From contig DATEBX010000013.1 of the NCBI GenBank assembly GCA_035287145.1, positions 1-32,174 on the forward strand: a stretch of DNA of 32,174 nucleotides, in the 5' to 3' direction. The notes beneath the pieces were generated by a model. It worked only from the letters and a program-made list of their open reading frames with translations. It had not been told where the DNA came from and searched no databases. The stretch comes from Patescibacteria group bacterium. GTDB taxonomy: Bacteria > Patescibacteriota > UBA1384. A program made the translations under genes and the position numbers. Shown here piece after piece: positions 1 through 32,174 of this stretch (positions are counted from its first letter, which is position 1; each line of letters opens with the position of its first letter).

Positions 1-593
1 GCTGGCAATATGGCCTTAAAGTTGCCACCATTCAATATCAAAATAAAATCACCGGCGAGAAGATTAAATTGGGTCAAAAATTGACCTTGCCGCCGGGTGA
101 TGTCAGCGCCACCGTCATCGCCAAAGCCAAGGCCAAAGAACAAGCCGCTCAAAACAAAAAGCTCCTGGCATCGGCAACAACCAGCTCGAGGAGGCTTACC
201 ACGCGAGAGAAGGCCAGCGGTTATACCGGTGACGAGTCGGGCGGTGGTTTTGTTAAACCTATGAATTACAACTACATTTCGCGCCGCCTACAAAGAGGAC
301 ACACCGGTACCGATATGATTGCTCCGGTCGGCACCACGGTGGTGGCGGCCAAGGGCGGCAAAGTAATAGAGGTCTCTTACGGATGGTCGGGCGGTTACGG
401 CATAATGATTTTAATCGACCACGGCGGCGGAGTTAAAACTCGCTACGCTCACCTTTCAAACGCTAAAGTTTCGGCTGGCGAAATAGTCGGGGCCGGTGAA
501 GTTATAGCCGCCTCCGGTAATACCGGCCGCTCGACGGGGGCTCATCTTCACTTTGAAGTTATAAGCGGCGGCCGCTACCAAGCCCCGTTCTGA
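1..593 (+). CDS. LysM-domain + M23-family (LytM-type) peptidoglycan endopeptidase; 5' end lies outside the window
   Basis: Frame 3 is open from base 3 (WQYGLKVATIQYQNKITGEKIKLGQKLTLP resembles the end of a LysM domain), so the listed TTG at 69 is internal. The C-terminal half has M23 motifs HTGTD ... GNTGRSTGAHLHFEV. Stop TGA at 591-593. Confidence 0.85.
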   Translation, partial: WQYGLKVATIQYQNKITGEKIKLGQKLTLPPGDVSATVIAKAKAKEQAAQNKKLLASATTSSRRLTTREKASGYTGDESGGGFVKPMNYNYISRRLQRGHTGTDMIAPVGTTVVAAKGGKVIEVSYGWSGGYGIMILIDHGGGVKTRYAHLSNAKVSAGEIVGAGEVIAASGNTGRSTGAHLHFEVISGGRYQAPF

Positions 594-600
594 CGTAACC

Positions 601-642
601 GTCATCCTGAGCGACCAAGTCATCGAGGAAGTCGAAGGATCT
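601..642 (+). repeat. Intergenic repeat D1 (gtcatcctgagcgacc...gtcgaaggatct)
   Basis: Near-duplicate of 8474-8518. Starts 7 nt after the upstream stop codon. Terminal 5-bp stem ATCCT/AGGAT. Confidence 0.8.
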
Positions 643-695
643 CAACTTTACCCTCCAACCTTGTCCAGAGGGGTTATTGATGTTAATCTTTAATT

Positions 696-1670
696 ATGAT
701 AGATATAGCTAAAATTGAAATTCAGGCGGGCAAAGGCGGAGACGGCTCGGCTAGCTTGCGCCGTGAAAAATATATTCCCAAAGGCGGTCCCGACGGCGGC
801 GACGGCGGCGACGGCGGCGACATCGTGTGTCTGGCGACTAGAGAAATAAATACTCTGACCGACTTTCATCGACTCACCAAGTATAAGGCGCCAGGTGGTG
901 AGGCGGGACAAAAGAAAAAAATGCACGGCGCGGGTGGCAAGGATTTAATTATCCGTGTTCCCGTTGGTACAATCATCAAAGACACAGAGGGACATACCAT
1001 CGCTGATTTAACGCGCGATGGTGAAAGGGTGATTTTAGCGCGTGGTGGGCGTGGTGGCAAGGGTAATGTTCATTTCGCGACAGCCACTCACCAAACGCCG
1101 CGCGAATTCGAGCCGGGTAAGCCAGGCGGAAAAGCCCTGCTTGACTTAGAGCTTAAACTGCTTGCAGATGTCGGTCTCATTGGTTTGCCCAACGCTGGCA
1201 AATCAACGCTTCTGGCCACATTGACATCCGCCAAGCCGAAAATCGCGGCGTATCCGTTTACAACCTTGGAGCCGATTTTGGGGGTAGCGCGCTATAAAAA
1301 AGTGATATATGTCGTGGCTGATATTCCGGGGCTTATCGAAGGCGCGGCGGGCGGGAAGGGCTTGGGCGATCAATTCCTGCGTCATGTCGAAAGAACAAAA
1401 GTTCTAGTCCATCTCGTGCGCGCCGATGCTGTGGAACCGGCCCAAGATTACCGTATCATTCGCCAAGAGCTCGAAATGTTTAAGTCCACTTTGACCAGAA
1501 AAAAAGAACTTCTTATTGTTAGCCAGGCGGATAGAGTCAATGCCGCTTCTCTCAAAAAAACCGTAAGCGCTCTTAAAAAACTGAATCCGACAGCCATAGT
1601 CCTATCTTCGGTAGCCCGACAAAATATCGACAAACTTCAAGACAATATCATCAAATATCTTAGCTCATGA
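696..1670 (+). CDS. obg: GTPase Obg/CgtA
   Basis: Obg fold N-terminus with a glycine-rich stretch (KGGDGSASLRREKYIPKGGPDGGDGGDGGDIV). G-domain motifs GLPNAGKST, DIPGLIEGA, SQAD. Confidence 0.95.
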   Translation: MIDIAKIEIQAGKGGDGSASLRREKYIPKGGPDGGDGGDGGDIVCLATREINTLTDFHRLTKYKAPGGEAGQKKKMHGAGGKDLIIRVPVGTIIKDTEGHTIADLTRDGERVILARGGRGGKGNVHFATATHQTPREFEPGKPGGKALLDLELKLLADVGLIGLPNAGKSTLLATLTSAKPKIAAYPFTTLEPILGVARYKKVIYVVADIPGLIEGAAGGKGLGDQFLRHVERTKVLVHLVRADAVEPAQDYRIIRQELEMFKSTLTRKKELLIVSQADRVNAASLKKTVSALKKLNPTAIVLSSVARQNIDKLQDNIIKYLSS

Positions 1671-1671
1671 G

Positions 1672-3213
1672 ATGGCAAGCTATTATTACAATGTCTGCCT
1701 TAACCGCCCCGCGGCGCGGCTCAAAAGCGCTTATACGTACTCCTACGAAACCAAGATAAGTATTGGTACGCTCGTACAAGTACTTTTTCACGGCCGCCGC
1801 GAAACAGGCGTTATTATTAGCTCGCCTCCGAAACCCACTATTGCGCCTAGCCGTGTTCTAGCTCTCCAAAAGGTTCTCTCACCCCAGCCGGCTATCGCGC
1901 CCCGGGCTATCCGGCTGGCAGAGTATCTGGCTTGCTATTATCTTGCAAGCATCGGCGAAGTGATTTTTGCCATGCTGCCGGGTTCTGCATTGGCTAATAA
2001 GATGCCGCTGGCACTGGATTATTTTTCCGCCTCCCGCCCAAGCCAACCAGTCGTCATAACGGGCAATTTCAACGAAAGAATGACGGCTTATTTGCCGGCG
2101 GTGAATGCCGCCCTCGCCCGGGGCGGACAGATTCTCCATATTGCGCCCAATCGACGTTTGAGTAAGTATGTTTACACTTACTGGCAAAATATATTTTCCG
2201 CGGCGGCCGTGGTTGATACAAGCTCCATAAAATCAAATCCGGAGCAGCTTAATGCTTATCGGCAGATTGCCGAAGGGAGAATCAATATTGTCGTTGGGAC
2301 GCGCAAAACCATCTTTTCTCCGCTCAAACACTTGGCTCTTATTATAGTTGAGGAGCCGTCCAATTTTGGTTACTATAACGACCAAAAACCGGCCTACAAT
2401 TTGCGGGTGGTGGCGGAGACCATCAATGAGCTTTATCGCACCCCCATTCATTTCGGAATGGGTGTTTTGGACGAGGAGTCACTGTGGCGGGTCAAACACG
2501 GACACTGTAAGCTAAGGCGCGGACGCGCGTCCACCCAGCCGGAGGCGGTTTGGATGGAAGGGGATTACCGCCAGGAAATTGACCGCAGGACACAGCGGGC
2601 AAAATTGGTAGTAGTGCCTTTTGCCAAGGGCAAGTTAATGCAAGGAAACTTTGCGCCTGAAAAAATAGCTCAAGAAATAAAATCTTTGCCGGTGCAAATT
2701 GTAGCGGGCGGCGCGACTCCGCCCGACCTCACTCGCGCCGGCCCGCTGGCTCTTGTCGCCAGCGCTAAAATCGTTGATTATCCCGAGCTGATTTTCGAAG
2801 AAACCGTTATCCTCGCCGCCGACATTTGGCTGTCATTTCCTACCCCTCACGCCATTGGCAATTTCCTGCGCCTTTATTGGCGGCTGCGCGCGCAAACTAA
2901 AACTCGATTTATTATCCATAGCCGTCGTCCGTTGCCTCTTGTCCAAAAACTTATCCACCAGCCACCCGCCAAAGTATTAGTCGCGCTTATGAAGCAAAAC
3001 CACCAGCTGGATTTGCCGCCTTTCACGCACCGCTTGGTGGTGGATGCCCGCAAGCCGGCCGAGCTGTCTAACTTTGCCGCTAAGGCCTTTGGCCGGAGCG
3101 TGAGCGCCGACGGCGCGCTTTACGTCCCCCGCCGCCTCTGGCCCCTTGGCGCCGCCGCCGCCGACCGCCTCTACTCCCTCAGCCGCAAAATCACCATCGA
3201 CGCCCCCCGCTAA
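1672..3213 (+). CDS. priA: Primosomal protein N' (PriA)-like protein with degenerate helicase motifs
   Basis: PriA-like N-terminus (YTYSY...IGTLVQVLFHGRRETGVII) and colinear core (IVVGTRKTIFSPLKHLALIIVEE). Where PriA has G(S/T)GKT it reads ITGNFNERM, where PriA has DEEH it reads VEEP, and where PriA has SATP it reads GMGVL. No Cys-rich zinc region. Aligned by eye from memory of E. coli PriA. Confidence 0.7.
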   Translation: MASYYYNVCLNRPAARLKSAYTYSYETKISIGTLVQVLFHGRRETGVIISSPPKPTIAPSRVLALQKVLSPQPAIAPRAIRLAEYLACYYLASIGEVIFAMLPGSALANKMPLALDYFSASRPSQPVVITGNFNERMTAYLPAVNAALARGGQILHIAPNRRLSKYVYTYWQNIFSAAAVVDTSSIKSNPEQLNAYRQIAEGRINIVVGTRKTIFSPLKHLALIIVEEPSNFGYYNDQKPAYNLRVVAETINELYRTPIHFGMGVLDEESLWRVKHGHCKLRRGRASTQPEAVWMEGDYRQEIDRRTQRAKLVVVPFAKGKLMQGNFAPEKIAQEIKSLPVQIVAGGATPPDLTRAGPLALVASAKIVDYPELIFEETVILAADIWLSFPTPHAIGNFLRLYWRLRAQTKTRFIIHSRRPLPLVQKLIHQPPAKVLVALMKQNHQLDLPPFTHRLVVDARKPAELSNFAAKAFGRSVSADGALYVPRRLWPLGAAAADRLYSLSRKITIDAPR

Positions 3214-3220
3214 GAAACCA

Positions 3221-3285
3221 GGGAACCAGGGGACGGCAGGGAACCAGGGGACGGTTCTCTTTTACCCTGTACTTTCGGCTTTTTT
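3221..3285 (+). repeat. R-family repeat, copy R1 (tandem 18-nt units + 38-nt core)
   Basis: gggaaccaggggacggca (3221-3238), then gggaaccaggggacgg (3239-3254), running into the core ggggacggttctcttttaccctgtactttcggcttttt (3247-3284). The core is identical to 4299-4336 and contains the last codons and stop of the RAYT gene. Confidence 0.9.
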
Positions 3286-3915
3286 AAGTAAATTACGATT
3301 GATTTTTTGTTGCTCATTGTATCTTTGTCCCTTGCTACCCCAAGTATTCTTATGGAAAGTATCTTCTATCATCTGGCTCACTATCAGTTTTCGGTATTGC
3401 ACCTGGCGTTCTTTCGGAGTTTTGCCCAACGCATCGTATAAAAAATCCGGCGTAACTAATTTATTATCCTTACCTTTTGCATAAAAGCGATAGCTTGAAT
3501 ATTTATAATCTTCGGGTTTTTCAACTATACCGCGTCTTGTTGGATTGAGTTCAATATATTTACCGCATTGAGTGAAATAGGCATCTTTGCCGACCGGCTG
3601 GCTTTTGTACCGGTCTTGCCAGAAATGTCCCACCCAGTTATATAGCTGTCTATAATGATGGAAATACGCCAAATTAAGTCTTTTCATAAATAAAGAGAAA
3701 TCATTGGCTTTTCTGGTTTGAACCAGTAAATGAGTATGATTTGGCATTAAGCAGTAATGATAAAGGTCAAAGGGGTGCTCCTGCTTGTATTTTGTAACTA
3801 ATTCAAGAAAGTAATAATAGTCTTCGTTGGCTCTAAATACAACATTACGATTGTTACCCCTGGTCATGATGTGGTAAAAGCTGCGAGATAATAATAAGCG
3901 TGGGGGTCTTGGCAT
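3262..3915 (-). CDS. REP-associated tyrosine transposase (RAYT) / IS200-like Y1 HUH transposase
   Basis: N-terminus MPRPPR...SFYHIMTRGNNRNVVF, HUH motif LMPNHTHLLV, C-terminal Tyr region PEDYKYSSYRFY. 217 aa. Flanked by inverted R repeats. Confidence 0.85.
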   Translation of the reverse strand: MPRPPRLLLSRSFYHIMTRGNNRNVVFRANEDYYYFLELVTKYKQEHPFDLYHYCLMPNHTHLLVQTRKANDFSLFMKRLNLAYFHHYRQLYNWVGHFWQDRYKSQPVGKDAYFTQCGKYIELNPTRRGIVEKPEDYKYSSYRFYAKGKDNKLVTPDFLYDALGKTPKERQVQYRKLIVSQMIEDTFHKNTWGSKGQRYNEQQKINRNLLKKAESTG

Positions 3916-3921
3916 GATTTT

Positions 3922-3930
3922 ATATTATCA
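3922..3930 (-). promoter_or_regulatory. Extended -10 (TGATAATAT on the minus strand) for the RAYT gene
   Basis: The minus strand reads ...acgacgTGaTAATATaaaatcATG. Only 6 nt lie between the -10 and the ATG, and there is no Shine-Dalgarno sequence. This implies a near-leaderless mRNA. Confidence 0.35.
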
Positions 3931-3940
3931 CGTCGTAACG

Positions 3941-4004
3941 AAAAAGCCGAATTATCAGGTAAAAAGAGAACCGTCCCCTCTGCCGCTCCGTCCCCTCTGC
4001 CGCT
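3941..4004 (-). repeat. R-family repeat, copy R2 (inverted relative to R1)
   Basis: The reverse complement of 3941-3978 is ggggacggttctctttttacctgataattcggcttttt. It adjoins a perfect 17-nt x2 tandem, ccgtcccctctgccgct, at 3971-3987 and 3988-4004. Confidence 0.9.
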
Positions 4005-4266
4005 CTGCCGATGGCGGCTTCGTCGACGTGCCGTACTTCTATTTCGACGATGGCAAGGTCAAGTTCTGCACCGGCTGGGTCGCCGACCCGAGCGAGTGCT
4101 ATGGTGCCGCCTCCGGTTTCCTCCGCAGTAAACATCGACTCTTGCGGCATTGAGTTCTTGAATCTTTTGAAAAATCGATTCTCGAGTTCCCTACCGCGGA
4201 GCGGTCGCGACAAATTGGGCTACCCGCTTCCTTACGACGGATAGCCCTTTCTTTTAAACAGAAGGA

Positions 4267-4336
4267 GGGACCGGAAGGGGGACAGGAGGGACCGGAAGGG
4301 GGACGGTTCTCTTTTACCCTGTACTTTCGGCTTTTT
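4267..4336 (+). repeat. R-family repeat, copy R3 (tandem 21-nt units + 38-nt core)
   Basis: gggaccggaagggggacagga (4267-4287), then gggaccggaagggggacgg (4288-4306). The core at 4299-4336 is identical to 3247-3284. Confidence 0.9.
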
Positions 4337-4431
4337 GATGTTTATTTTTTGAGGACAATCAAACTTTCACTAAGATAAGAAACGTAGGCCACGACATATC
4401 GTGCGAATTTTGGCAGAGGCGTGTTAGCTGC

Positions 4432-4474
4432 GAGATTGCTTCCTCCACGATTTTATCGGGGCTCGCAATGACAC
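4432..4474 (-). repeat. C-family repeat, copy C3 (reverse orientation)
   Basis: The reverse complement reads gtgtcattgcgagccccgataaaatcgtggaggaagcaatctc, the same architecture as 13107-13160 and 24297-24337. Confidence 0.8.
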
Positions 4475-4496
4475 ATTTTAGCTATTAGCGCGTGAT

Positions 4497-4531
4497 ATTC
4501 GAGTGTCATCTGGGATTGTTTTATTCGAGTG
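4497..4531 (+). promoter_or_regulatory. Two ATTCGAGTG boxes upstream of secG (candidate operator)
   Basis: Exact 9-mers at 4497-4505 and 4523-4531. The same 9-mer recurs twice upstream of mreB. Confidence 0.3.
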
Positions 4532-4568
4532 CATTAGCGTGATTAGGCGCGTTTTTGCGCGCCTTCGC

Positions 4569-4596
4569 TTGACATAATTTGAGTTCCTGATAGAGT
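4569..4596 (+). promoter_or_regulatory. sigma70-type promoter of secG (TTGACA-16-TAGAGT)
   Basis: TTGACA at 4569-4574 and TAGAGT at 4591-4596. The ATG at 4607 is 10 nt downstream with no Shine-Dalgarno sequence. Confidence 0.5.
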
Positions 4597-4606
4597 ATGG
4601 CACTGT

Positions 4607-4831
4607 ATGGGACAAATACTCCAAATCATCGAATTAGTGCTGGCCATTGTCATAATTTTGTCCGTGCTACTGCAACAGCGCGGCTCGGGCATGGGTGGTG
4701 TTTTCGGCAGTGAATTTTCCGCCTACCACTCCCGCCGCGGCTTTGAAAAATTCCTCTATTATTTAACGATTGTGAGCGGTGTTCTCTTCTGCGCGACGGC
4801 TCTAGTTAGCATCTACTTGGCCACGCGATAA
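4607..4831 (+). CDS. secG: Preprotein translocase subunit SecG
   Basis: 74 aa with two TM segments. The LLQQRGSGMGGVFG motif is typical of SecG. Confidence 0.85.
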   Translation: MGQILQIIELVLAIVIILSVLLQQRGSGMGGVFGSEFSAYHSRRGFEKFLYYLTIVSGVLFCATALVSIYLATR

Positions 4832-4834
4832 CTT

Positions 4835-6169
4835 ATGAAACCGTTTATTCGCCGGCTCCTGGCCGGCTTGCAGCAAATATGGCAAACGATACGGGGCTTT
4901 CGTCGCTATTTCTCCCGTGCCGAGAGGGGTGTGATACTCGGACTCCTGCTGATCGCGCTTGGCAGTATGGGTTTTTGGGTGAGGGACGCGCTGGTGCGCT
5001 CCGGCCGAGTGTCGGCCGGCAATATGGTTTACAGCGAGGGCTGGGTTATTAAGGACCCCAAGGTGACGCTTGATTTCGGCCGCCTGACGAGAGCAGGACT
5101 AACGCGCTTTGATGCCGCCGGCCAGGTGGTTGGCGATATGGCGGAAAGCTGGGAAGAAAGCGCTGATAGGCAGACATATACTTTTCACATCCGTCCGAGC
5201 ATTCAAGCCAGCCAGCTGATGGGCTATATTAGCCAGGATAAAAGTGTCTATGGCGGCGCCGAAGCCAGCGCGCCGGACGAGCAAACGCTAGTACTTCAGC
5301 TCAAACAGCCGCTTAATTATTTTTTAAATATTACCACCCACTCTGTTTACCCCTACGGCCCGTACCGGCTGGAACGGCAGACGGCCAATGCCGTAACTTT
5401 GGTCGCGGCGCGCGATTATCATCTTGGTCGGCCGAAAATTGGCCGAGTGGTGATTCGGCTTTACAAGAACCAAAACGAGCTCTCCAAGGCGGTGGCGAAA
5501 AAACAGGTTTTAGCGACCGCCGACCTCACCAGTGAAATACCCGATCTTAAAGTCCAACGCGTTGCCCTGCCGCGTTTCGTCAGTCTTTTCTTAAATATCG
5601 CCCGTCCGCCGTTTAGCGATAAAGAAACAAGACGCAAACTTGTTCAGGGCGAGAACCTAGCCGATAAACACCTGAAAATTACGCTGGCAAGCAATTCAGT
5701 GCCGGAAGTGGACCGCGAGCTACAAGGAGTGCTCGATAAGTTCAGCCAGCAGGGCGTTGAGGTTACCGTTACCAAACAAGATTCGCTCACCATAGTGCAG
5801 GATACCATTGCTCGCCGCGATTACGACGCCCTGCTTTTTGGCATTGACTATGGTTACGGTGAGGATTTGTACCCTTTTTGGCACTCTTCGCAAGCCACTT
5901 CAAGCGGCAGTAATTTCGTCGGTTTGCAAAATAAAACACTGGACAAAAAGCTGGAAGAGGCGCGTACTACCAATGATCAAGGGAAACGCAAGGAATTGGT
6001 GGACCAAATCAAAAACATTATCAAAGACGAGTTTGTCGAGATGCCTATTAGAGAGGAAATGTTGATTTACCAGTCATCCAACAATGTCGGCGGCAACGAG
6101 ATTGCCAAATTATTCGACCCGCTGGATCGCTTTTCCAACATCACCGCTTGGACCGTCACCGGCAAATAG
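4835..6169 (+). CDS. Membrane-anchored extracellular solute-binding protein, family 5 (Opp/Dpp-like)
   Basis: N-terminal TM anchor (GVILGLLLIALGSMGFWV). SBP_bac_5-like blocks (TYTFHIRPS, LVLQLKQPLNYFL, DALLFGIDYGYGEDLYPFWHSS). No cognate permease or ATPase is adjacent. Confidence 0.65.
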   Translation: MKPFIRRLLAGLQQIWQTIRGFRRYFSRAERGVILGLLLIALGSMGFWVRDALVRSGRVSAGNMVYSEGWVIKDPKVTLDFGRLTRAGLTRFDAAGQVVGDMAESWEESADRQTYTFHIRPSIQASQLMGYISQDKSVYGGAEASAPDEQTLVLQLKQPLNYFLNITTHSVYPYGPYRLERQTANAVTLVAARDYHLGRPKIGRVVIRLYKNQNELSKAVAKKQVLATADLTSEIPDLKVQRVALPRFVSLFLNIARPPFSDKETRRKLVQGENLADKHLKITLASNSVPEVDRELQGVLDKFSQQGVEVTVTKQDSLTIVQDTIARRDYDALLFGIDYGYGEDLYPFWHSSQATSSGSNFVGLQNKTLDKKLEEARTTNDQGKRKELVDQIKNIIKDEFVEMPIREEMLIYQSSNNVGGNEIAKLFDPLDRFSNITAWTVTGK

Positions 6170-6192
6170 CGCTGTACTCTCGAGCCGATTTA

Positions 6193-6201
6193 TGGTATAA
6201 A
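6193..6201 (+). promoter_or_regulatory. Extended -10 (TGgTATAAA) in front of tRNA-Leu
   Basis: TG at 6193-6194 and TATAAA at 6196-6201, 8 nt before the mature tRNA 5' end at 6210. Confidence 0.35.
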
Positions 6202-6209
6202 AGCAGTAT

Positions 6210-6296
6210 GCCGAAGTGGCGGAATTGGCAGACGCGCACGGTTCAGAGCCGTGTGAACGCAAGTTCGTGTGGGTTCAAGTCCCACCTTCGGCACCA
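6210..6296 (+). tRNA. tRNA-Leu (anticodon CAG), CCA encoded
   Basis: Cloverleaf by hand: acceptor gccgaag/cttcggc, anticodon stem cacgg/ccgtg with loop ttCAGag, long variable arm, T-arm gtggg-ttcaagt-cccac, then ACCA. Confidence 0.9.
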
Positions 6297-6354
6297 GTTG
6301 TCTCCTTGATGTGGATGTGATTCAGTAATCAAGATACAATATAAAGCGATATTA

Positions 6355-6441
6355 GCCCAGGTGGCGGAATCGGTATACGCGTATGCTTGAGGTGCATATG
6401 GCCGCAAGGCTGTGCGGGTTCAAGTCCCGCCCTGGGCACCA
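6355..6441 (+). tRNA. tRNA-Leu (anticodon GAG), CCA encoded
   Basis: Acceptor gcccagg/cctgggc, anticodon stem tatgc/gcata with loop ttGAGgt, long variable arm, T-arm gcggg-ttcaagt-cccgc, then ACCA. Confidence 0.9.
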
Positions 6442-6565
6442 AACTTCGCCTCCTTACGTCGGCTTCGCTTGGCAAGCCAATTGAATAAAAGCGAAGTTTG
6501 TCCCGCGCTGTGCCGCCCCGAAGCTTTAAGCGAAGGGCGGAAGCCCCATCGGGGCGAAGTGGGAC
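6441..6565 (+). other. Two adjacent multi-helix structures directly after tRNA-Leu(GAG)
   Basis: aaacttcgc (6441-6449) pairs with gcgaagttt (6491-6499), with an inner ggctt/aagcc helix. gtccc (6500-6504) pairs with gggac (6561-6565), enclosing ccgccc/gggcgg and gcccc-atc-ggggc. The last hairpin resembles the centre of the C-family repeats. Confidence 0.5.
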
Positions 6566-6629
6566 ATCTGCAAGAATATAACTTCGCGTGGCACGCTAAA
6601 TTGGAAGAAATAATTTATAAATCGATATA

Positions 6630-6655
6630 CAGAAATCACCTAAGATTTCTGTTTT
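6630..6655 (+). terminator. Intrinsic terminator after the tRNA-Leu pair
   Basis: 8-bp stem cagaaatc/gatttctg, loop acctaa, followed by TTTT. Confidence 0.7.
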
Positions 6656-6668
6656 AGTTATAGGGCGC

Positions 6669-6697
6669 TTGCGTTAGGTGAAAACTTGCATTACAAT
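6669..6697 (+). promoter_or_regulatory. sigma70-type promoter of the ABC-2 operon (TTGCGT-17-TACAAT)
   Basis: TTGCGT at 6669-6674, 17-nt spacer, TACAAT at 6692-6697. The ATG at 6706 is only 8 nt downstream with no Shine-Dalgarno sequence. Confidence 0.5.
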
Positions 6698-6705
6698 AAT
6701 TTACT

Positions 6706-7695
6706 ATGGCAAAAAAAGCGGTTGAGGTTAAAAATCTGGTCAAGGCCTTTAAGGGTGGGGTGAAGGCCGTTGAAAGGATATCGTTCTCCATCGACGAAGG
6801 CGATTTCTTCGGTTTCTTAGGTCCTAACGGTGCCGGCAAGACAACGACCATGAGAATCTTAGCAACGCTCACTAAACCGACGAGCGGCCGGGCGCTGGTT
6901 AATGGCTTTGATGTGATTAAAAATCCCAACGAAGTGCGCCGTTCCATCGGTTTTGCCATGCAAGCGGTCGGTCTCGACGACCTCGCCACCGCTTGGGAGA
7001 ACCTTCAGCTTATTGGGTGTCTTTACGGCATGAGCCGCAAGGAAGCCAAAAAACGCGCCGGTGAGCTGTTAAATTTGCTTAAGCTAGAAAATGCCGCTGA
7101 CCGATATGTCGCTAAATATTCCGGCGGCATGAGACGCCGCCTTGACATCGCCGTCGCGCTCATGCACCGACCCAAGATATTATTCCTAGACGAGCCCACC
7201 GAGGGATTGGATCCGCCCGCCCGCCGTGTGGTTTGGCAGTATTTGGAAAATCTCAACCGCGATGGCGTCACAATTTTTCTGACGACTCACTATATGGAGG
7301 AGGCGGATTATCTTACGCGTAATCTTGCTATCATAAACGGCGGAAAAATTGTCGCCGCCGGCACGCCGCAAGATTTGAAAAAATCTATTCACGAATCGCA
7401 CATCGAGGTGGAGCTCAAGGAAAAAAAGCGGGCTAGTGAGATTATTTGCCAAAAATTTTCCAATCTGCCATGTCGCAACACTGCTACCGGCCTAGAGATT
7501 GTTTCGCGAAACGGCGAGGCGGACCTGCATCGCATTATTAAAATACTGGGGGATGCAAAAGTTCGCGTTAAGGGTTTCAATTTGCATACGCCAACACTTG
7601 AGGATGTTTTTTTGAAATTTGCCGGTCACGGTTTTGAAAACGACGAAGCAGGCAAGGGTGTTGACCCGTACTTGGCTATGAGGAGGCGAGGATGA
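6706..7695 (+). CDS. ABC transporter ATP-binding protein (ABC-2 / DrrA-like exporter family)
   Basis: Walker A GPNGAGKTT, signature YSGGMRRRL, Walker B ILFLDEPTEGLD, H-loop TTHYMEEA. Confidence 0.9.
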   Translation: MAKKAVEVKNLVKAFKGGVKAVERISFSIDEGDFFGFLGPNGAGKTTTMRILATLTKPTSGRALVNGFDVIKNPNEVRRSIGFAMQAVGLDDLATAWENLQLIGCLYGMSRKEAKKRAGELLNLLKLENAADRYVAKYSGGMRRRLDIAVALMHRPKILFLDEPTEGLDPPARRVVWQYLENLNRDGVTIFLTTHYMEEADYLTRNLAIINGGKIVAAGTPQDLKKSIHESHIEVELKEKKRASEIICQKFSNLPCRNTATGLEIVSRNGEADLHRIIKILGDAKVRVKGFNLHTPTLEDVFLKFAGHGFENDEAGKGVDPYLAMRRRG

Positions 7696-8462
7696 ACGAT
7701 TTTTGGCGCCCGTCCGGCCATCTTTTTATTCGCGCTCTCAAACAGTCAACCAGACCATTGGCGGCGCTCTTGCCCAGTTTCTTTATGCCGTTTTTCTTCT
7801 TTCTAGTTAATTCGGCGGCCTTTCAAAGCATAACCGCTTTGCCGGGTTTTACGGCCGAGAGCTACCTGGCGTTTTACGCGCCGGTGGCACTACTCATGGC
7901 CGTATTCTTTAGCTCGGGCGACGCGGGCTTTGAGCTTATGCTCGATATCACTTCCGGCTATTTTGAAAAACTTATGCTGACGCCTATTTCCCGCTACGCC
8001 ATACTTTTGCCGAGGATTTTGGCAATGGGGGTGAGAGCAATGGCGCAAGGACTGATTGTCTTCGCGCTATTAATGCTCTTCGGCGCGCCGTACCGCGGCG
8101 GAGTATTTGGTGCCTTCGAGCTCCTGGGCCTGGTTGCCCTATTTGGTATGGGTTGGTCGGGCATTGGCCTAACGTTGGCGGCACTGACCAAAAACCCCAG
8201 GGTTCTGCAGTCGTCATTTATCTTGGTTTTTCCCTTGACTTTCATTACGACAGCCCAACTTCCCAAGGAACTATTGACGGGTTGGTACAAGGTGGCGGTC
8301 GGGCTTAATCCCATTACTTATGTTCTGGAAGGCATACGCACTATTATGACGCGTGGCGGCGGATTCTCTCACGAGATTATAATCGCCTATGTCGTCGCAC
8401 TTGCCTTGCTCGCGGTCACGAGCACAATTGCCGTTTGGTCCTTCCGCCGCTCCGCCAGCTGA
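7692..8462 (+). CDS. ABC-2 type transporter permease
   Basis: Overlaps the ATPase stop by 4 nt (ATGA). About six hydrophobic segments. Typical partner of DrrA-like ATPases. Confidence 0.8.
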   Translation: MNDFWRPSGHLFIRALKQSTRPLAALLPSFFMPFFFFLVNSAAFQSITALPGFTAESYLAFYAPVALLMAVFFSSGDAGFELMLDITSGYFEKLMLTPISRYAILLPRILAMGVRAMAQGLIVFALLMLFGAPYRGGVFGAFELLGLVALFGMGWSGIGLTLAALTKNPRVLQSSFILVFPLTFITTAQLPKELLTGWYKVAVGLNPITYVLEGIRTIMTRGGGFSHEIIIAYVVALALLAVTSTIAVWSFRRSAS

Positions 8463-8473
8463 CAATTTTTATT

Positions 8474-8518
8474 GTCATCCTGAGCGACCAAAGTATTCCG
8501 AGGGAGTCGAACGGATCC
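8474..8518 (+). repeat. Intergenic repeat D2 (gtcatcctgagcgacc...gtcgaacggatcc)
   Basis: Near-duplicate of 601-642. Starts 11 nt after the permease stop codon. Confidence 0.8.
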
Positions 8519-8546
8519 CCATTACCACCGCGTAGGTGGTAATGGG
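8517..8546 (+). repeat. H-family hairpin H6 (CCATTACCACC-gcgta-GGTGGTAATGG)
   Basis: 11-bp perfect stem. The loop and stem share the CACC-nCGTA-GGTG motif with hairpins at 13274, 13345, 14577 and 23002. Confidence 0.75.
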
Positions 8547-8566
8547 TTGATGAGATACAAAAGGGA

Positions 8567-8588
8567 AGCCCGCCGGAAGCGGCGGGCT
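8567..8588 (-). terminator. Terminator hairpin for the minus-strand sigma gene (between convergent genes)
   Basis: agcccgcc/ggcgggct is an 8-bp GC stem. On the minus strand it is followed by tcccttttgt. Confidence 0.6.
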
Positions 8589-8631
8589 GGTACACGTGCG
8601 TGGTGAACACGGGGCGCGGTTCGGTGCGGCA

Positions 8632-9285
8632 CTAGTTGCCGATTACGGCCATAGCTCCGGTGCGAATTTTCTCTATCTTGCGACGGACGCGGCAAAGGGC
8701 GTTGTCGACAGACTTTGGGGTGGAGCCCTGTTCTTCCGCAATCTCTTGGTATGATTTGCCCTTGGAGCGACCGGTGAAGGCGGCCCATTCAATTTGAGAA
8801 AAGCTACGTCGGAGCAGTGCTCGCAACTGGCGGTTTGCTTCGCGAGTTATGAGTGACTGTTCGGGGTCGGGAACTACTTTGTCAGCGAAGATGTCAACTC
8901 GCGGCTCATCATCGTCGCGGGGTCTTTCGTCGAGCGAGGAGGCGTAGATATGCGGCCCCTGCTTCTTGCCGTTTCCCGTCTTGACTGCGCTGATCATCTG
9001 CCGCTTGATGCAGATGTTGGCGAAGGTGCGGAACGAGCAGCCGCGGTCAGGACGGAAATCACGGATGGCCTTGAAGAGGCCAATCATGCCCTCCTGAATC
9101 ATGTCGTCGCGGTCGGCGCCATGGAGGAAGTAGGAGCGGGACTTGAACAGCACGACCGACTTGTACTTCTGGAGCAGGCGATCTATAGCTACCCCATCGC
9201 CATCTTGGGCAAGAAGGACAACGCGCTCATCGGGTCTCCGACTATAGCTTGTTTGCTCACGTTTGTTTGGTAGAGCTTGTCCCAT
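8632..9285 (-). CDS. RNA polymerase sigma factor, SigH (Spo0H)-like sigma-70 family member
   Basis: Strong by-eye match to Bacillus SigH region 2: KYKSVVLFKSRSYFLHGADRDDMIQEGMIGLFKAIRDFRPDRGCSFRTFANICIKRQMISAVK. Region 4: SYQEIAEEQGSTPKSVDNALCRVRRKIEK. GGAGG lies 11 nt upstream of the ATG. GC3-rich codon usage. Confidence 0.85.
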   Translation of the reverse strand: MGQALPNKREQTSYSRRPDERVVLLAQDGDGVAIDRLLQKYKSVVLFKSRSYFLHGADRDDMIQEGMIGLFKAIRDFRPDRGCSFRTFANICIKRQMISAVKTGNGKKQGPHIYASSLDERPRDDDEPRVDIFADKVVPDPEQSLITREANRQLRALLRRSFSQIEWAAFTGRSKGKSYQEIAEEQGSTPKSVDNALCRVRRKIEKIRTGAMAVIGN

Positions 9286-9422
9286 GGTCTATTTCGCCTC
9301 CTTATCAATGAGCCGTGAATGCGATCTACGCCTACCATAGCAAAGGGCTGGATTTTGAGCAAGAAATATGGTAAAAATAGGGTGTTGGTGCCGAACCGAT
9401 TGTGTTTTTGTTATTTGAACAC

Positions 9423-9498
9423 GCACCCGTAGCTCAACGGTTAGAGCACTTGGTTTACATCCAAGGGGTTGTCTGTTCGAATCAGACCGGGTGCACCA
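9423..9498 (+). tRNA. tRNA-Val (anticodon TAC), CCA encoded
   Basis: Acceptor gcacccg/cgggtgc, D-arm gctc-aacggtta-gagc, anticodon stem cttgg/ccaag with loop ttTACat, T-arm gtctg-ttcgaat-cagac, then ACCA. Confidence 0.9.
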
Positions 9499-9592
9499 AG
9501 TAAAATTACTTCCTGCAAAACGAATTACATTCTGTTATTGCAGGAGCGTAACCACTTGGCGCAGCCATATAAGGAAGTAATTTTACGCAGTC
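9499..9592 (+). repeat. tRNA-3'-linked structured repeat T1 (candidate small RNA)
   Basis: Starts immediately after the CCA of tRNA-Val. Nested helices: gtaaaattacttcc (9500-9513) with ggaagtaattttac (9573-9586), cctgcaa with ttgcagg, and aacgaat-tac-attc(t)gtt. Direct repeat of 9863-9959. Confidence 0.75.
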
Positions 9593-9670
9593 GCGTGGCG
9601 AACGAAGTGAGTTTTACGCGACATTTCGTAACTTTGAGATTTGATTTTTGCATTTTGATTTATATGTATG

Positions 9671-9774
9671 TCTGAGTAGCTCAGTGGTATCCTCCTTCGT
9701 AAAATCTCTTGCAGTATTCAAATTATTGAAATCTGCAAATAGATTTTACTTCGGACGGACAGGGAGCAGAGGAC
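9671..9774 (+). pseudogene. tRNA-Phe 5'-half pseudo-copy interrupted by a 74-nt nested hairpin
   Basis: 9674-9689 (gagtagctcagtggta) and 9764-9774 (gagcagaggac) are identical to consecutive segments of tRNA-Phe (9792-9818). They are separated by a 74-nt insert (9690-9763). There is no anticodon loop, T-arm or 3' acceptor. Confidence 0.6.
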
Positions 9775-9787
9775 ACCAAAAGGATTT

Positions 9788-9862
9788 GCTGGAGTAGCTC
9801 AGTGGTAGAGCAGAGGACTGAAAATCCTCGTGTCGTGAGTTCGATTCTCACCTCCAGCACCA
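9788..9862 (+). tRNA. tRNA-Phe (anticodon GAA), CCA encoded
   Basis: Acceptor gctggag/ctccagc, D-arm gctc-agtggta-gagc, anticodon stem gagga/tcctc with loop ctGAAaa, T-arm gtgag-ttcgatt-ctcac, then ACCA. Confidence 0.9.
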
Positions 9863-9959
9863 AGTAAAATTACTTCCTGCAAAACGAACTACGTTCTGTT
9901 ATTGCAGGAGCGTAACCACTTGGCACAGCCACATAATAAGGAAGTAATTTTACGCAGTC
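9863..9959 (+). repeat. tRNA-3'-linked structured repeat T2 (candidate small RNA)
   Basis: Starts immediately after the CCA of tRNA-Phe. Same nested helices as T1. The innermost helix closes with C9889-G9893 where T1 has T9525-A9529. Confidence 0.75.
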
Positions 9960-10059
9960 CCGAGACGACGCTTCTTAAATAACAGGATGTAATCCGTTTT
10001 TAAGAAAGGAGTTTTTCGGGACAACACTTGAATCACACTCCCCATCCAACAATATCCCA

Positions 10060-10485
10060 ATGCCTCTCGATTTCACGAAACTTACCCAAATTAGCTACCT
10101 CACGGAACAGCCGCCGGCGAGCGTGGCTTATTTCTGGCCAATAGTTATTATCCTGGCCGCCGCGCTGGCAGTTTCCCTGATTTGTTGGCGCCTCGCCCGC
10201 CGCCAGCCGTCGAAAGACGTGCCGCAATATTACATACTTATAAATCTAACGCGTTGGTTGAGTATTCCGTCTCTCCTTGGTTTAATCTTGCTATTTTTCC
10301 GAAATCAAGGTATTGTATATCTTTCATGGCGCCTGTGGTTTGTTATGCTCGCATTAGTTTGGCTGGGCGCCATGGTTTGGCTCGCAGGGTACGCGATTTT
10401 CAAATATCCCAAAGAGATTCGTACCCATAATTTACGCGAATTAAAAAATAAGTATATTCCCCAACCCAAGAAATCTGGAGGTTAG
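10060..10485 (+). CDS. Hypothetical integral membrane protein
   Basis: 141 aa with 3-4 hydrophobic segments. First gene of an apparent operon with rpsA. No recognisable family motif. Confidence 0.55.
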   Translation: MPLDFTKLTQISYLTEQPPASVAYFWPIVIILAAALAVSLICWRLARRQPSKDVPQYYILINLTRWLSIPSLLGLILLFFRNQGIVYLSWRLWFVMLALVWLGAMVWLAGYAIFKYPKEIRTHNLRELKNKYIPQPKKSGG

Positions 10486-10486
10486 C

Positions 10487-11680
10487 TTGGCAACCAAAAC
10501 AGTAAAAACCGGCCCGGTATCCATGGACGTATTGGCCGAAGAACAAGGCGAAAAATTAGTTCCCTACCACGCCGGCGGCACGGTGGAAGTGACGGTCCTG
10601 GAAGTTACCCCGCGCAAATTGCTCGTTGACGTGGCAGGTATGGCCCAAGGAATTGTGCCCGAAAGAGAGTTCTCTTTTGATACCATCGAACTGAAGCCGG
10701 GTGATAAGGTCAACGCCTATGTCCTATCAATGGAGAATGAAGCCGGCCAGGTTATTTTATCGCTCAAACGCGCCGACCGTGAAACCTTGTGGCGAGTGCT
10801 GCAGGAGAAGCAAGAGGCCGGTGAGGTTATGACTGTTAAAGTGGCGGGCGCCAACCGCGGCGGACTTTTGGTGGAGTCGGGCGGTCTCGACGGTTTCATT
10901 CCGGTCTCCCAACTAGCGCCGGAACACTATCCGCGCGTTGAGGGCGGCAGCGGCATGGAAATCGCCCGCCGTTTGCAAACCTACATCGGGCAAAACTTCA
11001 AAGTTAAAGTGTTGAACGTCGACAAGCAGGCCAGCAAATTAATTTTTTCCGAAAAGATGACCCAAGGGCTCATGAAAGATACCGCGGTTGATACCGTCAA
11101 ACTGGGCGACGTACTCGACGGAACGGTGACCGGCATTACCACATTTGGCATATTTGTTAACGCCGGCGGCATCGAGGGGCTGGTTCACATCTCGGAAATT
11201 TCTTGGGACAGGGTTGCCAATATCAATACAATGTTCGAAGTTGGCCAGGCGGTTAAAGTCAAAGTCATACAAATTGACGGCAACCGCGTTTCCTTTAGTA
11301 TTAAGCGGCTCGAAGCGGACCCATGGCTTAAGGCCTATGAGGAGATGAAGCCGGGGACCATCATCAAGGGTGAGGTAACGCGGGTAACCGATTTCGGCGC
11401 TTTTGTCAAAATTACCGACCAGATTGCCGGCCTGTGCCACCTCTCGCAAATGGGCGAAAACGTGGTCGATCCAACTAAAGTTATGGCTGTGGGCGAAACA
11501 CACAACTTTAAAATCGTCAGCATCGAACCCTCCACCCACCGCTGTAGCCTCCAGCTTATAACTGGTGAGGATGCGGCGGCGAGTGCGAAGCCGGCTCAGA
11601 AAAAAGTGGTTCCGGCAAAAGGAGTTAAAGAAGAAAAAGTTGCCGGAGAGTCTAAAATCTCCCAAAAAACAAAACCATGA
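10487..11680 (+). CDS. rpsA: 30S ribosomal protein S1 (four S1 domains)
   Basis: Repeated S1/OB modules (e.g. GDVLDGTVTGITTFGIFVNAGGIEGLVHISEISW, GTIIKGEVTRVTDFGAFVKI...GLCHLSQM). TTG start at 10487 preceded by GGAGG at 10477-10481. Confidence 0.85.
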   Translation: MATKTVKTGPVSMDVLAEEQGEKLVPYHAGGTVEVTVLEVTPRKLLVDVAGMAQGIVPEREFSFDTIELKPGDKVNAYVLSMENEAGQVILSLKRADRETLWRVLQEKQEAGEVMTVKVAGANRGGLLVESGGLDGFIPVSQLAPEHYPRVEGGSGMEIARRLQTYIGQNFKVKVLNVDKQASKLIFSEKMTQGLMKDTAVDTVKLGDVLDGTVTGITTFGIFVNAGGIEGLVHISEISWDRVANINTMFEVGQAVKVKVIQIDGNRVSFSIKRLEADPWLKAYEEMKPGTIIKGEVTRVTDFGAFVKITDQIAGLCHLSQMGENVVDPTKVMAVGETHNFKIVSIEPSTHRCSLQLITGEDAAASAKPAQKKVVPAKGVKEEKVAGESKISQKTKP

Positions 11681-12153
11681 CCCTCAAGTGCAAAAACAAA
11701 AAATTAGTCGGCATAACTAAAAAAGCGACCATTGAATTTGGCGACGACCTAGCTATCAACGATATTAAAATTCCCGGTCCCGGCGAGTACGAAATCGGCG
11801 GTTTACTGGTAACAGCGCCGGAAGAAAACGTTTATTCCCTGCGCACCGAAAATGATCTCCATGTTGTTTTTTGGCACGCTCAAAAAAATAAGATATCTGC
11901 GACCAGTGACGAACTGGGTAATATCGATGTCTTAATCCTATCGCTTGGCGATGATCCCAAATCGGTGAGTGGTGTAGTAGCAGTCTTGAACGAGCTTGAG
12001 CCCGCCAAAATAATCTTGTCCACCCCAAATATTAAAGAAGCGTTTATTAAAGAAGAACAAATTCCGACCGAGACGGTGGAGAGCTGGAAAGTAGTGCCGG
12101 TCGTCGGTGAAAATAACCGCCACTTGATTCTTCTGCCATGCTCAAACGAGTAG
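11677..12153 (+). CDS. Hypothetical protein (possibly a degenerate MBL-fold/COG2220-like protein)
   Basis: ATGA overlap with rpsA. The GPGEYEIGG motif recalls UPF0173/MBL-fold hydrolases, but no HxHxDH motif is present. Confidence 0.5.
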   Translation: MTLKCKNKKLVGITKKATIEFGDDLAINDIKIPGPGEYEIGGLLVTAPEENVYSLRTENDLHVVFWHAQKNKISATSDELGNIDVLILSLGDDPKSVSGVVAVLNELEPAKIILSTPNIKEAFIKEEQIPTETVESWKVVPVVGENNRHLILLPCSNE

Positions 12154-13097
12154 CAGCTTGGCTCGGCCAAGCTTCTCGCGTCCTCATTATTTTTCACGAA
12201 TCGCCTGATGGCGACGGCATTGCCTCGTCTTTGGCGCTGGCCCACGTTCTTTGGGAGCGGGGCAAAAAAGTTAGTTTGGTCTGCCGCGATCCGGTGCCGC
12301 CGGTTTTTAATTTTCTGCCTAAGGTCGATACTATTGCCACTGATTTTATCGTGGCGGATTATGATGTCATTTGCACCGTTGATTGCGGTGATGCCAAGAG
12401 GACCGGTTTTCCCGACCGTATTAGAAAATTCGCGCGGACCAAAAAACGACTCATTAACATTGACCATCACCTTAAAAACGACCTCCATAAAATTGCCAAT
12501 ATCAACCTTGTCGACAGCCAGGCCGCCGCTTCGGCGGAACTGGTATATCAAATCATAAACGCGCTGGGCGCGCGCATTGACAAACATCTTGCCACCCTCC
12601 TTCTGACTGGTCTTTTTACCGACACCGGCGGCTTTCAGCACTCCAATACGACACCGCGTGTTTTTAAGCTGGCGGCAGAATTGCTGGCTAGGGGCGGGCA
12701 GTTGCGCAAGGTTTCAAAAAATGTCTCGTCAAGCAAGCCCCTAACCACTCTCCAGCTCTGGGGCATAGCCCTTGAGCGTCTGTGGCGTACCGAGTCGGGG
12801 ATTGTGGCGTCGCTTATAACACAAGAAGATTTGAGATGCGTCGGCGCGGTGGCGGACGACATTGCCGGCGCGGTCAATGTCTTAAATTCTATTCCCCAAA
12901 CCAAGCTCGCCATCTTGCTGCAGGAGGAGGCAAATGGTAAAATTAAAGCCAGTTTGCGGACCGAGGAGGAGGGGGTAAATGTGGCGGCGCTGGCGGCCTA
13001 CTTCGGCGGCGGTGGCCACCGCAAGGCCGCCGGTTTTACGGTTGACGGCAAACTGGCGCGTTCTTCCGGCGGCGTTTGGTGCATCGCCCTGTCATAA
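12138..13097 (+). CDS. nrnA: DHH/DHHA1 phosphoesterase, NrnA-type oligoribonuclease / pAp phosphatase
   Basis: Motifs FHESPDGDGIAS, TVDCGD, NIDHHLKN (DHH), GGGGHRKAAGF (DHHA1). Confidence 0.85.
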   Translation: MLKRVAAWLGQASRVLIIFHESPDGDGIASSLALAHVLWERGKKVSLVCRDPVPPVFNFLPKVDTIATDFIVADYDVICTVDCGDAKRTGFPDRIRKFARTKKRLINIDHHLKNDLHKIANINLVDSQAAASAELVYQIINALGARIDKHLATLLLTGLFTDTGGFQHSNTTPRVFKLAAELLARGGQLRKVSKNVSSSKPLTTLQLWGIALERLWRTESGIVASLITQEDLRCVGAVADDIAGAVNVLNSIPQTKLAILLQEEANGKIKASLRTEEEGVNVAALAAYFGGGGHRKAAGFTVDGKLARSSGGVWCIALS

Positions 13098-13106
13098 GAA
13101 AATCAG

Positions 13107-13160
13107 GTGTCATTGCGAGGAGCCCCGACCCACTGGGGCCGTGGGCGACGAAGCAATCTA
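13107..13160 (+). repeat. C-family repeat C1 (gtgtcattgcgagg...gacgaagcaatcta)
   Basis: GTCATTGC starts 11 nt after the nrnA stop codon. Terminal stem ATTGC/GCAAT and inner gcccc...ggggc hairpin. Related to copies at 24297, 4432 (-) and 25961 (-). Confidence 0.85.
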
Positions 13161-13172
13161 GTATTAGTTAGT

Positions 13173-13259
13173 GGCGCGGTGGTGGAATTGGTATACACGA
13201 AGGACTTAAAATTCTTTGGCCGCAAGGCCATGTGGGTTCGACTCCCACCCGCGCCACCA
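13173..13259 (+). tRNA. tRNA-Leu (anticodon TAA), CCA encoded
   Basis: Acceptor ggcgcgg/ccgcgcc, anticodon stem aagga/ttctt (one G-U pair) with loop ctTAAaa, long variable arm tggccgcaaggccat, T-arm gtggg-ttcgact-cccac, then ACCA. Confidence 0.85.
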
Positions 13260-13273
13260 TAAATCAACCCAAT

Positions 13274-13300
13274 CGCACCCCGTAGGTGTGTTTATGGTTT
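13274..13300 (+). repeat. H-family hairpin H5 (cgcacc-ccgta-ggtgtg + tttatggttt), probable tRNA terminator
   Basis: 6-bp stem including one G-U pair. Shares the CGTAGGTG motif and the T-rich ...GGTTT tail with H1 and H4. Confidence 0.55.
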
Positions 13301-13333
13301 GTAATAATAGGATAATAGGATACAACTTCGCAT

Positions 13334-13376
13334 CTTAACCTGTTAAAGTACACCTCGTAGGTGTCCTTTTTGGTTT
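13334..13376 (+). repeat. H-family repeat H1 (cttaacctgttaaagtacacctcgtaggtgtcctttttggtt)
   Basis: 13345-13375 is identical to 23002-23032, and 13334-13357 is identical to 14501-14524. Hairpin ACACCT-cgt-AGGTGT followed by CCTTTTT. Confidence 0.9.
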
Positions 13377-13402
13377 GAGAAAGGTGGCGAGGGTAATCAT
13401 AT

Positions 13403-13431
13403 TTGACCCATTTCTCTTAAAGATGTAATAT
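13403..13431 (+). promoter_or_regulatory. sigma70-type promoter (TTGACC-17-TAATAT) of the DHOD-like gene
   Basis: TTGACC at 13403-13408, 17-nt spacer, TAATAT at 13426-13431. Confidence 0.55.
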
Positions 13432-13452
13432 TTTTAGCAGTGGGCGGGTTGC

Positions 13453-14445
13453 TTGGCTTGTCACGCACCTTACAAACTTGGAAAGGCGGCGGTTCGCGTG
13501 GAAGGACCCTCCGATGGCTATGGCCTCAAATACGTTGTCCCCAACGATGCGTGGGGCATACAACTTTTCAATGGCCACATCCTTGAATACGTAGCCGCCA
13601 GCGGCGCGTTGGGCTTTGACGGCAAGGCCTGGCCGTGGGAACGGCTTTTGTGCTGGCTTGGACTCATCGATATCGACTCCGACTTTTTCACCGTGGTGAC
13701 CAAGACCCTAACCCGTCAGCCGACTGAAGGCAATCTTCGGTGGTACGACCCCTGGTTCTGTGTGCGGCCAATTCGTGACGGGTTTGTCAATGCGGTAGGC
13801 CTTACCAACCCCGGCATTGATTGGTGGTGCCGGAAAATCGGTCCGTCGGTCAAAAAGGAAAAGCTTTCTCTGGTTGCTTCGATCTTTGGCGAGCCGGAGG
13901 AGCTTGGGGAAATGGCAACAATGCTAAACAGCTTCGAGTTAGTCGGGCTGGAAATCAACGCTTCGTGCCCCAATACCAAGGATGACGGTTTTCAGGACAC
14001 TGAGAGAGTTGTGGCCGCTTGCCAGGCGGTTAAGGCGAATTCCAGCTTGCCGCTGATACTCAAGCTCTCTGTTGTTCACGATGTCGCGCGCATCGCAAGG
14101 CAAGTTAAGGGTCTCGTCGAGGCATTCTCCATCAACAGTGTGCCCTGGGCTGTGGCCTTCCCTGATCACTGGAGCCCTCTCGAACGGCTTGGCGGCGGCG
14201 GGGTTTTCGGCAAGACCGCTCAGCGTTTAACTTGGCCGATGGTCGGTAAGATCGCCCGCGATACCAATGTGCCGGTTATCGGCCCTAGCGTCTGGGATTA
14301 TGATGATATCGAGCGGTTGAGGACGCTTGGCGCTCGAGCCATTAGCTTCGGCTCTCTCTTTCTGCGCCACCCCGGGCGCCCCACACAGTATGTGATGTGG
14401 GACGTCCGTGCCCGTATGGCCGCCAAGACAAACCCCCATACCTAG
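13453..14445 (+). CDS. Dihydroorotate dehydrogenase (class 1)-like flavoenzyme, divergent
   Basis: By-eye colinearity with PyrD type 1: AASGALGFDG, VVTKTLTRQPTEGN, NAVGLTNPGID, LVASIFG, GLEINASCPNT (Cys base), PLILKLS. The usual IG(M/G)GG motif reads IGPSVW. Start uncertain (TTG 13453 or in-frame GTG 13498). Confidence 0.7.
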   Translation: MACHAPYKLGKAAVRVEGPSDGYGLKYVVPNDAWGIQLFNGHILEYVAASGALGFDGKAWPWERLLCWLGLIDIDSDFFTVVTKTLTRQPTEGNLRWYDPWFCVRPIRDGFVNAVGLTNPGIDWWCRKIGPSVKKEKLSLVASIFGEPEELGEMATMLNSFELVGLEINASCPNTKDDGFQDTERVVAACQAVKANSSLPLILKLSVVHDVARIARQVKGLVEAFSINSVPWAVAFPDHWSPLERLGGGGVFGKTAQRLTWPMVGKIARDTNVPVIGPSVWDYDDIERLRTLGARAISFGSLFLRHPGRPTQYVMWDVRARMAAKTNPHT

Positions 14446-14472
14446 CGGCTCTCGTCCCTTGAGAGAGCCGCT
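14444..14472 (+). terminator. Stem-loop terminator overlapping the DHOD-like stop codon
   Basis: 10-bp stem agcggctctc/gagagccgct, 9-nt loop, followed by a weak T tract (atttgatt). Confidence 0.55.
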
Positions 14473-14500
14473 ATTTGATTCAGATTCAGATACAAACAAG

Positions 14501-14570
14501 CTTAACCTGTTAAAGTACACCTCGCCCGCCTGCGGAAGCTTAATTTTAAGCAGTACGGGCAAGTAGGTGG
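14501..14570 (+). repeat. H-family repeat H2, hairpin loop interrupted by a 39-nt insert
   Basis: 14501-14524 equals the H1 5' half up to ...gtacacctcg. 14525-14563 is a 39-nt self-complementary insert (gcccg/cgggc, gcttaa/ttaagc). The repeat resumes at taggtgg (14564-14570). Confidence 0.75.
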
Positions 14571-14576
14571 CAGAAT

Positions 14577-14611
14577 AACCGCACGTACACCTACGAGGTG
14601 TACGTGCGGTT
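14577..14611. repeat. H-family hairpin H3: 16-bp perfect palindrome
   Basis: aaccgcacgtacacct-acg-aggtgtacgtgcggtt. The core is the reverse complement of the H1 core (acacctacgaggtgtac). Confidence 0.9.
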
Positions 14612-14754
14612 CATATAACTGGTTCGCCTGATTTTGATAGATACTTACATCTCGTGGCCCGCGCGGTTCGGTGAATTCCCCAAGAGGCAATTCAGGAATT
14701 TTGTGCACCGCACAATCGAGACAAGATTCGCATGCATTCAAGTGATATATTGAT

Positions 14755-14806
14755 ATCGGCGAAAATCTGCGTTATCGGGTGGGTTTGATCGGCGCCAATC
14801 TGCGTT
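14755..14806 (+). promoter_or_regulatory. Two 19-bp direct repeats upstream of the SLT gene (candidate operator)
   Basis: atcggcgaaaatctgcgtt (14755-14773) and atcggcgccaatctgcgtt (14788-14806). 17/19 identical, with a 33-bp period. Confidence 0.35.
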
Positions 14807-14818
14807 TATTGTAATTTG

Positions 14819-14846
14819 TTGCCCATTTGTGTGGTTCTGATAAAAT
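14819..14846 (+). promoter_or_regulatory. Candidate promoter with extended -10 (TTGCCC-16-TGaTAAAAT)
   Basis: TTGCCC at 14819-14824, TG at 14838-14839, TAAAAT at 14841-14846, upstream of the ATG at 14892. Confidence 0.4.
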
Positions 14847-14891
14847 GTGGGTGAAAGCTTGCAATAAGAGGCGACAAAACTAACCAAGCTA

Positions 14892-15554
14892 ATGCGCAAG
14901 AGAATCAATCTTATATTATTTTTGGTCGGGTTAGGCCTGATCGGGGTTTTGGCGGCTTTTAAGTTGCCGGGCATTTTGGCGGACCAACTTTATCCCCTGC
15001 GCTACGTTAAAGAAATTCGCGAATGCTCTGCGCCTTACAATCTCGACGAAGCGTTGGTGGCGGCTTTCATTAAACAGGAGTCGAACTTTAACCCAAAAGC
15101 GGTTTCACGCGCCGGCGCTTCAGGTTTGGGACAGATTATGCCGGCCACCGCCGCCGGCATCGCCCGCAAATTGGGGATACCGAGCTACGATATTTTTGAC
15201 CCTAAAACCAATGTTTGCTTTACGACATTTTACATCGCCGGTATGCTCGGGCGCTACAACGGCGACCTGGTCGCGGCGGCCGCGGCCTATAACGGCGGCG
15301 CGGCGGTGGGCGATCGCGTGGTGGCGTCCCGCAATGCCGCCATTCCCGGCGAGACCTCGCGCTATATTGTCGCCGTACCTCGGCTTTACGAGGTTTATAA
15401 AGAAATTTATGGCATCAAACTTAAAAGTGTGCCCGATGATTACAGCGGGTCGATGGCGGGAGGCGAGGGCTATAAAACATTTGTCCAAAAACAGCCGCCC
15501 AAAAAATTATGGGATGTGATTATCAATGACTTGGTCGGGAAATATATCAAGTAG
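14892..15554 (+). CDS. Lytic transglycosylase, SLT domain (GH23), membrane-anchored
   Basis: N-terminal TM (INLILFLVGLGLIGVLAAF). SLT motifs AFIKQESNFNPKAVSRAGASGLGQIMPATA and AAAAYNGG. Confidence 0.85.
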   Translation: MRKRINLILFLVGLGLIGVLAAFKLPGILADQLYPLRYVKEIRECSAPYNLDEALVAAFIKQESNFNPKAVSRAGASGLGQIMPATAAGIARKLGIPSYDIFDPKTNVCFTTFYIAGMLGRYNGDLVAAAAAYNGGAAVGDRVVASRNAAIPGETSRYIVAVPRLYEVYKEIYGIKLKSVPDDYSGSMAGGEGYKTFVQKQPPKKLWDVIINDLVGKYIK

Positions 15555-17298
15555 CCAGTTGAGGGAACTTTTTGTTAAGTTCTTTATGGAAAAGGGGCAC
15601 CAGTTGGTGTCCCATTCTTCTCTGGTCCCCGCCGACCCTTCTGTGCTTTTTACCACCGCCGGCATGCAGCAGTTCAAAAGCCACTATCTTAGTCCCAAAG
15701 AAGCGCCTAGCCGTCGCGTCGTAACTGTTCAGCCCAGTTTCCGCACCACCGACATCGAAGAGGTCGGTGATAAAACGCACTTGACGCTTTTTGAGATGCT
15801 GGGTAATTTCAGTTTTGGCTACGAGGGTGGGGATAAAAACAGGTTGGAAGAATCACAAGCGGAGGCGGACTCAAATGAGCCGTATTTTAAGAAAGATGCG
15901 ATTGTCTGGGCGTGGGAGTTTCTCACCGGCCAGGATTGGCTGGCTATTCCTTACGAAAGGGTATCCGCATCCTTTTTCAGGGGTGACGAAACACTGCCCA
16001 AAGACCAATCGTCGAGAGATATTCTTGAGTTTATCGGCGGCTGCGACAGAATCACCCCGGCCGGCAAAGAAGATAATTTTTGGGGACCTACCGGCCTGGA
16101 AGGCCCTTGCGGCCCGACAGTCGAGTTTTATGTTGACGGCGTGGAGATTTGGAACTTGGTTTTTAACGAATATTATTTCAAGGACAATAAGTACACAAAA
16201 CTGGATTATTGGGGTGTGGATACGGGCGCGGGGCTCGAGCGGCTCTTGGTTGTCCTCAATGGGTACGAAGATGTTTACAACACAGATGTATTGAAGCCGC
16301 TTATTGATTTGGCGGCGCGGGAGGGTGTAAGCCAGCGCTCGCATCAGCGCATCCTTGCCGACCACGCGAAAGCGGCGGTTTTCGCGCTGGCCGACGGCGT
16401 GGTGCCTTCCAACAAAGAGGCGGGTTATGTTGTGCGCCAGCTCCTGCGCCGCGCCATGGTGGCGGCCGGCAAGGGGAATGAACAACTGTTAAAGCCCGTG
16501 GCGAAAGAGGTACAGTCAATCTATCAAAAACCGTATCCTCATCTTGGAAGAGTGGATTTGGGGGTGTTCGACCAAGAAATTGTCAAATGGCAGTCCGTAG
16601 AAGCGGTCGGTGAAAAATATCTTAACAAATACATCGAACGTGGGATTAAAAAGATTTCCGGCAAAGAAGCTTTTGACATCTTCCAGAGCCACGGCTTTCC
16701 CGTCGAGCTTTTAAGCGAGATGGCCAAAAAGCGTAAAATTGAGGTTGACCAGCGCGGCTTTTGGCTGGAGTTGGAGAAACATCACAAAGTGTCTCGCGTC
16801 GGCGCCCACAAGAAATTTAAGGGCGGATTGAGTAGCCGTTCGGCAATTGAAACCAGGTATCACACCGCGACCCACCTCCTTCACCGTGCTCTTCTTGATG
16901 TTTTAGGCGAGCATTCTTTTCAGCGCGGCTCCAATATTACCGCTGAACGGTTGCGTTTTGATTTCGCCCATCCCCACGCGGCGACCCCGGCCGAACTGGC
17001 TCAAATAGAAGAAATAGTCAATCAAAAAATCAGTGCCGGCTTACCGGTCACCCACAAGCATATGACCCCCGCCGAAGCGACATCTGCCGGCGCGCTGGGA
17101 TTATTCAATGAAAGATACGGGCAAGAGGTAATCGTTTACGCCATCGGCCAGTGGTCAAAAGAGCATACGCCGTATTCGCTCGAGATTTGCGGCGGGCCGC
17201 ATGTCGACAACACTGCCCAAATTGGCAAGCTTAAGATTGTTAAGGAAGAAGCGGTGAGCGCAGGCGTCCGTCGTATCCGTGCTGTTATAGGCAAATAG
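15526..17298 (+). CDS. alaS: Alanine--tRNA ligase, short form without a C-Ala domain
   Basis: LRELFVKFFMEKGH, FTTAGMQQFK, WNLVFNEYY, GAGLERL, ILADHAKAAVFALADGVVPSNKEAGYVVRQLLRRA, editing-domain HTATHLLHRAL and CGGPHV. Ends at 590 aa. Overlaps the SLT gene by 29 nt. Confidence 0.9.
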   Translation: MTWSGNISSSQLRELFVKFFMEKGHQLVSHSSLVPADPSVLFTTAGMQQFKSHYLSPKEAPSRRVVTVQPSFRTTDIEEVGDKTHLTLFEMLGNFSFGYEGGDKNRLEESQAEADSNEPYFKKDAIVWAWEFLTGQDWLAIPYERVSASFFRGDETLPKDQSSRDILEFIGGCDRITPAGKEDNFWGPTGLEGPCGPTVEFYVDGVEIWNLVFNEYYFKDNKYTKLDYWGVDTGAGLERLLVVLNGYEDVYNTDVLKPLIDLAAREGVSQRSHQRILADHAKAAVFALADGVVPSNKEAGYVVRQLLRRAMVAAGKGNEQLLKPVAKEVQSIYQKPYPHLGRVDLGVFDQEIVKWQSVEAVGEKYLNKYIERGIKKISGKEAFDIFQSHGFPVELLSEMAKKRKIEVDQRGFWLELEKHHKVSRVGAHKKFKGGLSSRSAIETRYHTATHLLHRALLDVLGEHSFQRGSNITAERLRFDFAHPHAATPAELAQIEEIVNQKISAGLPVTHKHMTPAEATSAGALGLFNERYGQEVIVYAIGQWSKEHTPYSLEICGGPHVDNTAQIGKLKIVKEEAVSAGVRRIRAVIGK

Positions 17299-17331
17299 TG
17301 GTAATATTAACTTGAATCAGGAGGGGAATTA

Positions 17332-18585
17332 GTGTTTAAGCTCTTTGGTTCAAAATCCCAAAGCGATCAAGCCGCTATATCTTTGGATATTGGCACGGAG
17401 TTTGTCAAAGCTCTGATTTTTAAGGTTGACAAGGAAAAAGCGACAGTGGTGGGTGTCGGCCGCCAGCGTCAACGCTTGGCGGATATGCAAGGTGGCATGG
17501 TTACCGATATCCAAGGTGTCATTCGCAACTCGGAGGCGGCGCTGTCTGAAGCCGCCGAGCAGGCGGGTTTTTTACCCTCGCAAGTCATTATCGGCATCGC
17601 CGGTGAGTTGGTTAAGGGTATGACGACAACCGTGCGCTATATCCGCAACAAACCGCGCGAACAAATTACACTCGACGAGCTCAAGGATATTATCGCGAAG
17701 ATTCAAATCCGTTCTTTTGAGCGGGTGCGCAGCATCTTGGCGCTCGAGACCGGCCACCAGGAAATTGATGTGAAGTTGGTCAACGCGGCCATCACCGATG
17801 TTAAAATCGACAGCTACCGTGTGACTAATCCTCTCGGTTTTCAGGGCAAAGAAGTCGAAGTCGGTGTTTTTAACGCTTTCGCGCCCATCGTCCATCTTGG
17901 CGCTCTGCAAACTATCGCCTCCAGCTTAAAACTGGATTTGCTGGCGGTGGCCGCCGAGCCCTATGCCGTGGCGCGAGCTTGTGGCCCTAACCAGGGTTCG
18001 GATTTTAGCGCCATTTTCATTGACATTGGCGGCGGGACGACCGACATTGCCGTGGTGCGCCAAGGCGGTGTCGAGGGAACAAAGATGTTCGCCCTGGGCG
18101 GTCGCGCCTTCACCAAAAGTTTAGCCTCGATTCTCAATGTTTCTTTTATGGAAGCGGAAAAAGACAAACTGGCCTATTCGGACGGCAAATTAGCGAGCCA
18201 ACGAAAGCTGGAGGTGGTTAAAAGAGCGGTGAGTTCCGATTGTGAAGTCTGGTTCGCGGGTGTAGAATTAACCCTAGGGGATTTTGTCAATGTTGACTTA
18301 CTGCCCAGCCGCATATATCTCTGCGGCGGGGGAAGCAAGTTGCCCGATATTATGGCAACGCTCAAGCAGGCGCGCTGGAATAAGGACTTGCCATTTGCCC
18401 GCCGGCCGGTGGTGCAGTATTTCGAGCCGACGGAGATACCGCGCGTCAAAGACGCGACCAAAGAATTAAACGATATTGCCGATGTTACACCTATGGCGCT
18501 GGCCAACCTAGCTATTGAACTGGTCGGATCGGAGGGCGTTGTTGACAGTATCCTATCGAAAGTAGTCGGGTCGTTAACGGAGTAA
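17332..18585 (+). CDS. ftsA: Cell division protein FtsA (actin-like ATPase)
   Basis: GTG start preceded by AGGAGGGG. Phosphate and adenosine motifs ISLDIGTEFVKA, FIDIGGGTTDIAV, LCGGGSKLPDI. Colinear FtsA core. Confidence 0.8.
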   Translation: MFKLFGSKSQSDQAAISLDIGTEFVKALIFKVDKEKATVVGVGRQRQRLADMQGGMVTDIQGVIRNSEAALSEAAEQAGFLPSQVIIGIAGELVKGMTTTVRYIRNKPREQITLDELKDIIAKIQIRSFERVRSILALETGHQEIDVKLVNAAITDVKIDSYRVTNPLGFQGKEVEVGVFNAFAPIVHLGALQTIASSLKLDLLAVAAEPYAVARACGPNQGSDFSAIFIDIGGGTTDIAVVRQGGVEGTKMFALGGRAFTKSLASILNVSFMEAEKDKLAYSDGKLASQRKLEVVKRAVSSDCEVWFAGVELTLGDFVNVDLLPSRIYLCGGGSKLPDIMATLKQARWNKDLPFARRPVVQYFEPTEIPRVKDATKELNDIADVTPMALANLAIELVGSEGVVDSILSKVVGSLTE

Positions 18586-18587
18586 CT

Positions 18588-20324
18588 ATGGAAGAATTTA
18601 TCTATCTTGAAGTTGACGAGGAGATTACCTCGATTATCGATCGGATGCACCAAAATAAAACCGACAGGTTCGGTTTGGTGGTGCCGCGCGGCGCCACGGT
18701 GCTTCAATCGGTGGTCAACCTAAAACTCATAAAAAAAGAGGCGGAAAAACTTGACAAAGCCATTGCCATCATCACGCTTGATAAAATCGGCCGCAATTTG
18801 GCGGCGCAAGTCGGCTTGCCCGTTTATGACGACATAAAACAAGCGGCGGTAACGGTGGCGCCTGGCAAGGAGCAGAAAATATCTCACGCCAATGATGTGA
18901 TAGAGATAGATATGAGCCAACCGGAGGCGGCGGGTGAGGTGCCGGAAGGAGTCAATGTGCATTATTATGACCAAGAGGGAACAGTGGCGCCCGGCGAGGA
19001 AAAGCCCGATAAGAACTCGCAAGAGGAGGAAGGCAAGGAAGAAAAGGAAAAAGACGAGGCGAAAAGCGCGCCGCCAGCCAAAGAGCCCGATTTTAAAGCC
19101 AAAGAAATTAAATCATCACCTATGAAAACCATGCAGCAAATCGCCCAAGCCTCGCAACCCGCCAAATTCGCCAAGAAAAAAGGCCTAAAGCGCAAAATAA
19201 TTTTCGCTCTCGCGGCGGCGGCGCTGGCGGCCATAGTCTACTGGGTGGTTGGCGCCAGAGCCCAAGTAACCATCGGTGTAGACGCGGAACCCTATGAGGC
19301 CAAAGCGCCGGTAAGCATTGACGCGACCCTTTTAGGCAATGACACGGAAAACTCCAAAGTTGCCGGCACTTTGCTGGAAACTACCGTCGATGTTAAAGAA
19401 ACTCTCAAGGCCAGCGGCAAAAAACAAGTCGGTGAAAAAGCCAAAGGAACATTAACTTTCTATAACAATGACGGTGTCGATCAGATATTGGCATCCGGTA
19501 CCACTGTGATAAATTCCGGCTTAAAATTCAACCTAACTTCCGCTTTGACGGTGCCCAAAGCCGTAGTCAGCGGCGGTGCCATAGTACAGGGGAAGGCCGA
19601 CGGCGAGGTGGTGGCGCAAGAGTCCGGTGCGCAGTTTAATCTACCCTCCTCAACAACATATACGGTGGGAAAGGCTTTAATTTCCGCCCAGGGCGGGACA
19701 GCGGGTGGGACAACTAAAGAGGTTACGGTTGTCGCGGCGACCGATGTCAGCGAAGGTAAGGATAAGATTATCGCCGCCCGTTCGGCCGAGCTGCGCGACG
19801 CGCTCAAGGCCTCCGCCAAAGGACTCTTTATTATCGAAGGCGCTGTCAATTACAGTTTTACGGAATTTACCCCCTCTAAAGAAGTTGGTGCCGAAGCCGA
19901 AAATTTCGAAGCCAAAGGAAAAATCAAGGCGCAAATTATCGCTTTTGACGAATCGAACCTGCGCGTTGTCGTCGCCGATAAGGCCAAAAAAGATTTGCCC
20001 CCGGATAAGTCCTTGCTCATTGACGAAAAGGATGTGATTACCCCGACGCTCACCAGCGTGGACTTGGCGAAAAAGGAAATGAAACTCCAAGTTGTATTAT
20101 CCTCGCATGTCGGCGCGGCGGTTAATACAGATGGGTTGGACCGCAAGATAAAAGGTAAGTCGGCGAAAAAAGCGCGCACATTAATTGAAGAGCAAACCGG
20201 CGCGAAAAATATTGACATTAAAATTCGGCCCAACTTGGGGCTATTGCGCCTGCCATTTTTGGCGAGTAGCATAAAATTTAAACTTGACTACGTTAACGCC
20301 GCGCCGGAAGCTAATCCAACATAG
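18588..20324 (+). CDS. Hypothetical bitopic membrane protein (cytoplasmic N-domain, K/E-rich linker, one TM, large extracytoplasmic domain; possibly baseplate-J-like)
   Basis: Starts 3 nt after ftsA. TM IIFALAAAALAAIVYWVVGA (about 19200-19260). The low-complexity EEKPDKNSQEEEGKEEKEKDEAK linker precedes the TM. KGTLTFYNN...GTTV...VVAQESGAQFNL recalls baseplate J/gp47-like domains, but this is a weak recollection. Confidence 0.6.
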   Translation: MEEFIYLEVDEEITSIIDRMHQNKTDRFGLVVPRGATVLQSVVNLKLIKKEAEKLDKAIAIITLDKIGRNLAAQVGLPVYDDIKQAAVTVAPGKEQKISHANDVIEIDMSQPEAAGEVPEGVNVHYYDQEGTVAPGEEKPDKNSQEEEGKEEKEKDEAKSAPPAKEPDFKAKEIKSSPMKTMQQIAQASQPAKFAKKKGLKRKIIFALAAAALAAIVYWVVGARAQVTIGVDAEPYEAKAPVSIDATLLGNDTENSKVAGTLLETTVDVKETLKASGKKQVGEKAKGTLTFYNNDGVDQILASGTTVINSGLKFNLTSALTVPKAVVSGGAIVQGKADGEVVAQESGAQFNLPSSTTYTVGKALISAQGGTAGGTTKEVTVVAATDVSEGKDKIIAARSAELRDALKASAKGLFIIEGAVNYSFTEFTPSKEVGAEAENFEAKGKIKAQIIAFDESNLRVVVADKAKKDLPPDKSLLIDEKDVITPTLTSVDLAKKEMKLQVVLSSHVGAAVNTDGLDRKIKGKSAKKARTLIEEQTGAKNIDIKIRPNLGLLRLPFLASSIKFKLDYVNAAPEANPT

Positions 20325-20332
20325 GCGGCGTT

Positions 20333-20716
20333 ATGATCTCGCAAGGAATTATCCTCGCACTCGACTTGGGCGCCAAGCAAACCGGACTCGCGCTCTTTAA
20401 GGAAGGTTTTGTGGTGGGGCGCGGCGTGGTCGGCGGCTGGCTCGAGTGGCAACAATTATCAGCCCAACTGTCACGCGTCATCGCGGAAGAGCAAGTCGCG
20501 CGTATCGTCGTCGGCGTGCCGCACTCGCCAAGCGGCGACCAAGCGCGGCAGTATGAAACCTACATTGCCGTCATTAATAAGAAGTTTGCCTTGCCCGTGT
20601 CAACGGTAGATGAAACATTAACTTCGGTTGCCGCGCGGGAGCAGGGCGCTTCCACCGATGACCACGAGGGGGCCGCCAAAATAATATTGGAGGATTACCT
20701 TGCCCAAAATCGGTAA
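20333..20716 (+). CDS. ruvX: YqgF/RuvX-family putative pre-16S rRNA nuclease / Holliday junction resolvase-like protein
   Basis: The N-terminal ILALDLGAKQTGLAL motif and the 127-aa size are typical of YqgF. Confidence 0.75.
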   Translation: MISQGIILALDLGAKQTGLALFKEGFVVGRGVVGGWLEWQQLSAQLSRVIAEEQVARIVVGVPHSPSGDQARQYETYIAVINKKFALPVSTVDETLTSVAAREQGASTDDHEGAAKIILEDYLAQNR

Positions 20717-21656
20717 GAAGGTAATACTGGGCGCCGTATTGGTATTGCTCGCAATGCTAATGATTGGCGCGGGCTACGGCTGGTGGCGCTGGCAAGCGCG
20801 GCCGGCGGGCAAGAGCGGCACCATCGTGGAAATTACCGCCGATAATTTTTACGACCTCCGGCTCCAGCTTTCGAGCAAGAAACTTATTGGCTCCGGCCTC
20901 TACTTCGCGGCCATCTGGGGGGATAAAAAACAACTGCCGGAGAGGGGCTATTATTCTTTGGGCGGCACCGATGCTAAAGAGTTAAAAAAACTGTTAATGG
21001 CCGGTCCCAACATTGTCAAACTGACCATACCCGAAGGTTTTTCGGCGGGACAAATCGCCGCGCGCTTGGTCGGCGAGGGTTTGCCGGGTGAGGACTTTCT
21101 TGCACTCGCTTTGCCGCTTGAAGGCAAACTGTTTCCCGAAACGTATTTTTTGCGCAAAGCGTCAAACGCCCAGCAAATTATTGACAAACTGACGGCGACA
21201 TATGACGACAAAACCACTGAACTGACATTGTCGAATAATGATTTGATATTGGCATCCATCATCGAACGCGAAGCTAAAAAGGACGAAGAACGCCCGAAAA
21301 TTGCCGCCCTTTACCTTAATCGACTAGCACAAGGCATGAAGCTCGAAGCCGACCCGACGGTGCAGTACGGCCGTGATTTAACTTCGCTTAAAGCCGACGA
21401 CTTAGTAAATGTAAAATTGTGGCAGCCGCTCGCCTCGGGCGACACCCACGCCATTGTGTCAAAGTATAATACTTATGCCTCGGCCGGCCTGCCGCCCGGT
21501 CCCATTTGTAATCCCGGAATCAAGAGCTTGAAAGCGGCAAAAAATCCCGAAGCGGGTATTACCGCCCTCTATTTCTTTCACGACGCTGGCGGTGTTGTCC
21601 ATTTTACGAACTCTTTCACGGAGCACCAAGCCGCTATCCAAGAATTCGGCCTATAA
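20700..21656 (+). CDS. mltG: Endolytic murein transglycosylase MltG (YceG-like)
   Basis: TTG start with GGAGGA 5 nt upstream. N-terminal TM. YceG motifs LEGKLFPETYF, ASIIEREA, LEADPTVQYG, YNTYASAGLPPGPICNPG. Confidence 0.85.
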   Translation: MPKIGKKVILGAVLVLLAMLMIGAGYGWWRWQARPAGKSGTIVEITADNFYDLRLQLSSKKLIGSGLYFAAIWGDKKQLPERGYYSLGGTDAKELKKLLMAGPNIVKLTIPEGFSAGQIAARLVGEGLPGEDFLALALPLEGKLFPETYFLRKASNAQQIIDKLTATYDDKTTELTLSNNDLILASIIEREAKKDEERPKIAALYLNRLAQGMKLEADPTVQYGRDLTSLKADDLVNVKLWQPLASGDTHAIVSKYNTYASAGLPPGPICNPGIKSLKAAKNPEAGITALYFFHDAGGVVHFTNSFTEHQAAIQEFGL

Positions 21657-21661
21657 ATTTA

Positions 21662-21690
21662 TTGACACCAATGCACTTCCCTGTTATTAT
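21662..21690 (+). promoter_or_regulatory. Near-consensus sigma70 promoter (TTGACA-17-TATTAT)
   Basis: TTGACA at 21662-21667, 17-nt spacer, TATTAT at 21685-21690. Begins 6 nt after the mltG stop codon. Confidence 0.6.
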
Positions 21691-21860
21691 TAACCTTCCC
21701 TCTGCGTGCTACTACGCAGGAGGTGCTACTTAACAAACAATTCATTTTTGGCTTTTGGGAGCAAGCCAGAAACAGAAAGGGAGCGAAGAACACAGAGCAC
21801 AGAGCACCAATTACTACCCCGGCTTCCGCCGGAAAACCCGCCGTACAAGGAGTGAGTGTA

Positions 21861-22895
21861 GTGGAACGTCTACGTCTAGAAGGGCGACCGGTAACACTCT
21901 TCACCGGCCAATGGGCCGATCTCCCTCTCGACCAGTTGGCCGCAAAGGCCGCAAACTGGGGGTATTGTGGCCTTGAGCTGGCCTGCTGGGGCGATCACTT
22001 TGACGTTGTCAAGGCTCTTGCGGAGCCCGGCTATGTCAAAGCTCACCGCAGGTTGCTCGATAGTCACGGCCTTAGGTGCTGGGCGATCGGGGCGCATCTT
22101 GTCGGCCAGGCAGTTTGTGACCCCATCGACGCGCGTCACCGGGGGATCCTGCCACCCGAGGTGTGGTATAATGGCGATCCTGAAGGTGTTCGGGAGCGGG
22201 CAGCCAAGCGCATGAAGGACACGGCTCGCGCCGCCGCGGCCCTCGGTGTTACCCAGGTGAACGGCTTCACCGGCTCGAGCATCTGGCACATGCTCTACTC
22301 GTTCCCTCCGAACGACCCGGAAGAGATCGAGCGCGGCTACCAGGACTTTGCCGAGCGCTGGGGGCCGATCATTGACGTCTTCGATGCGGAGGGTGTCCGC
22401 TTCGGGCTCGAAGTGCACCCGACGGAGATCGCCTATGACTTCGTCACGACCTGCAAGACGCTCGTTGCCATCGACAACCGTGCGGGCTTCGGAATCAACC
22501 TCGACCCGAGCCACTTCGCTCACCAGTCCCTGGACCCTGCGCTGTTCGCACTCGAGTTCGCTGACCGCATCTACCACGTACACGTCAAGGACTCGTGCAA
22601 GGACCTCGATGGGCGCAAGTCGATTCTAGGTGGTCATCTCAATTTCGGCCACCTGCAGCGTGGCTGGGACTTTGTCTCACCAGGCCACGGCGACGTGGAC
22701 TTCGAGGGGCTCTTCCGCGCACTCAACCGGATTGGCTACGCGGGTCCGCTCTCGGTCGAGTGGGAGGACTCTGGCATGGACCGTGAGTGGGGGGCACAAG
22801 ATGCACTTGCGTTCGTGGGCCGAACGGACTTCGCGCCGTCCAGCGTCGCCTTCGACGCGGCTTTCGACCAGAAAGAACAGCCGACCGACCAGTAG
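21861..22895 (+). CDS. Sugar phosphate isomerase/epimerase, xylose-isomerase-like TIM barrel (AP endonuclease 2 superfamily)
   Basis: [70 protein letters not shown] are typical of this family. The ORF is open from 21723, but GTG 21861 follows AAGGAG (21847-21852), and the GC3-rich part begins there. Strongly GC3-rich. Confidence 0.8.
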
Positions 22896-22950
22896 CGCCC
22901 TATCGCTGGTCAAGACCCACAGTTTCTGGCGGATAAAACCGCTGGCGCAT

Positions 22951-22984
22951 ACGACCTCTGCCATCTTGGCGGGGGTCGTTTTTT
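22951..22984 (+). terminator. Intrinsic terminator of the TIM-barrel gene
   Basis: 12-bp stem (22951-22962 with 22968-22979, two G-U pairs), 5-nt loop, TTTTT at 22980-22984. Confidence 0.75.
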
Positions 22985-23001
22985 AGTAGAATGAACCCGC
23001 A

Positions 23002-23032
23002 AAAGTACACCTCGTAGGTGTCCTTTTTGGTT
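23002..23032 (+). repeat. H-family repeat H4
   Basis: aaagtacacctcgtaggtgtcctttttggtt is identical to 13345-13375. Confidence 0.9.
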
Positions 23033-23058
23033 AAAAACGCCCCTATCTGGAGTGCTGG

Positions 23059-23138
23059 ATTCGAGTGTTGATTCGCCCGCCTAGACTCGGCGAGGCTGGT
23101 TAGGCGAGGCTGGCGACTAATTCGCGCGAATTCGAGTG
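23059..23138 (+). promoter_or_regulatory. Two ATTCGAGTG boxes plus a 14-bp tandem (ggcgaggctgg-tta-ggcgaggctgg) upstream of mreB
   Basis: Exact 9-mers at 23059-23067 and 23130-23138. The tandem lies at 23089-23113. Confidence 0.3.
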
Positions 23139-23154
23139 ATGGTGTGCTCTTGTC

Positions 23155-23184
23155 TTGTCGCCACGCCTGCGCTACGGTTATAAT
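23155..23184 (+). promoter_or_regulatory. Candidate mreB promoter (TTGTCG-18-TATAAT)
   Basis: TATAAT at 23179-23184 and TTGTCG at 23155-23160. The ATG at 23240 is about 50 nt downstream. Confidence 0.45.
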
Positions 23185-23239
23185 AGGGTTTCGGGGGAGG
23201 GCTTTTCTTTGTGGCATAAGCATACAAGGGCACTAAATT

Positions 23240-24289
23240 ATGGTATTTAACAGATTTTTTCGCACATTTAGCCACGATATCGGCATTGACTTGGGTACGG
23301 CCAATACTCTTGTGTACGTTCGTGGCCGCGGCGTGGTCATCAACGAACCCTCCGTAGTTGCTATTAATAAGAATACTAAACAAATTCTTGCCATCGGCGA
23401 GGAAGCCAAGGAAATGGTCGGACGGACGCCGGCGCACATTGTCGCTGTTCGCCCGCTGGTCGACGGCGTGGTGAGCGATTTTGAAGTTACCGAACAGCTT
23501 CTCAAATATTTTATCAGCCGTGTCCACCACGAACGTTTTGTTTTTTTCCCGCGCCCGAGAGTTGTCATCGGCATCCCCTACGGCGTAACTGAAGTTGAAC
23601 GGCGGGCAGTCGAGGAAGCCACCACCAACGCCGGCGCGCGCGAAGTTTATTTAATAGAAGAGCCGATGGCGGCGGCAATTGGCGCTAGATTGGCGGTGCA
23701 GGACGCGAGAGGAACGATGATTGTTGATATCGGCGGCGGCACCACCGAAGTGGCGGTCATATCGCTCGGCGGCATTGTTTCCAGCCGCTCCCTGCGCATA
23801 GCCGGCGATGAGCTGAACCAGGACATCATTAACTTTGCCCGCGACCAATACAACCTGCTTTTAGGAGAGCGCACGGCGGAGGAAATCAAGATTGCTGTCG
23901 GTTCGGCATTACCGCTCGGCAAACCGCTAACTACCCCCATGCGCGGCCGCGACCTCATCACCGGTTTGCCTAAAGAAATTATTATTGACGACGAGCAAAT
24001 CCGCCGCGCTATGGGCAAATCGGTACATTCTTTAGTGGATGCCATGCGCGTGACCATCGAAGAATCGCCGCCGGAGCTGGTGGCGGATATTCTAACGCAG
24101 GGGATTATGTTGGCCGGCGGCGGCGCGCTCCTGCGCGGCTTCGACCGTTTGGTGGCGGATGCGACCGGTATGAAAGTTCACATTGCCGACGATCCCCTGA
24201 CTTGCGTCGTCCGCGGCACCGGCGTGGTCCTGGAGGATTTGGACGACCTGCGCGGCGTCCTCCTCCCCACCGAATATGTCCGCCCCTAG
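23240..24289 (+). CDS. mreB: Rod shape-determining protein MreB
   Basis: DIGIDLGTANTLVYV, VIGIPYGVTEVERRA, IVDIGGGTTEVAVISLGG, MLAGGGALLRGFD. Confidence 0.95.
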   Translation: MVFNRFFRTFSHDIGIDLGTANTLVYVRGRGVVINEPSVVAINKNTKQILAIGEEAKEMVGRTPAHIVAVRPLVDGVVSDFEVTEQLLKYFISRVHHERFVFFPRPRVVIGIPYGVTEVERRAVEEATTNAGAREVYLIEEPMAAAIGARLAVQDARGTMIVDIGGGTTEVAVISLGGIVSSRSLRIAGDELNQDIINFARDQYNLLLGERTAEEIKIAVGSALPLGKPLTTPMRGRDLITGLPKEIIIDDEQIRRAMGKSVHSLVDAMRVTIEESPPELVADILTQGIMLAGGGALLRGFDRLVADATGMKVHIADDPLTCVVRGTGVVLEDLDDLRGVLLPTEYVRP

Positions 24290-24296
24290 GTATCCA

Positions 24297-24337
24297 GCGT
24301 CATTGCGAGGGGCCCCATTGGGGCCCGAAGCAATCTC
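24297..24337 (+). repeat. C-family repeat C2 (gcgtcattgcgaggggccccattggggcccgaagcaatctc)
   Basis: GTCATTGC starts 9 nt after the mreB stop codon. Stem ATTGC/GCAAT and inner ggcccc-att-ggggcc. Confidence 0.85.
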
Positions 24338-24444
24338 TTAACGTTCACGCTAAAGCGTGGCCTACGGGAATCGTAGAACAAGCTTCCCTGTCCAGCGAAG
24401 CTCGAAGAGCGAAGTTGGAAACTTGTCGGAATATGCCATCCAGG

Positions 24445-24473
24445 TTGACAAACCTGTTGCAATCTGCTATCAT
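24445..24473 (+). promoter_or_regulatory. Near-consensus sigma70 promoter (TTGACA-17-TATCAT) of the orphan gene
   Basis: TTGACA at 24445-24450, 17-nt spacer, TATCAT at 24468-24473. Confidence 0.6.
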
Positions 24474-24560
24474 CTGGTTGTTCAGATGTCCCTTGATAAC
24501 CAGGTCCCGCTTGGCGGGACATAGATGCTGGCGAGCATATACGCAAGGAGGCGACAGCTG

Positions 24561-25481
24561 ATGACCAGTCAGACTGCGTCAAAGGTAACAGATAGACAGA
24601 TACTGGAAATGAAGAGGCAGTTGGAGGTTGTGGCCTACCGCTACCTCTCCCTCGAGAGTGCACAGATGATCATCGAGCGGGGCGACGTATTCCAGTCCCG
24701 GCTTGGCGATCTCTTACGCGAACTCGGTGGCATGTTCCCGAATCAGTACGAGAGTGAGCGCGTTGACCGGACCCTCGACAACCCCGCGGGCTGGTCAGTT
24801 CCGTCCTTCGACGAACAGCGTGCGCGCACCGCCAAACTGTTCCCCGATCTGGTTTTGCCCGAGACCCCCACACGGGACATTGTTGTCCCCAACGGTTGGG
24901 ACGGCGTCTGGTGGTTCCCGCCTAAGATTGCGGCCATCGGCCGCATCTGCGGAGTAGCCGACTGCTACATCGCGGACTATGGCACAGTCGTGAAGCACCT
25001 GCTCACCCTCATCAAGAAGCAGCGTGCCTTCATCAACTACCGCACCCTAAACGGCGACCAACTGACGGCGGAGTACGTCCGCATCAATGAGAACGTGCGC
25101 GGCCGCATCCAGATGCTGGAGGCCGCCACCGGCGGCGACTTCCTGCCGCCAATGCCGATAACATTCGGCCAATTCTACGGGGGCTTCTCGCCCCGCAATG
25201 CCCGCGAAACGGCCATCCGTCGGCAGGAGCTACCGTTCTGCACTGCCCAGGTCGGCTCGCTGCTGGCCGTCATGCCTGAACGCCTCGCCGCTCACGACCT
25301 CTGGATTGATATCCCCGCCGATGAGTACCACTGGGGCGGTGACAACCTCTGGGCGCACTCGCTGTATTTCTACTTCGGTGACGGCGGGTTGATGATGTTC
25401 GATTCCGGTGGTGCTGCCGATGCCGCTGGCCGCTGTGGCTCGGCTGTCGGTCTCCCGGGAGTGTCGGAGTTCGCCTCCTAG
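24561..25481 (+). CDS. Hypothetical protein, 306 aa, no recognisable family; GC3-rich foreign-looking gene between mreB and mreC
   Basis: AAGGAGG at 24545-24551, then ATG at 24561 (the ORF is open from 24525). Coherent GC3 codon bias (TTC, AAG, GAC, TAC). Own promoter and terminator. Confidence 0.7.
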   Translation: MTSQTASKVTDRQILEMKRQLEVVAYRYLSLESAQMIIERGDVFQSRLGDLLRELGGMFPNQYESERVDRTLDNPAGWSVPSFDEQRARTAKLFPDLVLPETPTRDIVVPNGWDGVWWFPPKIAAIGRICGVADCYIADYGTVVKHLLTLIKKQRAFINYRTLNGDQLTAEYVRINENVRGRIQMLEAATGGDFLPPMPITFGQFYGGFSPRNARETAIRRQELPFCTAQVGSLLAVMPERLAAHDLWIDIPADEYHWGGDNLWAHSLYFYFGDGGLMMFDSGGAADAAGRCGSAVGLPGVSEFAS

Positions 25482-25518
25482 GCGACTCGGTACTTTCGGT
25501 CTTTCGACCTCTCGACAT

Positions 25519-25552
25519 GGGGGCGAGCTTTGCTCGCCCCCGAAACTTTTTT
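25519..25552 (+). terminator. Intrinsic terminator of the orphan gene
   Basis: 10-bp stem gggggcgagc/gctcgccccc with loop ttt, then gaaacTTTTTT. Confidence 0.7.
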
Positions 25553-25620
25553 ACAAAATATCAAAATTGTCTTTATAAAAAATACTCGCCAGAACCTTTA
25601 TAAAAAGGGCTCATGACAAA

Positions 25621-25658
25621 GGGGACGGTTCTCTTTTACCCTTAACATTCGGCTTTTT
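25621..25658 (+). repeat. R-family repeat, solo copy R4
   Basis: ggggacggttctcttttacccttaacattcggcttttt. The first 22 nt are identical to R1 and R3. No tandem units. Confidence 0.85.
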
Positions 25659-25686
25659 GAATTAAACTCCACACAGCTTACATATT

Positions 25687-25786
25687 CACCCCACCAACCC
25701 CGCCTCGACCGACTTCGAGTCGGGCGGGCTCCCCCTCTTAGTAAGCCTGTCCCGAGTCACACCGAGGGAGGGGAGCTGGTGGGGTG
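25687..25786 (+). other. About 100-nt three-helix structured element (candidate ncRNA or structured repeat)
   Basis: Closing helix caccccacca (25687-25696) with tggtggggtg (25777-25786), 10 bp perfect. Internal helices cccgcc(tcga)/(tcga..)ggcggg and gctccccctc/gagggaggggagc. Confidence 0.4.
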
Positions 25787-25960
25787 GTATTCGCCTGCAG
25801 GATACTTTGTATGCCCAAACTCTAAAATCTGAACCTGCAAATTGCACACTTCGGAAGTGTGCAGAGCGGTTTACCTATTCTCGTGTTCTATTCGAGCGTA
25901 ATAAGCCCGACAGAACACGGCTCTTTATCGAGGCGGGCCGCGCCCACGATCGTAACCGCT

Positions 25961-25978
25961 CGGGGCTCGCAATGACAC
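25961..25978 (-). repeat. C-family repeat, partial copy C4 (reverse orientation)
   Basis: cggggctcgcaatgacac matches the same segment of C3 (4457-4474). Confidence 0.7.
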
Positions 25979-26047
25979 AAGGGGTATTTTAGTTCACGCA
26001 ATTAAGGTCTCTTGCAAGTTGCGGCACGCGACTTTAAACTAATACCT

Positions 26048-26821
26048 ATGTGGCGACGGCTTATTAACCCATTTATCTGGATTGCCTTAACGGCTCTGCT
26101 CGGTCTCTGGCCATTGAGCCGGTCTTGGTGGCAAAGGTCGGTTGGCCAGTCGGCTTACATTGTTGGCGCCGCCGGCCAGCTTGGGAGCGACAAGGTATCC
26201 GCCCTTGCCCGTTTGACCTCGCTTGATACGGAAAACAAACAACTGCGCGAGGAGAACCAGCGGCTGCAATCGGAGCTGGCGCATCTCAAGGAAGTCGAAA
26301 AGGAAAACACCGCACTTAAAAAGGAAGCCGGCGCCGAGCCGTCGGTGCGCGGATACCGTCCCATAACAGCTCGGGTAATAGGACATACGCCCGTGAACTA
26401 TCTTCAAACGATGATTATCGACCGAGGCGAGCGTGATGGCTTACAAAAAGGACAAACCGTCGTCGCGCAGGGTTATTTGGTGGGACAAATTGTATCAACA
26501 ACGCAGACCACGAGCCAAGTTAGCGTAGTAATCAACGGCCAGCTGACACTGCCGGTCATATTGCAAGATTCGCGCGGCACCGGCGTCGTCAGGGGCGGTT
26601 TGGACGGTTTGCTCGTGAGCGATATTCCTCTGGACGCCGCTATCAAAGAAAGCGAAATGGTCATCACGCAAGATGTCGGTAATTTCATTATCCCCGATAT
26701 CGCAGTGGGTACCGTGCGGCGAGTGATTCGCCATCAGGGCGACATCTTCCAGCAGGTACTTGCCGACTCCCCCCTCAATTTTTCCCGCCTCGAAGTCGTT
26801 ATTGTGTTAATAAAAGAATAA
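26048..26821 (+). CDS. mreC: Rod shape-determining protein MreC
   Basis: N-terminal TM, coiled coil (ENKQLREENQRLQSELAHLKEVEKEN), MreC beta domains (GQTVVAQGYLVGQIVS). The ORF is open from TTG 26012. ATG 26048 was chosen as the start. Confidence 0.85.
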   Translation: MWRRLINPFIWIALTALLGLWPLSRSWWQRSVGQSAYIVGAAGQLGSDKVSALARLTSLDTENKQLREENQRLQSELAHLKEVEKENTALKKEAGAEPSVRGYRPITARVIGHTPVNYLQTMIIDRGERDGLQKGQTVVAQGYLVGQIVSTTQTTSQVSVVINGQLTLPVILQDSRGTGVVRGGLDGLLVSDIPLDAAIKESEMVITQDVGNFIIPDIAVGTVRRVIRHQGDIFQQVLADSPLNFSRLEVVIVLIKE

Positions 26822-27289
26822 ATGCACCGTTCAATATATCTTTTGGGGCTTGTGGCAATATGGCTCGATATGGTCGCGGCGGCCTGGTGGCCACTATGGC
26901 TTATTCCTATTTGGCTGTGGGTCGGCATAGTAATTGCCGTCTATCATAAAAACACGAGCGCGCGTTGGCTCTGGCTACTTTCTTTTTCCGCATGGAGCTT
27001 ATTTGTCGCCTCGCCGTTAACAGTCCTGGCGCAACTTGTAATCTTTTTTCTTGGCGGCGAGGCGATGAACTTTATTTACAACCGTTATCTTCCCGTGAGC
27101 CATATTATCCTGTCAGCGGTTGTCAGCTTAGTCGCACTAAGCATAAACCAGCTACTATTTATGGCGGTGACGGGACAGGCCATCAGTTGGCCGCTGGTAG
27201 GTAGAGTTATTGTTACAACCATCATCTTAATTGTATACGGAATATTTTATGTGGCCCGTCAAAAAGTTTCGAAAAAACAATATCTTTGA
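26822..27289 (+). CDS. mreD: Rod shape-determining protein MreD
   Basis: 155-aa polytopic membrane protein starting 1 nt after the mreC stop codon, in the canonical mreC-mreD-mrdA position. Confidence 0.7.
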   Translation: MHRSIYLLGLVAIWLDMVAAAWWPLWLIPIWLWVGIVIAVYHKNTSARWLWLLSFSAWSLFVASPLTVLAQLVIFFLGGEAMNFIYNRYLPVSHIILSAVVSLVALSINQLLFMAVTGQAISWPLVGRVIVTTIILIVYGIFYVARQKVSKKQYL

Positions 27290-29186
27290 CCCCCAAAACC
27301 GCGCCGTTCACCGTCTAGCGACGACCGACCGGAGTAGTTTGGAGTGGCGCTACACTGACTATAGCTGGAACGAATACGGTCCCGGCCGCGACCATAAACT
27401 CAAAACAAGAGTCGGCATCTATTACGGGCTCATACTGGTCTTGGTCGGCATTTTTTTCTTACGGCTCGCCAATCTGCAAATAGCGCGCGGTTACGGCTAT
27501 CGCCTGCAAGCGGAGGGCAACCACATCAGAAGCCGCTTAGTGGAAGCCCCGCGCGGCAACATTATGGACCGCCATGGCAGCATATTGGCCAGCAACACTG
27601 CCGATTACTCATTGTTTATTTATCCTTACAATATGCCGCGCTCGGTCAGCGAACAACAGGAAACTGTGGCGCGCATTGTCAGTGTCACCGGCTACCAAGG
27701 CGATTTGGCCGCGGAAATAAAGCAGGCGCGCGCGCGCGGTTTTGAGCCGTTGGAGCTTTTTATCAATCTTGACCGCGACCGCGCCATAACTTGGAAAATT
27801 CAACTCCCGGATGTTCCCGCCGTCAACGTCAGCGCCCAGCCGAAGAGGTATTATCAAACCGGCTTGCCCGTCGCGCATATTATCGGCTATACGGGCAAGA
27901 TGAACGACGATGAGATATCACGCTACCCGGACTACCCGAGCGGCAGCGAAATCGGCAAAACCGGCATCGAATATTCTTACGACATTGAGTTGAGAGGGCG
28001 GGCGGGTGAAGAACGGGTGGAGATTGACAGCGCCGGCTTGATTCGGCGGTTTATTGATACTTTGACGCCGGTAACCGGCAATACCTTACAATTGGCGCTC
28101 GACAATGGACTGCAGCAAGTATTGGCTGATAATTTGCGTCTTGCTATGGAGAAAACTCAAAGCAAGTCGGCGGTCGCCATCGCTATGGACCCGAGAAACG
28201 GCGGCATAATCAGCTTGGTAAGCTTGCCCGATTACGACCCCAATATTTTTGCCGGTTCGGTGAATCCCGAACAGTATCAGGCGCTCCTGGACAATCCCGA
28301 CAAGTCCCTGCTTAACCGCGCTATCGCCGGCGTTTATCCGCCCGGTTCAACCATCAAGCCCTTTGTTGCTACGGGGGCGCTGGAGGCAGGCGTAATCGGC
28401 GAGCAAACCACGCTCATCACCCCGCCGGAAATAAAAATCGGCGAATGGGTTTTTCCCGACTGGAAAGCTCATGGTTCCGCCAATGTCAAAAAAGCCATCG
28501 CCGAAAGTAACAATGTTTTTTTCTATACCATTGGTGGCGGCTACGGCAATATCGGTGGGCTGGGTTCTAGTCGCTTAGGCCGTTATTTGGAGCAGTACGG
28601 TTTTGCCGCGCCGACCGGCATTGACCTGCCGGGCGAAAAAAAAGGTTTAGTGCCAAGCCCCGAATGGAAAGAGAAATATAAAAAAGAAAAATGGTACATA
28701 GGTGATACTTATCATATGGCCATCGGGCAGGGCGATATATTGGTTACCCCCATGGAAATTGCCGCGGCGACTGCTGCGGTAGCGAACGGCGGCACATTTT
28801 ATGAACCGAAAGTCGGTCGAGCGGTTATTGCGCCCGATGGGCAAAAGGTGCGGGATATTGCCCCGACGACGCGGGGGGCGGCGGTGGCCAGCGCCGATAA
28901 TTTGCGCATAGTGCGAGAGGGTATGAGGCAAACCATAACTGCCGGCAGCGGCCGGTCAACTTTCGGTGACGGTTTTCCGGTGGCGGTCGCTGGCAAAACC
29001 GGCACGGCCCAATTCGGCAACGAGGGCAAATTGCATGCCTGGTTTACATCCTTTGCCCCCGTCAATGACCCGAAAATCGTCATCACGGTATTTGTCGAAG
29101 GTGGCGGCGAAGGATATATGACGGCGGCACCCGTTGCCAAAGTGGCCTATGAGTGGTATGCTGCGCATATTGAAGCCCTAAATTAA
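27249..29186 (+). CDS. mrdA: Penicillin-binding protein 2 (elongasome transpeptidase)
   Basis: TM anchor. SxxK (GSTIKPF), SxN (ESNNVFF), KTG (GKTGTAQ). Start uncertain: TTG 27231, ATG 27249, or TTG 27339 after GGAG. Confidence 0.9.
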   Translation: MWPVKKFRKNNIFDPQNRAVHRLATTDRSSLEWRYTDYSWNEYGPGRDHKLKTRVGIYYGLILVLVGIFFLRLANLQIARGYGYRLQAEGNHIRSRLVEAPRGNIMDRHGSILASNTADYSLFIYPYNMPRSVSEQQETVARIVSVTGYQGDLAAEIKQARARGFEPLELFINLDRDRAITWKIQLPDVPAVNVSAQPKRYYQTGLPVAHIIGYTGKMNDDEISRYPDYPSGSEIGKTGIEYSYDIELRGRAGEERVEIDSAGLIRRFIDTLTPVTGNTLQLALDNGLQQVLADNLRLAMEKTQSKSAVAIAMDPRNGGIISLVSLPDYDPNIFAGSVNPEQYQALLDNPDKSLLNRAIAGVYPPGSTIKPFVATGALEAGVIGEQTTLITPPEIKIGEWVFPDWKAHGSANVKKAIAESNNVFFYTIGGGYGNIGGLGSSRLGRYLEQYGFAAPTGIDLPGEKKGLVPSPEWKEKYKKEKWYIGDTYHMAIGQGDILVTPMEIAAATAAVANGGTFYEPKVGRAVIAPDGQKVRDIAPTTRGAAVASADNLRIVREGMRQTITAGSGRSTFGDGFPVAVAGKTGTAQFGNEGKLHAWFTSFAPVNDPKIVITVFVEGGGEGYMTAAPVAKVAYEWYAAHIEALN

Positions 29187-29221
29187 TGGGCTATTATAAT
29201 ATTAGAAGCGTAGAGGAGAAT

Positions 29222-29677
29222 ATGGTCAAAATCATTATGACCCAAACGGGTCTGGAAAAGCTCAAGGATGAGCTGGCTGAATTAAAGACCCAAAAACGGC
29301 CGTCGGTGATTGCCCGTATCAAAGCGGCGCGGGAACTGGGCGACCTGTCGGAGAATGCCGACTATCAAGACGCGCGCGAGGAGCAGGCGTTTATTGAAGG
29401 TCGCATCCAAGAATTGGAAGCCATGATAAAGGGCGCCGAAGTGGCTCATAGCGGCAAAAAGGGCGAGGTGGCGCTGGGCTCAAAAGTAACGGTGGCGGTC
29501 GCCAGCGCTTCATACGATTTTACTATTGTGGGGCCTAACGAATCGGACCCTTCAAGCGGCATGATTTCCCACGAATCGCCCATCGGCAGCGCGCTTATGG
29601 GGCACGGGGCGGGGGACAGAGTCGGCGTAAAAACACCGGACGGAGTGGTGGAATATAAAATTACGAAGATTGCTTAA
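29222..29677 (+). CDS. greA: Transcription elongation factor GreA
   Basis: MTQTGLEKLKDELAELK...ARELGDLSENADYQDAREEQAFIEGRIQELE. GAGGAG lies upstream of ATG 29222. The ORF is also open from ATG 29186, which overlaps the mrdA stop codon. Confidence 0.9.
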   Translation: MVKIIMTQTGLEKLKDELAELKTQKRPSVIARIKAARELGDLSENADYQDAREEQAFIEGRIQELEAMIKGAEVAHSGKKGEVALGSKVTVAVASASYDFTIVGPNESDPSSGMISHESPIGSALMGHGAGDRVGVKTPDGVVEYKITKIA

Positions 29678-29691
29678 CGGAAGGTTGTACC

Positions 29692-30948
29692 ATGCTTGAT
29701 TTTTCTCTGTTGCGCCGCGAGCCCGAGAAAGTCAAAGACGCGCTAAGGCGCAAGCGGGTTAATATTAATTTTGACCAGCTTGTGGGTCTCGACGAGAAAC
29801 GCCGCGCGCTCATAAGTTTGGTAGATGCCAAGCGCGCGGAGCAGCGTGGATTTAATCAAAAGGTCGGTAAACTTCCCGCCGCCGACCGCGAGCAGGGATT
29901 AGCCGATATGAAAGCGTTGGCGCATGAGCTGGGACAGCAAGAAAAGGAACTTCAATCGGTAACCGATGAGTTCCAAAAGTTATGGCTGGCGGTACCCAAC
30001 ATTCCCGCCGATGACGTGCCGGAGGGGGAAAGTGATGCCGACAATCAAGAAATCAAAACATGGGGAGAAAAACCATCGTTTGATTTCAAGCCACGCGCGC
30101 ACGAAGAACTCGTTAAGGAATTGGACCTGGCCGATATTGAGCGGGCAACTAAAGTTGCCGGCAATAAATTCTATTATCTCAAAAACCAAATGGTTGTTTT
30201 GGAAATGTCGGTTATGCGTTTGGCGATGGATACTCTTGCTCGCCACGGTTTTACGCCGCTCACCGTCCCTGACCTGGCGCGGCGCGAAGTTATGTATGGG
30301 GCGGCCCATTTTCCGCCGGAAGACGATGCTTATCACCTGCCCAAAGACGACTTGTACTTGGCCGGCACCGCCGAAGTCGGCTTGGCTGGTTATCATATGG
30401 ACGAAATTATCGAGGAAAAAGATTTGCCGTTGCGTTATGGCGGTTTCTCGGCGTGTTTCAGGCGCGAGGCGGGGAGTTATGGCAAGAAGGGGAGCGGGCT
30501 ATACCGCGTGCATCAATTTCATAAAATTGAAATGTTTGTCCTATGTCTGCCGGATAAGTCGGAAGAAGAGCACAAGAAACTGCTTGCAATCTCGGAAGAG
30601 ATTATGCAAAAGCTCGAACTCCCCTACCGCGTGGTTTTGAACTGCGGCGGCGACCTGGGTTTGCCACAATACAAAAAGTTCGACATTGAAGCGTGGATCC
30701 CGACCACTTCCGGCTGGGGTGAAACGCATTCTTGCTCCCATGATACCGATTATCAAGCGCGCCGCCTCGGCATAAAATATCGCTCGGCCGACGGTAAGAC
30801 CGGCTTTGTCCATACGCTCAACAACACTGCTATCGCCAGCCCGCGCGTCCTCATTCCCCTGCTTGAAGTTCATCAGCAAAAAGACGGCAGCATCCGTATC
30901 CCTCAAGCTCTCGCCGCCTACACCGGCTTCGACAGCATCAAAAAATAA
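29692..30948 (+). CDS. serS: Serine--tRNA ligase
   Basis: N-terminal coiled-coil arm. Class II motifs (FRREAGSYGKKGSGLYRVHQFHKIE, TLNNTAIASPR). Confidence 0.95.
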   Translation: MLDFSLLRREPEKVKDALRRKRVNINFDQLVGLDEKRRALISLVDAKRAEQRGFNQKVGKLPAADREQGLADMKALAHELGQQEKELQSVTDEFQKLWLAVPNIPADDVPEGESDADNQEIKTWGEKPSFDFKPRAHEELVKELDLADIERATKVAGNKFYYLKNQMVVLEMSVMRLAMDTLARHGFTPLTVPDLARREVMYGAAHFPPEDDAYHLPKDDLYLAGTAEVGLAGYHMDEIIEEKDLPLRYGGFSACFRREAGSYGKKGSGLYRVHQFHKIEMFVLCLPDKSEEEHKKLLAISEEIMQKLELPYRVVLNCGGDLGLPQYKKFDIEAWIPTTSGWGETHSCSHDTDYQARRLGIKYRSADGKTGFVHTLNNTAIASPRVLIPLLEVHQQKDGSIRIPQALAAYTGFDSIKK

Positions 30949-30990
30949 CCGCGGTTTTACGATTTGCGTTATAAGTTTTAAGATAATCTT

Positions 30991-31386
30991 ATGCAAATAT
31001 TAATTCGGACAGTTCACACAAAGATAAATGACGAAGCAAAGCGTTACTTGCGCAAGAAGGTATTGAAATATGAAATGTTGGTGCCGAGCTCGTCGGTGGT
31101 TGAGTGCACTTTTGAAGAAAAATCCGGCCCCAAGCGCGACGGCAATAAAATAGTTCATATTGCCATGCGCCCGCCCGGCGCCAAGAAACCGTTTTTTGTT
31201 AAGTCAAAAGCGCTCCCCGACTTTCTTGTGGCGATTGATGCGGCTGACAGCCGCTTGCGCCGTTTGATTGACAAGTACCATGAGCTGAAAAAATTTGACA
31301 GTAAAAAACACCGTTATTATCTTGCAAAAATCAAAGAACTCCCCCGCGGCCTCTGGCACAAAGTCCGCCGCCGGCGTATGCCATAG
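30991..31386 (+). CDS. hpf: Ribosome hibernation factor, HPF/RaiA (S30AE) family, short form
   Basis: MQILIRTVHTKINDEAKRYLRKKV...VAIDAADSRLRRLIDKY follows the S30AE pattern. Confidence 0.7.
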   Translation: MQILIRTVHTKINDEAKRYLRKKVLKYEMLVPSSSVVECTFEEKSGPKRDGNKIVHIAMRPPGAKKPFFVKSKALPDFLVAIDAADSRLRRLIDKYHELKKFDSKKHRYYLAKIKELPRGLWHKVRRRRMP

Positions 31387-31394
31387 AGCCATAG

Positions 31395-31452
31395 AGCTGT
31401 AAAGCCGTAAGTGGTTAATCCCCCCTTATAGCTTTACGGCTTGTTGTTTGTT
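31395..31452 (+). terminator. Possible terminator after hpf
   Basis: 11-bp stem agctgtaaagc/gctttacggct (one G-U pair) with a large 25-nt loop, followed by tgttgtttgtt. Confidence 0.35.
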
Positions 31453-31497
31453 CTCGACTTCGGGCTAGGGCTGTGTTAATCTTATATCGAGGTAATT

Positions 31498-32174
31498 ATG
31501 GGTTTATTCGACCGTTTCTTCGGCGGTTACAATCAAAAGGAAATCAACCGCCATACAAGTATTGTGGCGCAAATTAACGAACTCGCGCCAACATTCGAGA
31601 AATTATCGGACAAAGCGCTCAAAGGGAAAACAGCGGAATTCAAAGGGCGCTTGTCGCAAGGCGCGAAGCTCGACAGCATCTTACCGGAGGCGTTCGCCGC
31701 GGTGCGCGAAACCGCCAAGCGCGTTTTGGGACAAAGGCACTTCGACGTTCAGCTCATAGGCGGCATGGTACTTCACGAAGGGAAAATCGCCGAGATGAAA
31801 ACCGGCGAAGGCAAAACTCTGGCGGCAACTCTGCCCGCATATTTAAACGCCCTCAAAGGCAAGGGTGTGCACATTGTCACTGTCAATGATTATTTGGCGC
31901 GCCGCGACGGCGAGTGGATGGGAAAAATATATCACCAGTTGGGTCTCACGACCGGCATTATCCAAAATCAGGGCATATCATATTTATTCGACCCGGACTT
32001 TAAGCCGGAGTCAAAAGAAGGCGAGGATGACCTGAACCCGGCGCAGGTTCAGATGGAAAACTTGCGGCCTTGCGACCGCCGCGCGAGCTACGCCGCCGAT
32101 ATTACCTACGGCACGAATAACGAATTCGGTTTCGATTATCTGCGCGACAATATGGCGCGCGATGTTAGCCATCT
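31498..32174 (+). CDS. secA: Preprotein translocase ATPase SecA (3' end outside the window)
   Basis: Hand translation from ATG 31498: [10 protein letters not shown]...[58 protein letters not shown]...[16 protein letters not shown]. The frame is open to the window end, so it is absent from the ORF track. Confidence 0.95.

Follow-up and report, generated by a model that had tools for sequence, protein, structure and literature searches.

Tandem duplications at the repeat ends of a TIRYT locus in a Patescibacteria-like genome

The window analysed here, i.e., the whole stretch of 32,174 nt, carries a further member of the described TIRYT/TIRtron class, and the tandem duplications that span the junctions between its repeats and their flanks are a general and statistically strong feature of this enzyme class, previously undescribed. 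In our best explanation, of moderate confidence as a whole, the locus is a TIRtron (a single-copy gene for a TIR-associated tyrosine "transposase", TIRYT, framed by two 38-nt terminal inverted repeats, TIRs), the 38-nt repeat would be the DNA substrate of the 217-aa TIRYT, and the gene is a long-resident, vertically inherited and selectively maintained occupant of the 3' end of priA, not a recent IS. The duplications probably record the position of the cut made by the enzyme; on our reading they would be the footprint of nicking at the boundary of the terminal octamer of the repeat, followed by out-of-register rejoining.

Results

A Y1/HUH gene enclosed by inverted repeats

The features of the locus, in window coordinates, are as follows.

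3219-3254, + strand: perfect 18-nt x2 duplication; each unit joins 10 nt of flank from the priA side to left-TIR positions 1-8 (GGGGACGG) (Tandem Repeats Finder, TRF)
3247-3284, + strand: left TIR, lying at the 3' end of the gene, whose stop codon and last 6-7 codons it contains
3262-3915, - strand: TIRYT gene, encoding a Y1/HUH protein of 217 aa (Pfam, motifs, homologue alignment)
3941-3978, - strand: right TIR, located 5' of the gene, with 25 nt between its inner end and the ATG; a diverged copy with one extra T
3971-4005, - strand: perfect 17-nt x2 duplication; 9 nt of flank and positions 1-8 of the right TIR make up each unit (TRF)
4010-4262, no strand: segment of about 250 nt that the close relative L072 lacks (comparison with L072)
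4263-4306, + strand: 21-nt x2 duplication; its unit combines 13 nt of flank with positions 1-8 of the third TIR (TRF)
4299-4336, + strand: third TIR, solo, with the same sequence as the left TIR
25621-25658, + strand: solo TIR copy, intergenic, 139 nt downstream of ORF 24525-25481, without a junction duplication

The 217-aa protein matched Pfam Y1_Tnp (E = 5e-18; 65.8 bits against a cut-off of 23). It carries the HUH motif as NHTH (H60, H62), WQ at 99-100, Tyr120 within YIELNP, and SS at 140-141. The first-pass annotation had made its reading hinge on conservation of the HUH and catalytic Tyr residues, and this was found: an alignment of 33 homologues shows no variation at H60, H62, W99, Q100 or Y120-IELNP. 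The middle residue of the HUH motif, T in this protein, is T, V, I or L among close homologues. In the C-terminal tail of about 85 aa, S140 is near-invariant, S141 invariant, and W192, G193 and Q197 conserved across the same 33 sequences; no HTH family was matched in this tail by Pfam, even at E values up to 10. The sole solved relative is TnpAREP (4er8; E = 6.5e-8), whose HUH and Tyr residues align with those of the 217-aa protein. NCBIfam REP_Tyr_transpos (NF047646) was a near miss, at 76.1 bits against a cut-off of 80, and transpos_IS200 (NF033573) scored 21.8 against a cut-off of 55.

All four copies of the 38-nt core listed in the first-pass annotation, i.e., those at 3247 and 4299 and the diverged copies at 3941 and 25621, were recovered by sequence match and by a profile built from 59 related cores, which yielded no further ones in the 32-kb window. 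The exact 38-mer is present twice, at 3247-3284 (+) and 4299-4336 (+). The copy at 25621-25658 (+) has three mismatches to the core, with no such match expected from shuffles, and its site was also found in JGI contig L073. The left and right TIRs have arms of 38-39 nt that are 85% complementary and spaced 656 nt apart, and the only ORF they enclose is 3262-3915 (-), as originally proposed. The stop codon of the gene does lie inside the left copy; the last seven codons, which had been placed there with it, amount to six in full and 2 nt of the seventh (a 23-nt overlap).

Outer TIR ends that fit GGGGWSAS are a hallmark of TIRYTs (PMC3733652), and the repeat end GGGGACGG matches this motif at seven of eight positions, position 7 being G, not A. 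Several CPR phyla and Clostridia have the same initial 17 nt in the repeat. Each related MAG carries at least 4-14 exact-seed copies, and a JGI scan with a lineage-specific repeat pattern returned only six contigs.

The pairing of gene and repeat extends beyond this window. In at least 10 other genomes the gene is 58-71% identical and is accompanied by the same flanking core at the same distances; in 10 genomes, one core overlaps the stop codon and another precedes the ATG by about 63 nt. This recurrence supports the earlier proposal that the two form an enzyme-substrate pair. Among the nearest annotated homologues on plasmids (24-39% identity), the flanking TIRs end in GGGGACAG, GGGGTCAG or GGGTCAG.

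ssDNA folding of all four core copies, on both strands, gave no hairpin signal (z between -1.1 and +1.2), and the core has no GTAG foot. By eye, 71 sites showed no consistent pattern of compensating substitutions linking the upstream flank with ACC(C)TG, and a hairpin core was rejected. The sole real hairpin is that of the Firmicutes repeat variant (GGTGAAA...TTTCACC), with a conserved 13-mer in its loop. Rfam gave no match at the repeats, and consensus scans for promoters and terminators over 3150-4650 gave none above chance. Carriage by phage was also discarded, since the one viral-contig match to the 17-mer looks like chance.

Junction duplications at the locus

Two-unit tandem duplications at three loci had been reported at first pass, and TRF found all three within 2-4 nt of the original coordinates, each at 100%: 3219-3254 (18 nt x2.0), 3971-4005 (17 nt x2.1) and 4263-4304 (21 nt x2.0). 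The last of these reaches 4306 if one G-to-A mismatch is allowed; its two units agree as far as TIR position 6, the upstream one having A at position 7. The claim that each unit regenerates the end motif needs one correction: at 4267-4306 the upstream unit reads GGGGACAG, not GGGGACGG. Nested period-8 arrays occur on the left TIR side (3216-3249) and the right TIR side (3978-4010), and nested arrays of period 8 to 10 lie beside all three duplicated copies in the window.

The arrays are identical in 10 independently assembled metagenome contigs, and are therefore not assembly errors. No variation was seen among 10 samples of the strain represented by the window, or among 9 of another strain; their constancy in the 10 samples of a single strain implies that duplication events are rare. 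The 18-nt duplication at 3219-3254 is absent from L072, which is 88-95% identical, and the L072 array homologous to 3971-4005 is a decayed version.

Junction duplications across the enzyme class

The locus-specific duplication of the end motif noted at first pass is not peculiar to this locus: the same pattern occurs at the repeat ends of proteobacterial, clostridial and CPR TIRtrons, including those of P. aeruginosa, Legionella, Skermanella, Pseudoalteromonas and Acetoanaerobium. Among 110 unique repeat ends, the inner borders of exact tandem duplications fell at +1 (11 events) and at +5 to +8 (16 events), with none at +9 to +15, against a background of about 0.2 events per position. The 9-mer at the junction recurred upstream at 25% of 101 sites, compared with 1.4-2.2% in controls. 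Duplications were present at 13 of 30 TIRtron ends and at 15 of 66 solo copies of the CPR type (Candidate Phyla Radiation/Patescibacteria), 57-77% of ends being without one, and at none of 14 Firmicutes hairpin-type copies of the motif. Rarer, longer units end at +16 to +19 (L037, L076 and L090), and in a clostridial case (L092) the duplication runs 1-2 nt beyond the octamer. No sequence rule was apparent at the outer, flank-side border in the listed events. Microhomology at the borders was absent in 9 of 16 duplications, which fits ligation rather than slippage.

A possible reaction behind the duplications

A footprint of cleavage and rejoining had been suggested at first pass, and remains the reading that we favour. 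The borders do fall at the octamer; the part played by the enzyme, i.e., nicking, the choice of strand and an extend-and-rejoin step, is something that we infer from comparative sequence. The enzyme would nick at or just inside the octamer boundary, most economically on the complementary strand (5'-...GAGAA^CCGTCCCC-flank), and the catalytic Tyr120 would become bound to the flank-side 5' phosphate. Such a linkage has the established HUH polarity, with a 5'-phosphotyrosine and a free 3'-OH, which has been restated for TnpAREP (PMC8266576). The free 3'-OH would then be extended outward by 5-25 nt by strand displacement, or an out-of-register 3'-OH would be used, and the displaced 5' end would be rejoined by the enzyme. 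After replication the predicted product is [flank+8 nt][flank+8 nt]TTCTC..., an exact match to what is observed, and nested arrays would arise by repeated rounds and later decay. We suggest, tentatively and as something short of probable, that the duplications are an in vivo record of this reaction, which is undescribed for Y1 relatives: a nick at the octamer (GGGGWSAS), outward extension, and rejoining.

The strand in this scheme is assigned solely by which side is duplicated. A single fixed nick site leaves the +1 mode, the +5 to +8 spread and the +16 to +19 units unexplained.

The duplications might instead be made by the replisome, stalling at a tightly bound TIRYT or other repeat-binding protein, so that the nascent end slips or switches template and duplicates the flank together with the repeat bases already copied. 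Borders scattered over +1 and +5 to +8 do resemble the edge of a footprint and not one scissile bond, the nested, decaying arrays (L074, L041, L052) resemble stutter, and fixation of the arrays within populations fits rare replication errors. However, slippage or template switching normally needs some border microhomology, of which 9 of the 16 duplications have 0 nt; the borders coincide with the class octamer in otherwise unrelated repeats (GGGGTCAG, GGGTC, GGGGACA); and the Firmicutes hairpin-type copies are not duplicated (0/14). We consider this explanation unlikely.

Residence of the gene at the priA site

The TIRYT gene occupies the same site in L072 (88-95% nucleotide identity) and in L069, whose PriA is 41% identical. 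It is 71% identical to the L069 copy, compared with 78% for Obg, 73% for SBP and 82% for SecG, and its codon differences to L072 comprise 28 synonymous and 5 non-synonymous changes. These findings bear on a further alternative, that the locus is an ordinary autonomous IS, recently acquired horizontally and still mobile as a unit, with the solo repeats as decayed or one-ended copies. Its architecture is IS-like, Group 1 is the most IS-like group of RAYTs (PMC5581495), and many homologues lie on contigs of about 1 kb, as repeats do in assemblies. Two further points in favour of an IS have other explanations. The GC content of the gene is 38% in a genome of 52%, but the low value is common to all three relatives, and so is not a mark of recent arrival. 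L069 has the gene and L067, with an 84% identical PriA, lacks it, but the empty site in L067 is explained by deletion between two GTTCT pentamers. Residence at one locus in three lineages, divergence matching that of the neighbours, and purifying selection all argue against recent acquisition, as does copy number: the gene is single-copy in the window, and a family member, P0070, was at one locus in all 24 contigs read. A recent, mobile IS is therefore improbable, and long residence at priA is the reading that we retain.

An alternative left flank in contig L010/L075, which diverges inside a GCC-rich run of priA, was set aside as most likely an assembly chimera.

Origins recognized by HUH Rep proteins combine iterons with a nick site. 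This precedent, and the nested period-8 to period-10 arrays flanking all three window copies, would suit tandem units selected as iteron-like binding sites, with extra GGGGAC motifs 8-10 nt apart recruiting several enzyme molecules, but we regard this as very improbable, because the duplicated unit always contains locus-specific flank, many upstream copies retain only 1-5 repeat bases, most repeat ends lack an array, and arrays differ or decay between close relatives.

The segment between the right and third TIRs

In place of 4010-4262, L072 has 3 kb containing an rSAM-like gene, DUF6504, and a Y-family-polymerase-like IMS gene; tblastn found no remnants of the IMS or DUF6504 genes in 3980-4298. 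The inner end of the third TIR lies exactly at the breakpoint, with homology to L072 resuming at 4337 (GATGTTTATT), which suggests that the repeats can mark rearrangement breakpoints. The window segment contains an ORF remnant (frame 3980-4153) that shows weak similarity to the C-terminal end of ORF 24525-25481 (pairwise E = 4e-4; 43% over 30 aa), which is a lead only.

Discussion

TIRYTs (Group 1 RAYTs) are the largest and most widespread group of RAYTs, and their cut site and role have never been demonstrated; cleavage assays have covered Groups 2 and 3, and none has been reported for Group 1 (PMC8266576). The present locus places the class in Patescibacteria. The regularity seen across phyla, i.e., that repeat-end duplications go no further than the conserved terminal octamer, yields a concrete prediction of the scissile position and strand. 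The duplications may also be read as sequence-level evidence that these "domesticated" enzymes act on their own repeats in vivo, and they provide an annotation signature for the ends of TIRtrons.

If the proposed reaction is correct, comparative sequence alone would mark the cleavage site of the entire TIRYT/Group 1 class. Run further, the outward reaction could copy the adjoining DNA and reshape the genome; it would also explain the third repeat copy (4299) and the 290 bp of foreign flank at the breakpoint of the 3-kb replacement.

Comparison with known systems

The class to which the locus belongs, TIRYT/TIRtron (Di Nocera, De Gregorio & Rocco 2013, PMC3733652), corresponds to TnpAY1 subclass 2.1 (Quentin et al. 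2018, PMC6006769), which is in turn the Group 1 RAYT (Bertels et al. 2017, PMC5581495). Subclass 2.1 proteins have the class 2 Tyr motif Y---NP in the form YIELNP or Y[IV]HLNP, W[EQ], and HUH as NHVH or NH[YF]H (PMC6006769, Table 1). Their C-terminal tail bears an SS motif and a domain of HTH type, similar to Bac_DnaA_C, HTH_23 or HTH_28. The window shares with this class a Y1/HUH gene, about 210-240 aa long, that carries YIELNP, WQ, the SS tail motif and NHxH; long, non-palindromic TIRs at fixed distances, with outer ends fitting GGGGWSAS; and accompanying low-copy, dispersed solo repeats. The class is present in Clostridia and many other phyla, whereas the host here is Patescibacteria-like (CPR), a group outside the surveys of PMC3733652, PMC6006769 and PMC5581495. 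The HUH middle residue is T, compared with V, Y or F in subclass 2.1, a minor departure, and the octamer, GGGGACGG, agrees with the class motif at 7/8. We found no mention of junction-spanning tandem duplications in these three papers on TIRYTs, subclass 2.1 and Group 1.

The first-pass annotation had called the locus a REPtron-like RAYT. What stands is a Y1/HUH gene inside inverted repeats that also occur solo; the REP palindromes do not (z near 0), and TIRYT/TIRtron is the better assignment. REPtrons pair a RAYT/TnpAREP with REP/BIME or REPIN sequences, which are palindromic hairpins with a 5' GT[AG]G foot and number tens to hundreds per genome. Like the REPtrons of E. coli (Group 2) and of Pseudomonas and Stenotrophomonas (Group 3), the locus has a single-copy, vertically inherited Y1 gene with conserved HUH and Tyr, lying between inverted copies of a short repeat whose other copies are scattered in intergenic DNA. 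Unlike theirs, its repeats form no stable hairpin and have no GTAG foot; REPs are cleaved at CT or CA dinucleotides beside a hairpin (PMC8266576), a structure that is lacking here. The protein also falls just below the curated REP_Tyr_transpos cut-off (76.1 against 80).

With the TnpA proteins of IS200/IS605 (IS608, ISDra2) the system has in common the HUH/Y1 fold, with its ssDNA cleavage, 5'-phosphotyrosine link and free 3'-OH, as well as a cut at the element ends and no classical target-site duplication. Those proteins are of about 150 aa with Y---Q, whereas this one is of 217 aa with Y---NP, and those elements are multi-copy, their copies near-identical, with subterminal hairpins and no TIRs, whereas here TIRs are present and the gene is single-copy.

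The rolling-circle Rep proteins (pT181 RepC, geminivirus Rep) make an HUH nick, the 3'-OH is extended past the nick in a limited over-replication, and the covalently bound enzyme religates the strand. Rep nick sites are located in the loop of a hairpin, and so is the 13-mer of the Firmicutes repeat; in the present case there is no replicon and the proteins fall outside the Rep family. Rep may serve only as a working analogy for the extend-and-rejoin step proposed here.

Repeats, duplications and gene in the window

The 38-nt core, GGGGACGGTTCTCTTTTACCCTGTACTTTCGGCTTTTT, occurs four times in the window and nothing further was found when this was searched with a profile from 59 related cores. 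The copies at 3247-3284 and 4299-4336 are identical, that at 25621-25658 has three mismatches (0 such copies in shuffled sequence), and that at 3941-3978 is inverted and diverged. The single ORF between the 3247 and 3941 copies lies in an island of 36-40% GC in a genome of 50-60% GC. Perfect two-unit duplications were detected by Tandem Repeats Finder at three repeat ends, two of them holding nested, looser period-8 arrays.

Features of the locus
1672-3213: priA, flanking gene
3219-3254: two-unit duplication, 18 nt
3247-3284: left repeat
3262-3915, minus strand: ORF, 217 aa
3941-3978: right repeat, inverted
3971-4005: two-unit duplication, 17 nt
4263-4304: two-unit duplication, 21 nt
4299-4336: third repeat copy
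4607-4831: secG, flanking gene

In all three duplications the unit is flanking sequence plus exactly the first 8 nt of the repeat, GGGGACGG, apart from a single later substitution at 4305. The window sequence, duplications included, was also present in ten independent metagenome assemblies, so that the repeats and duplications reported in the first-pass annotation were confirmed, with slightly adjusted coordinates.

The reading of the ORF as a Y1 transposase was borne out by a match of the 3262-3915 translation to Pfam Y1_Tnp (E=5e-18). The protein scored just under the cut-off for the NCBIfam REP-associated tyrosine transposase (76.1 versus 80) and far under that for the IS200 transposase. 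The only relative with a solved structure, E. coli TnpAREP (4er8), aligns with it at the HUH motif and the catalytic Tyr. Related protein clusters number at least 900 at E below 1e-20, and those with a source name are labelled 'transposase' and come from Patescibacteria. Conservation of the HUH and catalytic Tyr residues held in 33 related clusters, in which H60, H62, W99, Q100 and Y120-I-E-L-N-P125 are invariant.

Nature and spread of the repeat

Neither strand of any copy folded better than shuffled sequence (z from -1.1 to +1.2). This lack of a fold signal ruled out a REP; the core is instead of the terminal inverted repeat (TIR) kind, as in a TIRtron, a Y1/HUH gene (TIRYT) framed by TIRs. 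A scan for its first 20-21 nt, with one genome per species, gave 56 loci, in Saccharibacteria, Berkelbacteria, Nealsonbacteria, Gottesmanbacteria and other Patescibacteria, and in Lachnospiraceae and other Clostridia, one Aerophobetes and one spirochaete genome. The Patescibacteria consensus is GGGGACGGTTCTCTTTTaaCCtgannaTTngnnntttt; in Firmicutes, an 8-bp hairpin, GGTGAAA...TTTCACC (z=-3.5), carries the shared 13-mer in its loop. Ten genomes carry a 58-71% identical gene flanked by the repeat in the same arrangement as in the window, one copy having its outer end ~63 nt before the ATG and the other overlapping the stop codon.

Many homologues (among protein hits P0004-P0123) lie on contigs of 0.8-1.3 kb, about one TIRtron long. 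Assemblers evidently often break at these repeats, so such loci can be hidden from binned genomes. A REP-like hairpin unit, GGTGAAAnGGGGACGGTTCTCnTTTCACC, is present at least 12 times in the rumen Lachnospiraceae MAG RGIG8364 (fetched loci L015, L016, L020, L025, L036, L046, L053, L057, L063 and L065), often as perfect 60-nt palindromic dimers or head-to-tail pairs, with no Y1 gene in the fetched flanks. Another fetched locus (L011, 4660-4800) has a 52% identical homologue with a different repeat end, GGGGACGCTCCCC, and a multi-copy stutter in its 3' flank, gagcaaaggga/gcaaagggag, leading into that end.

The gene is resident

In L072, a relative with 88-95% nucleotide identity, the gene occupies the same place and is 94.8% identical; 28 of the codon differences are synonymous and 5 non-synonymous. 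In a more distant relative, L069, it directly follows priA, as in the window. Protein identities between the window and L069 are 71% for TIRYT, 78% for Obg, 73% for SBP, 82% for SecG and 41% for PriA; the gene has thus diverged in step with its neighbours. Its GC content is ~38% in all three genomes (hosts 50-52%), so that low GC is a standing property and not a sign of recent transfer. Another family member (P0070) occupied one locus in 24 of 24 contigs read. The gene behaves as a resident that is selectively maintained.

The gene is absent from L067 (PriA 84% identical to the L069 protein). Comparing the empty site, GGGGACTGTTCTTTAG, with the filled one, GGGGACGGTTCTC...gatcGTTCTTTAG, a deletion between two GTTCT pentamers would best explain the difference; insertion adjoining a target resembling the repeat end is less likely.

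In L069 (3611-4885) and L072 (4005-5523) the gene adjoins IMS (Y-family-polymerase-like) and DUF6504 genes, an imuB-like cassette lost from the window; in L069 the IMS ORF ends within the inverted repeat, which itself encodes its final 8 codons and stop. In a JGI contig (L010/L075, 2517-2600) the priA 3' end is joined to unrelated dCache and ABC substrate-binding genes; this is probably an assembly chimera rather than an alternative insertion site, the join falling inside a GCC-rich run.

The third copy and the replaced interval

The interval from the right repeat to secG spans 3 kb in L072, with an rSAM-like gene, DUF6504 and IMS; IMS and DUF6504 are also present in the corresponding interval of L069 and L067. 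The window has instead ~290 bp of unrelated DNA and the repeat at 4299-4336, and homology to L072 restarts at 4337, the base after the inner end of this copy. Within the unrelated DNA, by the right repeat, an ORF remnant (3980-4153, plus strand) is faintly similar to the C-terminus of a 318-aa ORF (24525-25481, plus strand; no Pfam or NCBIfam match), the common motif being YFYF(D/G)DG...AD...G(A/S)A.G. Both are followed, 139-150 nt downstream, by a solo repeat copy of the same orientation; for the ORF it is the copy at 25621. These circumstantial observations suggest that the repeat either moved together with the flank upstream of it or brought about the replacement.

Directly downstream of the 25621 copy, 25655-25900 (plus strand) is GC-rich and strongly structured, with long nested helices (RNA fold of -90.9 kcal/mol, z=-4.5; 0 of 200 shuffles as good). 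Rfam gave no match to it, even with E allowed up to 1, and it may be an unannotated structured RNA. A second short repeat family, AACCTGTTAAAGTACACCTCGTAGGTGTCCTTTTTGGTT, unrelated to the core, occurs at 13262-13300, 13337-13375, 14504-14542 and 22994-23032; it has a small hairpin, ACACCT...AGGTGT, then a T-run, and is terminator-like, two of the four copies adjoining tRNA-Leu at 13173. A ~135-nt direct repeat (9468-9601 and 9832-9968, 87-91% identical) begins within the 3' parts of tRNA-Val (9423-9498) and tRNA-Phe (9788-9862) and continues downstream; a JGI contig (L071) matches 9688-9750 at 87%.

Junction duplications are general to TIRtrons

The duplications were surveyed by pooling the window with loci from other genomes and metagenomes. 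In the first set, the 9-mer at the flank-repeat junction recurred within 45 nt upstream at 25 of 101 sites (25%), against control rates of 2.2% (random positions) and 1.4% (other GGGG junctions). The full set of fetched loci was then reduced to 110 unique repeat ends by dropping identical contexts, and exact tandem duplications with periods of 5-40 were all mapped around these ends. Counted from the outer end of the repeat, inner borders fell at +1 (11 events), +5 to +8 (16 events) and +16 (one), with none at +9 to +15, against a background of ~0.2 events per position. Duplications were present at 13/30 TIRtron ends, 15/66 solo Patescibacteria-type copies and 0/14 Firmicutes hairpin-type copies. 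Among 16 well-defined duplications, border microhomology was absent in 9, 1 nt in five and 2 nt in one, about equal to chance.

Duplications in other TIRtrons, whose repeat sequences differ
P. aeruginosa: unit gaataaaGGGGACA, then aagaataaaGGGGACAG...
Legionella: unit cactctggaGGGTC, then cactctggaGGGTCAGgcc...
Skermanella: cacgcaaatGGGGTCAG, next a 19-nt partial copy, last the full repeat
Pseudoalteromonas, Acetoanaerobium: same kind of duplication

The junction duplications flagged in the first-pass annotation are therefore real, far above chance and general to the TIRtron class; we found no mention of them in the TIRYT papers or in literature text searches. The arrays are fixed within one strain; the 18-nt duplication of the window is missing in L072, where the right-hand array is a decayed version. 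In a Saccharibacteria MAG (ERP125453_co1_446; L037 40-135, L066 400-450), a 23-nt unit, aggcgatGGGGACGGTTCTCTTT, made up of flank and the initial 16 bases of the repeat, is present in four tandem copies. Units of this longer kind, ending at +16 to +19, are found in L076 and L090 too and suggest that there is a second preferred border.

By established chemistry, cleavage by HUH enzymes frees a 3'-OH while the enzyme stays linked to the 5' phosphate (PMC8266576). The duplications point to a break at the octamer boundary followed by ligation, rather than slippage, because the inner border is sharp at the conserved octamer, microhomology is absent at the borders and the pattern recurs across unrelated repeat sequences. 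If the nick falls, as supposed, on the strand 5'-...GAGAA^CCGTCCCC-flank, the enzyme would hold the 5' end on the flank side while the 3'-OH is extended outward by 5-25 nt and rejoined; replication would yield [flank+8][flank+8]TTCTC, in agreement with the data. In a polymerase-free variant, two molecules, the first broken at the octamer boundary and the second at some fortuitous site in the flank, would exchange strands, giving the same product. Both routes are ones that we infer, and both leave the +1 mode, the +5 to +8 spread and the rarer +16 to +19 units partly unexplained. The main rival, in which a polymerase stalls at the protein-bound repeat and switches template, accounts better for the spread of borders, but not for the missing microhomology. 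RAYT biochemistry has dealt with Groups 2 and 3 only (PMC8266576). For the TIRtron enzymes, the duplications provide a testable hint as to where cleavage occurs.

Comparison with known systems

Di Nocera et al. (2013) described RAYT-like genes with long terminal inverted repeats instead of REPs, which they named TIRYTs and TIRtrons; the repeats share a terminal motif, GGGGWSAS, and some of the families are scattered singly, as dimers or in groups (PMC3733652). The window repeat end, GGGGACGG, agrees with this motif at 7/8 positions. Quentin et al. (2018) placed TIRYTs in TnpAY1 subclass 2.1, equivalent to Bertels Group 1, with an HUH motif NHVH or NH[YF]H, W[EQ], the Tyr motif YIELNP, a median length of 238 aa, a tail with SS and no REPs (PMC6006769). 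In the window protein the HUH motif is NHTH; WQ, YIELNP and an SS motif are present, and the length is 217 aa. The nearest annotated plasmid homologues (24-39% identity) have inverted repeats on both sides.

Repeat ends of homologues
P. aeruginosa (plasmid): GGGGACAG
Iodobacter, Rhodospirillum, Sporomusa, Skermanella (plasmid): GGGGTCAG
Legionella, Pseudoalteromonas (plasmid): GGGTCAG
Acetoanaerobium: GGGACGGTTCT, same type as window

The REPtron-like interpretation of the first-pass annotation was essentially right. The locus works like a REPtron but has neither the hairpin nor the GTAG features, and that label gives way to TIRtron. Because its protein motifs, its repeat end and the TIRs of the plasmid homologues match the descriptions of TIRYTs and subclass 2.1, we file the locus as a TIRtron, a new member of a described class in a new host group.

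Follow-up and report, generated by a model that had tools for sequence, protein, structure and literature searches.

Horizontally acquired single genes of apparently different origin and age in a conserved Patescibacteria gene backbone

Why do single genes rich in G/C-ending codons stand among the core genes of a small-genome Patescibacteria-group bacterium, and do they share one source? We addressed this question in a stretch of 32,174 nucleotides with about 52% GC, referred to as a whole as the window. The reading we favor, with a probability of roughly 0.8, is that four foreign genes, each acquired independently and differing in source and age, interrupt a backbone of cell division and translation genes here, and that the repeats around them are intergenic colonists. 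The genes concerned, together with a transposase originally placed in the same class, are as follows.

8632–9285 (−), gene of a SigH-like sigma-70 family factor (Pfam Sigma70_r2 and r4_2)
13498–14445 (+), gene of a DHO_dh-like TIM-barrel protein of 315 aa, with an alternative TTG start at 13453 (Pfam DHO_dh, E 5.7e-14)
21861–22895 (+), AP_endonuc_2 gene (xylose-isomerase-like TIM barrel, sugar phosphate isomerase/epimerase family; Pfam E 1.4e-43), called the TIM-barrel gene in what follows
24561–25481 (+), hyp306, orphan variable (target) protein gene of a diversity-generating retroelement (DGR), 306 aa, between mreB and mreC
3262–3915 (−), RAYT (REP-associated tyrosine transposase; Pfam Y1_Tnp)

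Codon statistics were set against 23 background genes, with 28 genes of the genome usable in all. This background had a GC3 of 0.578 ± 0.045, and of its codons from nine two-fold families a share of 0.416 ± 0.044 ended in G or C (the two-fold fraction). The two-fold fraction was higher in the sigma factor gene (0.66, z 5.4; GC3 0.654), the DHO_dh-like gene (0.59, z 4.0; GC3 0.660), the TIM-barrel gene (0.77, z 8.0; GC3 0.747) and hyp306 (0.79, z 8.5; GC3 0.771), and in the last two GC1 and GC2 were likewise raised. By GC3 itself, the sigma and DHO_dh-like genes are indistinct from MreB (0.642) or RuvX (0.654), and solely their two-fold codon choice sets them apart from the background. The foreign GC-rich codon signature of the original prediction is thus present in four genes (z 4.0–8.5) but not in the RAYT, which is AT-rich (GC3 0.38, z −4.4) and does not belong to the class. 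To call third positions "overwhelmingly G/C" and the corresponding codons "nearly exclusive" was an overstatement, with GAC/GAT counts of 24/7 and 13/7 and a TAC/TAT count of 4/4 in the TIM-barrel gene.

The backbone S1-DHH-SLT-AlaRS-FtsA-hyp578-RuvX-YceG-MreB-MreC-PBP2-GreA-SerRS-HPF is common to about a dozen relatives, in which MreB is 70–76% identical; S1, AlaRS and similar core proteins reach no more than 40–48% identity even to other Patescibacteria. None of the four genes was found at these loci in about a dozen more distant Patescibacteria relatives. YceG and MreB are neighbors with no gene between them in L137, L138, L123 and L121, and the same holds for MreB and MreC in all relatives compared. 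With such empty sites, the proposed foreign insertion into a conserved backbone is supported for the four genes. A sister species (L097), whose core proteins are 85–97% identical to those of the window, carries both the sigma gene and the DHO_dh-like gene in identical positions, with the codon bias kept; these two acquisitions are therefore not recent, contrary to what had been proposed.

The sigma factor scores 192 bits with the NCBIfam SigH models, under their cut-offs, and is 79% identical to its counterpart in the sister. Its closest non-sister homologs are 60–62% identical, in contrast to the 40–48% of core proteins within the Patescibacteria, and occur in genomes of 64–69% GC, where they sit in a conserved IMPDH-sigma-GH172 context (64% and 69% GC genomes). 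We consider the sigma factor to be a foreign gene older than the sister-species split. It would have entered from a 64–69% GC lineage, apparently Armatimonadota-like judging by best matches, contig GC and a few source names, the basis of all donor assignments given here.

The DHO_dh-like gene, too, would have entered before the sister-species split. In the sister it occupies the same site, is 88.6% identical and has a two-fold fraction of 0.70, and it is missing from the backbone of more distant relatives. Its identification as a bona fide PyrD was rejected, the NCBIfam PyrD models giving 98 bits where their cut-off is 269. The search yielded neither a close homolog nor one from a high-GC genome: identity to the best representatives in the library is just 54–58%, and their amino-acid composition is not GC-rich. 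For these reasons a high-GC donor is unsupported for this gene.

For the TIM-barrel protein, thousands of homologs were found at 78–83% identity, one of them named Gaiellaceae, and the PDB match is 2ZDS (a Streptomyces-type entry, E 3e-135). At the DNA level, positions 21885–22861 are 78–79% identical to genes in L095, L179 and L183 with a GC3 of 0.92–0.97; all three contigs examined have 70–72% GC and free-living-type neighbors. The gene was apparently acquired from an Actinomycetota-like donor of about 70% GC among soil bacteria, and its GC3 would now lie about halfway from donor to resident (0.93 to 0.75, with the resident value at 0.58). DNA homology to these high-GC homologs is confined to the coding sequence and leaves the promoter at 21662–21690 outside, so that this promoter was probably gained in or near the present place. 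No match in the protein collection exceeded 83%, which points only indirectly to the absence of the gene from the sister species. No phage link was found for it.

Such a link exists for hyp306, whose module has the following parts, listed with a related fragment elsewhere in the window.

24441–25615 (+), whole module of promoter, ribosome-binding site, coding sequence, terminator and a trailer of about 70 nt, delimited by DNA homology to relatives' DGR cassettes
24445–24473 (+), near-consensus promoter, TTGACA-17-TATCAT with TG, 11/12, inherited with the module
25329–25466 (+), equivalent of the variable repeat (VR), from comparison with the template repeats (TRs) of relatives
25518–25542 (+), module terminator, GC-rich hairpin and T-run, the best terminator of the window (−23 kcal/mol, z −5.9)
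4004–4123 (+), 3'-terminal fragment (VR region) of a second DGR-target-like gene, from tblastn and DNA identity

The hyp306 protein has no match in Pfam, NCBIfam or PHROG, and its predicted fold has none among PDB or BFVD structures. Only 17 homologs were found, and because none of these comes from a high-GC genome, the GC-richness of hyp306 is not explained by a known donor. With no homolog above 79% in the protein collection, its absence from the sister species is again indicated only indirectly. By blastn the module matches L094, L086, L088 and L091 at 77–80% identity, and its promoter forms a match of its own at 83%; the promoter is homologous to TTGACAAACCCGTT...TGCTATTAT in L094, L086 and L088, and the terminator has been kept in the family via compensatory changes (GAGC/GCTC versus AAGC/GCTT versus CCC/GGG in relatives). 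In L094, L086 and L088, which also encode bAvd and RVT_1, all VR/TR mismatches fall at TR adenines (24/24, 20/20 and 18/18). The VR of hyp306 differs from relatives' TRs at 22–24 TR adenines and at 13–16 other positions and has a 3-nt insertion; no TR-like repeat for it was found in the window, and its VR region is identical in five metagenome strains. In relatives, the module lies in a prophage accessory region next to integrase and Ltp-like genes, and a large serine recombinase and terminase belong to the prophage context of the family; orphan copies occur in two more chromosomal contexts (L091, L184).

From these comparisons, hyp306 is an orphaned DGR variable-protein gene on a phage- or DGR-borne module, with a Patescibacteria prophage or virus as its apparent source. 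In prophages and viruses of Patescibacteria the DGR would have this gene at its target end; the entire promoter-gene-terminator module would have been transferred from it, with loss of template repeat, Avd and reverse transcriptase. What is left would be a frozen variant whose strong expression is predicted from the promoter only. The second fragment matches the C-termini of P0015, P0017 and P0014 (tblastn, 46–51% identity, E down to 5e-7) and is 81% identical in DNA to the TR of a viral DGR in L096. The frameless segment at 3990–4250, described earlier as GC-rich, has just 57.5% GC, but this fragment accounts for its core. A higher-GC donor, as originally proposed, is supported for the TIM-barrel gene (79% DNA identity to genomes of about 70% GC) and for the sigma factor.

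The signals around the other three genes were the following.

8567–8588 (−), terminator-like hairpin 3' of the sigma gene, 9-bp stem with 8 GC pairs (−18.8 kcal/mol, z −3.0)
13403–13431 (+), weak promoter-like site 5' of the DHO_dh-like gene, TTGACC-17-TAATAT, 9/12
14443–14473 (+), hairpin immediately behind the stop codon of the DHO_dh-like gene, with a weak T tail (−22.5 kcal/mol, z −4.5)
21662–21690 (+), near-consensus promoter 5' of the TIM-barrel gene, TTGACA-17-TATTAT with TG, 11/12
22951–22979 (+), predicted intrinsic terminator 3' of the TIM-barrel gene, 13-bp stem then TTTTT (−22.5 kcal/mol, z −4.7)

In the whole 32 kb, 11/12 promoter matches with TG occur only at 21662–21690 and 24445–24473, and the two best terminators, at 22951–22979 and 25518–25542, flank the same two genes. 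Near-consensus promoters, which had been claimed for three cassettes, were found for the TIM-barrel gene and hyp306; the site of the DHO_dh-like gene is an ordinary match, its -35 element being conserved in the sister, and the promoter scan of the window gave no good match for the sigma gene. The stem-loop terminators described for the cassettes were recovered, and one more was found after the sigma gene, so that hairpins follow all four foreign genes (−19 to −23 kcal/mol, z −3.0 to −5.9); that of the DHO_dh-like gene lies inside a block conserved with the sister (13400–14480). Each foreign gene stands alone in an intergenic junction and ends in its own hairpin. The proposal of autonomous promoter-gene-terminator units is supported, with predicted activity, for at least two genes, and in hyp306 promoter and terminator belong to the transferred DNA itself.

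Three repeat families lie in the intergenic regions.

3247–3294, 3941–3982 (inverted), 4299–4346 and 25621–25668 (+), REP family, the last copy immediately after the hyp306 module
13337–13375 (+), D3 repeat, hairpin ACACCTCGTAGGTGT and T-run; other copies at 13262–13300, 14504–14542 (partial), 14587–14601 (inverted core, minus strand) and 22994–23032
24299–24336 (+), H repeat GTCATTGCGAG...CGAAGCAATCT, in the spacer from mreB to the hyp306 module; further copies at 13109–13159 (+) and 4433–4472 (−), with a core at 25966–25976 (−)

Inverted REP copies lie on both sides of the RAYT, which scores 76 bits on NCBIfam REP_Tyr_transpos against a cut-off of 80, and one copy of the family adjoins the RAYT of the sister. 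The adjacency of repeats and cassettes is real, but it does not mark insertion sites: D3 repeats were not found around the DHO_dh cassette at the same site in the sister, so they came later there. The repeats are most probably later colonists and not insertion scars. REP elements mobilized by the resident RAYT, together with the D3 and H families, would colonize intergenic regions and may pile up in the spacers that the autonomous units create.

Recent arrival of all cassettes from one higher-GC donor, possibly the host lineage of an episymbiont, at repeat-marked intergenic sites would agree with the same direction of bias in all four genes, with the repeats adjoining each cassette, and with the Gaiellaceae (Actinomycetota) name and the Streptomyces-type PDB entry among the TIM-barrel homologs, Actinomycetota being known hosts of some Patescibacteria. 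However, the sigma and DHO_dh-like genes predate the sister split, the D3-free cassette of the sister contradicts the role of the repeats, and the RAYT has the opposite composition. The apparent sources, moreover, differ from gene to gene (Actinomycetota-like, Armatimonadota-like and a Patescibacteria prophage or virus, with none assigned to the DHO_dh-like gene), and we regard this reading as a whole as unlikely. It is very unlikely that the genes are native and owe their codons to translational selection accompanying very high expression. Strongly expressed genes do commonly favor C-ending codons in two-fold pyrimidine families, and the best two promoter matches and best two terminators of the window belong to the pair with the strongest bias, but presumed highly expressed genes are without this bias (two-fold fractions of 0.46 for S1, 0.41 for GreA, 0.39 for HPF and 0.46 for MreB; likewise RpoA and S9 in L184). 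The raised GC1 and GC2, the DNA identity of the TIM-barrel gene to 70% GC genomes and the conserved backbone of relatives without all four genes also speak against it.

Ancestral genes repeatedly lost in relatives, with local heterogeneity instead of transfer behind their composition, would be compatible with the shared sites in the sister. This scenario is highly improbable, as the genes would have to be lost independently from three junctions in each of about a dozen relatives; it also leaves the prophage/DGR context of the hyp306 homologs unexplained and sits badly with a TIM-barrel protein 78–83% identical to those of high-GC organisms, compared with 66–76% for MreB to any relative. Assembly chimeras or binning contamination, for which nothing more than the atypical composition speaks, can practically be dismissed: five contigs assembled independently from different samples share the arrangement and are collinear at 99.7–99.95% identity, and the sister's sigma and DHO_dh-like genes were found in its contigs from two sources.

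In the framework of Lawrence and Ochman, acquired genes are reportedly recognized by atypical GC3 and codon usage and undergo amelioration. The four foreign genes resemble such ameliorating genes: all three codon positions are atypical in composition, the distribution is patchy, distant taxa have more similar copies than relatives do, and GC3 lies between donor and recipient. In contrast to multi-gene islands, they are separate one-gene insertions in a conserved division/translation backbone, even inside mreB-mreC, and two have a near-consensus promoter and a strong terminator each. Phage "morons", as described by Hendrix and colleagues, are said to be autonomous promoter-gene-terminator units of deviant GC between phage genes. 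The window units are likewise single genes of deviant composition with their own sigma-70-type promoter and intrinsic terminator, and relatives carry the hyp306 module in a prophage accessory region; unlike morons, however, they have core genes of the chromosome as neighbors and no surrounding prophage, and the TIM-barrel gene is without phage link. Integron gene cassettes are also single-gene mobile units inserted one after another, but no integrase or attC-like sites were seen here, and the units are scattered instead of arrayed and bring promoters of their own, which integron cassettes typically lack.

REP/RAYT systems share with the window a Y1 transposase gene between inverted repeat copies of about 40 nt and further intergenic copies; they explain one repeat family near the cassettes only, not the cassettes themselves, to which the RAYT is compositionally opposite. 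As in known DGRs (Bordetella phage BPP-1 Mtd/Brt/Avd; surveys PMC5758913, PMC3240598), the hyp306 relatives carry a VR of 130 nt at the 3' end and, about 447 nt downstream, a TR from which it differs at adenines of the TR only; bAvd and a reverse transcriptase (RVT_1) are present too, and the VR is followed by a GC-rich inverted repeat. Unlike these systems, hyp306 in the window has no TR, Avd or RT and is invariant across five strains; a C-type lectin fold is unsupported by its predicted structure, and the bAvd of its relatives lies on the opposite strand. In this family the GC3 of the target gene is always 0.3–0.5 above that of its own RT, unlike in six control DGR phages.

Single-gene transfers into Patescibacteria have been described (PMC12455944). 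Altogether, horizontal transfer is supported for this locus and a single recent donor from the host lineage is not; gene transfer is clear in the window, though for the most part of an expected kind.

The window carries a compact housekeeping gene set in 32 kb, nearly all of it on the plus strand. Five contigs from separate metagenome assemblies hold the window DNA in collinear form at 99.7–99.95% identity; this independent recurrence means that the arrangement is not an assembly artefact.

Gene order in the window (minus-strand genes marked -)
M23 peptidase, Obg, PriA, RAYT (-), SecG, SBP_bac_5 protein, tRNA-Leu x2, ABC-2 transporter,
SigH-like sigma (-), tRNA-Val, tRNA-Phe, S1, DHH, tRNA-Leu, DHO_dh-like, SLT, AlaRS, FtsA,
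578-aa protein, RuvX, YceG, AP_endonuc_2 TIM barrel, MreB, hyp306 (306 aa), MreC, MreD,
PBP2, GreA, SerRS, HPF

The SecG gene (4607-4831, plus strand, 74 aa) lies under the ORF length cut-off; its product is 98% identical to that of the sister species, and a 10/12 promoter-like site with TG precedes it at 4569-4596. Downstream of tRNA-Val and of tRNA-Phe lies a repeated 105-nt trailer (9468-9572 and 9832-9936, 87% identical), and between these trailers 16 nt of the tRNA-Phe 5' end recur (9674-9689); these repeats may be the trace of a duplication or an integration at the tRNA genes. Searching Rfam with gathering and E-value thresholds returned tRNAs only; neither the cassette leaders nor the spacer at 25669-26011 matched a riboswitch or other known RNA.

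Codon composition was compared with a background of 23 window genes, from which the four candidate genes and the RAYT (REP-associated tyrosine transposase, 3262-3915, minus strand) were left out. In this background, GC3 is 0.578 ± 0.045 and the share of G/C-ending codons in the nine two-fold families is 0.416 ± 0.044.

Composition of the four candidate genes (GC3; two-fold G/C-ending fraction; z)
8632-9285 (-), sigma factor: 0.654; 0.66; 5.4
13498-14445 (+), DHO_dh-like: 0.660; 0.59; 4.0
21861-22895 (+), TIM barrel: 0.747; 0.77; 8.0
24561-25481 (+), hyp306: 0.771; 0.79; 8.5

All four lie outside the range of the 23 genes (z 4.0-8.5), as expected of horizontally transferred genes. GC1 and GC2 are raised too in the TIM-barrel and hyp306 genes; if GC3 is taken by itself, the sigma and DHO_dh-like genes do not stand out from MreB or RuvX. 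The G/C-ending bias on which the original prediction was built is thus present in four genes, but its wording ("overwhelmingly" G/C, with some codons "nearly exclusive") was too strong (GAC/GAT 24/7 and 13/7; TAC/TAT 4/4 in the TIM-barrel gene). The RAYT, which had been counted in the same class, lies outside the background on the AT-rich side (GC3 0.38, z -4.4).

Next, we looked at the sites of the four genes in related genomes. A metagenome scan with YceG gave, among the matches listed, about a dozen longer loci of distant Patescibacteria (MreB 70-76% identical) and neither the window genome nor its sister. These distant relatives share the backbone S1-hyp158-DHH-SLT-AlaRS-FtsA-hyp578-RuvX-YceG-MreB-MreC-PBP2-GreA-SerRS-HPF, and none of the four genes is present in the 80 related loci listed. 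Empty sites were found in relatives at YceG-MreB, MreB-MreC and DHH-AlaRS, which are adjacent there: the YceG-MreB gap is shorter than 130 nt in four loci (L137, L138, L123, L121), and MreB and MreC are neighbours in all listed relatives as well as in the nearest GTDB matches (L001, L002). The scan of GTDB genomes with MreB, which showed this mreB-mreC adjacency, had a best match of 66% identity and hence no close genome. In other relatives the YceG-MreB junction carries inserts of 1-3 kb, which in L146 and L139 include ORFs of atypical composition; given such variable inserts, insertions seem to have occurred there repeatedly.

Isolated genes of strongly deviant composition also stand at the same backbone junctions in other Patescibacteria, two of them in the YceG-MreB gap. 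They comprise L138 3801-4475 (GC3 0.79 vs. a median of 0.41), L133 5545-6324 (-) (a cold-shock-domain gene, 0.70 vs. 0.37), L088 4510-4938, L091 13134-13835, L146 11390-12043 and L139 10830-11951.

The sister species (L097/L098), met through the sigma search, has core proteins 85-97% identical to those of the window. It carries the sigma (79%) and DHO_dh-like (88.6%) genes at exactly the same sites and with the two-fold codon bias kept (0.62 and 0.70, respectively), so both acquisitions predate the split of the two species. They are therefore not recent, contrary to what had been proposed; the empty sites sought in relatives exist among the 80 listed loci, but these two are occupied in the sister. 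As a separate observation, the sister has an AT-rich HNH-endonuclease gene (L097 5551-6021, GC 0.37) within 5339-6062, inserted at tRNA-Leu(taa) and with duplicated tRNA pieces; the window tRNA at this site is intact.

A distant, high-GC source is supported for the TIM-barrel gene. Its protein has at least 8000 matches, of which the best 120 are all 78-83% identical, one being named Gaiellaceae. For comparison, MreB, although much more strongly conserved, reaches no more than 66-76% identity to sequences from beyond the species pair. Three homologs that we inspected (L095, L179, L183) lie on contigs of 70-72% GC and have a GC3 of 0.92-0.97, two of the three amid genes typical of free-living high-GC bacteria. 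Nearest relatives at 78-83% identity are thus found in genomes of ~70% GC. At the DNA level, the window gene is 78-79% identical to these three over 21885-22861, and homology ends with the coding sequence; its promoter was probably gained in place, by local origin or capture. Among solved structures the closest is 2ZDS (E 3e-135), a Streptomyces coelicolor protein, and no PHROGs phage family matched this gene. Among the matches listed none falls between 83% and 100% identity, and the collection searched includes the sister contig expected to span the junction, indirect evidence suggesting that the gene arrived after the split from the sister.

For the sigma factor, identity of homologs beyond the sister declines gradually (70, 65, 63% and so on). 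Those at 60-62% stand in a conserved IMPDH-sigma-GH172 context in genomes of 64% and 69% GC, one such cluster being on a 4.2-Mb contig. This identity to distant high-GC genomes is above that of core proteins such as S1 and AlaRS to relatives. A 59% match is named Armatimonadia, Firmicutes SigH follows at ~48%, and viral matches reach 43-45% only. The DHO_dh-like protein belongs to a small family whose best library representatives are only 54-58% identical; it lies far under the PyrD cut-offs, the amino-acid composition of its best matches does not suggest high-GC sources, and the viral scan gave no homolog. Around this gene, the sister shares a block (13400-14480) that extends from the -35 element as far as the hairpin. 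The nearest homologs thus differ gene by gene, which argues against the single high-GC or host-lineage donor of the original prediction.

The fourth gene, hyp306, has 17 homologs in 5.8 billion proteins; the one source that names it gives a hypothetical protein from a "Patescibacteria group bacterium" MAG. Downstream of the L094 gene (79% identical) come, in turn, a 130-nt repeat of the gene's 3' end, bAvd and an RVT_1 reverse transcriptase (RT). L086 and L088 (62% identical) show the same layout; the elements in which it lies are prophage-like and also encode a large serine recombinase, a terminase and Ltp-like lipoproteins. RVT_1 is also present in a fourth relative, the IMG/VR virus L096. 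Differences between the variable repeat (VR) and the template repeat (TR) all fall at adenines of the downstream copy (24/24, 20/20 and 18/18 in L094, L086 and L088). Such adenine-only mismatches are the signature of diversity-generating retroelements (DGRs), so the hyp306 family is a DGR variable protein: hyp306 is 62-79% identical to the family members P0002, P0005 and P0006, which carry VR/TR pairs, and the family alignment has a hypervariable C-terminus. No Pfam model and no PHROGs phage family covers it, and the viral scan gave one distant DGR-bearing virus. An AlphaFold2 model of moderate quality (pLDDT 67.6, pTM 0.67) had no Foldseek match in PDB or BFVD at E <1, so that a C-type lectin (or Ig-like) fold displaying the VR is neither supported nor contradicted.

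In the 32 kb of the window, no RVT_1 ORF, no Avd and no TR was found, and the DGR is thus incomplete here. The VR equivalent at 25329-25466 differs from the TRs of relatives at 22-24 adenine sites, at 13-16 others and by a 3-nt insertion, and VR diversification was not seen among five strains from different samples, in which the protein is identical. Judged from these sequences, hyp306 has the look of a frozen orphan. The DNA homology that it shares with DGR-bearing relatives takes in promoter, ribosome-binding site, coding sequence, stop codon, a hairpin and ~70 nt more, ending at 25615; a REP copy begins at 25621. The GC-rich hairpin has compensatory stem changes across the family. Since promoter and hairpin are included in the homology, the "own promoter and terminator" of the unit were transferred along with the gene. 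As an orphan, this module occurs in two more chromosomal contexts, in L091, where it is cut exactly where the TR would start, and in L184, beside RpoA, S9 and a phosphoribosyltransferase. Such orphan targets would be remnants left after the decay of integrated phage DNA.

Two features of the relatives may be added. Most have a conserved leader of ~170 nt with a stem (GAAGCCCC...GGGGCTTC) from promoter to ribosome-binding site (L094 190-366, L086 4430-4605, L088 9811-10000, L184 3100-3285); the window leader (24474-24560) is shorter and different. In an unusual layout, bAvd lies on the opposite strand between TR and RT in L094 (1716-1997, -) and L096 (9407-9751, -), overlapping the RT start in the latter.

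The GC richness of hyp306 calls for an explanation of its own. The target gene far exceeds its surroundings in GC, the accompanying RT and Avd included, in every context seen.

GC3 of hyp306-family target genes
L086 4606-5523: target 0.86; own RT 0.37
L088 10001-10918: target 0.83; own RT 0.38
L094 367-1287: target 0.83; own RT 0.40
L096 7896-8849: target 0.61; own RT 0.30
L091 4843-5760 (orphan): target 0.81; locus GC 0.43
L184 3286-4197 (orphan): target 0.74; locus GC 0.46

The target thus exceeds its own RT, its Avd and the neighbouring genes by 0.3-0.5. That the excess might be a general feature of DGRs was rejected on six control DGR phages from a public phage collection, in which target GC3 is within ~0.1 of the RT and other genes. 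Slow amelioration from a very GC-rich ancestor is possible for subfamily 1, whose four-fold sites are 61-82% identical vs. a random expectation of 40%; a second subfamily (30% identical) shows the same GC excess. Among the 17 homologs none comes from a high-GC genome, and the GC3 signal of hyp306 belongs to the gene family and not to a known donor. The wider proposal is that hyp306 represents an undescribed DGR target family specific to Patescibacteria and their viruses, which forms a self-contained module in active DGRs and at at least three unrelated chromosomal sites and is kept GC-rich. We regard this as unlikely; if true, it would implicate a selective or mutational process linked with this type of DGR (e.g. 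avoidance of adenine on the coding strand) and not to a recent high-GC donor.

A second trace of the family lies at 4004-4123 (plus strand), whose translation is ...DGGFVDVPYFYFDDGKVKFCTGWVADPSECYGAASGFL. The match is to the last 40 residues of the proteins of a distant subfamily (P0014-P0017; 46-51% identity, E down to 5e-7), and the DNA is 81% identical to the TR of an active L096 DGR belonging to this subfamily, which comprises target, VR, TR (24/24 adenine-specific mismatches), bAvd and RT. Based on these matches, a second DGR target gene has left its stump here, next to the RAYT and with REP copies around it; a hairpin lies at 4217-4247. As the missing TR for hyp306 the segment was rejected, because it belongs to the other subfamily and has no nucleotide similarity to the hyp306 VR. 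"GC-rich, frameless" DNA can accordingly be the relic of a variable-protein gene, a lesson for annotation. Beside its own RAYT, the sister has a block of radical-SAM, DUF6504 and IMS (DinB-like polymerase) genes (L097 15193-18044) that is missing from the window; the counterpart, 4009-4489, holds the stump and extra REP and H repeats.

As to expression signals, promoter-like sites of 11/12 with an extended -10 TG occur at 21662-21690 and 24445-24473 and nowhere else in the window, and the hairpins at 22951-22979 and 25518-25542 are its two best terminator candidates. The near-consensus promoters of the original prediction therefore hold for the TIM-barrel and hyp306 genes; the DHO_dh-like site at 13403 is an ordinary 9/12 match, and a search at the sigma gene gave no good match. 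Stable hairpins follow both the sigma and the DHO_dh-like gene. From these predicted elements, the units would be transcribed independently, and the putative terminator at 25518 would cut mreB off from mreC, upstream of which no promoter-like site of at least 9/12 was found. The ~340 nt from the REP copy to mreC (25669-26011) have no ORF and no Rfam match, and show GC-rich long-range complementarity at ~25690-25790.

That repeat families adjoin the cassettes was borne out as an observation. REP copies begin at 3247, 3941 (inverted), 4299 and 25621. The RAYT (Pfam Y1_Tnp, E 5e-18; NCBIfam REP_Tyr_transpos 76.1 bits, just below the cut-off of 80) is a Y1 (IS200-like) transposase between inverted REP copies, with further REPs in intergenic positions. 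A fourth, hairpin-forming family, H, flanks the hyp306 module with a copy on its upstream side and an inverted core on its downstream side.

Copies of the H repeat (GTCATTGCGAG...CGAAGCAATCT)
4433-4472 (-)
13109-13159
24299-24336
25966-25976 (-)

The further claim that repeats mark the insertion sites failed at the D3 direct repeats (13337/14504), candidate insertion scars of the DHO_dh-like unit: D3 is missing in the sister around the shared cassette, so it came later. REP, D3 and H repeats would rather settle in spacers created by the inserted units, and for annotation, adjacency of a repeat is no evidence of an insertion mechanism.

Compared with known systems, the units resemble phage morons in architecture, and the TIM-barrel and hyp306 genes have the predicted promoter and terminator of their own that characterize morons. 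However, morons are located between (pro)phage genes, a position found only for the hyp306 homologs in L086 and L088, whereas the window units are chromosomal and flanked by core genes. An integron array (IntI, attI, attC, promoterless cassettes) differs in that the window cassettes are scattered and have their own promoters; the window ORFs include no integrase, and no shared attC-type imperfect inverted repeat bounds all cassettes. Single-gene transfers, islands and prophages are documented in Patescibacteria (PMC12455944). For DGRs, deviant GC has been described as an indicator of mobility, and GC-rich inverted repeats are described 3' of the VR (PMC5758913, PMC3240598).

Altogether, the data show that four single genes of foreign composition, differing in source and age, stand at junctions of a conserved backbone, and the finding as a whole is a well-resolved new example of known processes. 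Horizontal transfer into Patescibacteria in general is already known; what the window offers is an unusually clean, gene-by-gene view of the uptake of single foreign genes by a reduced Patescibacteria genome. Insertions occur at specific junctions of an otherwise conserved backbone, even between mreB and mreC, the donors have high-GC free-living bacteria at one end of their range and phages of the organism itself at the other, and the ages of insertion bracket a speciation event. The hyp306 sequence further suggests that a DGR target gene can outlive its retroelement machinery as an autonomous, probably strongly expressed orphan.

Follow-up and report, generated by a model that had tools for sequence, protein, structure and literature searches.

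The window, which is the whole 32,174-nucleotide stretch of DNA that was analyzed, contains genes for tRNA-Val(UAC) and tRNA-Phe(GAA), both detected by ARAGORN and Rfam and both with an encoded CCA. A reading made from the sequence alone had reported that the same element follows the CCA of each gene, and this was confirmed: the stretches 9499–9592 and 9863–9959 align almost perfectly. The features discussed below, with positions and strand, are as follows.

6439–6500, +: trailer of tRNA-Leu(GAG) (z = −1.95)
9423–9498, +: tRNA-Val(UAC); its CCA (9496–9498) also forms the first 3 nt of the basal helix P1 of copy 1
9496–9567, +: copy 1, family hairpin core (69.6 bits with the covariance model)
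9572–9586, +: copy 1, anti-5′ arm AGGAAGTAATTTTAC, pairing perfectly with 9500–9514 (outer helix)
9590–9622, +: short hairpin GTCGCGT...ACGCGAC after copy 1 (same tail in loci L073 and L080)
9672–9774, +: 5′ pseudo-fragment of tRNA-Phe (pieces 9672–9689 and 9764–9774), ending 13 nt upstream of the intact gene
9690–9763, +: variant hairpin element interrupting the pseudo-fragment in the D-loop
9788–9862, +: tRNA-Phe(GAA); its CCA (9860–9862) is common to P1 of copy 2
9860–9931, +: copy 2, family hairpin core (68.1 bits)
9939–9953, +: copy 2, anti-5′ arm, pairing with 9864–9878 (outer helix)
9957–10022, −: copy 3, a diverged canonical family member lying tail-to-tail with copy 2 (69.7 bits)

In copy 1, P1 is formed by CCAAGT (9496–9501) and ACTTGG (9554–9559), P1b by TTAC (9506–9509) and GTAA (9548–9551), and P2 by TTCCTGCA and TGCAGGAG, with a conserved U.G pair at its base; P3 is a 4-bp inner hairpin with a TAC loop (GAAT-TAC-ATTC). 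The tail (CGCAGCCA) carries a second, “decoy” CCA at 9565–9567. In copy 2, P1 pairs 9860–9865 with 9918–9923, and the tail is CACAGCCA. The nested helices of the sequence-only reading were thus recovered, including the 7-bp CCTGCAA/TTGCAGG helix and the inner hairpin, except that the outer helix comprises 15 bp in both copies, not 14. The latter is distinct from the basal helix, with which it has two bases in common, and its formation in copy 1 excludes P1b and part of P2.

The mismatches T9525/C9889 and A9529/G9893 between copies 1 and 2 affect positions that pair with each other. The compensatory swap from T-A to C-G noticed earlier is therefore genuine, and it recurs in the family (U-A in 38 and C-G in 16 of 57 aligned rows). 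Other differences are a G/A change (segment GGCGCAGCC versus GGCACAGCC) and, within an A/T-rich linker, a T/C change and the 3-nt indel already recorded. The folding z-scores of copies 1 and 2 were −3.8 and −5.2, and none of 200 shuffled sequences folded as well. Copy 3 (P1, GTCCCGA/TCGGGAC; P2, TTCTTAA/TTAAGAA; P3, GGAT-TAC-ATCC) differs from both by changes on both sides of all three helices, with pairing retained. Judging from its position and basal sequence, the hairpin at 9590–9622 may be a deleted remnant of an inverted partner copy, such as the one present after copy 2. The basal sequence of the variant element inside the tRNA-Phe pseudo-fragment is of class B (TCCTCCTTCG...CTTCGGACGGACAGG), and its apical hairpin is different. 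Copy 3, this variant and the CCA-containing basal helix had escaped the sequence-only reading.

A hairpin-repeat family in Patescibacteria genomes

A census of 8-kb genome loci was performed with a 22-nt core pattern and a covariance model. The pattern identified 47 genome loci, compared with approximately 4 matches calculated to arise by chance, nearly all in MAGs of Patescibacteria, Berkelbacteria or Saccharibacteria (up to 9 copies per MAG). The covariance model, proposed earlier as a check for further copies, recognized 56 true copies among these loci. Applied to metagenome loci, it gave 27 matches, about 22 of which are distinct tRNA-linked copies located after many different tRNAs. The repeat thus represents one lineage within a large family of hairpin repeats; the family is dispersed among Patescibacteria (CPR) genomes and has no entry in Rfam 15. 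Scans against Rfam 15 (gathering threshold for the window and 16 loci, and additionally E ≤ 10 for the window) detected only tRNA, rRNA and RNase P, and nothing overlapping any copy, in agreement with the earlier failure to match the element to a known ncRNA family. No match was found in the viral contigs searched, and nothing thus points to a phage origin; a literature search for an earlier description in CPR returned nothing relevant. The CPR/Patescibacteria represent a large part of bacterial diversity, whose non-coding and repetitive DNA is almost undescribed. As a marker in sequence and structure, the family accounts for contig breaks beside tRNA genes, and it also marks recent change in these reduced genomes.

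The unit shared by the family, about 65–82 nt long (about 90 nt with an extra arm), is a rod-like hairpin. Its basal helix is variable yet always paired (5′ CCCC.../...GGGG); the conserved parts are an internal loop (AUUCC/AGCGUCAU), the U.G pair, near-invariant in the alignment (52 of 57 rows), and a strongly conserved apical stem-loop. Both the U.G pair and the internal loop are kept across very divergent lineages. Conservation therefore resides in the apex and internal loop rather than in the termini, whose 5′ ends read CCCC, CCCA or CCA above a variable foot.

In the alignment of 57 rows (56 of them true family members), 87.5% of cells are paired, compared with approximately 42% when partners are slid, and 221 cells are changed on both sides, a value reached by none of 500 shuffles. 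Covariation thus extends well beyond the single pair seen at first and is strong at the family level. This bears out the earlier proposal of selection on structure as far as constraint is concerned. Mismatches in P2 and P3 comprise 8 G.U and 8 A.C, i.e. they show no RNA-strand bias, a balance that does not decide whether RNA is the level of selection. Covariation alone, or one compensatory pair, is no proof of RNA function or of RNA-level selection. Stop triplets in the 56 copies are fewer on the sense strand (72) than on the antisense strand (215), a depletion that derives mostly from the common conserved core and hence is not independent evidence.

All but one of the 56 copies are intergenic. 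The exception (locus L024) lies in frame inside a comEC-like ORF (ComEC competence protein), with 128 codons before it and 376 after. Family members occur between unrelated genes, in rRNA spacers, in promoters and in gene fragments, and the view of the repeat as solely a tRNA-linked RNA element was consequently abandoned. Both orientations are found, with a sense bias of about 20 to 8; approximately 8 copies are antisense to both neighbouring genes. Locus L047 carries copies after tRNA-Ile and tRNA-Ala within an rRNA operon, and tail-to-tail inverted pairs recur, in the window and in loci L049, L062, L065, L070 and L071. In one subclass a hairpin lies after the element and base-pairs with the Shine-Dalgarno sequence. 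A riboswitch or gene-specific cis-regulator was considered, given that some copies precede a hairpin, GGAGG and ATG. This reading was rejected because the downstream genes (encoding pilin, LexA, glutamate dehydrogenase, FtsA, UvrB, GroES, S6, RnpA, DnaG and others) are unrelated and form no coherent set.

A tRNA-linked lineage with two pairings

Copies 1 and 2 belong to a lineage located exactly at the CCA end of tRNA genes. Its basal helix P1 takes in the tRNA's own CCA as the first three pairs (CCANNN/NNNUGG) in 22 of 22 copies; P1 is paired in all of them, with covariation at two positions. Beyond the basal helix comes a second CCA, and a downstream arm is the perfect complement of the 5′ strand. 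The resulting outer helix is 86.9% paired in the tRNA lineage, and most other family members lack the outer arm. In 12 of 30 candidates selected by regular expression, several of which are chance matches, the outer arm was better than in all 200 shuffles. Columns 13, 14 and 17 of the 5′ strand covary with both of their alternative partners (A:T:T versus G:C:C, C:G:G versus T:A:A), which points to a two-state fold or a pseudoknot. The outer helix described at the outset is accordingly conserved, but it is just one of two conserved and probably competing pairings of this strand.

It is unusual for a repeat to land exactly on the CCA of many different tRNA genes and to build this CCA into its own stem. 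Moreover, maintenance of two pairings by three-way covariation is usual in riboswitch-like switches, not in selfish repeats. The lineage is a test case both for how a mobile element spares an essential gene from harm and for tRNA 3′ end maturation in organisms with a minimal set of RNases. The segment TGGCGCAGCC was also considered as a PBS-like complement of the adjacent tRNA acceptor strand, but this holds partly, and for tRNA-Val only, and was rejected as not general.

Comparison of orthologous regions revealed gain and loss of the element. In the orthologous RAYT-sigma spacer, locus L029 contains an exact 82-nt insert (CCCGCC...GGGCAGGC), whereas L103 is empty, and no target duplication is present. 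In the syntenic array tRNA-Thr(UGU)-Tyr-Thr(GGU)-rpmG-Trp, the element follows Thr(UGU) in L005 and Thr(GGU) in L050. Many further filled/empty pairs were found, at Pro(CGG), Arg(CCU), Leu(CAG), Met, Gly(UCC) and Val. CCA...CCA and TTGAC...TTGAC repeats surround some subfamilies and, judged by eye, are ambiguous as target duplications. Same-strain contigs from other samples were searched for an empty-site allele; none was found, all being identical, and one contig variant (98%) differs solely upstream of tRNA-Val.

Genes for RAYT-type Y1 transposases are present in the window (3262–3915) and in L029. The L029 gene has one element copy 60 nt downstream, while its 81%-identical orthologue in L103 has none; what flanks the RAYT gene of the window is another repeat, of 38 nt. 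A search for RAYT homologues yielded 3604 at E ≤ 1e-10. In the five contexts of L029-RAYT orthologues examined, the element does not flank the gene; orthologues other than that in L103 carry unrelated palindromes, and no transposase linked to the element was seen among the RAYT contexts examined.

Interpretation and rival explanations

The reading that we favour (probability roughly 0.6) is that the repeat represents one copy of a REP/REPIN-like hairpin element that is mobile, or was until recently, and that has a tRNA-end-specific lineage, predicted to be co-transcribed as a tRNA 3′ trailer. Such a trailer would have two states: the family hairpin, in which the CCA is paired (state A), and the outer helix, which leaves the CCA unpaired while UGG binds the decoy CCA (state B). 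This design would probably still permit maturation of the tRNA 3′ end. Insertion without target duplication would be more in keeping with a single-strand mechanism of HUH/Y1 type, or with recombination, than with a DDE transposase. Of the three roles suggested by the sequence-only reading, a small mobile element targeting tRNA 3′ ends fits best, in view of the patchy, even reciprocal, occurrence at orthologous tRNAs. Counterpoints to mobility are that a conserved apex and internal loop combined with variable termini is the reverse of a classical TIR transposon, that the RAYT contexts examined show no transposase linked to the element, and that the same-strain contigs show no insertion polymorphism.

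REP/REPIN sequences are mobilised by RAYT (Y1 HUH) transposases (PMC3116915, PMC3337134). The element resembles them as a short, multi-copy, mostly extragenic imperfect palindrome with a hairpin kept by compensatory change, in its inverted doublets (the window and five metagenome loci), in its insertion without target duplication, and in the presence of RAYT-type genes in the same genomes. Unlike REP/REPIN, it has no conserved 5′ GTAG-type tetranucleotide and forms a single hairpin of about 65 nt whose apex, not foot, is conserved; no inverted copies surround the RAYT genes examined; and there are a tRNA-CCA-specific lineage and one in-ORF copy. Rickettsia palindromic elements (RPE) are reportedly selfish palindromic repeats of a reduced genome, found in frame in protein genes and beside or inside RNA genes. 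The element likewise resides in a reduced genome, has one in-frame insertion in a protein gene and adjoins or lies inside RNA genes, but it is intragenic in just 1 of 56 copies, is shorter, has no sequence relationship to RPE and occurs in another phylum.

The Correia (CREE/NEMIS) elements of Neisseria are intergenic, MITE-like hairpins co-transcribed with their neighbours; their long stems can be cleaved by RNase III, they may carry promoter or SD-like sequences, and they have conserved TIRs and a TA duplication. The present element resembles them in its mostly intergenic hairpins with long stems, in its predicted co-transcription with neighbouring genes, in putative RNase III cleavage and in possible promoter or SD-like sequences, but its termini vary, and there is no duplication in the one clean filled/empty pair. 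As regards DDE-type MITEs in general, the 15-bp outer helix of the tRNA lineage is TIR-like, but it covaries rather than being constant and is missing in other subfamilies, and the L029/L103 pair shows no target-site duplication. IS200/IS605 elements are said to recognize their target through guide-target base pairing. By analogy, the flanking triplet CCA pairs with an element-internal TGG at the hairpin foot, target duplication is absent and the logic is that of a single-strand hairpin. This is an analogy only, since no TnpA is linked to the element and a 3-nt target alone would not suffice for exclusive use of tRNA ends.

Among the alternatives, it is possible, though we consider it doubtful, that the element acts in cis as an RNA module of benefit to the host (a “punctuation” or processing/stability signal) and spread through usefulness, not selfishness. 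It would be recognized by an RNase, e.g. RNase III acting on the rod of about 25 bp; after tRNAs, a two-state trailer would mask and then release the CCA end for correct 3′ maturation. Such a role is consistent with the covariation of 5′-strand columns with both partners, the invariable inclusion of CCA in P1 with a second CCA able to take over UGG, the U.G pair and internal loop conserved over very divergent lineages, the sense bias and location in short operon spacers, the copies within the rRNA operon of L047 and the subclass with the Shine-Dalgarno-pairing hairpin. Against it stand the copies antisense to both neighbours, the balance of G.U and A.C mismatches, the in-ORF copy and the copies in gene fragments, as well as the patchy presence at orthologous tRNAs, which indicates that the element is dispensable. 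The near-invariant U.G, the sense bias, the three-way covariation and the CCA plus decoy-CCA design are features that would also fit a host-useful RNA.

In a bolder reading, which seems to us rather improbable, the tRNA-linked composite would be a functional two-state or pseudoknotted 3′-trailer RNA, serving tRNA 3′-end maturation in CPR as a new type of cis-acting device or small ribozyme and spread by a mechanism recognizing tRNA 3′ ends. The composite would first bind the CCA of the tRNA itself, after which UGG would pass to the decoy CCA. Its spread might proceed through a Y1 enzyme that uses CCA/TGG guide pairing on single-stranded DNA, or by an RNA-level step, e.g. template switching onto mature tRNA. 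More generally, the element may have a role in RNA processing or a ribozyme activity, and the small-RNA, processing-signal and stability roles suggested by the sequence-only reading are putative.

That the element is a self-cleaving ribozyme releasing the tRNA 3′ end, with P1 and the outer helix coexisting as a pseudoknot, is very unlikely. To our knowledge, the consensus cores of hammerhead, twister, pistol and hatchet ribozymes bear no resemblance to it. The strand order P1-P2-P3-P1′-(small hairpin)-P2′ is that of HDV-like ribozymes, and P1 and the outer helix are both conserved while having only 2 nt in common. However, no HDV-like or other ribozyme model matched at E ≤ 10 in the window or at the gathering threshold in 16 loci. 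Read as HDV-like, P3 would have 11 bp with a 3-nt loop, 13 nt would separate P3′ from P1′, neither L3/P1.1 nor a catalytic C in J4/2 is assignable, and position +1 is C, not G. Furthermore, the outer arm is missing from most family members, and cleavage 5′ of P1 would cut off the encoded CCA. Its counterparts would be the HDV-like theta ribozymes of gut phages, structured elements of about 70 nt situated just 3′ of phage tRNAs and proposed to act in 3′-trailer processing (PMC10879173). The element shares this position directly after the tRNA and, if P1 and the outer helix coexist, the order of helix strands. The tRNAs adjoining theta ribozymes, however, mostly lack an encoded CCA (present in 4.5%), and these ribozymes have been described in Bacteroidota and Bacillota phages rather than in CPR chromosomes (PMC10879173), whereas the tRNAs preceding the element always have a CCA, built into its helix, and no HDV-like core was matched.

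Least credible is a transcription terminator or attenuator of tRNA genes: a stable hairpin does lie directly after each tRNA gene, the inverted copy 3 forms a hairpin on the + strand followed by GAGTTTTTC, and two alternative helices recall terminator/antiterminator logic, but a terminator scan gave no site at 9499–9960, the stems in the window are A/U-rich, no U-run follows the outer helix, and family members are also found before start codons, within an ORF and in antisense.

In Methanopyrus kandleri, roughly half of the tRNA genes are followed, at a distance of about 10 bp, by a palindromic motif that was proposed as a 3′-maturation signal (PMC5217627). It is likewise a lineage-specific palindrome following many, not all, tRNA genes, but it is short, archaeal, not fused to CCA and without a genome-wide dispersed family. 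Within the window, the trailer of tRNA-Leu(GAG) has a layout like that of copies 1 and 2 (CCA, 5′ strand, CTTGGCAAGCCA, linker, complementary arm GCGAAGTT) with a different interior, and is a weak candidate for a degenerate or sister element.

Copies in the window and their fold

Alignment of the two stretches following the encoded CCA of tRNA-Val and tRNA-Phe showed that they are nearly identical, in line with the shared element of ~95 nt described in the sequence-only reading. The 7-bp CCTGCAA/TTGCAGG helix and the paired exchange in the inner hairpin (T9525-A9529 in copy 1, C9889-G9893 in copy 2) were found as claimed; the outer helix is also present, but comprises 15 bp, not 14. Both copies fold far better than their own shuffled sequences (z = -3.8 and -5.2). 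In agreement with the earlier failure to assign the element to a known ncRNA family, an Rfam scan of the window gave zero matches to it at gathering or permissive thresholds. A repeat search revealed that positions 9968-10015 are 75-79% complementary to the 5' half of copies 1 and 2. In the corresponding third copy all 3 helices stay paired despite two-sided changes (GTCCCGA/TCGGGAC, TTCTTAA/TTAAGAA and GGAT-TAC-ATCC).

Element-related features of the window
9423-9498, tRNA-Val(UAC), encoded CCA (ARAGORN and Rfam)
9500-9514 with 9572-9586, outer helix of copy 1, 15 bp
9672-9774, tRNA-Phe 5' fragment between the two tRNAs, its D-loop split by a related hairpin (9690-9763)
9788-9862, tRNA-Phe(GAA), encoded CCA (ARAGORN and Rfam)
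9864-9878 with 9939-9953, outer helix of copy 2, 15 bp
9957-10022, minus strand, copy 3, diverged

A dispersed family of hairpin repeats

One genome per species was scanned with the core pattern AAACGRRYTACRYYCTGTTATT, for which ~4 matches would be expected by chance (our own calculation). The scan yielded 47 loci, and a covariance model trained on 50 copies then identified 56 true copies, six of which diverge from the search pattern. The element thus has further copies in other genomes, nearly all of them Patescibacteria, Berkelbacteria or Saccharibacteria MAGs; a single MAG holds as many as nine. The single Bacteroidetes match is located in coding sequence and was rejected as a chance match; viral contigs gave 0 matches. 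Literature searches found no prior description of the family. The finding is real: the window copies represent one lineage of a new dispersed hairpin-repeat family in CPR bacteria (Patescibacteria).

Every copy folds into a rod, in which a basal helix (P1) of variable sequence but preserved pairing (5' CCCC.../...GGGG) is followed by a conserved internal loop (AUUCC / AGCGUCAU), a middle helix (P2) whose basal pair is U.G in 52 of the 57 rows, and an apical helix (P3) with the loop UAC. Covariation at the family level is strong and extends beyond the one pair noted in the window: in the model alignment 87.5% of cells are paired, compared to ~42% with partners slid, 221 cells carry two-sided changes, and 0/500 shuffles matched the observed pairing values. 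At the inner pair itself, 38 rows have U-A and 16 have C-G. At two variable P3 pairs the search pattern permitted non-pairing combinations, almost none of which were present, and P2 and P3 were independently recovered by RNAalifold on a MAFFT alignment.

Selection on RNA (or ssDNA) structure had been proposed. The preserved, covarying pairing agrees with this, but the RNA strand is not singled out: G.U and A.C mismatches are balanced in P2 and P3 (8 vs 8; 21 vs 50 overall). DNA-level quasi-palindrome correction could be another source of the paired changes. Orientation is biased, though not absolutely (~20 copies sense to both neighbours vs ~8 antisense to both).

All but one of the copies (55/56) are intergenic; the exception lies in frame within a ComEC gene (128 codons before, 376 after). 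The genes next to the copies show no relationship to one another (pilin, LexA, GDH, YebC, FtsA, UvrB, GroES, S6, RnpA, DnaG, sigma factor, LepA, PNPase), and a gene-specific regulator was thereby excluded. The 3' tails vary among subfamilies: one (CUUCCUGAG...) leads to a second hairpin overlapping the Shine-Dalgarno sequence, another terminates in CAGGC, and a third (UCUGCG plus hairpin) has TTGAC on both sides, the downstream TTGAC being a good -35 box. At four loci of this third subfamily (L014, L016, L033, L043) the downstream TTGAC lies 17-18 nt upstream of a good -10 box. From these brackets and this spacing, insertion appears to occupy a promoter -35 box and regenerate it.

Several copies are embedded in a duplicated short stretch from one end of the adjacent gene. 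At L037 (3691-3830, minus strand) and L013 (3215-3400, plus strand), from two different MAGs, the first 15 codons of lepA are duplicated with a 69-nt element in frame, terminating at a stop codon 7 nt upstream of the true lepA start and differing from the real gene only synonymously. At L009 (6425-6940, minus strand) the tRNA-Lys 5' end is present three times: the element splits one copy, a second 5' half is followed by an 82-aa ORF, GIY-YIG-like by eye, without a match in an NCBIfam search, and the third copy is the intact tRNA-Lys. A tRNA-Pro 3' fragment (L004) and the tRNA-Phe 5' fragment of the window likewise carry the element. Conceivable origins are a small circle integrating by single crossover or a cassette bringing a replacement gene end.

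The tRNA-linked lineage

A metagenome scan with CCANNNAAAATTNNTTNCTNNAAAACG, confirmed by the covariance model, provided about 22 further distinct tRNA-linked copies, preceded by tRNAs for Val, Phe, Thr, Gln, Arg, Pro, Ile, Ala, Leu, Gly and Met. Each starts exactly at the CCA, and the lineage was seen only in genomes encoding CCA in all tRNA genes; in genomes without encoded CCA (L004, L025, L029, L044 and others), different subfamilies are present at other locations.

In a plain MAFFT alignment (n=22 copies), P1 (CCANNN/NNNTGG) is paired in 22/22 copies and covaries at two positions, and the family fold is 97% paired. The outer helix (86.9% paired) covaries too. In the 5' strand, columns 13 (A:T:T vs G:C:C), 14 and 17 (each C:G:G vs T:A:A) show covariation with both of their partners. 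Its arm, significant against shuffles in 12 copies (0/200), differs in sequence by sublineage (e.g. AGGAAAAATTGCTTT/AAAGCAATTTTTCCT and ATAAAAATTCCTTTCTAA/TTAGAAAGGAGTTTTTAT). Folding indicated that the UGGC...GCCA ends of a conserved segment 3' of P1, GGC(R)(C)AGCCA, can form a small hairpin once P1 opens. This hairpin and the dual covariation point to a tRNA trailer with two conserved, competing pairings. In one state the tRNA CCA would be paired; in the other the outer helix would form, leaving the CCA free, and UGG would pair with the second CCA. Since P1 and the outer helix have only two bases in common, both could alternatively form at once, giving a pseudoknot. The two-helix design of this lineage, coupled to the tRNA CCA, is unusual and conserved, and may serve an RNA function.

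A larger layout (tRNA, sense element, arm, antisense element) recurs in the window and at L049, L062, L065, L070 and L071. In the rRNA operon spacer of L047 (3430-3802, minus strand), the element follows both tRNA-Ile and tRNA-Ala, and in the latter copy the apical hairpin differs and is larger, while the outer helix spans 18 bp. The tRNA-Leu(GAG) trailer of the window (6439-6580) has an element-like layout of CCA, 5' strand, CTTGGCAAGCCA, linker and complementary arm GCGAAGTT, followed by a GUCCCGC...GUGGGAC hairpin; similar 'CCA(N)ACTTCGC' trailers occur at L063 and L073. The window trailer may represent a lineage that is sister to the element or a degenerate form of it.

Mobility, candidate enzymes and known systems

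A small mobile element was among the roles first considered, and mobility is backed by a clean insertion, reciprocal sites and patchy occupancy of tRNA genes. An exact 82-nt insert (CCCGCC...GGCGGGCAGGC) is present in L029 between genes for a sigma factor and a REP-associated Y1 (HUH) transposase (RAYT); L103, with a transposase of 81% identity, has no insert at the orthologous site. No target duplication was found at this site (flanks AAAC(G/A)A and AATC). In the syntenic cluster tRNA-Thr(UGU)-Tyr-Thr(GGU)-rpmG-Trp, the element follows only Thr(UGU) in L005 and only Thr(GGU) in L050. For several tRNAs, among them Pro(CGG), Arg(CCU), Leu(CAG), Met, Gly(UCC) and Val, genes sharing the same 3' end carry the element in one genome but not in another; Leu(CAG), for instance, is empty in the window and filled in L080. 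Near-identical, recent copies occupy unrelated loci within one MAG (L006 and L033; L022 and L034). In several samples, contigs of the same strain end within the element-bearing intergenic region of the window, as a repeat would give; no polymorphism was seen among them.

The missing target duplication and the hairpin logic would fit spread by a single-strand HUH mechanism, for which RAYTs are candidate enzymes. RAYT homologues are very common in Patescibacteria; the element lies 60 nt downstream of the L029 homologue, and did not flank the homologues in the five contexts examined. The window homologue scored 76 bits against NCBIfam REP_Tyr_transpos (cut-off 80) and is bracketed by 38-nt inverted repeats of a family distinct from the tRNA-linked element, two of which are solo copies away from it:
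3262-3915, minus strand, RAYT-like Y1 (IS200-type) transposase ORF, 217 aa (Pfam Y1_Tnp)
3246-3284, 3941-3979, 4299-4336 and 25617-25658, 38-nt GGGGACGGTTCTCTTTTACC... repeats

The element behaves as REP/REPIN, RPE or Correia-type repeats, but lacks several defining features of each; in REPINs the hairpin is likewise preserved via compensatory change (PMC3116915). For a lineage-specific palindrome following tRNA genes, the closest earlier case is that of Methanopyrus kandleri (PMC5217627). Phage theta ribozymes (PMC10879173) share the position after tRNAs, but their core differs. If P1 and the outer helix formed a pseudoknot, its strand order would be that of HDV-like ribozymes; however, the core features of HDV are absent and no model matched (Rfam scan and alignment).

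The RAYT-like ORF of L029 itself contains, at 1820-1866 and in frame, another palindromic insertion in coding sequence, namely a perfect 21-bp palindrome (AGGGAAGATCCAATCTCCCCC...GGGGGAGATTGGATCTTCCCT). The window also contains a terminator-like hairpin repeat, AAAGTACACCTCGTAGGTGTCCTTTTTGGTT, at 13337-13375 and 22994-23032 (92% identical), with partial copies at 13262-13300 and 14504-14542; one copy is downstream of tRNA-Leu(UAA).

Follow-up and report, generated by a model that had tools for sequence, protein, structure and literature searches.

A probably orphaned and frozen DGR variable-protein gene in the mreB-mreC interval of a Patescibacteria group bacterium

Introduction

Why should a gene of 306 codons, with expression signals of its own, stand between mreB and mreC in a core cell-shape operon? 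The stretch of DNA analysed here (the window; 32,174 nt of contig DATEBX010000013.1 from a Patescibacteria group bacterium) raises this question. An earlier note, made from the sequence alone, described the gene as independently expressed foreign cargo of unknown function and without a recognizable family.

Diversity-generating retroelements (DGRs) offer a possible answer. In a complete element, an error-prone reverse transcriptase (RT) copies the transcript of a template repeat (TR); adenines are randomized in the process, and the resulting cDNA overwrites the variable region (VR), rewriting about 45 C-terminal residues of the binding surface of the target protein. The DGRs of the 'CPR set' have the B3 architecture and carry unclassified 'UVR' variable regions, UVR1-6 (Wu et al., 2018; PMC5758913), and a later survey describes DGR clade 2 and 24 target protein clusters (Roux et al., 2021; PMC8144416). 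Here, we report that the apparent orphan can be interpreted as half of such an element. Most likely, it is the stranded target half of a Patescibacteria-type DGR, lodged between mreB and mreC with the diversifying half gone, and it is probably an orphaned variable-protein gene that is now frozen.

Results and discussion

Layout of the mreB-mreC interval

The features of the interval are collected in Table 1. The 306-codon ORF is real, and the promoter, RBS, hairpin, repeat and structured DNA that had been described around it are all present. Its high GC3 is likewise borne out (0.77 against 0.50-0.64 for the mre genes). An alternative in-frame ATG at 24525 would extend the product to 318 aa; we place the start at 24561 because all homologues begin with MT(S/N)Q and the stretch from RBS to ATG is kept at other loci. 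The start of mreC is placed at 26048 owing to homology with the 257-aa MreC of the syntenic loci L033 and L034. The mreB gene gives a Pfam MreB_Mbl match in contigs identical to the window.

Table 1. Features of the mreB-mreC interval and its flanks (window positions)
Feature	Position	Strand	Remarks
mreB	23240-24289	+	349-aa ORF; left flank of the insertion
Palindromic REP-like repeat GTCATTGCGAG...GAAGCAATC ('repeat C2')	24299-24338	+	Copies aligned
Cassette promoter TTGACA-17-TATCAT with TG extension (predicted)	24445-24473	+	Consensus scan, 11/12
RBS AAGGAGG	24545-24551	+	Read from the sequence
306-aa gene, member of the DGR variable-protein family	24561-25481	+	Scaffold, residues 1-256; variable region, residues ~257-301
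Fossil VR	25330-25462	+	Aligns with VRs and TRs of L001, L003 and L019
GC-rich 3' end of VR, IMH-like	25437-25462	+	Last 26 nt; TR and VR are the same here in sister elements
Conserved post-stop segment of DGR target cassette	25482-25615	+	Homology to complete DGRs stops at 25615
GC hairpin and T-run	25518-25552	+	Intrinsic terminator, possibly DGR target-recognition hairpin/cruciform
Solo RAYT-associated repeat GGGGACGGTTCTCTTTTACCC...CGGCTTTTT	25617-25668	+	At the breakpoint; the TR-Avd-RT half would come next in a complete element
Structured non-coding DNA	25669-26011	.	100-nt palindrome, smaller hairpins, partial inverted repeat
Promoter-like TTGCAA-17-TAAACT	26012-26040	+	7 nt upstream of the mreC ATG; putative function
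mreC	26048-26821	+	Right flank; candidate starts 26012 (TTG) or 26048 (ATG)
mreD	26822-27289		After mreC
mrdA	27231-29186		After mreD

The gene is foreign to the mre cluster

In the closest syntenic relatives, which were found by protein search and contig look-up, mreB directly precedes mreC and the gene is absent. The gaps measure 262 nt in L033, 23 nt in L034 and 196 nt in L036, and the corresponding MreC proteins are 75, 44 and 48% identical to that of the window; with L033, the similarity of the mreB DNA (81% identity) extends to window position 24309. A scan of GTDB genomes with MreC yielded only distant relatives (29% identity or less) that are useless for synteny. Since mreB adjoins mreC in the syntenic relatives, the gene is foreign cargo, as had been proposed, and its homologues elsewhere have unrelated neighbourhoods: beside serine recombinases, between uvrA and uvrC, and near rpsI or prfA.

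The gene does lie inside the mreB-mreCD-mrdA cluster in every contig of its population, and one might therefore take it for a native, lineage-specific accessory protein of the elongasome that is co-regulated from its position between mreB and mreC. This is extremely improbable: it is contradicted by the absence of the gene from the three relatives and by the unrelated contexts of the homologues, as well as by a promoter and terminator of its own and a GC3 far above that of its neighbours. Most likely, the 306-aa gene has no functional link to the elongasome, and in this lineage the spacer between mreB and mreC simply serves as an insertion site for repeats and cargo.

The homologues are targets of classical DGRs

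Searches of Pfam, NCBIfam, PHROGs, PADLOC and PDB sequences with the 306-aa protein returned nothing usable; the same was true of a Pfam search of 114 family members, and a family profile had no hits among PDB sequences. To this extent, the statement in the earlier note that the protein shows no family signature stands. However, the protein does belong to a family, which is large, uncurated and without a Pfam entry: 17 homologues were recovered by word index, and a profile search gave 1802 clusters (~1800 at 50% identity).

The neighbourhoods of the closest homologues identify this family as one of DGR variable proteins, and the verdict of a gene of unknown function without a family has to be given up. 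Full-length alignments of the window protein with P0002-P0011 give 56-79% identity, and three of these homologues (P0002, P0005 and P0006) belong to loci that contain both a VR/TR pair and an RT. Where the identity is 62-79%, RVT_1 and bAvd genes are found downstream of the homologue. The layout of the sister loci comprises a promoter, the variable-protein gene with its C-terminal VR, a GC hairpin/terminator, a spacer of ~300 nt, TR, bAvd on the opposite strand and RT. The VR, which is the last ~130 nt of the gene, recurs as TR ~300 nt downstream in the complete sister loci, and every TR/VR mismatch falls at a TR adenine in L001 (20/20) and L003 (18/18). The pattern extends to L044, the target of which is only 29% identical to the window protein (E = 1.5e-23); 21 of the 22 mismatches in its 137-nt VR/TR pair are at TR adenines. 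A DGR-type RT is found 0.7 kb downstream in L001, L003, L019 and L044, and bAvd (Pfam PF22296) is present in L001, L003, L019 and L041. The window gene aligns with the sister proteins from end to end; its C-terminus matches their VRs down to the GC-rich 3' end, which is invariant. The Trp/Gly/aromatic-rich C-terminal part, which the earlier note had pointed out, is the variable region itself.

The conservation is not limited to the coding region. The site at 24445-24473, a strong sigma-70-like promoter and the only promoter-like site in a consensus scan of 24200-26100, is also kept before the homologues in L001, L003 and L019, and the RBS stretch CGCAAGGAGGCGA.A.CTGATGAC is common to L001, L003, L006 and L019. 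Downstream, the post-stop segment is 72-80% identical to the post-stop DNA of the same four loci, and the homology to DGR loci extends 134 nt beyond the stop codon and ends where the RAYT repeat is reached. Within this segment, the hairpin (25518-25542) has 11 pairs, nine of them G-C, and is followed by the T-run (folding z-score -4.8); it is kept in six loci, with compensatory changes in the stem. The GC-stem terminator of the earlier note is thus confirmed as a hairpin with a T-run, and it forms part of a conserved DGR target cassette. Promoter, RBS, gene and terminator move as a single cassette across unrelated genomic contexts.

In Bordetella phage BPP-1, retrohoming requires a GC hairpin after VR, and no sequence beyond +24 of the VR end is needed (PMC3240598). 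The GC-rich VR 3' end and the downstream GC hairpin of the window, both conserved in sequence, are putative cis elements of this kind; the hairpin begins ~55 nt after the end of the TR/VR homology, which is farther than the region mapped in BPP-1, and it resembles an ordinary terminator.

The diversifying half is absent from the window and the variable region does not vary among contigs

No RT was found in the window, either by tblastn with three sister RTs or with an RT HMM on all six-frame ORF segments. The window likewise contains no Avd, the accessory variability determinant (tblastn with the bAvd of L019; HMM on six-frame ORFs), and blastn revealed no second copy of 25300-25481, that is, no TR, within the 32 kb. 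This absence of the TR-Avd-RT half is the defining feature of the locus and was missed in the earlier note.

The VR itself seems to retain a record of its past. Counted indirectly, against the conserved TRs of the sister loci in place of a cognate TR, mismatches occur at 22 of 32 adenine sites and at 10 of 88 other sites (Fisher p = 2e-9), and the window VR has an extra in-frame insertion of 3 nt, one codon. Its adenine content is 0.10 compared with 0.25-0.26 for the sister TRs. Non-adenine differences number 0/88 in VRs that adjoin a TR, and 3/88 and 5/88 in other orphan copies. The window VR thus appears to carry an old signature of adenine mutagenesis overlaid by ordinary drift and a codon insertion, although the ten non-adenine differences and the extra codon could instead stem from a divergent cognate TR and not from drift after orphaning.

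Ten other contigs, from several sample accessions, match the gene and both spacers at 100% identity wherever they cover the locus (some end before mreC). As the look-up of identical copies was by exact protein identity, the argument for invariance rests on the 90% cluster, which holds no VR variant; its sole other member is the 318-aa version that begins at the upstream ATG. Across the ten further contigs and the 90% cluster, the VR therefore showed no ongoing diversification. A metagenome scan for the VR/TR 3' end, in a collection without the organism of the window, recovered sister elements only.

Might the window copy nevertheless be a live remote target, served by a complete DGR elsewhere in the genome that supplies TR RNA, Avd and RT in trans? 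The DGR of Treponema has seven non-adjacent targets. Remote targets of this kind resemble the window copy in being target-type genes with a VR, a GC-rich end and a hairpin but no adjacent RT; they are documented for some DGRs (PMC5758913), and the window represents only 32 kb of the genome. The elements of BPP-1 retrohoming (PMC3240598), namely the GC-rich end of the VR and the hairpin downstream of it, are intact and conserved, so that a DGR acting in trans could still rewrite the VR. We nevertheless regard a live target as unlikely. The first objection is the invariance of protein and DNA described above. The second is the VR itself: remote targets are recognized by differences from TR at adenines only (PMC5758913), whereas the window VR shows 11% non-adenine divergence and a codon insertion relative to the sister TRs, in contrast to the 0/88 of TR-linked VRs. 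In addition, CPR DGRs tended towards one target each in a survey of GenBank (PMC5758913), which found remote targets, at a distance of >100 kb, only in another lineage. A weak further point is that the locus-tag prefix of the MAG is absent among the minority of the best 120 RT homologues that are named by source.

An intact scaffold under purifying selection

Selection on the window gene differs between its two parts. Relative to L019, dN/dS is 0.19 outside the VR and 1.66 within it. The divergence from L019 amounts to ~0.57 synonymous substitutions per site, and part of that branch belongs to an active copy. Purifying selection is thus seen on the scaffold.

The loss of the diversifying half, and a location within a nest of mobile repeats, could also suggest a functionless relic that was stranded so recently that its degradation is still to come; the population shows no SNPs from which selection on the window copy could be measured. 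The state of the copy makes this quite improbable. The frame is full length and retains every residue that is invariant in the family, its expression signals (promoter, RBS and terminator) are likewise intact and conserved, and the low scaffold dN/dS points the same way, subject to the mixed branch just mentioned. Moreover, at least three other genomes contain orphan copies that are intact as well. Their breakpoints lie +78, +80 and +299 nt after the stop codon, so that the sub-family alone contains four independent stranded copies with differing breakpoints. DGR target cassettes can evidently part from their RT and persist. Such stranded targets fall outside the existing catalogues (PMC5758913; PMC8144416), since these required an RT next to VR, and because RT-anchored catalogues cannot see them, the 'hypothetical proteins' of CPR genomes may commonly include relics of hypervariable proteins.

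We therefore prefer the reading of a stranded but maintained target half. The window preserves the element as far as 134 nt beyond the stop codon, namely the promoter, RBS, scaffold, VR, GC-rich VR 3' end and hairpin, with the scaffold intact and under purifying selection; the place of TR, Avd and RT is taken by the RAYT-associated repeat and other palindromic DNA. The VR tip would once have been written by adenine mutagenesis, a rewriting that has presumably ceased, perhaps permanently. Because the cassette is retained while TR, Avd and RT are replaced, the gene is most likely driven by its own promoter, judging from the sequence, and its product would be a ligand-binding protein of fixed sequence.

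Predicted structure and comparison with known systems

A first AlphaFold2 model, built from 17 sequences, reached a mediocre pLDDT of 67.6 and gave no interpretable match in Foldseek. With 114 sequences, the model reached a pLDDT of 93.6 and a pTM of 0.88. Foldseek of this second model, a check that had been proposed before, revealed no solved structural neighbour in PDB or BFVD: no match had an E value below 0.9, and the best towards the C-type-lectin fold were two chains of formylglycine-generating enzyme (FGE), 2q17_D and 6muj_A, with E = 8.6 over 48 columns only. The model thus matches no solved variable protein with the C-type-lectin fold, by which DGR targets are usually recognized; divergent C-type-lectin variants are known to escape sequence and structure searches of this kind. 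As regards other features of the chain, no signal peptide or membrane segment had been noted, and no domain match was found to the contrary.

Among known systems, the gene comes closest to the DGR variable proteins, as represented by Mtd of BPP-1, TvpA of Treponema denticola, TaqVP of Thermus aquaticus and archaeal AvpA. With these it shares a C-terminal VR of ~45 residues, for which a TR with many AAY codons serves as the template in the sister loci, the two differing strictly at adenines. Further shared features are a GC-rich VR 3' end at which TR and VR agree, a GC hairpin downstream, purifying selection on the scaffold and a dN/dS above 1 in the VR. There are distinguishable differences. 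The window copy has no TR, Avd or RT, it shows no sequence similarity to any solved variable protein, and its confident model has no Foldseek match to a C-type-lectin-fold structure beyond the marginal FGE alignment. There are likenesses to the CPR/Patescibacteria DGRs as well. The host group is the same, since 'Patescibacteria group bacterium' is the name attached to an identical protein and, among named RTs, the nearest are those of Berkelbacteria; these elements are compact, with a single, uncharacterized target protein, and the VR can be assigned to neither the C-type-lectin nor the Ig class.

A tentative extension, which we consider possible but doubtful, is that the VR scaffold of the family is neither a recognizable C-type lectin nor an Ig fold, and that the stranded copies are 'locked-in' DGR winners: variants selected during diversification would have become fixed upon loss of the TR-RT half and would serve as cytoplasmic binders of fixed specificity, under purifying selection in several Patescibacteria genomes. 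Being large, uncurated and structurally unmatched, the family is a candidate for testing whether DGR diversification needs a C-type-lectin scaffold.

Repeats at the breakpoint and the region upstream of mreC

The repeat at the breakpoint had been labelled RAYT-associated, and this label holds because copies of it (at 3247, 3941 on the minus strand, and 4299) flank the ORF 3262-3915(-), which encodes a Y1_Tnp/IS200-like transposase (E = 5e-18). The breakpoint repeat thus belongs to the family that flanks the Y1_Tnp gene of the window, and the mreB-mreC spacer of L033 carries an inverted pair of it. The 306-aa protein has no HUH/Y1 features. The REP/RAYT system is only a neighbour here and possibly an agent of rearrangement.

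'Repeat C2', on the other side of the gene, is a member of the CATTGCGAG...GAAGCAATC palindromic family. The CATTGCGAG core nonamer occurs five times in the window against 0.35 expected; four of the five are repeat copies (4462-, 13111+, 24301+ and 25966-), and that at 20748- looks coincidental. As L033 has the same core behind its mreB stop codon, the repeat at 24299-24338 is probably native to the intergenic region. A composite transposon bounded by inverted CATTGCGAG repeats was considered and rejected, as the left copy is also found after mreB in L033, which has no insert.

The stretch of ~350 nt of hairpin-dense non-coding DNA reported before mreC is also real. The segment 25669-26011 folds better than its shuffles on both strands (z = -4.3 and -4.9) and includes a palindrome of 100 nt (25687-25786) and an inverted, partial CATTGCGAG repeat at ~25935-25978(-). 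It has no similarity to DGR loci, and an Rfam search of the spacers gave no match, only one sub-threshold chance hit.

For the mre cluster, the consequences of the insertion are modest: mreB is parted from mreCD-mrdA by a gene that is predicted to be independently transcribed and terminated. The earlier note expected mreCD-mrdA to use either a promoter of its own or read-through, and the motif immediately upstream of mreC would fit a separate promoter for mreC. L033 has an equivalent in the same place (TTGTAA-17-TAAACT-7-ATG), and this conservation suggests that mreC is transcribed on its own in the lineage.

Identification of the gene as a DGR variable-protein gene

The 306-aa gene between mreB and mreC is an orphaned, probably frozen variable-protein gene of a diversity-generating retroelement (DGR). 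A word-index search returned the identical protein, annotated as no more than a 'hypothetical protein, Patescibacteria group bacterium', together with 12 homologues sharing 56-79% identity and four sharing about 30%; the genomic contexts of these homologues settled the identity of the gene. In two loci (L001 and L003) an RVT_1 reverse transcriptase (RT) lies ~0.7 kb beyond the gene, and in the locus of the closest homologue (L019, 79%) the gene is followed by a bAvd accessory gene and an RT. In all three, the final 130 nt of the gene are repeated ~300 nt beyond the stop codon. All 20 mismatches between the two copies in L001, and all 18 in L003, fall at adenines of the downstream repeat. A variable region (VR) paired with a template repeat (TR) and altered specifically at adenines is what defines a DGR. 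Our translation of the TR gives an AAY-rich codon string, W-D-A-D-G-N-W-T-N-S-L-Y-F-N-F-N-D-D... The window gene aligns end to end with the DGR variable proteins, and the Trp/Gly/aromatic-rich C-terminus flagged in the earlier note is the VR. A distant member (L044, 29% identical) likewise lies next to an RT and has a VR/TR pair of 137 nt in which 21 of 22 mismatches are at adenines; thus, DGR targeting is a property of the family, beyond the closest clade. The earlier note had recognized no family. This stands for Pfam, NCBIfam, PHROGs, PADLOC and PDB sequences, none of which gave a match, but not for the gene itself, whose homologues neighbour RT, bAvd and TR and which belongs to a family of DGR variable proteins.

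In the complete sister DGRs, bAvd lies on the opposite strand between the TR and RT, 1-4 nt from each (L001:5824-7337, L003:7217-8733, L019:1585-3089). This arrangement may be 'B3', the architecture that 90% of CPR DGRs were reported to have (PMC5758913). In three of the homologous loci, the variable-protein gene has a gene for a large serine recombinase (Resolvase, Recombinase, Zn_ribbon_recom) within 2-4 kb (L001:1058-2431, L003:1674-3065, L006:383-1936), with Ltp-like lipoprotein genes in L001 and L003 and a ParB-methyltransferase gene in L003; the sister DGRs are therefore probably carried on integrative elements or prophages. In another Patescibacteria-like genome, a complete DGR with the same target family (L044:3338-6110) separates uvrA from uvrC, a further case of an element within a conserved housekeeping gene cluster.

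Organization of the locus

Features of the mreB-mreC interval in the window
Feature	Position	Remarks
mreB	23240-24289	left flank of the gene under study
Promoter TTGACA-17-TATCAT	24445-24473	11/12, with TG extension
AAGGAGG (RBS)	24545-24551	
306-codon ORF	24561-25481	
GC hairpin with T-run	25518-25552	11 pairs
Solo repeat copy	25617-25668	same repeat flanks the Y1_Tnp/IS200-like transposase gene 3262-3915(-)
mreC	start 26048 by homology	longest ORF from TTG 26012; followed by mreD, mrdA

Both the gene order and the independent signals of the ORF described in the earlier note were confirmed at their positions. Its promoter is the sole sigma-70-like site in 24200-26100, and both strands of 25669-26011 fold significantly better than shuffles. 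A TTGCAA-17-TAAACT element is located 7 nt before the mreC ATG and recurs in the syntenic relative L033, which suggests that mreC has its own promoter whether or not the insert is present.

The window shares with the DGR loci the promoter, the RBS, the GC-rich VR 3' end (25437-25462, where TR and VR are the same in the sister elements) and 134 nt past the stop codon. This last stretch contains the GC hairpin, whose stem shows compensatory changes among six loci. Homology to the DGR loci stops at 25615, two bases ahead of the RAYT-associated repeat. No TR was found in the 32-kb window, and neither tblastn nor an RT HMM run on six-frame ORF segments revealed an RT or Avd. Thus, the target half of a DGR is present in the window and the diversifying half is missing from it.

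Loci L006/L007, L040 and L047 of the same sub-family are also without TR, Avd and RT. The point past the stop codon at which homology with the complete elements ends is +299, +80 and +78 nt, respectively, as against +135 in the window, and these strandings are independent events. The +299 breakpoint (L006:5761-6060) is one or two bases short of the TR start (+301 in L001), i.e. at the TR boundary. The distant solo members L043 and L045/L046 adjoin housekeeping genes. Catalogues anchored on the RT miss such stranded relics of DGR targets.

History of the variable region and function of the gene

Because the three sister TRs hardly differ from one another, they were used as a stand-in for the lost TR. 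Compared with them, the window VR differs at 22/32 invariant adenine columns and only 10/88 other columns (Fisher p 2e-9), a clear trace of earlier adenine mutagenesis. The non-adenine differences, accompanied in the window VR by an in-frame 3-nt insertion, number 0/88 in TR-adjacent VRs and 3/88 and 5/88 in two other RT-less copies. This pattern is as expected of ordinary drift after disconnection; a divergent cognate TR would look alike. A DGR acting in trans from elsewhere in the genome, of which 32 kb were examined, could still be rewriting the VR, but we regard this as improbable: ten other contigs, from several sample accessions, match the gene and both spacers at 100% identity wherever they cover them, and the 90% protein cluster holds an alternative-start form as its only other content. 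The window VR is probably frozen.

The reading frame is intact, every family-invariant residue is kept, and dN/dS relative to L019 is 0.19 outside and 1.66 inside the VR. The promoter and terminator are also intact. On these sequence grounds, we infer that the gene is expressed and functional.

Protein family and predicted fold

Searching 1.84 billion representatives with a profile yielded 1802 clusters at E<=1e-3, of which 682 reached E<=1e-30; most are of ~300 aa, and 0/114 family members matched Pfam. A confident AlphaFold2 model from the 114-member alignment (pLDDT 93.6, pTM 0.88) predicts a three-helix segment at the N-terminus followed by an alpha/beta core, with the VR on a C-terminal beta-meander (strands 248-256, 266-272, 278-284 and 292-297). 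Foldseek found no neighbour below E 0.9 in the PDB, solved C-type-lectin variable proteins included, or in BFVD; a hit to formylglycine-generating enzyme (48 columns, E 8.6) is too weak to count as evidence. Novel, hard-to-recognize C-type-lectin variants were anticipated among CPR targets by Roux et al. (PMC8144416), and most CPR VRs were left unclassified by Wu et al. (PMC5758913). The large family described here fits this gap, either as a divergent C-type lectin or as a different scaffold; its scaffold is uncurated and structurally unmatched.

Origin of the insert

MreC-based look-ups gave three syntenic relatives, in which mreB and mreC are 262 nt (L033, MreC 75% identical), 23 nt (L034, 44%) and 196 nt (L036, 48%) apart, and the 306-aa gene is absent from this interval in all three. 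In the L033 spacer, a CATTGCGAG repeat closely follows mreB, and the RAYT-associated repeat is present as an inverted pair; the mreB-mreC spacer is a repeat nest in this lineage. The GC3 of the cassette is 0.77 versus 0.50-0.64 for the mre genes. The absence from relatives, the repeat-nest spacer and the GC3 contrast together support the earlier proposal of foreign cargo.

Variable-protein genes elsewhere have GC 0.62-0.65 and GC3 0.81-0.86 (L001:4606-5523, L003:6001-6918, L006:4843-5760, L019:367-1287) in contigs of 42-48% GC. In every host examined, this foreign composition extends over the entire gene, not merely the adenine-depleted VR.

Other features of the window

A GC-rich xylose-isomerase-like TIM barrel gene (AP_endonuc_2; 21723-22895(+), GC 0.61, GC3 0.71) lies between yceG and mreB, and is a second lineage-specific insertion beside the mre cluster; it is absent in L033, L034 and L036, where mreB follows yceG. 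A 39-nt hairpin repeat lies 3' of it (22994-23032), with a second copy at 13337-13375. L013, a contig with an identical 306-aa gene, is without AP_endonuc_2, and the end of yceG (82% identical) is directly upstream of mreB. All of its SNPs (24/24) fall in the first 285 nt of mreB (L013:1-900 versus window 21360-23530); this contig either represents a recombinant strain or was assembled chimerically.

The Y1_Tnp/IS200-like (RAYT-type) gene, in 3247-4346, is bracketed by three GGGGACGGTTCTCTTTTACCC...CGGCTTTTT repeats at 3247, 3941(-) and 4299; this is the repeat forming the inverted pair in the L033 spacer. Copies of a second palindromic family, GTCATTGCGAG - GC hairpin - GAAGCAATC, are found at 4425-4500(-), 13090-13165(+), 24292-24338(+) and 25935-25978(-). 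Two inverted copies bracket the entire mreB-mreC spacer, and the core nonamer is 14-fold over-represented within the window. A ~365-nt tandem duplication (9423-9968) spans two tRNA genes (9423-9495, 9788-9859), with downstream segments (9468-9601 versus 9832-9968) that are 87-91% identical.
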